A DNA stretch of 47,344 bases from a virus (IMGVR_UViG_3300037589_000201:1-47344), one strand, 5' to 3'; shown: positions 1 to 47,344, counted from the first letter of the stretch. A program made the numbers and translations. The notes: generated from the letters alone by a model not told the origin.

Positions 1-219
1 ATGACCAACCACGAGAGTGCGGCCTTGGCAGACATCCTACTGGACAAGGCCATTCGTACCGGAATGCTGAAGCTTGAGCTTCGCCATGACCCAATCCTCA
101 ACTGCCCCCGTCTGGTCCTCATGGCGAGGGCCTGCCCAGGGTTCCCCTACTTCACGATCACCACCCTGCCACTTGACACACCAAAGGGGCCTAGCACAGA
201 TGCAGTCCGCGTTGCTTAA
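1..219 (+). CDS. Hypothetical protein upstream of RNAP
   Basis: 72-aa ORF with ATG at 1, overlapping the RNAP start; no recognised motif. Confidence 0.5.
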   Translation: MTNHESAALADILLDKAIRTGMLKLELRHDPILNCPRLVLMARACPGFPYFTITTLPLDTPKGPSTDAVRVA

Positions 220-2722
220 ACCCGAAGGTCCTCACCTGGAGGACAGCTGGGACGACCAAGTTCGCCTTGAGATGGAGATGCTGGAGCGTGGCCGGGAGCT
301 GATGTCCATCCGCATCGAGAAGGCCCGTACCAAGAAGGACATGACCCGCCTTCGCCCGGTGCGCTCCCTCATCACCGAGTTCCTGCCACCGGTCATCGAG
401 AGCCTGGAGGGCTGGATGTCCTCCGTGGTCAGCTCGAAGGGAGGGCCGAAGCCCATCGCCCACAAGTACCTCACCCAGCTACCCACAGGCACATCCTCGC
501 TGCTCGCCCTGAGGACGGTCTTCAGGTGCATCAGCATCGAGAAGCGGGAGATCATCCCCCTGGCCTACGAGATCGGAAGCTGGGTGGAGAACGAGGCCCG
601 CATGCTTGCCTGGGAGGATGAAGACCCTGAGGGCTGGGACGGCCTCCGGAAGTTCTACCAGCAGCGTGGAGCCAATGCGGCCCACCTGCGAAGGGCTACC
701 TCGGCGGTATTCAACAAGCACATCCGGAAGCGCATCGGTTGGGGGGAGTGGGGACAGGAGGCTCGCCGCAGGGTGGGCCTTCAGCTGTTGGACAACGTGA
801 TCCAAGGGACCCGCAGGTTCCACATCGCATCCGACATGTCCCTGGCGAAGGCGAGAAGCTCGAAGCGGGACCCCAGGGCCTGGCCTCTGGTGCTCCAACC
901 CGATCAGGGGATGATGGATTGGCTCGCCGGGGCACTCGATGATGAGATGCTCCACATGCCTGTCTTCATGCCAACCCTCATCAAGCCTAAGGGATGGGAT
1001 GGCCCCAGGGATGGTGGCTACTGGACACCGTTCGTCAGCACACCATTCCTCATCCGCTTCAAGGCCTCCCACGAGACCCAGCGGCAGCGGGCCATTGATG
1101 AGTACGACGCCTTGGACATGCCCGAGGTCTACTCCGCAATCAACCACGTCCAGGACACCTCATGGCGCATCAACCGTGGGGTGTTCGAGACTGTTCGCCA
1201 CATGTGGGACAAGGACCTGGCCCTCGGAGGTCTTCCCCGGAAAGAGGAGCTTCCCGTGCCGCCAAGGCCCGAGAATTGGGAGGAGGACCCTGAAGGCTAC
1301 AAGAGGTGGAGAGGCAAGGCTGGGGACATCAACACCGCCAACGCCAAGGCGGTCTCCAAGATGCTTGGTGTGGACCGGACCATCGGCCAGACAGGGCAGG
1401 CTCGGAGGTTCCTGGACTGCGAGGAGTTCTTCTTCCCCCAGATGCTGGACTTCCGTGGGCGGATGTATCCGATACCCTCAGACCTGTCCCCTCAAGGGAA
1501 CGACCTGCACCGTGGCATCCTGGAGTTCGCCGAAGGGAAGCCTGTAGGGGAGGACGGCGGAAGCTGGCTAGGGGTCCAGGTGGCCAACACCCATGGGGTG
1601 GACAAGGTGTCCCTCCAAGAACGTGTTGACTGGGCCTTCGAGCGGCGGGACCTTTGGCGGGCAATCGCAGAGGACCCCCTGGAGTATCGCCAGTGGGTTG
1701 AGGCTGATGACCCATTCCAAGCCCTAGCCGCCATCAAGGACCTGGACGGCTACATCCGGGAGGGTTCCTCCTATGTCTCCCACGCACCTATCCGGGTGGA
1801 CGGGACATGTAACGGCATCCAACACCTTTCGGCCCTCATACGGGACGAGGAGGGTGGGTCCTCGGTGAACCTTTTGGAGGCCGACAGCCCTCGGGACATC
1901 TACCAGGAGGTGGCGGACACCCTGACTGAAATCCTGGAGGTCGAGCACAAGGACGGCAACGAGCTGGCAAGCGCATGGCTGGACGCCTTCGGGGGACATG
2001 CCCCCAGGTCAGTCACAAAGCGGCCAGTGATGATCCTACCATACGGCGGTACCCGCATGGCCTACATGCAGTACACCCACGAGTGGCTGGATGAGTTCGA
2101 TCCTGTTGGCCTCAGCATCTCTCGGGAGATACGGGGAAAGGCTGTTGGGTTCTTGGCGTCCCGCATGTGGGGTGCTGTCAGCGCCAGGTTGCAGAAGGCA
2201 CAGGAGGTCATGAAGTGGCTTCAGGATTGCTCCAAGGTGGCGTCCGCTTCAGGGCTTCCCCTGTACTGGACAACACCGGCTGGGTTCGTCGTCAGGCACT
2301 TCTATGGGGAGATAGTCTCTTCCAGGGTGGACGTGAAGTTGGACGGCCAGAGGGTTAACCTGCGGGTGAACAACGTGCAACCAACACTGGACGCAAAGGC
2401 GCAGGCTACAGGTATCGCACCAAACTTCATCCACTCCCTCGACGCCTCGGCCATGATGTCCTGCATCAACCTGTGCAAGGCTGAGGGCATCAACTCCCTC
2501 ACAACCATCCACGACAGCTACGGGACCCACGCATCGGACATGTGGAAGCTCTACTCCTGCATACGGGAGGGTTTCATCGAGACCTACCGTGGTGACCCCC
2601 TCGCTGACTTCCTTTCAGGGTGTCAGAGGATAACACCAAACGCTGGTGCGTGGCCGCAAATGCCGAAACGCGGAACGCTGAACATCGAGGCTGTCCGCTT
2701 CTCCGACTACTTCTTTTCCTGA
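200..2722 (+). CDS. T7-like single-subunit DNA-directed RNA polymerase (gp1-like)
   Basis: Motifs DFRGRMY, DGTCNGIQHLSA, RSVTKRPVMILPYG, APNFIHSLDA, IHDSYGTH and C-terminal DYFFS; ATG at 200 preferred over the TTG at 74. Confidence 0.98.
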   Translation: MQSALLKPEGPHLEDSWDDQVRLEMEMLERGRELMSIRIEKARTKKDMTRLRPVRSLITEFLPPVIESLEGWMSSVVSSKGGPKPIAHKYLTQLPTGTSSLLALRTVFRCISIEKREIIPLAYEIGSWVENEARMLAWEDEDPEGWDGLRKFYQQRGANAAHLRRATSAVFNKHIRKRIGWGEWGQEARRRVGLQLLDNVIQGTRRFHIASDMSLAKARSSKRDPRAWPLVLQPDQGMMDWLAGALDDEMLHMPVFMPTLIKPKGWDGPRDGGYWTPFVSTPFLIRFKASHETQRQRAIDEYDALDMPEVYSAINHVQDTSWRINRGVFETVRHMWDKDLALGGLPRKEELPVPPRPENWEEDPEGYKRWRGKAGDINTANAKAVSKMLGVDRTIGQTGQARRFLDCEEFFFPQMLDFRGRMYPIPSDLSPQGNDLHRGILEFAEGKPVGEDGGSWLGVQVANTHGVDKVSLQERVDWAFERRDLWRAIAEDPLEYRQWVEADDPFQALAAIKDLDGYIREGSSYVSHAPIRVDGTCNGIQHLSALIRDEEGGSSVNLLEADSPRDIYQEVADTLTEILEVEHKDGNELASAWLDAFGGHAPRSVTKRPVMILPYGGTRMAYMQYTHEWLDEFDPVGLSISREIRGKAVGFLASRMWGAVSARLQKAQEVMKWLQDCSKVASASGLPLYWTTPAGFVVRHFYGEIVSSRVDVKLDGQRVNLRVNNVQPTLDAKAQATGIAPNFIHSLDASAMMSCINLCKAEGINSLTTIHDSYGTHASDMWKLYSCIREGFIETYRGDPLADFLSGCQRITPNAGAWPQMPKRGTLNIEAVRFSDYFFS

Positions 2723-2740
2723 CTATCTCACATTACACAC
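2722..2740 (+). promoter_or_regulatory. Dispersed 19-bp motif copy
   Basis: ACTATCTCACATTACACAC at the RNAP stop codon. Confidence 0.6.
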
Positions 2741-2778
2741 AGTTATCCACCGTTCTGAATAACACGGAGTTTTCGCAA

Positions 2779-3096
2779 ATGGCTAAGCCTGCACCATTCA
2801 AATCCCTCTGGGCTATCATCTTCACTACATGGCCCGTGGAGATCGCCAAGTTCTATGGAGGAAGCCTGGAGAACGCCCACACCTCTGCCGGGGAGGCGGC
2901 GTTCTTAAAGATCATGGCCTCGGGCCTCGCACTCGTACTGGGGTTGCTGGGAGTTAGCTTTATCTCCGCAACGGGTACGGCTGGCGTACTTGTCGTTGGG
3001 GTCATCATCACCGTCTTCGACCTGATCCGCCTCTGGGGCTACGTACTCCTCCGTATGGAAGCTGCTGGAGACGAGGAGGGCCAGGACCGTGGCTAA
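2779..3096 (+). CDS. Small membrane protein
   Basis: GGAG RBS before ATG 2779; two hydrophobic stretches. Confidence 0.7.
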   Translation: MAKPAPFKSLWAIIFTTWPVEIAKFYGGSLENAHTSAGEAAFLKIMASGLALVLGLLGVSFISATGTAGVLVVGVIITVFDLIRLWGYVLLRMEAAGDEEGQDRG

Positions 3097-3397
3097 TTCG
3101 CTCTCCACCCGTATCGACCGGGACGTACTGAACTCCTTGCCCAGGGACCGCATTGCCGGGATGACCCAGGCGATCTTGGACCCGATCTCCTCCGAGAAGG
3201 GTGAGGAGCTTCTGGCGGCATCGGCCACCCTCTTCGCTGTGATGGTGGAGCGGTACGAAAGCTCCCCGCAGGACCTCTACCTCTACGGCAAGCGCGTCCT
3301 GGGGGCGGAGGAGGACTTCCACAAGAAGGGCAACGACCAGCTGGAGGCCCTGAGGGACTTCGCGGCGCTTCGTGTCCGTGGCGAACCCATCATCTGA
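3089..3397 (+). CDS. Hypothetical phage protein
   Basis: 102-aa ORF, GTG start, phage-like codon use, coupled to the upstream gene. Confidence 0.75.
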   Translation: MANSLSTRIDRDVLNSLPRDRIAGMTQAILDPISSEKGEELLAASATLFAVMVERYESSPQDLYLYGKRVLGAEEDFHKKGNDQLEALRDFAALRVRGEPII

Positions 3398-3415
3398 CCA
3401 TACCACATCCCACAC
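3397..3415 (+). promoter_or_regulatory. Dispersed 19-bp motif copy
   Basis: ACCATACCACATCCCACAC between a stop codon and the AAGGAG RBS of SSB. Confidence 0.75.
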
Positions 3416-3429
3416 AAAGGAGCCTACCA

Positions 3430-4053
3430 ATGGCAAGCCGCTACTTCCTGTCCCCAATCGGCGACTTCTCCGACTACCCCTGGATCAACAAGCCGGACAC
3501 CAAGTTCAACGCCGATGGTCTCTACCACACCGGCCTGGATGTCCCACTCGAAGAGGCCCTCCCGACCATGGAGAAGATCGAGGCCGCAGCCAAGGCATCC
3601 CTCGCCAAGCAGACGGACGAGATGACCCCCGGCCAGGCCAAGAAGTGGTCCCTCCAGCTGCCCTTCGAGGAGCTTGAGGACGAGGAGGGCGAGAAGACCG
3701 GCATCGTGCGGTTCACCTTCAAGCAGAACGCGAAGATCAAGACCAAGGACAAGGGCGTCAAGGACATCAAGATCGAGGTCCGCGATGCTGCCGACAAGAT
3801 CATCGACGCCTCCATCTGGGGCGGCGACAAGGGCCGCATCATGTTCACCATGCGGGACATCGTGATCACCTCCGCGCAGCGGGCCGGTGTTCGCCTGGAC
3901 TTCGCCAAGGTGCAGCTGGTCGAGAAGGGCAACGGTACCTCCCAGGGCTTCGGCGCGGTGGATGGTGGCTACGTGGCTAACGAGGGTTCCTCCGAGGACG
4001 ACTACGATCCGGACAATGCCGGTGAGGGTGAGGTCGAGAAGGGGGACTACTGA
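3430..4053 (+). CDS. Single-stranded DNA-binding protein (gp2.5-like)
   Basis: YPWINKPDTKFN motif, GVRLDFAKVQLVE, acidic C-terminal tail ending in an aromatic residue; T7 synteny. Confidence 0.92.
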   Translation: MASRYFLSPIGDFSDYPWINKPDTKFNADGLYHTGLDVPLEEALPTMEKIEAAAKASLAKQTDEMTPGQAKKWSLQLPFEELEDEEGEKTGIVRFTFKQNAKIKTKDKGVKDIKIEVRDAADKIIDASIWGGDKGRIMFTMRDIVITSAQRAGVRLDFAKVQLVEKGNGTSQGFGAVDGGYVANEGSSEDDYDPDNAGEGEVEKGDY

Positions 4054-4271
4054 TGCGCGACATGCTCATGACAATCCTCTGGGCTGTGTGCGCCATCGCC
4101 AACCTGGCTGCATGCGTCTTCTTCGGGGGTATCGTGGTGGACGCCCTGTTCGGAGGCACTGAAGGTCCCCACACCCTCCTCGGCTTCATCGGCGGGGTCA
4201 TCGTATGGGTGGTGCCGATCTGGCTCTCCTACGATCTCGGCGCTGGGGACGACTTCCTGGACCACACCTGA
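4053..4271 (+). CDS. Small two-TM membrane protein
   Basis: TGATG coupling; two hydrophobic helices. Confidence 0.7.
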   Translation: MRDMLMTILWAVCAIANLAACVFFGGIVVDALFGGTEGPHTLLGFIGGVIVWVVPIWLSYDLGAGDDFLDHT

Positions 4272-4759
4272 TGGGTGTCTCCAAGGCCCGGATGAACAAG
4301 CGGCGTGGCAGGGTATTCCCCAAGCGCCGCCCAACCAACATGGCGAATGGAATGAGGCACGGCTTCCGGTCTGGCCTGGAGGAGCAGAACGCCAACGTCA
4401 TCGTGAATGCTGGCGAGAAGCTCCGCTTCGAGGACATCAAGATACCCTACGTGGTGCCTGAGTCCGACCACACCTACACACCGGACTTCGTGCTTGAGAA
4501 CGGCATCATCGCCGAGACCAAGGGCAAGCTGGAGCAGAGGGATCGCGTCAAGCACCTCCTCATCCAGGAGCAGTGGCCGGGGCTGGACATTCGGTTCGTC
4601 TTCCAGCGCCCCCATGACCCCATCCGGAAGGGTTCCAAGACGACCTACGCCATGTGGTGCGACAAGCACAACATCAAGTGGTCCAGCAAGATCATCCCCG
4701 CACACTGGTTCGAGGAGGCTGGCCCGGATGTCCAACCCGATGAGGTGTTGAAGAAATGA
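4271..4759 (+). CDS. Endonuclease I / Holliday junction resolvase (gp3-like)
   Basis: FRSGLEE, YTPDFVLENGIIAETKG, DIRFVFQ, KTTYAMWCDKH; start may be 4271, 4292 or 4340. Confidence 0.95.
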   Translation: MGVSKARMNKRRGRVFPKRRPTNMANGMRHGFRSGLEEQNANVIVNAGEKLRFEDIKIPYVVPESDHTYTPDFVLENGIIAETKGKLEQRDRVKHLLIQEQWPGLDIRFVFQRPHDPIRKGSKTTYAMWCDKHNIKWSSKIIPAHWFEEAGPDVQPDEVLKK

Positions 4760-4926
4760 CCAGCGGACAGATCGTCACCGCAGCCTTCGGGCTTTTCGTA
4801 CTCCTTGCGGTGGTCACCCTTGCGGGGTGCGGCCACAAGAACTCCGAGGACCAGCTCTACAAGATGGTCTCCCAGCCCCAGCTGGACAGCTACATCGAGC
4901 ACCCTGAGGTCCTCCCCAACTACTGA
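4756..4926 (+). CDS. Small lipoprotein (56 aa, not in ORF track)
   Basis: MTSGQIVTAAFGLFVLLAVVTLAG-C: hydrophobic signal plus LAGC lipobox; ATGA overlap with the upstream stop. Confidence 0.7.
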   Translation: MTSGQIVTAAFGLFVLLAVVTLAGCGHKNSEDQLYKMVSQPQLDSYIEHPEVLPNY

Positions 4927-4938
4927 CAGGAGAAGACC

Positions 4939-5139
4939 ATGAGCAGTAAAGCACGGGTGCAGTTCCGCATCACCCCCACAGAGTTTGGCTGGCCTCGGTA
5001 TCAGCTTCAGTTCCGTAACAGCCTTTGGGGCTTCACGGTTTACTGGGAGACCATCCGGAAGTCCGACCACCTGTGGGACCTCCAGGAGGAGGCCGAGAGG
5101 CTGTCAACTCCTTGGGTGGACTATCAGGTAGAACGCTGA
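4939..5139 (+). CDS. Hypothetical protein
   Basis: AGGAG RBS, 66 aa. Confidence 0.7.
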   Translation: MSSKARVQFRITPTEFGWPRYQLQFRNSLWGFTVYWETIRKSDHLWDLQEEAERLSTPWVDYQVER

Positions 5140-5669
5140 TGACGGCCCTGAGGTACAAGGCCCGCAAAGAGACCAACGCCATCCTCCTCCACGACAGCCA
5201 TACGGACCCTGATGTGGTCACCGGCCAGGAGGTGCAGAGGTGGTCGGCCTTGGCGGAAGAAGGGGGCCTCAAGATGGGCCTCCTTGGGGTGGGATACCAC
5301 TTCATCATCGAGCGGACTGGCGAGGTCGTGGAGACACGCCGCCGCCACCTGGTCGGCACCCACACTCCAGGACACAACATGGACTCCATCGGCATCTGCC
5401 TGGTGGGTGGCCGTGAGAAGTCCACCGGGGCCGAGGGCATCGACAACTTCACGGTCCCCCAGCGAAGAGCACTCCTACAGCTCCTGGCCTCCCTCAGGGA
5501 GGAGTATGGAGACATCCCCGTAAAGGGCCACTCAGAGGTTCAGCGGTACCGGAACAGGTGCCTGGCTGATTGCCCGGCCCTGGACATGGAGGAGCTTCGC
5601 CAGGACCTCCGTCTATTCGAACACAATGGGAAGATACTCTATGACGAAGAGAACACTTACGCCCGCTGA
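5139..5669 (+). CDS. N-acetylmuramoyl-L-alanine amidase (T7 lysozyme gp3.5-like)
   Basis: ILLHDS, GVGYHFII, GTHTPGHNMDSIGICLVGG, NFT, GH...CP; located between endonuclease and primase. Confidence 0.93.
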   Translation: MTALRYKARKETNAILLHDSHTDPDVVTGQEVQRWSALAEEGGLKMGLLGVGYHFIIERTGEVVETRRRHLVGTHTPGHNMDSIGICLVGGREKSTGAEGIDNFTVPQRRALLQLLASLREEYGDIPVKGHSEVQRYRNRCLADCPALDMEELRQDLRLFEHNGKILYDEENTYAR

Positions 5670-5895
5670 AGAGAAGGGCCTCTCCGAGCAGCAGGCCCGC
5701 GTCTATGATGTCCTGAAGCAGGGACGTGGACTGTCCAACCTGCTGGCACTCACCAACCACGGCATCGGGTCTCTCTCCTCTCGGGTGGCAGAGCTTCGGA
5801 AGAAGTTCGACCTCCACATCACCTCCGAGCAGCGGACGGACACCACCGGGAAGAAGTATGCAGTCTACAGCATACCGCAGGAGGAGGGTCGATGA
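5641..5895 (+). CDS. Small winged helix-turn-helix DNA-binding protein
   Basis: QQARVYDVLKQG...LSSRVAELRKK...YAVY pattern typical of small phage wHTH proteins. Confidence 0.7.
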   Translation: MTKRTLTPAEEKGLSEQQARVYDVLKQGRGLSNLLALTNHGIGSLSSRVAELRKKFDLHITSEQRTDTTGKKYAVYSIPQEEGR

Positions 5896-6095
5896 AGTAC
5901 GTATGGATCGTCTCAGGCACCACGGAAAGCGGTGACGACTGGCAGCTGGCATTCGACACAGAGCCGTCAGAGGCCCGCATCATTGAGGTCCTGATGGCCA
6001 CCCCAGGACTCCAGGAAGAGTACGAGGCGGAGTGCATTCAGGGGTGGTCTGTCAACAAGGAAGCTGTCCTTTCAGGGCAATCCAGCGAGGAGTAG
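5892..6095 (+). CDS. Hypothetical protein
   Basis: GGAGG RBS, ATGA overlap. Confidence 0.7.
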   Translation: MKYVWIVSGTTESGDDWQLAFDTEPSEARIIEVLMATPGLQEEYEAECIQGWSVNKEAVLSGQSSEE

Positions 6096-6100
6096 AGCCG

Positions 6101-7789
6101 ATGCTCTCCGATGATCTGTCCGCCGTGGTCGTGTCCAAGGGTCCCTGCGACGAGTGTGGCTCCTCGGACAACCTAGTGACTTACGCGGATGGGCACGAGT
6201 TCTGCTACAGCCCAGGCTGCGGCCTGAGGAAGGGTCCTGACAATATGGAAGACGCTGAGCCGTTCAAACCATCCCAGAAGGAAACCAGCGCGATCCCCTT
6301 TACGGAGGAGCACCAGACCAGCGGCCTTCGCAGCCGGGGCCTGGAGCGGGAGACCCTGAGGAAGGCCGGATACTTCGTCCATCAGGAGGGCGACAAGTTC
6401 CTCCAGGTGGCGAACTACTACTCCCAGAACGGGAACCTCAGTCACCAGAAGTTCCGCTCCAAGGACAAGAAGTTCTGGTTCACCGATGTGGCCGGTCTCG
6501 GGGTACGCACCAAGCACCTCCAGCTGTACCTCCAGCACTACTGGGGCGAGAAGCATGACAAGCGCCTCATCATCACCGAGGGGGAGCTGGATGCACTCTC
6601 CGTGGCGCAGGCCACCAACTGGAAGGTCCCCGTGGTGTCTCTCGTGCAGGGCATCGCCAACGCGGTGGAATGCCTCAAGGCCAACTACCGGTGGATCGAC
6701 CGGTACGACGAGATAATCCTGTGGTTCGACAATGACGAGCCTGGGCAGTCGATGATCGCCGAGTGTGCCTCCCTGTTCCCTCCGGGCCGGGTCAAGACGA
6801 TCACGGTGGAAGGCGTGAAGGATGCCAGCGAGATGCTCCAAGCCAACCGGCCTGGGGACATCACGGCGGCGATCTACGGGGCCGTCACCTGGGCACCTTC
6901 CGGCATCATCAATGCGGCTGACTGTGGCGCAGACATGGACCAGGACGAGGCGGAGGTGATCTGCGAATACCCCTGGCCGAAGCTTCAGGAGATGACCTCG
7001 GGCATCCTGGAGAGCGAGGTGGTCTACCACGTTGGCGGTACCGGGATCGGCAAGACCTCCATCATCGTGGAGATACAGAACAAGCTCCTGGCCTCCGGGG
7101 TGAAGTTCGGGGTGATGCGCTTCGAAGATACCCGCCGCAAGGCCCAGCTGGACCTCATGTCCCGTTCGGTGAGCAGGCGGCTGCACCTGGAGCCTATGGA
7201 CAGCGAGACCCGCCGCAAGCTGCACTCGACGGTGTTCGGGAGCGGACTGGTGGAACTCCTGGACCCTGAGACGGCAGACTGGTCGTTTGACTCCATCATG
7301 GGGTACGCCCGGTACATGATGAAGGCCCTGGACTGCCGGGTTGTCTTCATCGACCCACTATCCTTCCTGGTGGCCGCATCTCAAGAGCGGGATGAGAGGA
7401 AGGCCCTGGACAACGTGGCCTACCAGCTGGCCCGCCATGTGAAGCAGAACCGTGGGAACTTCCAGATATGTCACCACCTTTCGCGTGGGGAAGGGAAGGC
7501 CCATGAAGAGGGCGGGGAGATCAGCCTGAAGCACATCAGAGGGTCTGGCGGCGTGGCCAACTTCTCGATGGCAGTGTTCGGATACGAAAGGAACCAGCAG
7601 GGCGAGAGGTCAGACCTCTCCCGCATCAGGGTCCTGAAGAACCGCTTCACGGGCACCACAGGCCTCGCAGACACCATCAAGTGGGATGACTTCGCTGGGA
7701 CCCTTACGGCGACCGACGAGCCATACCCGAGTGACGATAATGAAGGTGGGGACTTCGGTCCTCCGCCCACAGCCAATCAGGAATACTAA
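6101..7789 (+). CDS. DNA primase/helicase (gp4-like)
   Basis: Zn finger CDECGSSD...FCYSPGC, TOPRIM ITEGELDA and FDNDEPG, Walker A GGTGIGKTS, IRGSG, VLKNRFTG. Confidence 0.97.
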   Translation: MLSDDLSAVVVSKGPCDECGSSDNLVTYADGHEFCYSPGCGLRKGPDNMEDAEPFKPSQKETSAIPFTEEHQTSGLRSRGLERETLRKAGYFVHQEGDKFLQVANYYSQNGNLSHQKFRSKDKKFWFTDVAGLGVRTKHLQLYLQHYWGEKHDKRLIITEGELDALSVAQATNWKVPVVSLVQGIANAVECLKANYRWIDRYDEIILWFDNDEPGQSMIAECASLFPPGRVKTITVEGVKDASEMLQANRPGDITAAIYGAVTWAPSGIINAADCGADMDQDEAEVICEYPWPKLQEMTSGILESEVVYHVGGTGIGKTSIIVEIQNKLLASGVKFGVMRFEDTRRKAQLDLMSRSVSRRLHLEPMDSETRRKLHSTVFGSGLVELLDPETADWSFDSIMGYARYMMKALDCRVVFIDPLSFLVAASQERDERKALDNVAYQLARHVKQNRGNFQICHHLSRGEGKAHEEGGEISLKHIRGSGGVANFSMAVFGYERNQQGERSDLSRIRVLKNRFTGTTGLADTIKWDDFAGTLTATDEPYPSDDNEGGDFGPPPTANQEY

Positions 7790-7790
7790 C

Positions 7791-8102
7791 GTGAGCGAAA
7801 TGAAGGACGCGCTGGCGCGGATGCGAGAGGAGCTTACGGCCCTCAACAAGGCAGTGACTGAGCAGGGCATACGCCTCACCTTGGCCCAGGCCTGGATCGA
7901 CCTCTACAAGTACGGCTACGACATGTTCCGTGCCTATGGCGTCGATTTCAAGCTCCTCCGGGAGTACAACGAGGACAGCACTCTCGATGAGGCGGCGGAG
8001 CTTCCACTCAGCCAGGCCCGCCTGAAGATCGTCCAGTACATCGGGAGGGTTCGCAGTGGCATCAACGCGGCAGTCCGCCGAAAGCAGTTCAGGCTGCACT
8101 GA
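7791..8102 (+). CDS. Hypothetical protein
   Basis: GTG start after AGGA RBS, directly after the helicase stop. Confidence 0.7.
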   Translation: MSEMKDALARMREELTALNKAVTEQGIRLTLAQAWIDLYKYGYDMFRAYGVDFKLLREYNEDSTLDEAAELPLSQARLKIVQYIGRVRSGINAAVRRKQFRLH

Positions 8103-8376
8103 CTCTACCACACTACGCACGTTCTACCGGTCGAGGACCCTTCGAGAGAAGGTCGTCTTCGAGGTGGACACAAAGGGAGACGTTACCAGGGTCCTCTCGG
8201 TAACGGCGGTCCAAGTTGGTCCGACAGTGATCGGGGACTGGGCGGAGGGGGACAGTCCCTACCCGGCCCTGGACGAGGCCCCAAGGCGTGAACGCAACGA
8301 GGTCGGCAAGTGGTCCCGGCGCATTAAGGCATCGAAAAGGTTTGGACTTGATGGAGACGAAGACAACGGCGACTGA
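8056..8376 (+). CDS. Hypothetical protein, start uncertain
   Basis: Open frame filling the gap before PolA; no clear RBS/start. Confidence 0.4.
   Translation: MASTRQSAESSSGCTDSTTLRTFYRSRTLREKVVFEVDTKGDVTRVLSVTAVQVGPTVIGDWAEGDSPYPALDEAPRRERNEVGKWSRRIKASKRFGLDGDEDNGD
8102..8120 (+). promoter_or_regulatory. Dispersed 19-bp motif copy
   Basis: ACTCTACCACACTACGCAC at a stop codon. Confidence 0.65.
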
Positions 8377-10711
8377 AAAGGTGAAGTTCGACTGGTACTG
8401 GCCAGACGGCTCAAAGGCCACCAGAGGCCCCCGGCTTGCATTCGACATTGAGACCAATGGGCTGCTGCCTGAGGTGGACTCTATGTGGTCCCTATGCATC
8501 CGGGACATAGACACCAAGGAGGAGTGGAGCTGCTGCCCAGCGGACGGCTTCCCCAGCCTGGAGGAGGGCCTTGAGCGCCTGTCTAAGGCCTCCCTGATTG
8601 TCGGCCACAACATCATCTCCTACGACATTCCGGTCATCAAGCACCTCTACCCAGGGTGGGACTTTGAAGGCATTGCGCGGGATACCCTGCTGCTTGCCAA
8701 AATGATCTGGCCCATGGAGGCCCTCAAGGACCTCGACGCCCCTAGGCTATACCGGAAAGAGCTGGAGAATGCGGGTGTACAGATCAGGCCGGGGCAGATA
8801 CCCGGTCGCCTTATGGGTGCCCAGAAGCTGGAGGCCTGGGGCTACCGGATGAAGCTACAGAAGGGCGAGTACGTCGAGGATGTGCTGACCCATGGCAAGC
8901 TCCTGGCGGCGGACCCAGCCTATGAGGTTCCTGAGGAGCTTCGCCCGCTGATCGTCCCCGAGGCCGAGACTTACGGCAGGACAAAGACCCGGCTGATGCC
9001 GTGGAAGGCCTGGAACCTCCCCATGCAGCGGTACTGCGAGGTGGACGTAGATGTCACGGTTCGCCTGTTCACGCTGATCGAGGAGCATCTCACGGGGACC
9101 GCAAAGGCGGCTAAGGGCGTCGGCTGGTCCCCACAATGCGTCGTCCTGGAGCATGAGACCTGGGAGCACTGCCTCAAGCAGGAGGCCCGTGGCTATGGCT
9201 TTGACATGGACGGAGCGGTCGAACTCGCCGCCACCCTGAAGAACCGCCAGGCGGAGCTGCACAAGGCGCTTCGTGAGGTCTTCGGCTCCTGGTGGGCACC
9301 CGTCACAGGGGTGGACCCCCGCAAGGGTTCTCTCCCGGCGAGGGATCGGTCGGAGAAGAGCAAGCTCCCACCAATCACCTCCAAGCGTGTCTCGGAGAAG
9401 ACCGGGAAAGAGCTGAAGCCCTACGTGGGTCCTCCGCTCATCCACTACACCACGGACTCCCCGTTCGTCTCCTTCCGGCGCGTTCGGTTCAACCCGAAGT
9501 CGAGGGCACACCTGGGGAAGCGGCTGCAAGAGCTGTATGGGTGGAAGCCTACGGAGTTTGGCGGGAAGAACGGCGACCAGGCCAAGGTGGACGAGACCAC
9601 CATCAAGGAGATCGCGGACAGCATCATCCCCGAGGACCTGAAGCAGACCATCCTGGAGGAGTTCGTCATTTCGAAGACCCTCGGCCAGCTGGCTGACGGC
9701 AACAAGGCCTGGATCAACCTGAGGGCTGACGATGGGCGGCTGCACGGACGGGTTGACCCCCTCGGCACCATCTCCCACCGGGGTGCCCACAAGGACCCGA
9801 ACCTGGGGCAGGTGCCCGCCGTCTCCGTTGACGAGAAGAAGGACGAGAACGGCAAGGTCATCTCCAAGGAGATCGTCTGGGGATGGGAGGGAGGCTTCGG
9901 TGCCGAGTGTCGCGGCCTGTTTGAGCCTGGAGTTCCTGGGTGGAAGCAGACGGGTTCTGACGCGGCTGGCTTGGAGCTTCGCCTCCTGGGGCACTACCTG
10001 TGGCCCTATGATGGCGGCGAGTTCGCCCGAAGGGTCTCAACACCTGGTCTCGACATCCATGCGGAGAACGCGAAGATCACCGGCCTCTCTCGGGCAGAGA
10101 CCAAGACGGTCACCTACGCATTCCTATATGGGGCGGGTGCCCTGAAGCTGGGCATCGGGGTTGGCATCAAGGACGAGGAGATCGAGGAGCTGGCCAACAG
10201 CGGCGCGGCGCGATCCTACCTCCACTGGCTAAAGACCCAGACCAAGCTCCCGGCACCGGACCAGAAGACCCTGGCACTCACCATGCGCGGCCAGGAGGTC
10301 AAGAAGAAGTTCCTTTCGGGCATTACCGGCCTGAAGGAACTCCAGGAGGACCTCAAGACTGAGGCCAAGCAGTACGGCTTCATCAAGGGCCTGGATGGTC
10401 GGAAGCTCTACATCCGCAAGGCCCATGCGGTCCTGAACCAAGCACTCCAGGGTGGTGGCGCTATTGTCTGCAAGATGTGGATGATCGGCAGTGCCAAGGA
10501 GCTTGAAGCCCGGAACATCAAGTGGGGCGAGGACTACGCCCAGATGGCCTGGGTACATGACGAGTGTCAGTACGAGCATAAGCCGGAACTGACGGACGTT
10601 TTCCCGGAGGTCTCAAGGCTGGCCATGAAGGCTGTGGCCCGTGAGCTGGCTTTCCGGGGAGAACTGGACACCGACACCAAGAGCGGAAGCAACTGGAGAG
10701 AGTGTCACTGA
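8351..10711 (+). CDS. Family A DNA polymerase with 3'-5' exonuclease (gp5-like)
   Basis: FDIETNGL, VGHNIISYD, YCEVDV, HKDPNLGQVP, DAAGLELR, RAETKTVTYAFLYGAG, NQALQGGGA, WVHDE, C-terminal NWRECH. Confidence 0.97.
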   Translation: METKTTATEKVKFDWYWPDGSKATRGPRLAFDIETNGLLPEVDSMWSLCIRDIDTKEEWSCCPADGFPSLEEGLERLSKASLIVGHNIISYDIPVIKHLYPGWDFEGIARDTLLLAKMIWPMEALKDLDAPRLYRKELENAGVQIRPGQIPGRLMGAQKLEAWGYRMKLQKGEYVEDVLTHGKLLAADPAYEVPEELRPLIVPEAETYGRTKTRLMPWKAWNLPMQRYCEVDVDVTVRLFTLIEEHLTGTAKAAKGVGWSPQCVVLEHETWEHCLKQEARGYGFDMDGAVELAATLKNRQAELHKALREVFGSWWAPVTGVDPRKGSLPARDRSEKSKLPPITSKRVSEKTGKELKPYVGPPLIHYTTDSPFVSFRRVRFNPKSRAHLGKRLQELYGWKPTEFGGKNGDQAKVDETTIKEIADSIIPEDLKQTILEEFVISKTLGQLADGNKAWINLRADDGRLHGRVDPLGTISHRGAHKDPNLGQVPAVSVDEKKDENGKVISKEIVWGWEGGFGAECRGLFEPGVPGWKQTGSDAAGLELRLLGHYLWPYDGGEFARRVSTPGLDIHAENAKITGLSRAETKTVTYAFLYGAGALKLGIGVGIKDEEIEELANSGAARSYLHWLKTQTKLPAPDQKTLALTMRGQEVKKKFLSGITGLKELQEDLKTEAKQYGFIKGLDGRKLYIRKAHAVLNQALQGGGAIVCKMWMIGSAKELEARNIKWGEDYAQMAWVHDECQYEHKPELTDVFPEVSRLAMKAVARELAFRGELDTDTKSGSNWRECH

Positions 10712-10729
10712 CCCTACCACAAAACACAC
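10711..10729 (+). promoter_or_regulatory. Dispersed 19-bp motif copy
   Basis: ACCCTACCACAAAACACAC between the PolA stop and an AAGGAG RBS. Confidence 0.8.
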
Positions 10730-10742
10730 CAAGGAGCATACC

Positions 10743-11114
10743 ATGTCACTTGTTACCGGCGACGACATCTTCGTCCCATTCTCGATCAACCAGACCGACC
10801 TCCTCGCTGGCACTTCTGCCGAGATCGTCGCCCCCGTGAAGGGCTTCGTCAAGGGAGCCACTGTCATCGTCCAGACCGCCGTGGGAACCGGTGGCGACAT
10901 CACCGTGAAGATTGCTGATACCGCCGTCACCGGCCTGACCCTCACCGTTGCCGACTCGGCCACCAAGGGCACCGTTGTCACCGACGAGGCCACCGTGGGT
11001 GCCCCGGCAGACCGTGAGGTGGACAAGAACGAACGCATCCAGGTGGTTCCTGCCGCCGCATTCGCCACGTCCGGCGCGGTCAACGGCTTCGTCATCATCA
11101 ACACCGGCAAGTAA
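10743..11114 (+). CDS. Beta-rich small protein, possibly virion decoration/cement type
   Basis: Strong RBS; Thr/Ala/Val/Gly-rich beta-strand pattern. Confidence 0.7.
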   Translation: MSLVTGDDIFVPFSINQTDLLAGTSAEIVAPVKGFVKGATVIVQTAVGTGGDITVKIADTAVTGLTLTVADSATKGTVVTDEATVGAPADREVDKNERIQVVPAAAFATSGAVNGFVIINTGK

Positions 11115-11136
11115 TACCATCCCAGGAGTACCCACT

Positions 11137-11418
11137 TTGAGAAGTCTTGCGAGATCGCGGCAGGTGGCCGGTACTGGGTTCTTGGGGGAGTACCCTCCGG
11201 AAGCCGTCGAGGTCATCAGGTACTCCTGGGAAGGCCCTTTTCACATCTCATCGAACTACGCCAGGTCTCACAGCATCGCTGTGGCCTTCGCGGCGTCCAT
11301 GGGGTGGATCAGCAACATCGCTCCGGACGGAGTGACCATCAGCCGTCAATGGCACCCAACCGCCGAGGGGCTGTTTGCCCTGAGGTCCGAAGAAAACACC
11401 CTACAACCGGAGATTTGA
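11137..11418 (+). CDS. T7 gp5.7-like protein (host RNAP inhibitor family)
   Basis: SNYARSHSIAVAFAASMGWIS...WHPTAEG resembles T7 gp5.7 SNYVRNNASLVAEAASRGHIS...WEITASG; TTG start after AGGAG; located between pol and exo. Confidence 0.8.
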   Translation: MRSLARSRQVAGTGFLGEYPPEAVEVIRYSWEGPFHISSNYARSHSIAVAFAASMGWISNIAPDGVTISRQWHPTAEGLFALRSEENTLQPEI

Positions 11419-11419
11419 T

Positions 11420-11686
11420 ATGCTGACTGTACTACTTGTAACCCTTGCCCTGTCCTGCCTGATCTGGACCCTCGGGAACCTGTTTGCAGGTGACCGTAGC
11501 ATTTCGAGCCTGAAGCCCGCCCTGGGTCGCCGCATCCTTCTGGTCACCGTCACACCCTGGGTGGCCCTCATGGTCGCCATGATGATGCTCGTCGCCTCGA
11601 TCACACGCACTGCCGACCTGGAGGACGTGAAGGAGTTCACCACGGAGGTCCTCGGCGACTGGAAGGTGGCTTGGGATGGGGAATAA
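11420..11686 (+). CDS. Small membrane protein
   Basis: GGAG RBS, two hydrophobic helices. Confidence 0.7.
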   Translation: MLTVLLVTLALSCLIWTLGNLFAGDRSISSLKPALGRRILLVTVTPWVALMVAMMMLVASITRTADLEDVKEFTTEVLGDWKVAWDGE

Positions 11687-12536
11687 GCTCACCGGACTGA
11701 TTGACGGCGACACGGTGGCCTTCATTGCGGCGGCAGCAGCCCAGGGAGTCTTGGAGACCGAGGGTGGTTTCCTGGAGCCTTTCGCCCGCCGCCCTGATGG
11801 GGAGGCCATCGTGGACAACACGATCCACTGGCTGAAGACGAAGCTGGGGCTGACAGACCTCAAGGTCTTCCTCAGCTGCCCCGCAGAGGAGAACTGGCGG
11901 CTCGGGATTGACCCCGAGTACAAGTCGAACCGCAAGGCCTCTGTCCGGCCCCTCCTGCTGACCCCTCTGAAGGAATACCTGCGGCGAGCGTTCGGCGCGG
12001 ACCACCTGGCGTTCCTGGAGGCTGACGATGCCATTGGCGTCTATGCCACCTCGAAGGAACTCATCGAAGGGGACCGCATCATCATCGGCCTCGACAAGGA
12101 CTTCCGGACGATCCCAGGGACACACTTCCAGTTCCGGGACCTGGACCAGCATCGGGAGCCAAACGTCCGAGAGATCACCGCCGGGGAGGCCATCAAGTGG
12201 CACTATGCCCAGGCCCTCGCAGGTGACGCTGTGGACGGATACGCCGGGTGCCCAGGCATCGGGATGACACGCGCTCTCCGCATCGTGGAGTCGCCAGAGC
12301 GGTTGGTGCCGAAGGAGGGTGTGATCACCCGTGGTGCCCGCAAAGGCGAGAAGGTCATCAAGTGGCACTCCGCAGGGCCATGCTCGATCTGGGAGGCCGT
12401 TGTCTCCTGCTACGAGAAGGAAGGTCTGAGTGAGGCAGATGCCCTCCGGACGGCCCGTCTCGCCAAAATCCTCCACGCAACCGACTACGACATTGAGACC
12501 AAGAGGATCAGACTCTGGGTCCCCGACAAGGAGTAA
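11676..12536 (+). CDS. 5'-3' exonuclease (gp6-like)
   Basis: LIDGD, YKSNRK, LEADDAIG, DKDFRTIPG, GDAVDGYAGCPGIG, ARLAKIL. Confidence 0.96.
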   Translation: MGNKLTGLIDGDTVAFIAAAAAQGVLETEGGFLEPFARRPDGEAIVDNTIHWLKTKLGLTDLKVFLSCPAEENWRLGIDPEYKSNRKASVRPLLLTPLKEYLRRAFGADHLAFLEADDAIGVYATSKELIEGDRIIIGLDKDFRTIPGTHFQFRDLDQHREPNVREITAGEAIKWHYAQALAGDAVDGYAGCPGIGMTRALRIVESPERLVPKEGVITRGARKGEKVIKWHSAGPCSIWEAVVSCYEKEGLSEADALRTARLAKILHATDYDIETKRIRLWVPDKE

Positions 12537-12540
12537 CACC

Positions 12541-12708
12541 ATGATCATCGCTTACTGGCTCTTCCTGGCCGCTCTCGGCGTCCTCCAGGTAATGGGCACC
12601 ATCGCCATCTCCTTCTGGGCGTGGATCGCCTTGCTGGCCCTCCCGTTCGCCCTGGTGGCCCTGTTCCTGCTGTTCCAGCTGCTCCTCCTAGGGATGTTCT
12701 CCCGATGA
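12541..12708 (+). CDS. Small hydrophobic membrane protein
   Basis: AAGGAG RBS, ATG 12541, almost entirely hydrophobic. Confidence 0.7.
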   Translation: MIIAYWLFLAALGVLQVMGTIAISFWAWIALLALPFALVALFLLFQLLLLGMFSR

Positions 12709-12917
12709 GTGGGCGGCTCCGGGAGGCCAACCTCGGGGCCAGGACAAAGAGAGCCATCCTGGAGGACCTGGACTACCTGATCAAAAGGGTGACCAAGGTT
12801 CGTCAGGGTGACGAGAAGTTCCTGGATGCCCGCCTGCGTCCAGTCAGTGAGGCGGTCTATGCCCTCAACGCTGCGCGGAGGAGCCTGGATGCCGGACTCA
12901 TTGAAAGCCCTGAATGA
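12705..12917 (+). CDS. Hypothetical protein
   Basis: ATGA overlap with the upstream gene. Confidence 0.6.
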   Translation: MSGRLREANLGARTKRAILEDLDYLIKRVTKVRQGDEKFLDARLRPVSEAVYALNAARRSLDAGLIESPE

Positions 12918-13536
12918 GCAGGCCGACAGAGCAGTCCGACTACAGCAGCAGAGGAGGAGCAGGCTGGCAGTCTCCAACGCCATAGAGCTTTCCCTGACGG
13001 ACACACCACTAGACGAGGTGCTCTTGCTCCTCGCCACACACATCCAACACCTACAGGAGTTTAGCGATATGGAGCTGGACTACAAGTTTGCCGGTCTGGA
13101 GGGGGCATGGCCCGTCAATCACCGGCAGTGGGTAGAGAAGCGAAGGGTGGGCCGCGAGCGGTTCCTCACGGAGAACGACCTCACGGAGTTCCAGGCCGAA
13201 GTCATCGGCGAGCTGCTTGACCCCGAGAACGGACATGAGGAGCGGCTTGAGCTATTCGCTCGCCTCCTCGCCCACGCAGACCTGCTGGACAGCTCCGGAT
13301 GGACACCCATGCGGAGTACCGGGGACATGGTGGTGCGCCCAGCCCACTACGACAGGTTCCCCCTGGAGCCGACGAAGTTCGCCATGGAGTATGGCCTGAA
13401 CTGGTGCGAGGGCAATGCCCTGAAGTACCTCTCCAGGTTTCCCTTCAAGAATGGCACCGAGGACCTGCGGAAGGCCTCCCGGTACATCGAGATGGAGGAC
13501 CGCTTCATGGCCGGTCGGGAGGACTGGAGCGAATGA
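12889..13536 (+). CDS. DUF3310 (gp1.7/SaV-like nucleotide kinase domain) protein
   Basis: C-terminal VVRPAHY...GNALKYLSRFPFKNGTEDLRKASRYI; two in-frame RBS+ATG starts (12889, 13069). Confidence 0.8.
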   Translation: MPDSLKALNEQADRAVRLQQQRRSRLAVSNAIELSLTDTPLDEVLLLLATHIQHLQEFSDMELDYKFAGLEGAWPVNHRQWVEKRRVGRERFLTENDLTEFQAEVIGELLDPENGHEERLELFARLLAHADLLDSSGWTPMRSTGDMVVRPAHYDRFPLEPTKFAMEYGLNWCEGNALKYLSRFPFKNGTEDLRKASRYIEMEDRFMAGREDWSE

Positions 13537-13730
13537 AAGCTACGCCCTTCCCAGACACCCGGTGGAAGAGCCTTGAGGACCTCGCAGGGTGGCTGCGTGA
13601 CCGGTTCCCTGAGGCCTGCCTCCATCCGGACGAGACGGAGATACAGGGACGTGTCCGCAGCGCAGAGGTTCTCCTGGCCCGCCGTATCGCCACCACCATC
13701 CTGAACCCTCACGACGACGAGGAGGAGTGA
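13533..13730 (+). CDS. Hypothetical protein (gp6.5 position)
   Basis: GGAGG RBS; WLRDRFP motif; position before virion genes. Confidence 0.65.
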   Translation: MKATPFPDTRWKSLEDLAGWLRDRFPEACLHPDETEIQGRVRSAEVLLARRIATTILNPHDDEEE

Positions 13731-13736
13731 CCCTCA

Positions 13737-13964
13737 ATGTGCAGTCAACCCGAACAGCCGAAGGCCCCTACAAACCCGGTCCAGTACCATCCGGACGAGG
13801 CCGACAGCAAGGCATTCTCCATAATCATGGAGGACGAGAATGGGGTACGAGACCTGAACAAGCCGAAGGCCGCAGCGCCCCCACCGGTCACCTCCAAGCG
13901 TGACGAGGAGGACGAGGACTTCGACTACGTGGCCAACCCGTGGGCCAAGAACTCACCGTATTAA
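13737..13964 (+). CDS. Small virion protein (gp6.7-like position)
   Basis: MC start, Pro-rich, strong RBS. Confidence 0.6.
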   Translation: MCSQPEQPKAPTNPVQYHPDEADSKAFSIIMEDENGVRDLNKPKAAAPPPVTSKRDEEDEDFDYVANPWAKNSPY

Positions 13965-13975
13965 GGAGACAGCCA

Positions 13976-14230
13976 ATGTGCTTCAAAAGTGGATCATCCG
14001 GATCATCGAACGCATCCAGCGGTGGTGGTGGTGGTGGTGGCGGAGCTACAGCTACCAACGTCCCAGCACCCGCACCCGCGCCCCCGGCCCCAGCGCCTGA
14101 AGAGCCTGAGATCGGCACAGGCCGGAAGAAGGAGAGCCGAGAGGAGTTCGGAGCTGATGTTCCCAACTACCGGGTCTCCCGCAAAGCCAGCACCACACCG
14201 AGCAGCTCGCCCGGTCAAATCCAGATGTAA
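13976..14230 (+). CDS. Small virion/tail assembly protein (gp6.7/gp7.3-like)
   Basis: MCF start, Gly/Pro-rich, directly before portal. Confidence 0.65.
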   Translation: MCFKSGSSGSSNASSGGGGGGGGATATNVPAPAPAPPAPAPEEPEIGTGRKKESREEFGADVPNYRVSRKASTTPSSSPGQIQM

Positions 14231-14241
14231 GGAAACAGCCC

Positions 14242-15864
14242 ATGGAAACGGACCTTGGCATCCCTGCCGAGGAGTTCTACGAGAACGAGGTCTCCCTGCG
14301 ATCAGGCCCTGTTACCGTGGCGAGGCGACTGGCAGACCTTACGGTGCCATCGCTGTTCCCGCCAGAGGAGTGGAACTCCGGGGACGACATAACGATCCTC
14401 AACCAGTCCATCAACGCCAGGTGTGTGAACACCCTCTCCACCAAGCTTACCCAGGTGGCCCTCCCGCCAAACCTCCCGTTCGTGAAGTTCACCCCGGTGG
14501 GTGAGAGCATGGAGGAGGATATCAAGGCCGATCCGGGACTGTGGAGCGAGGTGCAGTACGCACTGTCTCGCCGGGAGCAGACACACCGGGAGCGCCTGGA
14601 GACAACCACAGCACGGTCCGCCTACGGTCGGTCCATCAGGCTACAGCTCGTGACGGGGAACTCCCTGACCATCTGGACTGAGCTGGACAAGCCGGTGGTC
14701 TACAATATGCACTCCTACGTGGTGAAGAGGTCCGAAGGCGGAACACCCCTGGTGACTGTGGCGAAGACCTCCATTGCAGCCGCCGAGGCCGACGAGGACA
14801 TCCTGGAGGCGGTCGAGAAGCAGCGAAAAAAGGAAGGCAAGAAGTCGGACGCCAAGAACGACTGGGAAGATGAGATCGGCATCTACCACGTCCAGAAGCT
14901 CATCACCTCCAAGTCCGGCAAGAAGCAGTGGCTCTACTGGCAGGAGGCCGAGGGCGGCTACGTGATCCCCGACACGGAGGCCTACGCGGACTACGATGTG
15001 CCCCACATGTACCCGGCTGGCCTGATCCACGAGCCTGGCTCCGACTGGTACCTGCCCTACAGCCTGGACTATGAGGGCGACATTCAGGCGGTGGAGACCT
15101 TCGCGGCCTCCCTACAGGATGGTGCAGCGGCCATGGCCTGGTTCCTGTTCTTCGTTGACCCTCTCGGGGAGACGAGGCTCAAGGATGTCCAGGAGGCCGA
15201 CTCGCTGGATGTCCTGAAGGGAAGGGCGGCAGATGTCACTGTACTCCAGGCCAACAAGGGCGGGGACTACCAGGGCATCTCCAACGAGTTCCAGGAGGCC
15301 TCACGACGACTGGGCTACGCCTTCGCAATGCACACCTCGGTCCAGCGGTCTGGGGAGCGTGTCACTGCCGAAGAGTGGAAGATCATGGCTCGTGAGCTTA
15401 ACGAGACCATGGGGGGCCTCTACTCGGACCTGGCAACAGGATACCAGAGGTGGTTCGTTCTCCGCTTCATCCACCTTCACCAGCTCGAAGACAAGAGCCT
15501 CAAGGCCCTCCCAGAGGGCAGCGTGAAGGTCGGCATCATGAATGGCGTGGAGAGCATCGGCCAGGATACTGACCTGACGAACCTCCTGGGGTGGGCAAGC
15601 GAAGCGGCCAACATCCTCGGACCGGAGCAGTTCGCCGGGGAGATCGACCGCCAGGGCTTCCTCAAGCGCCACGCCTCCCTGCGGGCCATCAAGCTCGAAG
15701 GCCTCCTCAAGTCACCTGACCAGAAGGCGGCTGAGGACAAGCAGAACATGGAACGTCAACAGCAACAAACACTCCTTGAGCAGGGCACTGGTCCTGTAGT
15801 CAAGGAGGGAGCCGCCGCTATGGCGGAGATGCTCAAGCAGCAACAAGGAGACAGCAATGGCTGA
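14242..15864 (+). CDS. Portal / head-tail connector (gp8-like)
   Basis: LTVPSLFP, QSINARCVNTLSTKL, LVTGN, QRSGERVTAEE, LNETMGGLYS. Confidence 0.96.
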   Translation: METDLGIPAEEFYENEVSLRSGPVTVARRLADLTVPSLFPPEEWNSGDDITILNQSINARCVNTLSTKLTQVALPPNLPFVKFTPVGESMEEDIKADPGLWSEVQYALSRREQTHRERLETTTARSAYGRSIRLQLVTGNSLTIWTELDKPVVYNMHSYVVKRSEGGTPLVTVAKTSIAAAEADEDILEAVEKQRKKEGKKSDAKNDWEDEIGIYHVQKLITSKSGKKQWLYWQEAEGGYVIPDTEAYADYDVPHMYPAGLIHEPGSDWYLPYSLDYEGDIQAVETFAASLQDGAAAMAWFLFFVDPLGETRLKDVQEADSLDVLKGRAADVTVLQANKGGDYQGISNEFQEASRRLGYAFAMHTSVQRSGERVTAEEWKIMARELNETMGGLYSDLATGYQRWFVLRFIHLHQLEDKSLKALPEGSVKVGIMNGVESIGQDTDLTNLLGWASEAANILGPEQFAGEIDRQGFLKRHASLRAIKLEGLLKSPDQKAAEDKQNMERQQQQTLLEQGTGPVVKEGAAAMAEMLKQQQGDSNG

Positions 15865-16708
15865 CAATGAGAACCCCACAGGCGCAGGCAGCTTCATGTC
15901 CGTCACCATGGGTGATGATGGCCCCGAGGTGAAGAAAGGGACACAGGATGGTCTTTCCCCCGATGACGTTGCAGATGTGGATGATGACCTTCCTTCGGAT
16001 GATGAACAGTCAGCTGCCACCGAGGATGATGCGGGAGGCGACGGCCCTGAGGCAGATACAGCTGAGGGAGACGAGGAGGGGTCTGATGTCGAGGACCTCG
16101 GCGACTTCGACCCCGAGAACGTCGAGCAGTGGGACGCCAAGTACCGGGACGAGTCCGGAAGCTTCCGCGAAGACCTCCTCTCCGCAGAGTTCGACGCCAA
16201 CGAAGGGCAGGGCCTGAACGAAGCCACCTACGACTACCTGGAGGCCCAGGGCTTCAAGAAGGACTTCGTGAAGGACATCGAGGCGGCTCTGGTCACCAAG
16301 CGTGATGCCGCCCTGAGTTCCGCCGACGAAACCACCATGGCCCTGATGACCAAGGCCGGTGGGCCGGACAAGCTGAAGAAGGCGTTGGACTGGGGCAAGA
16401 CTGGTGGCTACGACAAGGCCTCCCAGGAACGCTTCAACAAGGTCATGAGCGGCGATGATCCGGTTGCCAAGCAGGAGGCCGTCGAGCTTCTCATGGCCCG
16501 CTTCAAGTCCGCCGATCCGGAGGCCGTTGGGGAGGAGAAGCCCCAGAAGCCCCGCCGTGATGCCACCAAGGGCCGTGGTGGTCCCTCGAAGTCGTCCCTG
16601 AAGCCCTTCAAGAACCAGAAGGAATACCGGGAGGCGCTCGCCGAGGCGGGCGACAACCACGAGAAGATCAAGCAGGTAACGGCCCGCCGCCGTGCCTCCA
16701 GTCTGTAA
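15857..16708 (+). CDS. Capsid scaffolding protein (gp9-like)
   Basis: Acidic; AGGPDKLKKALDWG...FNKVM; follows portal. Confidence 0.88.
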   Translation: MADNENPTGAGSFMSVTMGDDGPEVKKGTQDGLSPDDVADVDDDLPSDDEQSAATEDDAGGDGPEADTAEGDEEGSDVEDLGDFDPENVEQWDAKYRDESGSFREDLLSAEFDANEGQGLNEATYDYLEAQGFKKDFVKDIEAALVTKRDAALSSADETTMALMTKAGGPDKLKKALDWGKTGGYDKASQERFNKVMSGDDPVAKQEAVELLMARFKSADPEAVGEEKPQKPRRDATKGRGGPSKSSLKPFKNQKEYREALAEAGDNHEKIKQVTARRRASSL

Positions 16709-16717
16709 GGAGGTGGC

Positions 16718-17257
16718 ATGTTTGAGCTGATCAAAGGTGTCGGCACGTTCCTCGTCAAGGAGGTGGCCGACTGGTCGCGCCGCAGGGACTCCCTGAAGGA
16801 GGTCAAGCTGGAGGCCGAGGTGGCGGAGATCAGGGCACGAGCCGAGATTGCCGCCTACAAGGTGAAGGCCGACATCGAGTGGGACCTGGCGTGGGCCGGA
16901 CAGGCGCAGTCCTCCTGGAAGGACGAGTTCATCCTCATCCTCTGGACCATCCCGATGCTGGCCTTCCTTCCGAGCCTGTTCTTCTCGGGTGCCCGTGAGG
17001 GTGTCCAGGGGACCCTGGAGTACCTTCAAGCACTTGGAGGGCCGGATGTCCTGAAGTTCTACATCTCGGGCTGGGCCGTGATCTTTGCCGCCACGTTCGG
17101 CATGAAGTCGGTCACCCAGATGATGCTTCCAGGGTCCATCTCGAAGATCACCGAGGCGTTCTCTTCGGTAGCTGATGACGTACCTGAGGCGGTCGCCAAG
17201 ACTGCCCAGTCCAAGGTCTCATCTTTCATGGAGAAGGTGCGTAGCGGCAAACTCTGA
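16718..17257 (+). CDS. Putative holin (GTA 3TM holin-like)
   Basis: N-terminal coiled segment, SSWKDEF motif followed by TM helices and AATFG. Confidence 0.7.
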   Translation: MFELIKGVGTFLVKEVADWSRRRDSLKEVKLEAEVAEIRARAEIAAYKVKADIEWDLAWAGQAQSSWKDEFILILWTIPMLAFLPSLFFSGAREGVQGTLEYLQALGGPDVLKFYISGWAVIFAATFGMKSVTQMMLPGSISKITEAFSSVADDVPEAVAKTAQSKVSSFMEKVRSGKL

Positions 17258-17275
17258 CCCTACCACACTCCACAT
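17257..17275 (+). promoter_or_regulatory. Dispersed 19-bp motif copy
   Basis: ACCCTACCACACTCCACAT upstream of major capsid. Confidence 0.75.
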
Positions 17276-17350
17276 CATTCTCCTCGGCGGTTCTGCTGGC
17301 GGGGAGTCGTCGGGGAATACCCCATCATACTTCCAATGGAGAAACCACAC

Positions 17351-18298
17351 ATGAGTGCATACACAGACGCACGTTCGAAGCCCGGCTCGAAGCTGGGAGG
17401 TGCAGACGACCGGGAGCTGTTCGTCACCCACGCAGCCGACCTTGTGATCCAGGCCTGGGACCAGACCTTCGAGTTCATGGGCAAGACCATGGTGCGTACC
17501 ATCACCAGCGGCAAGGCCGAAGACTTCCCGATCATTGGCCGCAAGCGCGATGCCTCGGATCACGTACCCGGCGAGCGTGTCCACGGCGGTACCATCTCGC
17601 ACAACGAGACCACCATCTCCCTGGACGCCATCACCCACGATGCCGTCTTCCTGGCGGAGATTGACGAACTCCTGAACCACTTCCCCTTGGTGGCCCCCTA
17701 CTCGAAGCAGCTCGGCGAGTCCCTCGCAAGTGTCTCGAACGGTCGCATCATCCGTGCGATGATCCTGGCCTCCCGTGTCACCACTGCGCCGTACCCTGAT
17801 GGCCCGCTGCCCAGCTACCACTTCCACGCGGACATGAAGACCGACCCGTCGAAGCTGGAAGATGCGGCCTTCGAGGGCGTGGAACACATCCGCACCAATG
17901 ACATCGGCGGTGGTATGATGACCTACTACCTGCCGTGGAAGCAGCAGCTCCTCCTGGCGCGTTACACCGGCATCGACACAGTGGATACCTCCGGTTCGGG
18001 CAACCGGTCGGCAGGTACCGTGGGCCAGATCGCTGGCATCGGCGTGGAGGGTGTCAACTCGATCCCCAACACGAACTACACCACGGACTCGTTCGCGAAG
18101 TACAACGGCGACTTCTCCAACACGGTCGGCGTCATCTCGAACCCGATGGCTGTTGGTACCCTGAAGCGCCGTGGCATCAAGACGGTCATCACGGAGCAGC
18201 CGGATCGCATCGGTACCCTGATGATCGCCAGCCAGCTGGAAGGTCACGACAAGCTCCGTCCGGAGTGCGCCTTCGAGGTCGCGAACGCCACCCGCTAA
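17351..18298 (+). CDS. Major capsid protein (gp10-like)
   Basis: ELFV, RTITSGKAEDFPIIGR, YSKQLGESLA, GHDKLRPECA. Confidence 0.96.
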   Translation: MSAYTDARSKPGSKLGGADDRELFVTHAADLVIQAWDQTFEFMGKTMVRTITSGKAEDFPIIGRKRDASDHVPGERVHGGTISHNETTISLDAITHDAVFLAEIDELLNHFPLVAPYSKQLGESLASVSNGRIIRAMILASRVTTAPYPDGPLPSYHFHADMKTDPSKLEDAAFEGVEHIRTNDIGGGMMTYYLPWKQQLLLARYTGIDTVDTSGSGNRSAGTVGQIAGIGVEGVNSIPNTNYTTDSFAKYNGDFSNTVGVISNPMAVGTLKRRGIKTVITEQPDRIGTLMIASQLEGHDKLRPECAFEVANATR

Positions 18299-18302
18299 GC
18301 GG

Positions 18303-18321
18303 ACGCTACCACATGACACAC
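18303..18321 (+). promoter_or_regulatory. Dispersed 19-bp motif copy
   Basis: ACGCTACCACATGACACAC just after the capsid stop. Confidence 0.75.
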
Positions 18322-18343
18322 GGTGGGGGCTTCGGCCCCTACC
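18322..18343 (+). terminator. Hairpin at the T-phi position after major capsid
   Basis: GGTGGGGGC-TTCG-GCCCCTACC stem-loop; only a weak pyrimidine tail (TTCTCC). Confidence 0.6.
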
Positions 18344-18367
18344 TTCTCCAACCTAGAGGAGGCATCA

Positions 18368-18964
18368 ATGGCACTCTCACTCGATAGACCCGTACCCCTC
18401 TCCAAGCTGGACGCCGTGAACATTGTCCTGAGGGCCAGAGGGCAGGCACCGACAGCCCAGCTTGGTGAAGGGTCCAGAGGCTCCTCCCAGGAGGCCGAGG
18501 CATCTCTCGCAGAGGCTCTTCTAGCCGTGCAGAGCGAGGAATGGTCGTTCAACCGTGAGGAGGACCTCAAGATTGACCTGAACCAGGACGGAGAGCTTCT
18601 GCTTCCGGACAACATCCTGACTTGGCAGGTCACAGGGAAGTACGCCACCTACAACGTGACGGAGCGCGGCGGGAAACTGTACGACCGCACGAAGGCCACT
18701 ACCGTGTTCACCGAGTCCATCCACATCGAGGCCTCCCTGGCCCATGCATTCGAGGACCTTGGCCAGCCGGTCCGGTGGTACGTCACGCTCCTCGCAGCGT
18801 TCAACTACGGGAACCAGGTGGTGCCGGGGGACAGCTCCATCAGGCCGACCTTGGACCAGCTCCGCAGTGCCAGAGGGATGCTTGAGGCCTACGACAATGG
18901 CTTCCGCTCCAGGAACCTACGGAATGTGAACCCCCACTTCAGACGCCTGAGAGGACGCCGGTAA
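18368..18964 (+). CDS. Tail tubular protein A (gp11-like)
   Basis: KLDAVNIVLRARGQAP, VQSEEWSFNRE, RGGKLYDR. Confidence 0.93.
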   Translation: MALSLDRPVPLSKLDAVNIVLRARGQAPTAQLGEGSRGSSQEAEASLAEALLAVQSEEWSFNREEDLKIDLNQDGELLLPDNILTWQVTGKYATYNVTERGGKLYDRTKATTVFTESIHIEASLAHAFEDLGQPVRWYVTLLAAFNYGNQVVPGDSSIRPTLDQLRSARGMLEAYDNGFRSRNLRNVNPHFRRLRGRR

Positions 18965-21354
18965 TGCCGAACACCTATCCCGTTCGCTCCCTCATCCAGG
19001 GGGTCAGTGAGCAATCGTCTTTCAGCCGTCCCCAGTCGTCTGCGGAGTCTCAGCGGAATTGCATCAACGACCTGCTGTTCGGCTCCAGGGCAAGGAATGG
19101 GACGAGGGTGATCGCCACCCACACATGGGACACCGAGAACGCCTTCTTCCACCGCATCGAGCGGTCCACGGACGAGGACTACCAGGTGGTCGTGAAGGGC
19201 ACAGCCCTGAACATCATCAACCTGGCTGACGGCACTATCGCCACCCTCACCAAGAACATCTCCGATGCAGCCATTGAGGCCTACCTGACCCATACGGGGG
19301 ACAGCAGCCTGGCCTTCACGGCGGCTACCATCGAGGACACCAGCCTGCTGGCCAACCGGCAGAAGACAGTGGCCATGAGCAGCTCGACCAGCGCGGCGAG
19401 GACCAACCAGGCCCTGATGCACTTCAAGTCGGCCAACTACTCGACCACCTACAAGCTGATCATCAAGTATGCGAGTTCGACCCTGACGATCACCTACAAG
19501 ACGCCGGACAACTCGGCGGCTGTGAACGCGGAGCTGATCGCGACCAACAAGCTGGCTGAGGAGTTTGCCGACGCCCTGGTAACAGGCCTCAGTGGGGGAG
19601 GCTGGTCAGTAAGTCGCGCCGCTTCGTCCATCCTAATCTCCCACCCGACGCACGACTTCACGGTCTACTCCGAGGACGGCCTTGGTGGGCAGCAGCTCAT
19701 CGCCTTCAAGGATCGCGTGAAGAAGCTCACGGACCTCCCCACAGTGGCCTGGGATGGATACCAGGTTGCGGTAGGTAACACCAAGTCCGCGACCGAGGCC
19801 GACTTCTACCTGAAATACTCCGGGGATGCCCAGGGCGGAGTCTGGGAGGAGGTCGTCAAGTGGAGCACCCAGACGGACTTTAATGAGGCCACGATGCCTC
19901 TGATGCTGACCAACACTGGCGTCAACGCCTTCACCATCGACTATGCCCCCTGGGGGTCGAGGCTGGCAGGTGACGGGGTGGAGACCGCCAAGGACCCAAG
20001 CTTTGTGGGCAAGACCATCCGGGACTTGCAGTTCTTCGACGGTCGTCTGGCGATCATCGGCGAGGGGTACTGGACGTTATCCCGTGCAAGGAACGCCTTC
20101 GTCTTCTTCCCCGACACCGTGCAGACCAACCTACAGACAGCCCCGGTGGACTACATCGTGGCCAACGGCAAGGTCAGCCTTGTGACCAGGGCTGTGGTGG
20201 TAGGCGAGAAGCTGCACCTGTGGGCCAACAAGCTTCAGTCCGTTGTGTCCTCCGGGCAGGACGCCCTTTCCGAGGAGACGGCTGAGAACCCGCCCACGAC
20301 CAACTACGAGTATGACGGGCTGGTCCCTCCGGTCCCGGTCGGCCAGTCCGGCCTGGTCTTCGCCACAGGTAACCGTGGAAGCGCGGTGTTCACCGAGGTG
20401 GTCTACAAGAACGGGAAGGCTGTTGGGGAGATACCCCTGAATGAGCATTGCCCCAGCTTTGTGAAAGGTGTGCCTACGCACCTGTTTCCGGCAGGCTCTA
20501 TCGGCATGATGTTCGCCCTGACGGACGATGATGCCACCCGCATCTACCTCTACCAGTGGAGCAACCGTGGGGAGGATCGCATCCAGTCCGCATGGAACTA
20601 CTGGGACATGCCTGGGTGTGATGGCATCTCGTGGGTCGGAACAAGCGGCTCGGAGATCAAGATGCTGGTTCGCCACGGCACCAAGACCTCCTTGGAGACC
20701 ATGGAGGCCTCCTACGAGGGTGACGAGGATGGTGTCATCCCGCTCCGTGCGGATCACCGCCTGAACGAGGTGGACCTGGCCCCAAGTGCTCCAACCAATG
20801 GTGTCATGACGGTGGACCTTCCGTGGTCCCTGAGTGCTGCCCAGAAGGAGAACTTCGTGGTCTACGAGCGTGTGGACGACGATGAGACCGGGGAGCAGCG
20901 GGGCCGCATCCTCCCGCACACCTGGACGAGCGGCACCCAGTTCACCATCCGGACCGAGAACGAGGACATAAGGTTCTTCGCAGGGCACATCCCCGTTGCC
21001 GAGAGGGAGCCTGGGACACTCTACGTCATGGGCCGAGAGGGTACCGAGATGACGGACAACGTGCTTGTCCAGCATTTGGCGGTCTACCACACGAACTCCA
21101 CGGCATACGAGCTGGTCATCCGTACCGAGGACAGGCCTGGTGAAGAGATCATCAGCCGGTTCTCTGCACGGAAGATCGGGGACCCTGCAATCCTGAACTC
21201 CAGGACGGTCGCCGAGAAGGCCGGGGTGAGTGGATGGTTCAAGGTTGGCTACGACGCTGGCAAGGCCACCCTCCTCCTGAGGAACAGGGAAATCTACCCG
21301 TCCTCCTGGGAAGCCATGAAGTACATCTACAGAGCGGAGATGCGAGCGCCATGA
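18964..21354 (+). CDS. Tail tubular protein B (gp12-like)
   Basis: SLIQGVSEQ, RLAGD...PSFVG, FFDGRL, IQSAWNYW; 796 aa. Confidence 0.93.
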   Translation: MPNTYPVRSLIQGVSEQSSFSRPQSSAESQRNCINDLLFGSRARNGTRVIATHTWDTENAFFHRIERSTDEDYQVVVKGTALNIINLADGTIATLTKNISDAAIEAYLTHTGDSSLAFTAATIEDTSLLANRQKTVAMSSSTSAARTNQALMHFKSANYSTTYKLIIKYASSTLTITYKTPDNSAAVNAELIATNKLAEEFADALVTGLSGGGWSVSRAASSILISHPTHDFTVYSEDGLGGQQLIAFKDRVKKLTDLPTVAWDGYQVAVGNTKSATEADFYLKYSGDAQGGVWEEVVKWSTQTDFNEATMPLMLTNTGVNAFTIDYAPWGSRLAGDGVETAKDPSFVGKTIRDLQFFDGRLAIIGEGYWTLSRARNAFVFFPDTVQTNLQTAPVDYIVANGKVSLVTRAVVVGEKLHLWANKLQSVVSSGQDALSEETAENPPTTNYEYDGLVPPVPVGQSGLVFATGNRGSAVFTEVVYKNGKAVGEIPLNEHCPSFVKGVPTHLFPAGSIGMMFALTDDDATRIYLYQWSNRGEDRIQSAWNYWDMPGCDGISWVGTSGSEIKMLVRHGTKTSLETMEASYEGDEDGVIPLRADHRLNEVDLAPSAPTNGVMTVDLPWSLSAAQKENFVVYERVDDDETGEQRGRILPHTWTSGTQFTIRTENEDIRFFAGHIPVAEREPGTLYVMGREGTEMTDNVLVQHLAVYHTNSTAYELVIRTEDRPGEEIISRFSARKIGDPAILNSRTVAEKAGVSGWFKVGYDAGKATLLLRNREIYPSSWEAMKYIYRAEMRAP

Positions 21355-21785
21355 TCGAAGTCAGGGAACCCACCCTAGCAGACCTGAAGCTGGCCAATAA
21401 GGACATCCGGGATGCTGATCGGCGGGAGTGGTACGCTGGGACCGGGATGCGGTTCCGGAGGGCCTCCATCAAGGCCATCAAGGGCGGGGGCATCAAGCGG
21501 GTGGCCCTGGAGGACGGCGTACCGCTGTGCTTCTGGGGCTGCGACGGGGGCGTGGCCTGGATGTTCGTGAGCAACGCGGCATACCGCAAAGCTACCAAAC
21601 TACACAGGATACTCCACAAGCACCTGGACGAGCTGCACGAAGCCTATGGGCCTATCAACGCCTACGCCGATGCGCGGAACGTGGTGCATCACCGTTGGAT
21701 GGAGTGGCTCGGGATGGAGCGCCGGGAGACATACCTACTCGGCCCTTTCCGCATGCCGTTCATTCACTTCTACAAGGAGAAATAG
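21351..21785 (+). CDS. gp13-like internal virion protein A / GNAT-like protein
   Basis: IRDADRREW...NAYADARNVVHHRWMEWLG; synteny. Confidence 0.8.
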   Translation: MIEVREPTLADLKLANKDIRDADRREWYAGTGMRFRRASIKAIKGGGIKRVALEDGVPLCFWGCDGGVAWMFVSNAAYRKATKLHRILHKHLDELHEAYGPINAYADARNVVHHRWMEWLGMERRETYLLGPFRMPFIHFYKEK

Positions 21786-21788
21786 CCC

Positions 21789-22295
21789 ATGTGCGTTGGA
21801 CTTGGAGCCATCGTTGGAGCCGCCCTCAGTGTGGCCCAGGCGGTCGTGTCCTTCTCGGCAGCTCAAGACGAGTACGAGCAGAAGGCCGAACAGTGGCGGC
21901 AGAACTACACCAACTCCCTGGCAGCGGGTCGTGATGATCAGCGTCAGATCACCCTGAGGATGACCCAGGAGGAGGAGGCGAAGTCTCAGAAGACCACCCA
22001 GAACAGGATCGAAGGGGCGGAGGTATCTGCTGAGGCAGAAGTCTCGGCGGCTGCGGCAGGCCTCTCTGGCATCTCCCTGGACAACATCATGACCGGGATC
22101 ACCCGGAAGGTTGCCATGAAGCAGGCGGCTGATGAGGCCACCTACCAGAACACGGCGGCGCAGCTCACCACCCAGCTGGAAGCCACAAACACCTCCATCC
22201 AGAACCGCATCAACTCGGTCCAGAGGCCGACAGCGCCTGACCCCCTCGGGTACGTCCTGAAGGGCATCGGCGGGGCACTCGGGAAATTCGACTAG
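21789..22295 (+). CDS. Internal virion protein B (gp14-like)
   Basis: MC start, Ala/Gln-rich, AAAGLSGIS motif. Confidence 0.85.
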   Translation: MCVGLGAIVGAALSVAQAVVSFSAAQDEYEQKAEQWRQNYTNSLAAGRDDQRQITLRMTQEEEAKSQKTTQNRIEGAEVSAEAEVSAAAAGLSGISLDNIMTGITRKVAMKQAADEATYQNTAAQLTTQLEATNTSIQNRINSVQRPTAPDPLGYVLKGIGGALGKFD

Positions 22296-22304
22296 GAGGG
22301 CCTA

Positions 22305-25300
22305 ATGGCCAGACAGAAAGTACGCGACATCTCCCCAGCGAGGGACATACGTCCGGCAGCGGCCCCGGTGAGCACATACGTCCGGCCAGCTGAGCCTGGG
22401 CGGTCTCCCCTGCGGGATGTGGCCGAGGGTTTGGCTGCGTTTGACAGTGGCCTAAGTGGCTTCCTGAAGAAGCGCCAGGCGAAGATGGACGACGCCGACA
22501 AGGTGCGTGGAGCTGCGGCCTTCTACAAGGCCAACCAGGCGGGATACGCAGAGGCGGTTGCCCAGGGTCTGATCCCAGCGAACAGCAGCCCGGTCTTCAT
22601 GCAGTCCTACAAGGCCCAGCAGGGTAACTTGGCTGGCATCCGGCTTCGGGAGAGCTTCAATCAATCCTACCTCACCTGGGAGGGGCGGAACAGTAACGAC
22701 CCGGAGCAGTTCCAGACCTTCTTGTCCACCTTCATGGCCGAGAACATCAAGACGGATGACCCTGATGTGCTCCGGGGGCTGACACCCCACCTGGAGACCC
22801 TGACAAGCGATGCAATGACCGTCTGGAGCAAGGAGGCGGCGGCTTCTGTGGAGCAAGGCTCCCTGAACACCCGTGGCGCTGTTGCCGGTGAGACAATCGA
22901 CTATGCCGATGCGACGGGCCTCTCCTCTGAGCAGGGCACCGACTATGAGTCCCTCTGGAGCGACCTGCTGGCCCAACGCGAAGAGGCCCTCAAGGCGGGC
23001 CACCGGTCAGAGGACTACGACAAGGTTCTCGTGGACACCATCGCGGACAAGGCGGTGGAGATCGCCGATCCTCAGCTGCTGATGCTCCTGGACCGCAAGC
23101 TCCCAGGCTCCGATGTGAAGCTGTCCTCCCTGCCTGACTTCCGGGACCGCAAGGCCCAGGCGATGTCAGCCTTGGAGACCCTCAACAACAAGAGGCAGAC
23201 GGCTCGGGACAAGGCGCAGCTGGAGGCCGACAAGAAGGCCGAGGACGCGGCGGTGCTCTCCGTGATGAACGAGGTTGCTGCCAACCCTCTTGCTGAGATC
23301 AGCGAGGAGCAGATCAAGGAGTGGGAGAAGTATGACCCGATGGCCCGCAAGAAGCTCTCGGACATGCGCAAGTCGATGCTGGAGGCCACCTCTATGGAGG
23401 ACCCGCAGGACCTCATCACGGTCGAGCGGATGATCCAGGGCGGGGCCACCTTGAACGACATCATGGAGCTGGCGCGGGACGGAGTGATCCGGGACCCCCA
23501 GACCCTGAAGGCCGCGCTGGATCGCGTCGAGAAGAGGCGCAAGGCTGTGCGAGAGGGTGATGGCATCCTCAGCACCCAGACCGCCAAGCGGGTCACCTCA
23601 ACGATCCGGGAGCGGACACTCCCAGACGACCTCACCAGCATGTTCGACCCAGGAGGCACGACCGACGAGGGCCTGGAGGCAATCCGGGACTTCGAGGAGA
23701 TGCTCATGGAGTGGGAGACGGCGAACCCCCACGCCACCCTCATCGACCGGGAGAACTTCATCAACGACACCGGGGAGCTGATCCTGAAGCGCATCAACGT
23801 CGAGGAGCGGAACTACACGTCACCAGAGGACGCCGCCCAGATGCGCCAGCAGGAGGCCGACCAGCAGTCCCAGGCGCGTGTTGGGCAGGAAGACGCCGCA
23901 ATGGCCCAGCCGGTGCAGCCCATGGCCGATCAGCAGGAGGCCGAGGCGGAGTCACGCAGGCAGTCCTTCAGGGAGGCCATGGAGATCGACGCAGGCATCA
24001 GCCGCCCAAGGGAGGCAGACACCGAGGCCTACAAGGAGTGGGCCGAGAAGGAGACGGAGCGCATCTACGCGGGGGATCAACCCCCAAGTCTCGATGAGAT
24101 GGATGCGAGCTACAGACGCAACCTGGAACAGGCCGCAGAGCGGCGTGGAATGCAACCTGAGGAGTTCAATATGGAAATCTGGAAGTCGCTGAAGAAGATG
24201 CTCGGCATCGAGTCCGAGGAGCCTGCCGGTGCAACAGCACCTGATGGAACCCCCGTGGACAACTCCAGCTTCAACCCCGACGCTGCCTCAGAGGAGATCG
24301 GCTCGGCCATCGACACTGCGGTGGACGCTGGTGCCGCTCGGAGGGCCACAGGTGCCGCCGGTGCCGCTGCCCCGGTGCTCGACCTGATCGGACGGACCGA
24401 GGGTACTGACAAGGGCCGAGGTTACAACGAGACCCTCAGCTACGGAGCCTACACGGGCGGAGATGTGAACCTGGTGGGGATGACCCTCGGGGAGATCGAC
24501 AAGCTCCAGACAGACATGCTCCGCCATCCGGACAACAACTGGAACTCCTCGGCCATCGGGCGGTACCAGATCGTCCGCACCACCCTCCGCAAGATCAAGA
24601 AGCAGATGGGCCTGAAGGATGACGTGAAGTTCACCCCTGAAGTCCAGGACCAGATGGCGATGCATCTCCTCAAGGGCCGTGGGCTGGACAAGTGGATGTC
24701 CGGGAAGATGTCCGACAAGGCCTTCATCACCAACCTGTCCCGCGAGTGGGCCTCCCTGCCGAAGAGCAGCGGCGGGGGCTACTACAAGGGTCAGCGGGCA
24801 GCAGTCGATCCGGCAACCGTCCTCTCGGCCCTCCAGGCGTACAAGAGCGGCAAAGGTGGGGAGGCGTTCGACGCCCTCCTCAAGCCCCCGGCAGCATACG
24901 CCAACATCCCCGCCGATGAGGTCGAGCGGTTCGTGGCTTGGAACTCGGACCCTGTGGCCAACCACGAGGAGAACCTGAAGTCGATTGACACGACCCTGGC
25001 TGACGTGGTGCGTCGTGCCCAGGAGCTGTCCAAGGTCAAGTTCGTGGTCGGCTCCGGGAAGCGCGGCAAGGACCTCCAGAAGAAGGCCGTCGAGTGGGGA
25101 TGGTCCAAGACGATGAACAGTGACCACCTCCACGGAGGCGCGGTGGACCTGTGGCCTCTGGACGAGAACGGTGCCGTGAAGTTCACCAAGTCCCAGCAGC
25201 TGGAGATCGTCAAGGCGATGAAGGCGGCGGCAAAGGAGAAGGGGGTAACCCTGGACATCGGTGCCGAGTGGAAGAGCTTCAAGGACCTGCCGCACTTCGC

Positions 25301-25325
25301 CGTCAAGGGCGGAGCTTCGGCCTAA
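22305..25325 (+). CDS. Internal virion protein (gp15 position) with muramidase and M15 peptidase domains
   Basis: LDLIGRTEG...SSAIGRYQIVRTTL...QDQMA...EWASLP (lysozyme-like), then SKTMNSDHLHGGAVDL...DLPHF (M15 Zn peptidase). Confidence 0.88.
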   Translation: MARQKVRDISPARDIRPAAAPVSTYVRPAEPGRSPLRDVAEGLAAFDSGLSGFLKKRQAKMDDADKVRGAAAFYKANQAGYAEAVAQGLIPANSSPVFMQSYKAQQGNLAGIRLRESFNQSYLTWEGRNSNDPEQFQTFLSTFMAENIKTDDPDVLRGLTPHLETLTSDAMTVWSKEAAASVEQGSLNTRGAVAGETIDYADATGLSSEQGTDYESLWSDLLAQREEALKAGHRSEDYDKVLVDTIADKAVEIADPQLLMLLDRKLPGSDVKLSSLPDFRDRKAQAMSALETLNNKRQTARDKAQLEADKKAEDAAVLSVMNEVAANPLAEISEEQIKEWEKYDPMARKKLSDMRKSMLEATSMEDPQDLITVERMIQGGATLNDIMELARDGVIRDPQTLKAALDRVEKRRKAVREGDGILSTQTAKRVTSTIRERTLPDDLTSMFDPGGTTDEGLEAIRDFEEMLMEWETANPHATLIDRENFINDTGELILKRINVEERNYTSPEDAAQMRQQEADQQSQARVGQEDAAMAQPVQPMADQQEAEAESRRQSFREAMEIDAGISRPREADTEAYKEWAEKETERIYAGDQPPSLDEMDASYRRNLEQAAERRGMQPEEFNMEIWKSLKKMLGIESEEPAGATAPDGTPVDNSSFNPDAASEEIGSAIDTAVDAGAARRATGAAGAAAPVLDLIGRTEGTDKGRGYNETLSYGAYTGGDVNLVGMTLGEIDKLQTDMLRHPDNNWNSSAIGRYQIVRTTLRKIKKQMGLKDDVKFTPEVQDQMAMHLLKGRGLDKWMSGKMSDKAFITNLSREWASLPKSSGGGYYKGQRAAVDPATVLSALQAYKSGKGGEAFDALLKPPAAYANIPADEVERFVAWNSDPVANHEENLKSIDTTLADVVRRAQELSKVKFVVGSGKRGKDLQKKAVEWGWSKTMNSDHLHGGAVDLWPLDENGAVKFTKSQQLEIVKAMKAAAKEKGVTLDIGAEWKSFKDLPHFAVKGGASA

Positions 25326-25343
25326 CACTACCGAACTACACAC
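25325..25343 (+). promoter_or_regulatory. Dispersed motif copy (degenerate)
   Basis: ACACTACCGAACTACACAC between a stop codon and an RBS. Confidence 0.55.
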
Positions 25344-25356
25344 AATGAGGTGAGAA

Positions 25357-28300
25357 ATGGACGACCTGTTCAATAAGGCCGTGGCAGATGTTGACAGCCG
25401 TCTCGGACTCCAGACGGTGCCCGATGCTGGTACCCCTGAAGCACCTCCGGAAGAGGAGGCCTCCGGTGGAATGCTGGATACCATCGGGGGCCTGGCCAAG
25501 CAGTCACTGACCGGGGCTTATGACCTCTGGCAGTCTGCTGGGGCTGGCATCGCAAAGGCGGGCTTCGAGACCAAGGACCTGGTGCTCGGTGAGCCTACTG
25601 AGGATGAGAAGTCCGGCATCCGCAAGGAGGTCGAGGCGGCTTCAGCCATGCGGCGCGAGAAGTCTACGGCCAATGGGGTTGTGGAGAGTGTCTCGCAGTT
25701 CGCCACCGGCATGCTCGGGGTTGGGAAGCTTGCTGCACCCATCAAGGGCGTCGCCAAGCTGAAGGCAGCGGGCAAGGCCGGTAGGTTCGCCTACGAGTCC
25801 CTCCGAGGTGCAACGGCTGCGGCGGTGGTGATCGACCCCCACGAGGAGCGGTTGTCCAACCTGATCCAAGAGTTCGACATCCTGGAGAACCCCGTCACGG
25901 AGTTCCTCGCTGCCAGCCCCGATGATAGCGCGGCGATGGGCCGCTTCAAGAACGCCCTGGAGGGCATCGGGTTTGACTTGGCACTGGCCGGTACGTTCGC
26001 TGCTGGTGTCAAGGCCGTGAAGCTCTACCGAGGTGGCCAGGCCGACGAGGCGATCAAGGTCCTGAAGAAGGCCGAGAAAGGTGTCACCCCTGCTGAGCCT
26101 AAGGTGGCCGGGAAGGCTGGGGAGGTCTTACAGATTGACGAGGTGGCCGAGGCTGAGGCCAAGGCCTCTTCAACCACCAACACGGTGGCCAAGGAGATAC
26201 CGGCCAAGGAGGCAACTCCTCGGTGGGACCCGGCAGTCAAGGTCAGCGAGATCGACGCGGAGACCATCATCAAGGACTTCGAGGCCGAAGAGAAGGTCCT
26301 CAGGGAGTTCGGTAGCCGGGAGGAGGCCCTCAAGGCTGGTGTGCGGGTACCCCGCGCAAATGTTCCGTGGCAGAAGATCGGAGGCTCCGAGGACCTCCAG
26401 GCCCTGGTGTCAAACACCTCCAAGGTGCTCCGCCAGCAGATGGACGCCGCCAAGGGCGGTTCCGTGCTGAGTGACGCCAAGGTCCGCGACATGGTGACCA
26501 GTACGGCTGAGATGTTCGGCGACGATCCGGCACTCCTGATGGGACACCTTGCGAAGTCCGGAGACCAGGCCAAGAGCATGGTTGCCGACATGGAGGCCTC
26601 CTACATCATCTCACGCCGCCTGTTCGAGGATGCCCACGATGCCGCCCTCAAGACCCGTATGGGGATGCTGGACGAGCTTGGTGGTTCCCTGGAGACGGCC
26701 CAGGCCGAGGTCCTGAAGCGGTTCCAGGCGGCGGCTGACATGCTGGCTGCTGGTAACTCCATGAGGGCCAGTGCCGGTAGGTCGCTTCGGCGTCTGCGGT
26801 CTGACTTCGCCATCACGCCCGAGGATGTGGCCCAGTTCAGCAAGCTCCCGAAGGAGCAGCTCACAGAGGTCCTGTACCGTACCGGTGGGGACCTGAAGAA
26901 GCTCAAGCAGGCTGCGAACCCTGCATGGCAGCGGAGGGTGCTGGATGAGGCTACCTTCGCCCTGACGAACAACCTGCTGTGGTTCTACCCGACCCACCTG
27001 GTGAACACGACGACCAACTTCTACATGCTGGCAGCACGACCAACTGAGAAGCTCCTGGGGTCGATGGCGCTGGGCAAGGGCGGCTCAGCTGTCCGCAGAC
27101 AGGCCCTGAAGGAATATGCCTACATGACAAACTCCCTCGGGGACGCTTGGCATGGCATGGTGGAAGCCTTCAAGCGGGGCGACAGCCTTCTCAGCCCCCA
27201 CCACGATGAGTTCTTCGAGCAAGGCTCACGGGTGAACGCTGGGCCGCTCCCCTGGAGGCCGGTCAACGATGTGTGGGACCTGTTCCACAACGCCTACATG
27301 TCGGCGAACTACCGGACCATTGTGGGCCTGCCCACCAGGTCTCTCGGTGCGGTTGATGAGTTCGTCAAGACCCTTCGCTACCGTGCGGTTGTCCAGGCGA
27401 GGGCCGCAGTGGGAGCTACCGAGGCGGGTATCCCGGAGAAGGACCTGGCGAAGTACATCCAGGGGAAGCTGACAGAGGCTTTCACCCCAGATGGCCGGGG
27501 GCTTGACAGCCAGGCGATCACCGAGGCCCAGATCAGCACCTTCCAACAGGAACTCCTCTCAGGGACTGCGGGTGCTGCCGTCCGGAACTTCCGCCACAAC
27601 TACCCGGTGACAGCCTTGGTGCTGCCGTTCGTGAAGACCCCGGTGAACGTCCTCCGGTACGCCTGGAAGATGACACCAGGCCTTAACATGCTCCAGACGG
27701 AGTACCGGCAGATGCTGAAGGGTGCCCTCGGTCCGGAAGCCCAGGCCCAGGCGGTCGGGCAGATGGCCCTCGGGTCCACCTTCATGGCGATGGCTGCGGG
27801 TCTAGCTGCCTCCGGTCGCATCACTGGTGGTGGTCCTGCCGATCCACAGCTTCGCAAACAGCTGACTGGCTCCGGGTGGCAACCATACAGCTTCGTGATC
27901 GAGAACGGGGATGGTTCCAAGACATACGTCCCCATTGGACGCTTCGACCCTGTTGGTATGCCCTTCGGCATGGTGGCCGACATCGTGGACATGCAGATCA
28001 CCCACCCGAACTCCAGGGAAGCCGAGAAGGGGATGATGGCCGTGGGCGTTGCGCTCGCCAAGGCGTTCTCCGAGAAGACCTTCCTGTTGAACGTTAACGG
28101 GCTGCTTCGGGCGATCACCGAACCGGAGAACAACCTAGGGAAGTGGGCAGGGAACCTTGCGGGTAACGTGCTGGTCCCTGGGTCCTCCGCCGTGAGGAAC
28201 TACGCCAACTCTGACCCGTATGTGCGTGACGCCAGAGGCTTCCTTGACAACGCCATGAAGGGCCTTCCTGGGTACTCGGAGACTATCCCACCCGCGAGGG

Positions 28301-28809
28301 ATGCATTCGGTGAACCTCTCTGGCGGAAGCGGAGCCTCTCCACCAACCAGGACCTGGACCTCGTGGAGGCCGAGCACAGCCGCATCATCATGGAGACCGG
28401 CTTCGGGGTTCGTCCTCCAGCTGCCTCCAGGAATGGGCTGGACCTGCGGGATGTCACCCTGTCCGATGGGAAGAACGCCTACGATGTCTACCAGCAGCTC
28501 TCGGGCGAGCCTGGTCGCGGGAAGACCCTGAAGGAGTCCCTGGCCAAGCTCATCCAGAGCGACGGCTACCAGAGCCTGGTGGACGGACCATCAGACGTGA
28601 AGGGCACCAAGCTCTCCGCGATCAGCACCGTGGTCGGCAAGTACCGGGCGAACGCATTCAAGATGCTCCTCAAGACATACCCCGAGTTCCGACAGCAGGT
28701 GGCGCAGAGACAGCTCCAGGTGAAGTCGGAGGTCAGCGCCAAACGTGAAGCCCAGAAGGGAGCAGGAGGTGGAGGCGTCGAGACGCTCCTCAAGTCCCTG
28801 GGGTATTAA
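25357..28809 (+). CDS. Large internal virion protein (gp16 position)
   Basis: 1150 aa, helical; PFVKTPVN, GRITGGGP, GWQPYS, RFDP motifs common in podovirus ejection proteins. Confidence 0.85.
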   Translation: MDDLFNKAVADVDSRLGLQTVPDAGTPEAPPEEEASGGMLDTIGGLAKQSLTGAYDLWQSAGAGIAKAGFETKDLVLGEPTEDEKSGIRKEVEAASAMRREKSTANGVVESVSQFATGMLGVGKLAAPIKGVAKLKAAGKAGRFAYESLRGATAAAVVIDPHEERLSNLIQEFDILENPVTEFLAASPDDSAAMGRFKNALEGIGFDLALAGTFAAGVKAVKLYRGGQADEAIKVLKKAEKGVTPAEPKVAGKAGEVLQIDEVAEAEAKASSTTNTVAKEIPAKEATPRWDPAVKVSEIDAETIIKDFEAEEKVLREFGSREEALKAGVRVPRANVPWQKIGGSEDLQALVSNTSKVLRQQMDAAKGGSVLSDAKVRDMVTSTAEMFGDDPALLMGHLAKSGDQAKSMVADMEASYIISRRLFEDAHDAALKTRMGMLDELGGSLETAQAEVLKRFQAAADMLAAGNSMRASAGRSLRRLRSDFAITPEDVAQFSKLPKEQLTEVLYRTGGDLKKLKQAANPAWQRRVLDEATFALTNNLLWFYPTHLVNTTTNFYMLAARPTEKLLGSMALGKGGSAVRRQALKEYAYMTNSLGDAWHGMVEAFKRGDSLLSPHHDEFFEQGSRVNAGPLPWRPVNDVWDLFHNAYMSANYRTIVGLPTRSLGAVDEFVKTLRYRAVVQARAAVGATEAGIPEKDLAKYIQGKLTEAFTPDGRGLDSQAITEAQISTFQQELLSGTAGAAVRNFRHNYPVTALVLPFVKTPVNVLRYAWKMTPGLNMLQTEYRQMLKGALGPEAQAQAVGQMALGSTFMAMAAGLAASGRITGGGPADPQLRKQLTGSGWQPYSFVIENGDGSKTYVPIGRFDPVGMPFGMVADIVDMQITHPNSREAEKGMMAVGVALAKAFSEKTFLLNVNGLLRAITEPENNLGKWAGNLAGNVLVPGSSAVRNYANSDPYVRDARGFLDNAMKGLPGYSETIPPARDAFGEPLWRKRSLSTNQDLDLVEAEHSRIIMETGFGVRPPAASRNGLDLRDVTLSDGKNAYDVYQQLSGEPGRGKTLKESLAKLIQSDGYQSLVDGPSDVKGTKLSAISTVVGKYRANAFKMLLKTYPEFRQQVAQRQLQVKSEVSAKREAQKGAGGGGVETLLKSLGY

Positions 28810-28832
28810 CTCAACCACACTAGGAGGGCCGC

Positions 28833-29540
28833 ATGGCTTTCAGTTTCAATACCGTAGGCTCCAAGGCGGCGGGGGATACCATCTCCGTCCCCTTTCCCTA
28901 CACCAGCAAGGATGACGTTTACGTTCTCGTGGACGGGGAGGAGGTCAGCAGCACCCTCTACTCGTGGTCCTCCGGCTCCACCCTGCTGTGCCTTTCTGGG
29001 TTCCCTGAGGGTACAACTACTCGGGTGGAGAGGAGGTCGTCTGCGGCAAGCCTCCCATCCGAGCAGCAGGGTACCGGCACCTTCGACTACAATGGGGCAA
29101 ACCGCAACGACAAGCACCTGATGTTCATCGCCCAGGAGCGGGTGGACCTTGAGGACACTGTTATAGCCTCGGCGGCACAGGTGTCTACTGACCTAGTTAA
29201 CACCTCCGAGAAGGCTGATGAGGCGGTGGATGCCGCAGCTGCTGCAACCGCCAAGGCAGGAGAGGCGGCATCTTCTGCCAGTGACGCGGCAGGCTCAGCG
29301 AGTACAGCCTCAGCTGCTGCAAGTACGGCCACCACTAAGGCATCCGAGGCGGCAGGCTCAGCGAGTACAGCCTCAGCTGCTGCAAGTACGGCCACCACTA
29401 AGGCTGCGGAAGCTGCGGAGGACGCTGCAAACCTGGGAGCTGCTCTGGCTGCATTCGAGGACTACATGTTCCTCGCCGACTGGGGGTCAATCACAGAGAC
29501 ACCTGGAACAACAACTGATTATGGAGACCTCAGCGCATGA
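28833..29540 (+). CDS. Short tail fibre/adaptor with T7 gp17-like N-terminus
   Basis: VPFPYTSKDDVYVLVDG...RVERRS...FIAQE, then Ala/Ser/Thr coiled-coil repeats. Confidence 0.85.
   Translation: MAFSFNTVGSKAAGDTISVPFPYTSKDDVYVLVDGEEVSSTLYSWSSGSTLLCLSGFPEGTTTRVERRSSAASLPSEQQGTGTFDYNGANRNDKHLMFIAQERVDLEDTVIASAAQVSTDLVNTSEKADEAVDAAAAATAKAGEAASSASDAAGSASTASAAASTATTKASEAAGSASTASAAASTATTKAAEAAEDAANLGAALAAFEDYMFLADWGSITETPGTTTDYGDLSA
29286..29404 (+). repeat. Tandem duplication, 63-bp period (56 bp identical)
   Basis: GCGGCAGGCTCAGCGAGTACAGCC...ACCACTAAGGC at 29286 and 29349; encodes AAGSASTASAAASTATTKA twice. Confidence 0.92.
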
Positions 29541-30274
29541 GTACCCGCATTCAACGACGCGGTGGAACGACCGCAGAACACTCGACGTTCACGGGGGCCA
29601 ACAGAGAGCTTACCATTGACACCACGAAGCACACTGCGGTGGTACATGACGGGTCCACGGTGGGAGGACACCCGCTGGCCAAGTCCTCGGAACTTACCAC
29701 CGGTCTGGCTGGAAAGGCCAACACCAGTCATACCCACAGCATCGCCAACGTGACCGACCTCCAGACGTCCCTGAATGCGAAACTAGCACTGGATGGTTCG
29801 AACATCGGGGAGGGTGCTGGTACTCTCCTTACGGCCCTAGGTTTCTCGGGTTTTGTCCAGACGGTGCTTGACGACTCGGACGCGGCTACGGTGCGGGGGA
29901 CCTTGGGACTATCCTACGCCAGTCAGACAGAGATGGAGGCAGCATCTTCAACCTCCAAGGTGGTGTCTCCGGGGGTGCAACACCACCACCCGAGTGCGGC
30001 CAAGGGGTGGGTCACCTTCAGCGGGGTGACTGCTGCCTCAATTCTTACGTCCTACAACGTGTCTAGCGTAACTCGGACCACCGCAGGCGGATACCAGGTT
30101 GCCTGGGACACCGACTTCTCCACGGCGAACTACTGCTGTAACGCCACGTCCTTCCAGCCGGAAACAAACATCGGCACCATGGAGGTGGGAACTACCAACG
30201 TAGACACCAGAAACTCTTCTGGCACCTTGGCGGATGCTGGGCGTGTATGTGTCATGGCATTCGGAGATCACTGA
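29537..30274 (+). CDS. Tail fibre protein with Mtd_N-like N-terminus
   Basis: IQRRGGTTAEHSTFTGANRELTIDT...VHDGSTVGGHPLA; HTHSIANV knot; C-terminal AKGWVTFSG...SYNVSSV domain. Confidence 0.85.
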   Translation: MSTRIQRRGGTTAEHSTFTGANRELTIDTTKHTAVVHDGSTVGGHPLAKSSELTTGLAGKANTSHTHSIANVTDLQTSLNAKLALDGSNIGEGAGTLLTALGFSGFVQTVLDDSDAATVRGTLGLSYASQTEMEAASSTSKVVSPGVQHHHPSAAKGWVTFSGVTAASILTSYNVSSVTRTTAGGYQVAWDTDFSTANYCCNATSFQPETNIGTMEVGTTNVDTRNSSGTLADAGRVCVMAFGDH

Positions 30275-30543
30275 TGAAGGTTTTCAAATTTAACTATGGT
30301 GAGCATGTGGGCTGCGTCTGCACCCCTAACTATGGGGCGCGGAAGGTGCGAATAGTGGGGGGCGATGAGCTACCCCTCTATGAGATTTACCGGGGAGAGG
30401 ACCCAATCGGTTACGTCCAGGGCAGTCCACAGGTGTCATGGTCCGAGAGCGAGGATGACTTTCTTACACGTATCCGCCAGAAGGACATACCCGAAGGGGC
30501 CACGGGCGTAACCATAGAGGAGCTTTCGGATGTCGGAAACTGA
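30274..30543 (+). CDS. Hypothetical protein, possible fibre chaperone
   Basis: TGATG coupling, GGAG RBS, KDIPEG motif. Confidence 0.6.
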   Translation: MKVFKFNYGEHVGCVCTPNYGARKVRIVGGDELPLYEIYRGEDPIGYVQGSPQVSWSESEDDFLTRIRQKDIPEGATGVTIEELSDVGN

Positions 30544-30579
30544 CCTGGACCCGAATACCTCCCTTATCAATCTGTGAGG

Positions 30580-30598
30580 ACTCTACCACATGGCACAC
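30580..30598 (+). promoter_or_regulatory. Dispersed 19-bp motif copy
   Basis: ACTCTACCACATGGCACAC overlapping the small terminase ATG. Confidence 0.7.
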
Positions 30599-30928
30599 CA
30601 TGACGATGACGATGACGACTTCTATGCGTCCGACAACGTGAGGGACATGAAGTCCCCTGGGGCGGGCCATAACCGGGGGGAGAGCGAGGAGGATGCCTTC
30701 GAGGGCCTGGCGTTTGAGGACCTGATGCGTGAGGCCCGGATGATCCTTTTCAAGGACCTTCTCAGGGCCGTCAACGAGGGCCAAGCGACCCCCCAAGAAA
30801 AGAACACCCTGAGGCAGATGCTGAAGGACAATGGAATGACTGCTGGAGACCCGAACGATGGCGCTGGGAAAGACGACGAGAAACCCAAACGGGACCTCCC
30901 CTCATACCCAGACCCAGAGTACCGCTGA
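30590..30928 (+). CDS. Terminase small subunit (gp18-like)
   Basis: LLRAVNEGQATPQEKNTLRQMLKDNGM motif. Confidence 0.8.
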   Translation: MAHHDDDDDDFYASDNVRDMKSPGAGHNRGESEEDAFEGLAFEDLMREARMILFKDLLRAVNEGQATPQEKNTLRQMLKDNGMTAGDPNDGAGKDDEKPKRDLPSYPDPEYR

Positions 30929-31151
30929 GGCATTTGGCCGTGAGGACATCAGCCGGGAGATCAGCATCTTGCGTGGCCAGAACACACGGACCCTGAAGCG
31001 CCTGGAGCGGCTCAACGCTGCGTTCGATGCCCTGGAGGTGGTCGCAGAGAACCAGGAAGAGGTCTCCGAGCAGGAGCCAAGGCCTGGACTGCTGAAGCGC
31101 GTCCTGAGGCTGCTGTGGCCGAAAGAGAGGCAAAATGACTGGAACGACTGA
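30858..31151 (+). CDS. Hypothetical coiled-coil protein
   Basis: ORF overlapping the small terminase 3' end; start uncertain. Confidence 0.5.
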   Translation: MALGKTTRNPNGTSPHTQTQSTAEAFGREDISREISILRGQNTRTLKRLERLNAAFDALEVVAENQEEVSEQEPRPGLLKRVLRLLWPKERQNDWND

Positions 31152-31431
31152 GAAGCCGGAAGTCTCCGAGCTGGACATGAAGCTCTACGCCGGGATCGAG
31201 GTGGTCCGATCACAACAGTCCGAGATCACCCGCCGCCTGGGAAAGCTGGAAGAGCGCATCGAGAAGTTCATGGTGGACCCGGCCAGGGTGGAAGACCTGG
31301 AGTCATGGCGGGTGGAGGTGGAAGCCCCAACGCCGTGGAAGGCCTACGTCATGCAGGCCATGATGTGGGGTGTCGGGATAACCATCCTCGCCGCCGTGGG
31401 TAGACTTGTTGGAGTGGAGGTGGCGTGGTGA
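31135..31431 (+). CDS. Coiled-coil protein with C-terminal TM helix
   Basis: GAGG RBS; heptad region then hydrophobic C-terminus. Confidence 0.7.
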   Translation: MTGTTEKPEVSELDMKLYAGIEVVRSQQSEITRRLGKLEERIEKFMVDPARVEDLESWRVEVEAPTPWKAYVMQAMMWGVGITILAAVGRLVGVEVAW

Positions 31432-31949
31432 AGACCAAGATCGTAAACCTGTTTGCTGGCCCTGGAGCCGGGAAGAGCACCACCGCCGCAGGGCTGTTCC
31501 ACGCCAAGAAGATGCTTGGGGAGTCCGTCGAGCTGGTCACCGAGTTCGCCAAGGACCTGACCTACGATGGGCACACCCGTGGCCTCGGAAATCAGCTGAC
31601 CATTCTGGGCGAGCAGTTCAACCGCCTGTGGCGTCTCAACGGCCAGGTGGAGTGGGTGATCACCGACAGTCCCCTCCCTCTGGGCATCCTCTACTCGGAG
31701 GGTCCGTTCTCGAAGGCGTGGTTCACCGGGGCGGTGCTTGGGGCGTTCGAGTCCTTCGACAACCGGAACTTCTACATCCGCCGCAAGAAGGCCTACGTCC
31801 CCGAGGGCCGCAACCAGACGGAACAGGTGGCCATCCAGGTGGATCGAAGGGTTCACGGCCTGCTGGACGCCATGGCTATGCCCTACCGCGTGGTCGATGG
31901 GGACGAGGCGGCTGTCACCCTGATCATGGCGGAGCTTGGGAATGGCTGA
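31425..31949 (+). CDS. P-loop kinase/ATPase (AAA_28, NadR-kinase-like)
   Basis: VNLFAGPGAGKST, ELVTEFAKD, VITDSPL, GRNQT. Confidence 0.85.
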   Translation: MVKTKIVNLFAGPGAGKSTTAAGLFHAKKMLGESVELVTEFAKDLTYDGHTRGLGNQLTILGEQFNRLWRLNGQVEWVITDSPLPLGILYSEGPFSKAWFTGAVLGAFESFDNRNFYIRRKKAYVPEGRNQTEQVAIQVDRRVHGLLDAMAMPYRVVDGDEAAVTLIMAELGNG

Positions 31950-32364
31950 TGGGCTGGAGTTAATAGCCCGCCGAGTCATCGCCACGTCTATCGCCTACTA
32001 CGGCCTCGATGTCTCCCTCGTGGAGGACACGGAGTTCGACCAGTGGTGCAAGCGGCTCCACGATGAGTGGGACGATCTTCAGGAGGCCACCCAGTGGAAG
32101 CTGGGGACGCCAGAGGAGGTTCGGGCCTCAGGGTATCACATCAAGATCAGGCAGCGTGACTTGCTGGGCACCAGGGCGTGGGTCCGCGAGAAGGGCCTGC
32201 TTCGGTACGGCGTTGTGTCTGACCCGAAGAGGTGGCTCCCTGTGCCGAAGAGCATTCTGGGGGAGGGACTGAAGTCCTCTCCTCAATCCCAGACCAACTT
32301 CATGACCCACCGCTGGTCCACCGTGGACAACGTGCAGTGGGACTACAAGGAGACGATACAATGA
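31942..32364 (+). CDS. Stand-alone NAD-dependent DNA ligase domain Ia-like protein
   Basis: SIAYYGLDVSLVEDTEFDQWCKRL matches the LigA N-terminal YY..D...D.eyD pattern; no adenylation domain follows. Confidence 0.7.
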   Translation: MADGLELIARRVIATSIAYYGLDVSLVEDTEFDQWCKRLHDEWDDLQEATQWKLGTPEEVRASGYHIKIRQRDLLGTRAWVREKGLLRYGVVSDPKRWLPVPKSILGEGLKSSPQSQTNFMTHRWSTVDNVQWDYKETIQ

Positions 32365-32522
32365 CCGAAGAGAAGACTGTCACGATCACCCAGTCGGAAT
32401 ACGAAAGCCTCTTGGATGCCTCCAGGTGGAAGCTCGCCCTTGAGAGCGGCGGCGTGGATAACTGGGAGGGGTACTACGAGAGCCTCAGGGCGGGCGGCTA
32501 CTTCGATGAGGACGAGGAATGA
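32361..32522 (+). CDS. Small phage protein
   Basis: AAGGAG RBS; LALESGGVDNWEGY motif seen in many phage proteins. Confidence 0.75.
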   Translation: MTEEKTVTITQSEYESLLDASRWKLALESGGVDNWEGYYESLRAGGYFDEDEE

Positions 32523-32743
32523 GCTTCGTCGTCAAGGACCCAAAGAGCGGCCTGTATCTGGCTGGCAGAGACCTGCACCTGGAGGAAGACCTTCAGAAGG
32601 CCCGCGTTTTCCAACGCCAGGCAGATGCCAAGAACTCCCTCAAGAGGAAGTACCAGAGGGCGATCCCAGGTGAGATCGTTGAGGTCCGCCTTTATGAGGT
32701 GCCGGACGACATGATCCTGGACGCCTTGGAGCGACATGGATGA
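32519..32743 (+). CDS. Hypothetical protein
   Basis: ATGA overlaps at both ends. Confidence 0.7.
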   Translation: MSFVVKDPKSGLYLAGRDLHLEEDLQKARVFQRQADAKNSLKRKYQRAIPGEIVEVRLYEVPDDMILDALERHG

Positions 32744-34614
32744 CTGAGCGCCCTATCCTCATTGACCCCCTGAAGTCCCCAAAGGCTTCCCCGCGTCTGG
32801 ACCCTACCACATCACACACGAAGCCCCTCCACTGGGCGAAGGTCGTTTATGGGGACCCCCTGAAGGACGACTTCCGGGTCATGCTGACGTTGATCTGGCG
32901 GCACCTGGGTCTTCCCGACCCGACGCCCCTCCAGTTGGACATCGCGTGGTACATTCAGCACCATGGGTGGAATGGCGAGGTGGACCGCCTCATCATCATG
33001 GGCTTCCGTGGTGTTGCCAAGTCGTGGATCACCGGGGCCTACGCCCTGTGGATCATCTACCGGAACCCGCAGCTGAAGGTCGGCGTCTTCTCAGGCTCTG
33101 GCCGTCGAGCCGTCAACTTCGTGACTTGGTGTCTTCTCCTCATCCGGGAGGTTCCAGAGTTCAAGCACCTGATGCCGAGGCCCCACCAGAGGTCCTCCTC
33201 CCAGAACTTCGACGTTGGGCCTGCCACCCCTGACCAGACCCCGAGCATCTTTGCGGCGGGTATCACCGGCCAGGTGGTTGGCTTCCGAGCCGATGTCATC
33301 GTAGGGGATGACGTGGAGACCAACAAGAACTCCATGACGCCCGACATGCGCGAGAAGGTTTCGGATGGTGTCCGAGAGTTCGACGCGATCATCAAGCCGG
33401 GTGGGCAGATCATCTTCCTGGGAACGCCTCAGACCGAGGCCTCGATCTACAACTCCCTGGCCAAGAAGGGCTACGCGGTTGTCATCTGGCCCGCCAGGTA
33501 CCCTGGGAGGAAGCTGAGGCGCATCTACGGCAACCGGCTGGCACCCTTCATCACCCACAAGGTGGAGAGGGACCCGACGCTGGTGGGCCACTCGACCGAG
33601 CCTGGCCGCTTCTCGGATGACGACCTCGCCGCCCGTGAGAGATCATGGGGTAAGGCAGGCTTCGCCCTCCAGTACATGCTGGACACCAGCCTGTCCGATG
33701 TGGACCGCTATCCGCTCAAGCTGCGTGACCTGATCGTCATGCCGCTGGACATCCGCACTGGGCCGGACATGGTTGCCTGGGGCACCGGGGACCACCTGAA
33801 GGTCCGCGAGGTGGACGCCGTGTGCTTCGACGGGGATGGTCTCTATGGCCCATCCAACGAGTGCAAGACGTTCACGAAGTACCAGCAGGTGGTTGGCTTC
33901 ATCGACCCATCTGGTAAGGGTGCTGACGAGGCTTCGCTCACTATCGTGGCCCTGCTCCACTCCACCGTGTTCGTCCTCTACCAGGGCGGCTGGCAGGATG
34001 GTTACGCCGATGACACCCTTAAGGACATGGCAAAGGCCTGCGTGAAGTATGGCGTCCGCAAGCTCCGCATCGAGGAGGACTTCGGGCAGGGCATGTACGC
34101 CCAGCTCCTGAAGCCGGTCCTGAAGAAGGCCTGGGATGCAGCCAACCGGAAGCGCAGCCGGGACGACCAGGGAGCCACCTCCGTGGAGACCGAACGGGCC
34201 ACCAAGGTCCAGAAGGAGCTTCGCATCCTGGAGGTCCTGGAGCCTGCCTTTTCGTCGCACCGGGTCGTGATCGGTCTGGATGTTCTTCTCGATGACGCCT
34301 CCCAGGTTGAGCGGCGAGACGGAAGCGATCTGGCTGACCGCTACAGCCTCATGTACCAGATCACACGGCTGGCCAGGGAGAGAGACTGCCTGACGCACGA
34401 TGACCGCGTAGAGGGCCTCTCTGGCGCTGTGAGAATGTTCCTGGACCACCTGGGGCTTTCCCCTCAGGATCAGGCCGACGAGGAGGCTGAGAGACGGCTT
34501 GAGGAGTGGCTTGAGGAGATGGAACGCCAGGCTGATGACATGCGGGGCGAAAGCCGCCAGCGTGGCCCGAAGCTCCGGGGGAAACTCCGGTCAGGATCGG
34601 CCAGAAGACGGTAA
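32740..34614 (+). CDS. Terminase large subunit (gp19-like)
   Basis: GFRGVAKSWIT, GITGQVVGFRADVIVGDDVE, LGTPQ, FALQYMLD, IDPSGKGADE, HDDR. Confidence 0.97.
   Translation: MTERPILIDPLKSPKASPRLDPTTSHTKPLHWAKVVYGDPLKDDFRVMLTLIWRHLGLPDPTPLQLDIAWYIQHHGWNGEVDRLIIMGFRGVAKSWITGAYALWIIYRNPQLKVGVFSGSGRRAVNFVTWCLLLIREVPEFKHLMPRPHQRSSSQNFDVGPATPDQTPSIFAAGITGQVVGFRADVIVGDDVETNKNSMTPDMREKVSDGVREFDAIIKPGGQIIFLGTPQTEASIYNSLAKKGYAVVIWPARYPGRKLRRIYGNRLAPFITHKVERDPTLVGHSTEPGRFSDDDLAARERSWGKAGFALQYMLDTSLSDVDRYPLKLRDLIVMPLDIRTGPDMVAWGTGDHLKVREVDAVCFDGDGLYGPSNECKTFTKYQQVVGFIDPSGKGADEASLTIVALLHSTVFVLYQGGWQDGYADDTLKDMAKACVKYGVRKLRIEEDFGQGMYAQLLKPVLKKAWDAANRKRSRDDQGATSVETERATKVQKELRILEVLEPAFSSHRVVIGLDVLLDDASQVERRDGSDLADRYSLMYQITRLARERDCLTHDDRVEGLSGAVRMFLDHLGLSPQDQADEEAERRLEEWLEEMERQADDMRGESRQRGPKLRGKLRSGSARRR
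32801..32819 (+). promoter_or_regulatory. Dispersed 19-bp motif copy inside the terminase 5' end
   Basis: ACCCTACCACATCACACAC. Confidence 0.75.
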
Positions 34615-35408
34615 TCGTTACGGATACGGAATGATCGGAAGTTATCCACCGTATATATACTCCCGGTGTCCATTAGGTATATACATAGAGATAAGGAGAG
34701 GGGGAGACCATCATCCCCTCTCCACTTGGTGTGTACCTTTCTGTATCTTCCCTTAGTGCTTAAAGTGACTGCTTTAGGTAGTACCCTCCAGGTATAGAGG
34801 GGAAGAGGAGTAGACCTCCCCTCTCCCTTAAGTCTATGCTGAAAGTGACTGCCTAATGATCCTCATCCTGCTCGTGTTCTGGCTCCGATCCCGGAAGGCT
34901 CCCAGGGGTGGCTTACGTGAAGTCTCCATTAAACGTGACGACTCGACGCTTTCCCCCCTCTACCCCCCTCAAGTTCCCCAAATGATCGCCTTCTGTTCCC
35001 CTACTGTTCCCATTAGGTGAGGTGGGGGGGCAGGGTATGGAATGCCACAAGGCTGGCCTAACCCATTGAAAACATTAGGCTTCGTAGTTGATTAGGTATC
35101 AACCGCATGTGCCACAAGACCGCCAAGAGTGTTGCATAAAAGACACACCCTCTCTATATCCTATCAGTATGCTTTTCCAGTCACATTGCGCATGGAAGTT
35201 GGCACGGGTCTTGCTACGCGCCTAGGCGTGTTCCTCTAGCCCCCTTGAAGTCATTCCATTAGGTTCCCCTAAAGTATGCTTACCAGGTAGACACCCTAGG
35301 CGGGCATGAGGTGGTAATGGGGTGGGCATGAGGTGGGGCCTAGCTGGTACCTATCAGGGGGCCATGGGGGTTGTATGGGATACTCTAGGTTGTACCAATA
35401 TGCACACA

Positions 35409-35427
35409 ATGTGGAGTGTGAGAGGGT
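35409..35427 (-). promoter_or_regulatory. Dispersed motif copy, reverse orientation
   Basis: Reverse complement ACCCTCTCACACTCCACAT. Confidence 0.65.
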
Positions 35428-35518
35428 AATATCACCTAATGTCGTCTTCAGGGGCATTTTTATTGCCCATTAAAACAGTCACTTAGAGCCTATCAGCAAG
35501 AAAAGTGCATAATGCAAT

Positions 35519-35537
35519 CTGTGGTATGTGGTAGGAT
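35519..35537 (-). promoter_or_regulatory. Dispersed motif copy, reverse orientation
   Basis: Reverse complement ATCCTACCACATACCACAG. Confidence 0.6.
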
Positions 35538-35620
35538 CAATAGCGGTATGAGACCTTAGGTACATCGAAACGGACATGAGGTCACCAAGACCTAGCCGCT
35601 TCGGGGGGTTCCTTCGGGAT

Positions 35621-35639
35621 ACCCTATCACATTCCACAC
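35621..35639 (+). promoter_or_regulatory. Dispersed 19-bp motif copy
   Basis: ACCCTATCACATTCCACAC, identical to the copy at 36249. Confidence 0.75.
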
Positions 35640-35962
35640 AATCCTCATGACAAGGGGAGCGTGTCGGGCCTTAGGGCCTAAGACGGTACAGGGAAGCGTG
35701 GGAGCTTCTAGCGGGCTAAGCCTTGAGGGACCTAAGAACCCCTCATGTGATCCTCGCAAGCCAACCCCACGTCATAGAGCGCCAAGCAAGAAGCTCTGCC
35801 CCGCATGTGTGAAGAGCGCATGTGAAAGACGGACCTTAGGTGGCACGGCGCGGAACGCGCATAGGTGAGACGATATACCCTAAGGAACGAATAAGGCGAA
35901 CTAGTCGGCAAGCTTGGTAGCTTGTCCTTGAAGAGGAACCACGAAACTAGGAGTAGCACACC

Positions 35963-36241
35963 ATGACCGACATGAACCTTGTGGAGCGTATGGTGAAGGC
36001 CGACGCGGATGCGGCGACAGCTGCGGAGAATAGCCTCGTGGTTGGACAACCCTTCAAGGGGTGCCGTGGTATCTGCGAGGACCTAGGTCTGACGCTGACC
36101 GGAGGCGAGGACCCTGAGGGTGATGCGGTCTACAATGTGGCATCCTCTGCGGCGTATCGTAGGTTCAACCTCTACGCTATCTATCTGGATGACAAAGGTA
36201 TCATCACGGCATGCATGATTAAGGACGGGTCTGCTGAGTAG
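35963..36241 (+). CDS. Early hypothetical protein
   Basis: AGGAG RBS, 92 aa. Confidence 0.75.
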   Translation: MTDMNLVERMVKADADAATAAENSLVVGQPFKGCRGICEDLGLTLTGGEDPEGDAVYNVASSAAYRRFNLYAIYLDDKGIITACMIKDGSAE

Positions 36242-36248
36242 CGGCCCA

Positions 36249-36267
36249 ACCCTATCACATTCCACAC
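36249..36267 (+). promoter_or_regulatory. Dispersed 19-bp motif copy
   Basis: ACCCTATCACATTCCACAC, intergenic. Confidence 0.75.
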
Positions 36268-36291
36268 TCCCAACCTAGAGGAGCACACCTC

Positions 36292-36594
36292 ATGACCATA
36301 AAGTATCGCATCACGTCCAACCACGCGGCCACGCTTGCCAACATCTGCATGGTGGCTGGGGAGAAGTTTGAGGCCAACGCTAAGGCTCTCGATGAGCACT
36401 CCAAGTCGGACCCTGTAGAGGGCCAGATGATTACACCGGGAGCAGCTGCGAGGTTGCGTGACCAGTTCAGCTATCAGGCGGCGCAGGCGCAGCACCTTGT
36501 GCAGGTCTTTCAGGCCTTCGATGGGTCTGGGGTCTTGGAGGTCGATGAGGGGATGATCGAAGACATCGCCGCGCTTGGGGGCAATGGGTCTTGA
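36292..36594 (+). CDS. Early hypothetical protein
   Basis: GAGGAG RBS, 100 aa. Confidence 0.75.
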   Translation: MTIKYRITSNHAATLANICMVAGEKFEANAKALDEHSKSDPVEGQMITPGAAARLRDQFSYQAAQAQHLVQVFQAFDGSGVLEVDEGMIEDIAALGGNGS

Positions 36595-36637
36595 CAAGCT
36601 AACACCACCACATTACACACTATACCACGAAGCACAC
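36591..36637 (+). promoter_or_regulatory. TTGACA -35 element followed by two tandem motif copies
   Basis: TTGACA at 36591; ACACCACCACATTACACAC at 36602 and ACTATACCACGAAGCACAC at 36619. Confidence 0.65.
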
Positions 36638-36652
36638 AAAGGAGCTTTGACC

Positions 36653-37150
36653 ATGACACACATCAACACCATCAACTCCCAGCCCAACGCCTATGCTGGC
36701 GGGGTATGCGGCCACTCGACACCGGCAAGGTGGAATGACTGGGCGATCTTCTGCGTGGGGAACGATCCGTATCGAGAAGCGGGGTTCACAACGTGGGCGA
36801 ACGGATGCGGCCTCAAGTTCAAATCGCTGATTGGCAGCTACAAGGGGCAACAGGAGCGGAGCTTCTTGGTCTCGATGGCCGACTACGAGCGGTGCATCAA
36901 GAACTCTGGATGGATCAAGCAGGAAGAGAGCGTCTTGCTCCTGAGGCCGCGCCGCAAGGACGATGGCACCTTGCTCAAGTGCTACGATGCACCCATCGAC
37001 GCCTACCTTGTCTACGAGGGGGACCGCTCCGAGTGGATCGGCCTTTGGCAGGAGACCCATGAGGCCAACGCGAAGGCGGGCGAGGGGTGGACATACGATC
37101 CCCAGTTCGGGACTTGGTTCAACGTCTACCAGCCCCGCGCCGTGAACTAA
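36653..37150 (+). CDS. Early hypothetical protein
   Basis: AAGGAG RBS; GSYKGQQERSF, QEESVL, GWTYDP motifs. Confidence 0.8.
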   Translation: MTHINTINSQPNAYAGGVCGHSTPARWNDWAIFCVGNDPYREAGFTTWANGCGLKFKSLIGSYKGQQERSFLVSMADYERCIKNSGWIKQEESVLLLRPRRKDDGTLLKCYDAPIDAYLVYEGDRSEWIGLWQETHEANAKAGEGWTYDPQFGTWFNVYQPRAVN

Positions 37151-37168
37151 CCCTACCACACGACACAC
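37150..37168 (+). promoter_or_regulatory. Dispersed 19-bp motif copy
   Basis: ACCCTACCACACGACACAC between a stop codon and AAGGAGG. Confidence 0.8.
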
Positions 37169-37184
37169 AAAGGAGGCCCACGCT

Positions 37185-38087
37185 ATGGCCTATAGTCACG
37201 ACATCGTGGCCCACAACTGGGCACATCAGACCGGCAAGAAGTGTCGGGGGTTCAACATGTTCTACGAAGGGGAGACCATCTACTCCTATGGGTACCACTT
37301 CCCCATCGCGAGGTTCTTCACGGCACCGAACGGGGAGCGCGTGGTGCTGGTCAACTCGGACCGATACTCGGTGAGCACCTCCAAGCACCAGACCATCGTG
37401 CGGAGAGCTTTAGGCTACGAGCGGGACGATTTGGTCTACGTGCCGATGCTCGGGCGAGGCAACTATCGGGACTGGATCACAAAGTTCGACAAGGACATCG
37501 AGACCATTGCTGGCCGATGGAAGCGGGCCAGGACCAACAAGGACATCTTTGCGGCTGCGATGCGCAACAATGTCGAGACCATCAACCGCATCATAGACCT
37601 GTGGCAGCTTGATGAGCCACACCGGGCAGTCCCTGAGGACATCAATGCATGGGTCGATGAGGCCCTGAAGAGACACGCGGAGGAGGCCGCAGCTAAGGAC
37701 AAGGCCGACCGGGAGAAGATCAAGAAGTGGCTTAATGGGGAGGACGTTACTCCGCCCCATACGCGGACACCCTATGTGCGGGTGATGCCGTCAGCACGGG
37801 TGGCCGAATACGAGGTGCAGACCTCATGGGGCGTCAAGGTCCCTCTGGCCGATGCCATGAAGCTCTACCGGATGGCTGGCCTTGTGCGGATCATCGGGAA
37901 GACTTGGAGACCCTCCAAGCGGCACCAGATCGGCGGATGGCCGGTTGACCACATCGCAGCCGATGGGACACTCAAGGCCGGGTGCCATGTGATCCCCTTC
38001 AAGGTCCAGCAAGAGGCGGCGCGGCTGGCCGGACTGGATGCTACCACATTCCACATCAACCATACGAACCAGATGGAGGCCGCGTGA
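37185..38087 (+). CDS. Early hypothetical phage protein
   Basis: AAGGAGG RBS; IYSYGYHFPIA, YSVSTSKHQ, AGCHVI. Confidence 0.85.
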   Translation: MAYSHDIVAHNWAHQTGKKCRGFNMFYEGETIYSYGYHFPIARFFTAPNGERVVLVNSDRYSVSTSKHQTIVRRALGYERDDLVYVPMLGRGNYRDWITKFDKDIETIAGRWKRARTNKDIFAAAMRNNVETINRIIDLWQLDEPHRAVPEDINAWVDEALKRHAEEAAAKDKADREKIKKWLNGEDVTPPHTRTPYVRVMPSARVAEYEVQTSWGVKVPLADAMKLYRMAGLVRIIGKTWRPSKRHQIGGWPVDHIAADGTLKAGCHVIPFKVQQEAARLAGLDATTFHINHTNQMEAA

Positions 38088-38386
38088 TGGCTGAAGATGA
38101 CACGCTACTGGTACGGCTGAACAGGCTGGCCTTTGAGCAGCAGCGCATGGGTAACATCGACGGCTTCTCGACAGCAGGGCCGGACACCACAGGCTTCACC
38201 GTGTCAATCTGGGAGAGCCGTGGTGGGGAGCACAGCCTGACGGAGATACGTGCGGACAGCGAGGACGAGGCCGTCAAGCTGGCTGGTCTGGCCATGAGGC
38301 TCAATCCGAATGTCAACGTGTCGGTGATGCGGCGGGAGGTTATTACCATCCGGCCCACACCTAAGGGCACGGAGGGCTTGGGATGA
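38087..38386 (+). CDS. Early hypothetical protein
   Basis: GGAGG RBS, TGATG coupling. Confidence 0.7.
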   Translation: MAEDDTLLVRLNRLAFEQQRMGNIDGFSTAGPDTTGFTVSIWESRGGEHSLTEIRADSEDEAVKLAGLAMRLNPNVNVSVMRREVITIRPTPKGTEGLG

Positions 38387-38565
38387 GACCAGCACCCACC
38401 ACCCAAGCCGGTCAAGGCGACCATATCACCACCATCGAAGGCTTCCACAAGTCAGCCGATGAGGCCGCAATGAGGGCCTACAGGCACCGGAAGGCCAGCG
38501 ATTGGTCGATCCTCGGGATCACGGTCCTTGTGACGGTCATCGTGGCTGTCATTGCGTTGGCGTGA
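38383..38565 (+). CDS. Small protein with C-terminal TM helix
   Basis: GGAGG RBS; hydrophobic tail. Confidence 0.65.
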   Translation: MRPAPTTQAGQGDHITTIEGFHKSADEAAMRAYRHRKASDWSILGITVLVTVIVAVIALA

Positions 38566-38569
38566 ATGG

Positions 38570-38588
38570 ACCCTACCACAAGGCACAC
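38570..38588 (+). promoter_or_regulatory. Dispersed 19-bp motif copy
   Basis: ACCCTACCACAAGGCACAC, intergenic. Confidence 0.8.
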
Positions 38589-38615
38589 TAACACGAGCCA
38601 GAAGGAGATACGAAG

Positions 38616-38918
38616 ATGTCCACCTACGAAAACGGGATTGTCCTGAAGCAGGAACTGTTCAACTGCTGCACGGACTGCAAGGAGCCGGACTGGTCACAGT
38701 TTGATGCCCTTGAGATCGACGGCTGCATTGACGATGGGGAGGGCAATACGACCCCAGGCTATCACCGGGACCTTGCTGAGTTCTTCACGGTCTATGGACA
38801 CCTGAAGGTCGGAGGGGCGGAAGCCTTGGGGGACTTCGATACACTCGATGGTGCCACGGCTGCTGCCGCTGAGATGTCCACCATGTCCGGTGGCCTACCA
38901 GTTAACACGTTCTGCTGA
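38616..38918 (+). CDS. Early hypothetical protein
   Basis: AAGGAG RBS; FFTVYGHLKVGG. Confidence 0.75.
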   Translation: MSTYENGIVLKQELFNCCTDCKEPDWSQFDALEIDGCIDDGEGNTTPGYHRDLAEFFTVYGHLKVGGAEALGDFDTLDGATAAAAEMSTMSGGLPVNTFC

Positions 38919-38928
38919 GGCCCATCGC

Positions 38929-39114
38929 ATGACCCACCAGCACCCACCGGAATACTACGCGGAGGCCGCACAGCTGGCCGAAGCATCACACCTCTGGAAC
39001 ATCGCAGAGGTCAACTGGAGGCTGGCCGCAGAGGCTACCTCACGCACACCCAACGGTGAGACTGCTACAGTCCACCATCTCACACCACACACAAAGGAGA
39101 ATACCCATGTTTGA
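38929..39114 (+). CDS. Small helical protein (ANR-like pattern)
   Basis: YAEAAQLAEASHLWNIAEVNWRLAA; GAGG RBS. Confidence 0.5.
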   Translation: MTHQHPPEYYAEAAQLAEASHLWNIAEVNWRLAAEATSRTPNGETATVHHLTPHTKENTHV

Positions 39115-39424
39115 CAACATCGAAACCGTTGCTGAAGTCCCGACCACAGGCGGCGGGGGGAAGGCGGGGGAGAGCAAGTACGACTTCTCGAAGTTCCCCA
39201 AGCCGGTCATCAACCCTGAGGACCCCTCGAAGAACGAGTACCCAAAGGCCTACGTCGAGGGCATCAAGAACTCGAAGTCCCTCGCATCGGCCAAGAAGAA
39301 GTACATCGAGCGGCTGGTCGAGGCTGGCACCAAGGAGAAGGACCTGCCCGAGTTCACCTTCCGCTCCAAGCGTGACGAGAAGACCGGCGACGTGCTCGGC
39401 TTCGAAGTCTACCGGATCAAGTAG
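39107..39424 (+). CDS. Early Lys-rich protein, possibly DNA-binding
   Basis: AAGGAG RBS; SKYDF...FTFRS...EVYRIK. Confidence 0.75.
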   Translation: MFDNIETVAEVPTTGGGGKAGESKYDFSKFPKPVINPEDPSKNEYPKAYVEGIKNSKSLASAKKKYIERLVEAGTKEKDLPEFTFRSKRDEKTGDVLGFEVYRIK

Positions 39425-39435
39425 GAGACAAGGCC

Positions 39436-39765
39436 ATGATGCCACAGCAGCTTTCACGCCCACAGGCCCCCAAGAAGGGGTCCTTCTGGGCCGACGCGGC
39501 GAGCACGGTGGGATACGTCCCGCTGGACCCTGGGGACCACTCCAAGGGCTACATCGGGTCAGTCCGCAGGCTCGGCAAGCAATACAAGTGGACGGCCTGG
39601 ACCCGCGTGGTGAAGCCGAACACGACGATGAAGGCGGAGCCGGTCTCGGGGTCGGCCACCAACAGCCGCCTGTCACGCAAGCTTTCCCAGGCTCTATGGG
39701 CCTTGCGGAAGAACTTCGATGGGTCGTTCAAGACGGGGGTTGACACCGCAAAGGACGATACCTAA
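39436..39765 (+). CDS. Early hypothetical basic protein
   Basis: AGGAG RBS, 109 aa. Confidence 0.7.
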   Translation: MMPQQLSRPQAPKKGSFWADAASTVGYVPLDPGDHSKGYIGSVRRLGKQYKWTAWTRVVKPNTTMKAEPVSGSATNSRLSRKLSQALWALRKNFDGSFKTGVDTAKDDT

Positions 39766-39783
39766 CTATATCACAAATCACAC
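39740..39783 (+). promoter_or_regulatory. TTGACA -35 element with a motif copy over the expected -10/+1
   Basis: TTGACA at 39740, TAACTA at 17-bp spacing, ACTATATCACAAATCACAC at 39765. Confidence 0.55.
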
Positions 39784-39864
39784 ATTGTGTGGTATGGCGT
39801 AGAGATTACCCTTCGTCTCTGCCCCGTAGTTTCACCCGAAGGGCCAGCACAAAAGGAACGAAAC

Positions 39865-40341
39865 ATGAGCAAGAAGCACATCGCAATTCACAAGCATGGC
39901 GAAGACGGCGGGTTCCACATTGACGCCGAGACCGGCCTGATCACCACCCCCGCTGAAGAGCGTCCGGTGTGGTCCGAAGGCTTCGCTCGGGCGGACATGG
40001 CGGAGTACACACAGTGGTACAAGTCACGCCTCGGCGACAACGCACCGGAGCACCTCACGGCACCCGGCCTCCTCGAAGTCGGCATCCTTCAGTGGGACGG
40101 CGTGGACGCTGAAGGGGATCAGGTCGAGATCGACGCGAATGCGGAGACCCGTACCTCCCTCATGGCAGGCCTCCTCGGCATTTCCACCGATGCAGACGAC
40201 TGGGAGCAGAAGGTCGATGGCCAGGTGGCGGGCGCTCTGGTGGACCACGACTACTCCACCCACCCCTCCACGGAGGCCTCCCTCGCCGAGGTCGAAGGGA
40301 AGGGCTTCGAGGATGTGGAGAAGAAGGCCGCAGAAGGTTGA
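39865..40341 (+). CDS. Early acidic hypothetical protein
   Basis: AAGGA RBS, ATG 39865. Confidence 0.75.
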   Translation: MSKKHIAIHKHGEDGGFHIDAETGLITTPAEERPVWSEGFARADMAEYTQWYKSRLGDNAPEHLTAPGLLEVGILQWDGVDAEGDQVEIDANAETRTSLMAGLLGISTDADDWEQKVDGQVAGALVDHDYSTHPSTEASLAEVEGKGFEDVEKKAAEG

Positions 40342-40420
40342 CCTAGGAAAGATTTCCTATACTCTCAAGGTCCAGGCGGAGTAACTGCCTGGGCCTGCTA
40401 ACCAAGCCAGTGAGTGCATC

Positions 40421-40576
40421 ATGAGGATACTAGGTTGGGAAATCTACTGGGAGAAATGGGACGCTACTAGGCCGCTCTGGGACTACCGGAGCTGGCAGCT
40501 GGCAAAAGAGGTTTTACCAACCGGTGGTTTTCTGGTATGGTGTGGACCTTGGCATCTTGCTATCTGCAAACTGTAG
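40421..40576 (+). CDS. Possible 51-aa Trp-rich peptide
   Basis: MRILGWEIYWEKWD...; weak RBS. Confidence 0.35.
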   Translation: MRILGWEIYWEKWDATRPLWDYRSWQLAKEVLPTGGFLVWCGPWHLAICKL

Positions 40577-40583
40577 CCTATAT
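40556..40583 (+). promoter_or_regulatory. Host sigma70-type promoter for the regulator-integrase pair
   Basis: CTTGCT-N16-CTATAT, close to the rhizobial CTTGAC-N17-CTATAT consensus. Confidence 0.6.
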
Positions 40584-40621
40584 AGGGTGAAGAAGAAGGC
40601 GCAACCCAGGGAGACAAAACA

Positions 40622-40990
40622 ATGGTGAAAGCGCACCTTACCCACCCACTCAAAGGGTACTTCGAGGCCAACCGGACGATCATGGCTGAGAGAGAAGAGA
40701 TACCATCGACAATCATCAACACCTTCCTTGGGGTCGTCATCTGGGGCGAGCATCAGGGAAGTAAGGGGGAGCCGCTCACACTGAAGGAGCTGTCCGAACG
40801 GGTGGGCCTCCCCTACACCACAGTGTCGCGGCACCTGCGATACCTCGGAGACTACGAGCGGACGGGCGTACCGGGCTTGGGCCTGGTCAGGACCGACATC
40901 TACCCGCTCAACCGCCGCCAGAAGGTGGCCACATTGACAGCCAAGGGAAAGGCCCTGGCGTCACGTCTGGAACACGCACTAGGAGGATGA
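40622..40990 (+). CDS. MarR-like winged-helix transcriptional regulator (candidate repressor)
   Basis: LTLKELSERVGLPYTTVSRHLRYL...GLV...NRRQKVATLTAKG; directly upstream of integrase. Confidence 0.88.
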   Translation: MVKAHLTHPLKGYFEANRTIMAEREEIPSTIINTFLGVVIWGEHQGSKGEPLTLKELSERVGLPYTTVSRHLRYLGDYERTGVPGLGLVRTDIYPLNRRQKVATLTAKGKALASRLEHALGG

Positions 40991-40994
40991 CCTC

Positions 40995-42191
40995 TTGCCC
41001 ATACGTCAGCGATCCAACGGCTTCCAGGTGGAGGTCAACGATGCCTCCGCCCTTCCGAAGTTCCGCCGGATACGCACCCAGTGTGAAGGCACCAGGGAAG
41101 ACGCTGTGGCCCTTGAGGCGTCCATACGGGAGTGTCTGAAGACCTACAAGAAGTGGCCCCTCGCAGAAGGGGACCAGCCGGTTCAAGACCCTAGGGCAGG
41201 CCGCAAGGTCGGAACCCTGAGGATAGCCGCGCAGTTGGCACTGGACACCCACTGGGTGGGCATGGCCTACGAGGTTACCACCAAGAAGGTCGTCTGGCCC
41301 ATCGTCCGGTTCTTTGAGGACGTGCGGGGGGTCTACGACATTGACGACATCACATCGGAGGACCTGGATGCTTTCGTGGCCGACTGCCGGTCTCGGGGGA
41401 ACACCTCGTCCACCATCAACAAGAACCTCTCGAACCTCTCGGTGATCAACACCGTGGCCCTGGAGCGGAAGCCCCCACTGACAGCCACGAAGCTGCCCAT
41501 CAAGCGCCAGAGGGTCTCCCCCACGGAGAAGTGGTGGTTGAGGCCTGAGGACATGGAGCGGGCCACCAGGTGGTTGCGTGAGGAGCGGGGGGACCCGATC
41601 TTCGCGGACTTCATCGAGATCATCGTCAAGCAGGGCCTCCGGGTAGAGGAAGCCTTGAGGCTGGAGCCTCGGCACTTCACCGGACTGGACACGGAGGAGC
41701 CGTGGCTGCATGTGCCAGGCACCAAGACCAAACAGTCGGGAGACAGTATCCCCGTCTACCCGTGGGCCGTGGAGGTACTGAGGCGGAGCCTACAGCGGGC
41801 CAAGGTGCAGCGCCTGGAGAGGCTCTACCCCTACACCACCCGTCAAGCGTCAGACCGGTGGAATGAGGTGAGGGCCTTCTTGGGCGTCTCGCACATCAAC
41901 ACTGCCACATTACGCGCTTTGCGCCGGACCTTCGCGTACTATGCAAACACGGTCTACAAGATGCCCACTCGTACCCTCCAGCGGGTGTTGCGGCACAACA
42001 ACATCACCACCACCGAGGGATACCTCCAGCTGCTGGGGACGGACGAGGTGGCACGGTCTAGGGAATACTTCACGGTGGAGGCACCGAGGAGAGGCGGCAA
42101 GTCGGCCTTGGCGGAGACCATCGAGGCTTACCGACAAAGCGGAGCGACACCTGAAGAGGTCGCCAGGTTCGTAAAGGAGATCATGCGATGA
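40995..42191 (+). CDS. int: Tyrosine integrase
   Basis: STIN core-binding motif; GLRVEEAL (R), GTKT (K), RALRRT, VLRH, TTEGY (Y); TTG start after AGGAGG. Confidence 0.93.
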   Translation: MPIRQRSNGFQVEVNDASALPKFRRIRTQCEGTREDAVALEASIRECLKTYKKWPLAEGDQPVQDPRAGRKVGTLRIAAQLALDTHWVGMAYEVTTKKVVWPIVRFFEDVRGVYDIDDITSEDLDAFVADCRSRGNTSSTINKNLSNLSVINTVALERKPPLTATKLPIKRQRVSPTEKWWLRPEDMERATRWLREERGDPIFADFIEIIVKQGLRVEEALRLEPRHFTGLDTEEPWLHVPGTKTKQSGDSIPVYPWAVEVLRRSLQRAKVQRLERLYPYTTRQASDRWNEVRAFLGVSHINTATLRALRRTFAYYANTVYKMPTRTLQRVLRHNNITTTEGYLQLLGTDEVARSREYFTVEAPRRGGKSALAETIEAYRQSGATPEEVARFVKEIMR

Positions 42192-42382
42192 GTGATAAGG
42201 AGGTGTCCAGGTATAGCAGAGAGAGGAACTCCATGCAGCGGAAGCTCTTGGCGCGTATCCACGAGCTTGCCTACCAGAAGGCCTACGTGGAGGCCAGCGC
42301 AGACCCTAAGTGGAAGAGGTACCTGTATGGTATCTGCTACGGAACATCAGCCAGAAGGCTGCTTACAGGCGGAAAGGTTTAG
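42188..42382 (+). CDS. Small basic protein
   Basis: AAGGAG RBS, ATGA overlap with integrase. Confidence 0.65.
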   Translation: MSDKEVSRYSRERNSMQRKLLARIHELAYQKAYVEASADPKWKRYLYGICYGTSARRLLTGGKV

Positions 42383-42384
42383 AG

Positions 42385-42672
42385 ATGAGCACCGAATACA
42401 AGATACACCAATTCTCGGGGAGTGACGCCCTCTACCTGGATGAGCACAGCAGTGTGGCTGATCTTGTGCGACATCAGACCATCAGCGACCGCAGCGAGTT
42501 CACCAACGAGGTGGCCAAGGACCTCACAGCAGACGAGATCGCGAGGATGGCCGTGGAGATGCTCAAGGTGGCATCCTACCTGGACCCCGAAGCAATCACC
42601 CGAACGGCCCAGCACCTCGGGGAGAAGGACGACTGGGGCTACTACGCGGAGACCATCAGGGGACTGCTCTAG
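42385..42672 (+). CDS. Hypothetical protein
   Basis: ATG directly after the upstream stop. Confidence 0.7.
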   Translation: MSTEYKIHQFSGSDALYLDEHSSVADLVRHQTISDRSEFTNEVAKDLTADEIARMAVEMLKVASYLDPEAITRTAQHLGEKDDWGYYAETIRGLL

Positions 42673-42702
42673 TCCTTTTGATCAAACCAGCCGGTTACGG
42701 CG

Positions 42703-42721
42703 ACTATACCACATTCCACAC
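42703..42721 (+). promoter_or_regulatory. Dispersed 19-bp motif copy
   Basis: ACTATACCACATTCCACAC, intergenic. Confidence 0.75.
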
Positions 42722-42741
42722 AATGCCAACCACAAGGAGAC

Positions 42742-43343
<602 letters not shown>

Positions 43344-43344
<1 letters not shown>

Positions 43345-43574
43345 TGAACCAACACGTACTGATTGACACCCTCAAACCCTCGGACATCCGAACGGACCAG
43401 GAGGAGTACGAGGCGCTGATCGACACGCTCGACCGTACCCAAAGCACCTCCAAGACCTGCCGGGTACCGGTCGAGGCCCTGAGGAACATCCTCTTCGACC
43501 ACAGCAAGATGTACGGGAGGCTCTTCCCCCAGATGAGCGGAGCCTTCGCAGCAACCTACAAGGAGACCAAGTGA
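43344..43574 (+). CDS. Hypothetical protein
   Basis: GGAGG RBS, TGATG coupling. Confidence 0.7.
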
Positions 43575-43969
43575 TGAAGAAGATACTGCTGGCCAGTGCA
43601 TTGGCCCTATCGACCCTGCTGGTTGGGTGCAACGATGCGGACATCGCATCCCAGAACCTGTCCACTGCCGCCGACAACTTCCAGATCAACCGCCGTGTGG
43701 TGTTCTACAACGGCATCACCGGGGACTACATCCTGTCCCTTGAGGGTCTGTGCTCTCTGGGGAACTACGACAAGGCCGGACAGCTGACGGTCACATGCAA
43801 GACCGGCCCTGGAGACTACAAGAAGCACTTCCTGGGCCTCTCCGACAACGTGACGTACTTCGCGGAGCAGGTGGAAGGTGCCGCCGTCAGCGCCTACCAC
43901 TACAAGGTGATCTTCAAACCACAGACGATCATCCCCGATGTGGACCTGAAGGTGAAGGTGGGCGGCTGA
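43574..43969 (+). CDS. Phage lipoprotein
   Basis: MKKILLASALALSTLLVG-C lipobox; ADNFQINRRVVFYNGITG, YKKHFLGLSDNVTYF. Confidence 0.88.
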   Translation: MKKILLASALALSTLLVGCNDADIASQNLSTAADNFQINRRVVFYNGITGDYILSLEGLCSLGNYDKAGQLTVTCKTGPGDYKKHFLGLSDNVTYFAEQVEGAAVSAYHYKVIFKPQTIIPDVDLKVKVGG

Positions 43970-44241
43970 TGTTCTCAGGACACCTAAGCCTACTCGGGGC
44001 TATCCTCCAGGCGGCAGCATCGGAGCGAGTTGCAAGGGCATGTGCGCCTATGGGACACACACCAGACCCAGCAGGGGACAAGTTCTTCACGGCCTTGTTC
44101 ACGGCGATACTGATCATCATGCTGGTCTGCGGGACTTACACCCTATACCTCACCGCAGGTCTATGGGTCCTCACGAAGGTCATCGCAGGCATCGGCCTGT
44201 TCGCCACCCTGGTCTGGGTGATCTACGGCCAGCTGGACTGA
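43969..44241 (+). CDS. Small membrane protein
   Basis: TGATG coupling; two TM helices. Confidence 0.7.
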   Translation: MFSGHLSLLGAILQAAASERVARACAPMGHTPDPAGDKFFTALFTAILIIMLVCGTYTLYLTAGLWVLTKVIAGIGLFATLVWVIYGQLD

Positions 44242-44278
44242 CCTTGCGCCAGACAGCGGGTGACACTACCTTGGAGGG

Positions 44279-44404
44279 ATGCGCGAACATATCCAATACT
44301 ACCTCCAAGCGGCCTGGGGCATCATCCTGGGCGTCCTCCAAATACTGGCATTCCTGCTGGTGCTTGTGACGGTCGGACGCCTACTACTGGGGATGCCTCT
44401 GTGA
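44279..44404 (+). CDS. 41-aa membrane peptide (not in ORF track)
   Basis: GGAGG RBS; MREHIQYYLQAAWGIILGVLQILAFLLVLVTVGRLLLGMPL. Confidence 0.55.
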   Translation: MREHIQYYLQAAWGIILGVLQILAFLLVLVTVGRLLLGMPL

Positions 44405-44428
44405 CATTCCCGTGTAATGTGGCACCTT

Positions 44429-44441
44429 TAAGTGCTTGATA
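44429..44441 (-). promoter_or_regulatory. IHF consensus site in the att arm
   Basis: Reverse complement TATCAAGCACTTA matches WATCAANNNNTTR exactly, 30 bp from the att core. Confidence 0.65.
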
Positions 44442-44471
44442 ACGCTACACTCTGACACACCAGGGGGTAGC

Positions 44472-44524
44472 CTCAAAATGCGGTTCCGAAAGGAGTTCCG
44501 GTTCGAGTCCGGAAGGGGGCACCA
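44472..44524 (+). pseudogene. 3' half of tRNA-Leu(CAA): attR-like prophage boundary
   Basis: CTCAAAATGCGGTTCCGAAAGGAGTTCCGGTTCGAGTCCGGAAGGGGGCACCA starts exactly at the anticodon loop; no 5' half upstream. Confidence 0.9.
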
Positions 44525-44570
44525 TCGCCTTTCTTGAGGCGTTGAATTTCAACGCTTCTCCGTTCCATTG

Positions 44571-44611
44571 TGTGTACCGTATCGCCGGTTTGTGTACCGG
44601 TTTGTGTGCCG
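44571..44611 (+). repeat. Direct repeats TGTGT(A/G)CCG, integrase arm-site-like
   Basis: Copies at 44571, 44591 and 44603 just downstream of the tRNA end. Confidence 0.6.
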
Positions 44612-44879
44612 TTGCTGGTGCTGTGGCATAAAGTCTCCGGTGTGGCCACCCGCACGGGGGTAATAGCGTAAGCATCTGATTGTAATTGGGCTTTCACACG
44701 ATTTGCGAAAATAGTCGCATCGGTTGCGCCGCATTCCGGTTCTGCTACCTTTTGACGTGGAAGAATTTGGGCTATGTCAGGTGAAGCGCGTGGAACCCGT
44801 CAGGCTGACGACACGACGCGGCTATTATCGTTGATCTCTGGGAAGAACGCAGGCCACTTGGAACTAGAGGGGTAGCAGT

Positions 44880-47087
44880 GTGAAGCGTGACGAGTACACG
44901 CTCGGCGACGACCTGCCGAAGAAAAGCCTTAGGGACGATCGGCTCGGCTATGCGCCCTTCGCAGAGCGATTGGCAAACGTTATTTTTAACATAAGTGTCC
45001 CGGACGGCTATGTCATCGGGCTCCATGGCAAGTGGGGTTCTGGCAAGACAACCGTTGTCAACTTTATCCTTGAGCACTTGAAAACACACAACGAGGAAAT
45101 CGAGGGAGAAACGAAAAAGATCGAGCACGTAGACTTTAGACCTTGGATCGTTTCCGGCCACCAGGATCTTATGGCCGCTTTCTTCAAGCTTCTGTCCGAA
45201 GAGTTGAAGCCAAAGGAAGGCAAGGTCAAGAAAGCGATCAAGTTTGGTATACGGACTGCCGCTGAAGGGTCTGACAAGCTCGTAGAAGCGGCCGCCAAAA
45301 TGGCATTGGCAATTGATCCAACTGGTGGCGTGGCGTCGGGAGTAGCCGGGAACTTCGGCAAGGCAACGCTCAAGTCGGTATTGAGAAGGTATCTCGAAAC
45401 TCCTAGCCTCGAGCAGGCCTACAACCACTTGAAAACTCAACTCGCTAATAGCGGTCGCCGTTTCGTCGTTACCGTGGACGACATTGATCGCCTTGAGGAC
45501 GAGGAAATCAAGTCGATCATGCAGATGGTTAAGACCGTCGGACGTCTGCCAAATGTCATCTACCTGCTCGTATACGACCGGGACATTGTCTACCAAGCCC
45601 TAGATGAAAAGGTTGATCGCGTAGGCCCTCGGTTCGCAGAGAAGATCGTGCAGCAGGAGGTGGAGCTACCTTTGCCGGACCGGAATGCGCTTCTCACGAT
45701 GCTCGATGAAGAAATTAAGTTCATCATCTCGAACGGCCAAGGCTCAACCAGATGGCAATACATCGTCCGAGACGGTGTGCAACGGTGGATCAACTCTCCG
45801 AGGGACGTGCTCAGATACTCTAACGCTCTGAAGTTCGCTTGGCCCGCGCTGAATGGCGAGTTCGACGCCCAGGATCTGGTCGCCGTTGAGGGGTTGCGGT
45901 TGTTCGATCCAATTGCTTTCGACTGGATCCGCAGAAACCGCGACTTCCTATTCAATCAGGGCCGTTACTTCATGGGAGCCGAGGACGAGCGGAAGGCAAA
46001 CGTTGAGGCCTTGAAGGCATCACTTCCGACGTCCACGGCTAGGCAGGCAGTTGACCTTCTCACGGTTCTTTTCCCCTCGCAGGGAAAATGGCTCGAAGAC
46101 GACGGATTTATGAACAGCGAAGACTACGTGGCGTCGCAAGCGCGGCGGGGCATAGCAAGCGAGGCCGGCTACGATACCTACTTTGCATTGCGCCCCAGCG
46201 TCGACGCGATCCCCAAATCAACTATCGACTTTGCCTTTGAGAATCTCAGCGATGAGAAGAAGCTGACGAATGTCCTTCGCACCTACATCGGTAAAAACAA
46301 CAGCCGTGGCCAAGCAATGATCGGCCTTTTTCTCAATGAGTTGAGGATCCGTTTCGGCGTCCATCCTCGACCGCAGCCGACTGAAGAACTGCTGAAGGCC
46401 GTACTGTCCATCGGCGAGGAAGTGTTACCCCTTCCGTGGCGTGGCGGAATGCTTGAGTTGGTGCCCGGCGGCACTCTACGGTTCCTAGTAAAGGATATTC
46501 TCGAGATTTGGGGTGAAGAAGAAGCCGGCAAGCGTCTAATGGCCGTCTATAAACAATCTAATTCAGCCTTCGTGCTCGCGGAAATCTATGTCGATCGCGG
46601 GAGAGAACTCGGCGTCTTCCCGAGTGAAAGTAGCCGTAGGCCTATCATTAAAAAGGATGACTTCGATGAGCTTGGTGCAATCCTAATATCTAAGATCCAA
46701 GCTGCGGTTGACGATGGGTCGCTGGTCAATGCCCCCTACTATTGGGACGTTGCGCGGTCGTGGAAACATTTGGGTGATCATGCCGCAGTTAAAGCGTGGC
46801 TAAGTCAAGGCATGGAAGCCGATGGTAAGTTCACGGCGAAAGTCATCAAAGGCATGGTAAGCCAGAGCTTCTCAGGCGACAGCATCCGTTATACCTACGG
46901 GAAAAACCCGGACGAAGAGCTATACGATACTGAAGAGATTTACAAAGCGGCGAAACGGCAATTCGAGACAGCGAAAGACCTGACCTCGGATGAGCGATCT
47001 CTCTTGAAGGCGTTGATAGAAGCGGTCGATCATGTTCGCGCCGGTAAGTCCTTGGAGAGCTTGGATGCAGATTATGATGATGAGTGA
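44880..47087 (+). CDS. KAP-family P-loop NTPase
   Basis: DRLG, GLHGKWGSGKTT, FRPW, VVTVDDIDRL, EKIVQ, SPRDVLR; more AT-rich than the prophage. Confidence 0.93.
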   Translation: MKRDEYTLGDDLPKKSLRDDRLGYAPFAERLANVIFNISVPDGYVIGLHGKWGSGKTTVVNFILEHLKTHNEEIEGETKKIEHVDFRPWIVSGHQDLMAAFFKLLSEELKPKEGKVKKAIKFGIRTAAEGSDKLVEAAAKMALAIDPTGGVASGVAGNFGKATLKSVLRRYLETPSLEQAYNHLKTQLANSGRRFVVTVDDIDRLEDEEIKSIMQMVKTVGRLPNVIYLLVYDRDIVYQALDEKVDRVGPRFAEKIVQQEVELPLPDRNALLTMLDEEIKFIISNGQGSTRWQYIVRDGVQRWINSPRDVLRYSNALKFAWPALNGEFDAQDLVAVEGLRLFDPIAFDWIRRNRDFLFNQGRYFMGAEDERKANVEALKASLPTSTARQAVDLLTVLFPSQGKWLEDDGFMNSEDYVASQARRGIASEAGYDTYFALRPSVDAIPKSTIDFAFENLSDEKKLTNVLRTYIGKNNSRGQAMIGLFLNELRIRFGVHPRPQPTEELLKAVLSIGEEVLPLPWRGGMLELVPGGTLRFLVKDILEIWGEEEAGKRLMAVYKQSNSAFVLAEIYVDRGRELGVFPSESSRRPIIKKDDFDELGAILISKIQAAVDDGSLVNAPYYWDVARSWKHLGDHAAVKAWLSQGMEADGKFTAKVIKGMVSQSFSGDSIRYTYGKNPDEELYDTEEIYKAAKRQFETAKDLTSDERSLLKALIEAVDHVRAGKSLESLDADYDDE

Positions 47088-47185
47088 TGTCTGTTTCGGG
47101 GGTAAAACTGCCGTTCCGAGAAGGCAATCGAAAAATATATGCAGGAACTGCAAGCGCGATAGAGCCTATCAAAGGCTTCAATCAC

Positions 47186-47344
47186 CTAGCTGGTGGCTAC
47201 CTTCTCCTCACCCATGACGTAGCCGCCGTCCTTGCGGATCGCCGGGAGCACCACGCGGGTCACCCAGTCCTGAAAGGCTTTCGCCTCCGGCTTGTCGGAC
47301 CGCATGACCAGCTTGTAGAGGCCGCTCTCGGAGATCAGCTTCAT
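47186..47344 (-). CDS. BRO-N (antirepressor-type) domain protein, 5' part probably outside window or remnant
   Basis: Minus strand MKLISESGLYKLVMRSDKPEAKAFQDWVTRVVLPAIRKDGGY. Confidence 0.85.
   Translation of the reverse strand: MKLISESGLYKLVMRSDKPEAKAFQDWVTRVVLPAIRKDGGYVMGEEKVATS

Follow-up and report, generated by a model that had tools for sequence, protein, structure and literature searches.

A dispersed asymmetric motif as a probable operator set for a MarR-like repressor in a temperate T7-like prophage

Dispersed operators and temperate T7-like phages

Cluster A mycobacteriophages are described, in the passages available on them, as carrying more than 20 asymmetric repressor sites, which occupy promoter regions and short intergenic gaps and are oriented with transcription (L5 gp71 and the TipsytheTRex repressor). 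The consensus of these stoperators varies between phages, and the L5 repressor is presented there as a monomer of 183 residues with two DNA-binding domains, a 13-mer site, and a demonstrated orientation-dependent block (passages of PMC9283540 and PMC5712189).

Repression in temperate T7-like phages has been treated more indirectly. The LUZ100 paper, citing Boeckman et al., proposes that MarR represses by way of sites on either side of the promoter that precedes the polymerase gene, and the passages and supplements of it that were available name no operator, palindrome or inverted repeat (PMC10134795). For T7-like cyanophages, integration without lysogeny is reported, with no repressor recognized in the excerpted text (PMC8776855).

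The DNA analyzed here, referred to as the window, is a viral stretch of 47,344 nucleotides (IMGVR_UViG_3300037589_000201). It fits the temperate Autographiviridae in its T7-like polymerase, gene order, MarR protein, tyrosine integrase and tRNA attachment site; the left attachment site of the prophage lies outside the window. LUZ100, RHEph01, HTVC019P-type pelagiphages and P-SSP7 share with it the set and order of genes (MarR, integrase, tRNA-Leu, polymerase) and have a homologous MarR and a phage promoter similar to that of the window. The genes relevant to this account are as follows.

200..2722, plus: T7-like single-subunit RNA polymerase (phrog_414, E 6e-211; start at 200 placed from relatives)
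5641..5895, plus: second winged-helix protein (HTH_39), a rival binder (PF14090, E 7e-06; 10/10 clade genomes)
39865..40341, plus: acidic protein heading the lysogeny module (10/10 clade genomes; no Pfam family)
40622..40990, plus: MarR-like winged-helix regulator, the likely binder (phrog_9665, E 5e-17)
40995..42191, plus: tyrosine integrase (phrog_1, E 9e-27)
42836..42920, minus: phage-borne tRNA-Leu(CAA)
44472..44526, plus: 3′ part of a tRNA-Leu, likely attR and prophage end (84% like the phage tRNA)

Like L5, the window holds more than 20 asymmetric, mostly intergenic sites oriented with transcription. It differs from L5 in the candidate binder (a 122-residue MarR-fold protein), in the length of the site (19 bases), in having the phage's own polymerase, and in that its stoperator step is putative.

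The motif and its distribution

An earlier note on this DNA had described a 19-bp motif, TACCACA-N3-CACAC, and the motif proves genuine: a matrix built from 19 plus-strand sites picked out 20 plus and 2 minus sites above the cut-off of 14 bits, against 0 in each of ten order-3 Markov simulations. Sites of interest are given below, those without further remark on evidence having been located with the matrix.

163..181, plus: site (17.2 bits with the motif matrix)
2722..2740, plus: copy that begins on the stop codon of the polymerase gene and abuts a predicted phage promoter (same slot in relatives and LUZ100)
3397..3415, plus: copy 5′ of the ssDNA-binding protein gene
8102..8120, plus: copy at the junction of the primase region and DNA polymerase
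10711..10729, plus: copy on the DNA polymerase stop codon
17257..17275, plus: copy 5′ of the major capsid gene
18303..18321, plus: copy 3′ of the major capsid gene, with a hairpin immediately downstream
25325..25343, plus: copy between internal virion protein genes
30580..30598, plus: copy
32801..32819, plus: copy at the 5′ end of the terminase large subunit frame
35389..35427, both strands: inverted pair (18+3+18) made of a good minus copy (22.5 bits) and, facing it, a weak plus one (3.3 bits)
35519..35537, minus: copy (20.1 bits); the plus strand reads as an extended −10 (by eye)
35621..35639, plus: copy at the start of the early region
36249..36267, plus: copy
36591..36637, plus: TTGACA, then a tandem pair of copies (36602, 36619) covering the spacer and −10 position of what may be a host promoter
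37150..37168, plus: copy
38038..38056, plus: copy inside an early gene, at its 3′ end
38570..38588, plus: copy
39074..39092, plus: copy
39744..39805, both strands: TTGACA-17-TAACTA, which may be a host promoter and is overlapped by two copies, one plus (39765) and one inverted (ending at 39805); it heads the acidic-protein, MarR and integrase genes
42703..42721, plus: copy downstream of the integrase (30.3 bits)
44410..44460, both strands: two degenerate, divergent motif-like stretches beside the attachment site (0.0 and 3.2 bits, not above background)

Nineteen of the 21 plus-strand copies listed in the earlier note were recovered, with leave-one-out scores of 15.3–29.5 bits, but those at 28809 (−4.5 bits) and 44442 (3.2 bits) do not stand out from background. 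Its minus-strand copies at 35409–35427 and 35519–35537 likewise stand, and the one at 44410–44428 (0.0 bits) does not stand out either. Positions 12–14, which it had called free, are nearly so, yet T occupies position 12 in 10/19 copies; positions 21–23 after these 19 copies show a weak A-T-G bias.

Altogether the window has 22 plus and 3 minus sites, of which 22/25 are on the coding strand. Only 4/22 plus sites lie inside called genes, and weaker copies occur within genes at 21589 and 41899. The first base of the motif is the last base of a stop codon in 8/22 plus sites. Motif sites are anchored on upstream stop codons (27/128 at offset 0 or +1), and their distance to start codons is not fixed.

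The motif is absent from the flank after 44524, as had been claimed; this absence is uninformative, since just 1.4 copies would be expected there (probability of none 0.25). Host density could be judged in relatives (designated here by G or L numbers), where exact matches to the own motif fell in the prophage or prophage contigs in 12/12 cases for G003, 2/2 for G002 and 10/10 for G001. The motif is thus confined to prophage DNA in the whole host genomes of these relatives. An exact-pattern scan of viral contigs returned 118 stretches and gave no close relative, because each of the 80 listed had a single match. An Rfam search had no match, and in four DNA sequencing runs aligned to 30000–47344 the phage part was without variant letters and without joints.

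The phage promoter, the candidate binder and the proposed silencing

The earlier note had contrasted the form of the motif with that of T7-type promoters. A separate promoter-like element fills the promoter role. Elements of the T7/Syn5 type were found in the window at two places only.

2740..2759, plus: predicted phage RNA polymerase promoter, copy 1, for middle and late genes (13 bases identical to 34640–34652; like mapped LUZ100 promoters)
34639..34658, plus: predicted phage promoter, copy 2, 3′ of the terminase gene, with no motif copy upstream

Such an element follows both the polymerase and the terminase gene in 6/9 relatives examined. It resembles seven mapped LUZ100 promoters (phi1–4 and phi6–8; alignment by eye), whereas the motif does not match the mapped promoters of related phages.

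The 40622 protein has 122 residues and a single winged-helix domain, with its best matches among MarR-type proteins, including the MarR genes of LUZ100, pelagiphages and P-SSP7. Its predicted model (pLDDT 84) aligns with the MarR–DNA structure 5h3r over 101 residues (Z 11.2, rmsd 5.0), a score tied with other winged-helix proteins, and its sequence matches to solved MarR proteins are weak (E 8e-4). The MarR alignment yielded only three viral records, none of them new to this comparison.

Across nine genomes, the distance between motifs followed that between MarR proteins once core distance had been removed (partial r 0.62, p 0.004; recognition helix 0.67, p 0.004; Mantel p values uncorrected for 18 comparisons, with the G005 sites hand-picked). 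The same test gave −0.33 for the polymerase, −0.12 for its specificity loop (a segment aligned with a two-column offset) and −0.25 for the HTH_39 protein (helix −0.04). With G001 left out, the integrase (0.57), portal (0.55) and exonuclease (0.49) also reached p < 0.03. G001 nests with the window in the core tree, a quick tree, yet its recognition helix is altered and its motif has diverged the most. In the wider set the association is weak, at 6/23 MarR-positive against 1/21 MarR-negative loci (Fisher p 0.097, rank test p 0.015). G412 has 10 good motif copies but a MarR slot of only 87 bases with no MarR match, in a record that is 67% complete, and L208 has a palindrome after its polymerase gene with no MarR in the 4.9 kb upstream. 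Recent loss could explain such sites, since phage D29 is described as keeping its stoperators after repressor loss (a passage of PMC5712189).

LUZ100 was found to have, besides its phage promoters, a second motif, a 20-base palindrome. Copies of it mark the polymerase stop and the junction of primase and DNA polymerase, precede both the SSB and terminase genes, follow the capsid gene and stand close to the integrase, and it also lies inside the 17-base spacer between the −35 and −10 of the mapped host promoters P1 and P2. The same pattern is seen in RHEph01, with 14 palindrome sites found, in YIMV22061 and, weakly, in CRP-361. It was not found in ProddE, which has a CI-type repressor; HTVC019P and S-SRP02, in which MarR is present, showed just C/A-rich leader-like repeats and no clear palindrome; and Lo5R7ANS yielded a promoter and no recurrent operator above a score of 40. 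Equivalence between the window motif and the LUZ100/RHEph01 palindrome rests on position and not on sequence, because window sites score negatively with the LUZ100/RHEph01 matrix (best mean −16 bits).

Operators of the MarR family are by definition palindromic and about 16–20 bases long, and for a MarR homodimer an asymmetric site is unusual. The window consensus departs from this rule, although dyads are present in G004, which has a complete dyad behind the polymerase gene, and in G409, LUZ100 and RHEph01, and inverted 39-base pairs recur. The LUZ100 and RHEph01 sites are palindromic, in contrast to those of the window clade, which are asymmetric and one-way; compared with the flanking sites proposed in the LUZ100 paper, those of the window are genome-wide. 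Before the window's own MarR gene the best motif score is 3.8 bits, with no clear site, and the pair at 39765 heads the gene group; motif copies precede MarR in G002, G003, G411, G004 and G005, mostly as judged by eye.

It is likely that the 40622 protein, the binder named in the earlier note, recognizes the motif. The best explanation, with slightly less assurance, is that the motif probably constitutes a genome-wide operator set for this MarR-like repressor, silencing a T7-type prophage. Both points are supported by the separate promoter, the co-variation of motif and MarR, and the LUZ100 motif within host-promoter spacers.

The repressor would bind about 22 copies and keep the T7-type genome of the lysogen silent. 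In the early and lysogeny regions, copies that cover promoters of the host polymerase would prevent initiation there, and the copy abutting 2740 would guard the sole predicted phage promoter serving middle and late genes. The remaining junction copies would serve as back-up binding sites or, more doubtfully, as roadblocks to read-through by host polymerase. A consensus scan of 34600–44600 placed no sigma-70 promoter at any motif. Near the sites, 8/11 TTGAC(A/T) boxes are nested within the motif itself, and the TTGACA boxes at 36591 and 39744, which the motif overlaps, have poor −10 elements. L5-type systems place an operator across their early lytic promoter, an arrangement seen for the equivalent motif of LUZ100.

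The operator appears to be derived from a palindrome that turned asymmetric, with its C/A-rich strand on the mRNA, where it possibly keeps ribosome-binding sites open. In keeping with the latter, flipping the motif lowered predicted accessibility of the ribosome-binding site from 0.54 to 0.46 (44 sites, p 3e-5), and selection for open mRNA leaders can explain the one-way orientation.

Three other proteins were considered as binders and set aside. The protein at 39865 is acidic, without a family, and present in phages lacking both MarR and motif (partial r 0.43, p 0.09); the 39107 protein occurs in only 5/10 motif-bearing genomes; and the Gp5.7-like protein at 11137 shows no co-variation with the motif.

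Other readings of the motif

An unlikely alternative is that the HTH_39 protein at 5641 is the binder, either alone or as a Cro-like partner that shares sites with MarR in lytic growth. It is encoded in 10/10 motif-bearing genomes, the MarR-less G412 included, its helix and the motif core show the same grouping by clade, and a small monomer would suit an asymmetric, one-way site. However, it does not co-vary with the motif in the partial test above, and its homologue in G001 is ordinary even though the motif there has changed. G008 and G010 have the homologue, no MarR, and no junction motif above shuffles, and G006, G094, L204, L262 and L284 show only early-region or Shine-Dalgarno repeats. 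Likewise, a palindrome follows the polymerase gene in 1/15 loci with a 5641-type protein versus 3/18 without.

Less probable still is a different use of the sites by MarR, to activate, to recruit phage polymerase, or in an architectural or recombination role. Within the clade the predicted phage promoter keeps an almost constant distance from the motif, beginning at motif position 19–20, and LUZ100, RHEph01 and (weakly) the window have motif-like sites close to the attachment region. This spacing is nonetheless about 30 bases longer in LUZ100 and RHEph01, the second promoter copy at 34639 has no motif site, and sites inside a 17-base sigma-70 spacer fit repression.

The motif is probably not a phage RNA polymerase promoter, and its use as a second promoter class, covering −17 to +1, has a very small probability. 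T7 and Syn5 promoters are like it in length, single orientation and placement before middle and late genes; it spans 18–19 bases, position 17 being a pyrimidine and position 18 a purine, and is found ahead of the genes for SSB, DNA polymerase and capsid. Furthermore, the KP34 polymerase is reported to use two unrelated promoters (PMC6834552). Unlike those promoters, the motif has no A/T-rich start and end, and it fails to track the polymerase specificity loop: G002 and G003 have a common motif and MarR helix but a different loop and promoter-like element. In Syn5, 37 kb is described as transcribed from one of two promoters (a passage of PMC3950665), a two-copy layout matched by the 2740/34639 element and not by the motif. 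The motif is itself abutted by that separate element, its inverted pairs face each other three bases apart, and its sites are anchored on stop codons and stand at no fixed distance from starts. In G001 a Shine-Dalgarno sequence lies within the motif, with ATG 3–8 bases later in 10/20 plus sites, and the positionally equivalent LUZ100 motif falls at no annotated phage start.

Least probable of all is action as RNA (an unstructured C/A-rich leader or a signal for processing) or as an extended −10 host promoter read antisense: the coding-strand bias, the open ribosome-binding sites of the native orientation and a window reverse complement reading TGTGn-TAnnnT speak for it, but the phage specificity of the middle positions, the inverted pairs and the sites lying across promoter spacers indicate recognition of double-stranded DNA, and the antisense reading fits the window and not the relatives, with the TG and first T of the −10 not kept in G409, G410, G002, G003 and G411 and no conserved −35.

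The copies and their places, the two-copy promoter-like element and the fold of the 40622 protein are demonstrated here, and the analysis separates operator from promoter and yields a new predicted polymerase–promoter pair. As a tentative generalization, MarR-repressed temperate T7-like phages may silence their entire genome by means of dispersed operators, with the one-way site of this clade stopping host polymerase at gene ends. Equally speculative, as a joint proposal, is that such one-way sites are a stoperator system that arose independently of mycobacteriophages, and that immunity groups would be defined by one recognition-helix residue (Arg, Thr or Tyr) that dictates which base (C, G or A) stands at position 8. 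For the lysogeny of T7-like phages, the window and two cultured phages, LUZ100 and RHEph01, now each have a definite candidate operator; the question is therefore directly testable, and the motif provides a sequence marker for temperate potential among phages taken to be lytic.

Motif copies and their prophage setting

The window holds a T7-like prophage on a single contig and encodes RNA polymerase, SSB, primase/helicase, DNA polymerase, portal, capsid, tail, internal virion proteins, and terminase. Early genes come after terminase; beyond them lie a transcription regulator (40622) and an integrase (40995). Among named relatives, those closest in polymerase (47–53%) are from Rhizobiales genomes. 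The 3′ part of a tRNA-Leu at 44472–44526 is the likely right attachment site, the left one lying outside the window. Beside it, between two degenerate motif-like copies, 44430–44442 matches the IHF consensus. Other features of the prophage and its border are as follows.

3089–3397: unannotated protein of 102 residues, helical in appearance, encoded by one of the first genes downstream of the predicted phage promoter and kept across the clade as well as in many T7-like loci that are more distant
11137–11418: family profile matches a LUZ100 gene annotated as similar to T7 Gp5.7 (E 8e-12)
29283–29408: 63-base tandem repeat in the tail fibre gene, two copies 94% alike
36653–37150: early gene that matches S-adenosylmethionine lyase (PF23780, E 1e-06), likely an anti-restriction function
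39865–40341: acidic 158-residue protein without a family, heading the lysogeny module in 10/10 clade genomes and also found in MarR-less relatives, most divergent in the related genome G001; at a guess, a DNA mimic or antirepressor
42836–42920, minus strand: complete phage-borne tRNA-Leu(CAA), overlapping a called frame (42742–43344) whose family match is confined to residues 110–195 and whose true start is probably later than called; LUZ100 and YIMV22061 also have an antisense tRNA-Leu close to the integrase
44880–47087: KAP-family P-loop NTPase (E 6e-49) in lower-GC DNA just past the attachment site; it may be a defence gene belonging to an adjacent island

The 19-base motif (TACCACA-N3-CACAC) is real, phage-specific, and genome-wide. 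A matrix scan of the window gave 20 plus-strand and 2 minus-strand sites above 14 bits, versus none in 10 simulations, and leave-one-out site scores were 15–30 bits. Nineteen of the 21 plus-strand copies listed in the earlier note, and both of its full minus-strand copies, lie where it placed them; those at 28809, 44442, and 44410–44428 are indistinguishable from background. Its list also lacked two good copies, one at 163 and an inverted one at 39805. The flank past the prophage is only 2.8 kb, too short to judge absence of the motif from host DNA. The comparison of prophage with host chromosome, proposed earlier as a check, bore out phage specificity: when three whole host genomes were scanned with the motif of their own resident prophage, every match fell inside the prophage (12/12, 2/2, and 10/10), and the window-motif pattern had zero matches in five whole host genomes. 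Of 128 plus sites in the clade, 27 start on a stop codon or one base past it, and the distance from motif to next start codon varies widely.

A MarR-like candidate binder

Taken as a whole mechanism, the reading that the motif is the operator of a MarR-like repressor is fairly probable. The 40622 protein has matches among genes annotated as MarR in LUZ100, pelagiphages, and P-SSP7, and its model (pLDDT 84) has a MarR-type winged-helix fold, although the match to 5h3r (Z 11.2, rmsd 5.0, 101 residues) is tied with other winged-helix proteins. Motif variants are present in nine relatives. Among 9 genomes, with core-gene distance removed, motif distance tracks the MarR protein (r 0.62, p 0.004) and its recognition helix (r 0.67, p 0.004), these p values being uncorrected for 18 comparisons; it does not track the polymerase (−0.33), the specificity loop (−0.12, from a segment aligned with an offset), or the HTH_39 protein at 5641 (−0.25), a second winged-helix protein and rival binder. 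One relative (G412) was excluded for lack of MarR, and the sites of another (G005) were chosen by hand. With G001 excluded, MarR still gives 0.65, but integrase, portal, and exonuclease pass too. That genome has a rebuilt recognition helix and the most distant motif, despite a core tree (a quick tree) that groups it with the window and G409 (support 99). At one helix position, Arg accompanies C at motif position 8 in four genomes, Thr accompanies G in three, and Tyr mostly A in one, a pattern resting on few independent changes; G001 is an exception, having Arg there in its otherwise rebuilt helix, yet G or A at motif position 8.

As to the rival at 5641, relatives that bear HTH_39 without a MarR hit have no comparable junction motif. 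Junction motif scores are 20 in both G008 and G010 and 37–68 in five others of this kind (early-region or Shine-Dalgarno repeats); the nine MarR-positive genomes score 55–195 and shuffles 15–27. A longer cassette with a TCACAC word, in four early-region repeats, occurs in a prophage without a MarR hit (G006 35466–36660). Among 44 distinct loci, of 53 examined, a palindrome lies behind the polymerase stop in 6 of the 23 with MarR and in 1 of the other 21 (Fisher p 0.097, rank test p 0.015), and has no link to HTH_39.

Exceptions are L208, a T7-like locus that carries the palindrome without a MarR hit, and G412, which retains 10 motif copies with its MarR slot empty. The latter slot (L420:10302–10389) is down to 87 bases, the integrase frame behind it looks intact, and the gap looks like a clean deletion. 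According to PMC5712189, D29 retained its stoperators after repressor loss, which is, by analogy, a precedent for sites outlasting a repressor and not proof.

That MarR represses temperate T7-like phages from sites close to the polymerase promoter has already been proposed (PMC10134795, citing Boeckman et al.). No genome-wide operator set was found in the titles and abstract openings searched; subscription papers, above all Boeckman et al., may describe one.

A palindromic counterpart in cultured phages

Two motifs came out of an unbiased search across the LUZ100 junctions, the first being the mapped promoter (7/8 annotated) and the second a 20-base palindrome, located as follows.

At the polymerase stop
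Upstream of SSB
Between primase and DNA polymerase
After the capsid gene
Downstream of the integrase
Before terminase
In the −35/−10 spacer of P1 and P2, two mapped host promoters

The window motif occupies several of the same positions (2722, 3397, 8102, 18303, the start of terminase, and downstream of the integrase). RHEph01 and YIMV22061 have the same motif pair, as does CRP-361 weakly; ProddE, with a CI-type repressor, has no such palindromic motif, and HTVC019P, S-SRP02, and Lo5R7ANS, in which MarR is present, gave no clear recurrent palindrome. Window sites do not score against a matrix built from the LUZ100 and RHEph01 sites, so the link to the LUZ100-type palindrome is positional. Intermediates are seen as internal dyads in sites of G004 and G409, and in G004 the site behind polymerase forms a complete inverted pair of 39 bases, with the geometry of the window's pair at 35389–35427. 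The available text of the LUZ100 paper (PMC10134795) contains no mention of an operator, palindrome, or inverted repeat, in a search that also covered 10 supplementary files.

In three phages without a MarR hit (ProddE, at 8572–8608, G010, and L389), a terminator hairpin occurs soon after the polymerase gene; MarR-bearing phages have an operator-like site there, a difference noticed in these three phages only.

A separate predicted promoter and the proposed mechanism

The motif is probably not the phage RNA polymerase promoter. Another element (2740–2759) lies directly behind the copy at 2722, and its 13-base core recurs only at 34640, after terminase. The same two-copy layout, with a core specific to each genome, is found in 6 of 9 relatives, and G001, G004, and G412 yielded one copy only. 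Compared by eye, the 2740 element is similar to the phage promoters of LUZ100, for which cappable sequencing mapped the starts (PMC10134795). The two-promoter arrangement predicted for the window is also that of Syn5, in which one promoter serves 37 kb (PMC3950665). In G001, the motif contains the Shine-Dalgarno, with ATG 3–8 bases downstream in 10 of 20 plus sites, and a promoter spanning −17 to +1 would cut the Shine-Dalgarno off. Motif and predicted promoter are duplicated jointly, as one unit, at 3433–3546 of the relative G411. A promoter or motif goes unmentioned in the available part of a pelagiphage preprint (10.1101/410191).

Under MarR-like repression, a repressor made from the lysogeny genes would bind all motif copies. 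Early transcription would be stopped by the copies that overlie possible host promoters (36591, 39744, and the terminal region 35389–35639), a step for which LUZ100 gives the one firm footing, by analogy. In the window these possible promoters have poor −10 boxes, a consensus scan of 34600–44600 found no sigma-70 promoter at any motif, and, among 24 non-coding TTGAC(A/T) boxes from nine genomes, 8 of the 11 near sites are nested in the motif itself. Protection of the one promoter predicted to serve middle and late genes would fall to the copy adjoining 2740, and that of the polymerase gene to the copy at 163.

With the motif reversed at 44 sites, the predicted mRNA leader gains structure (−9.6 to −17.0 kcal/mol) and predicted RBS openness falls (0.54 to 0.46), an effect that is partly trivial since G/U-rich strands pair more. 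Selection on translation could thus fix the C/A-rich strand on the message, and one-way orientation alone does not imply a polar block.

The system is similar in layout to the cluster A stoperators (PMC9283540), but it is not a cluster A member: its candidate repressor is of another family, and an elongation block would be hypothetical here. Copies at middle and late junctions have no promoter beside them, and their simplest use would be as a putative roadblock to host polymerase.
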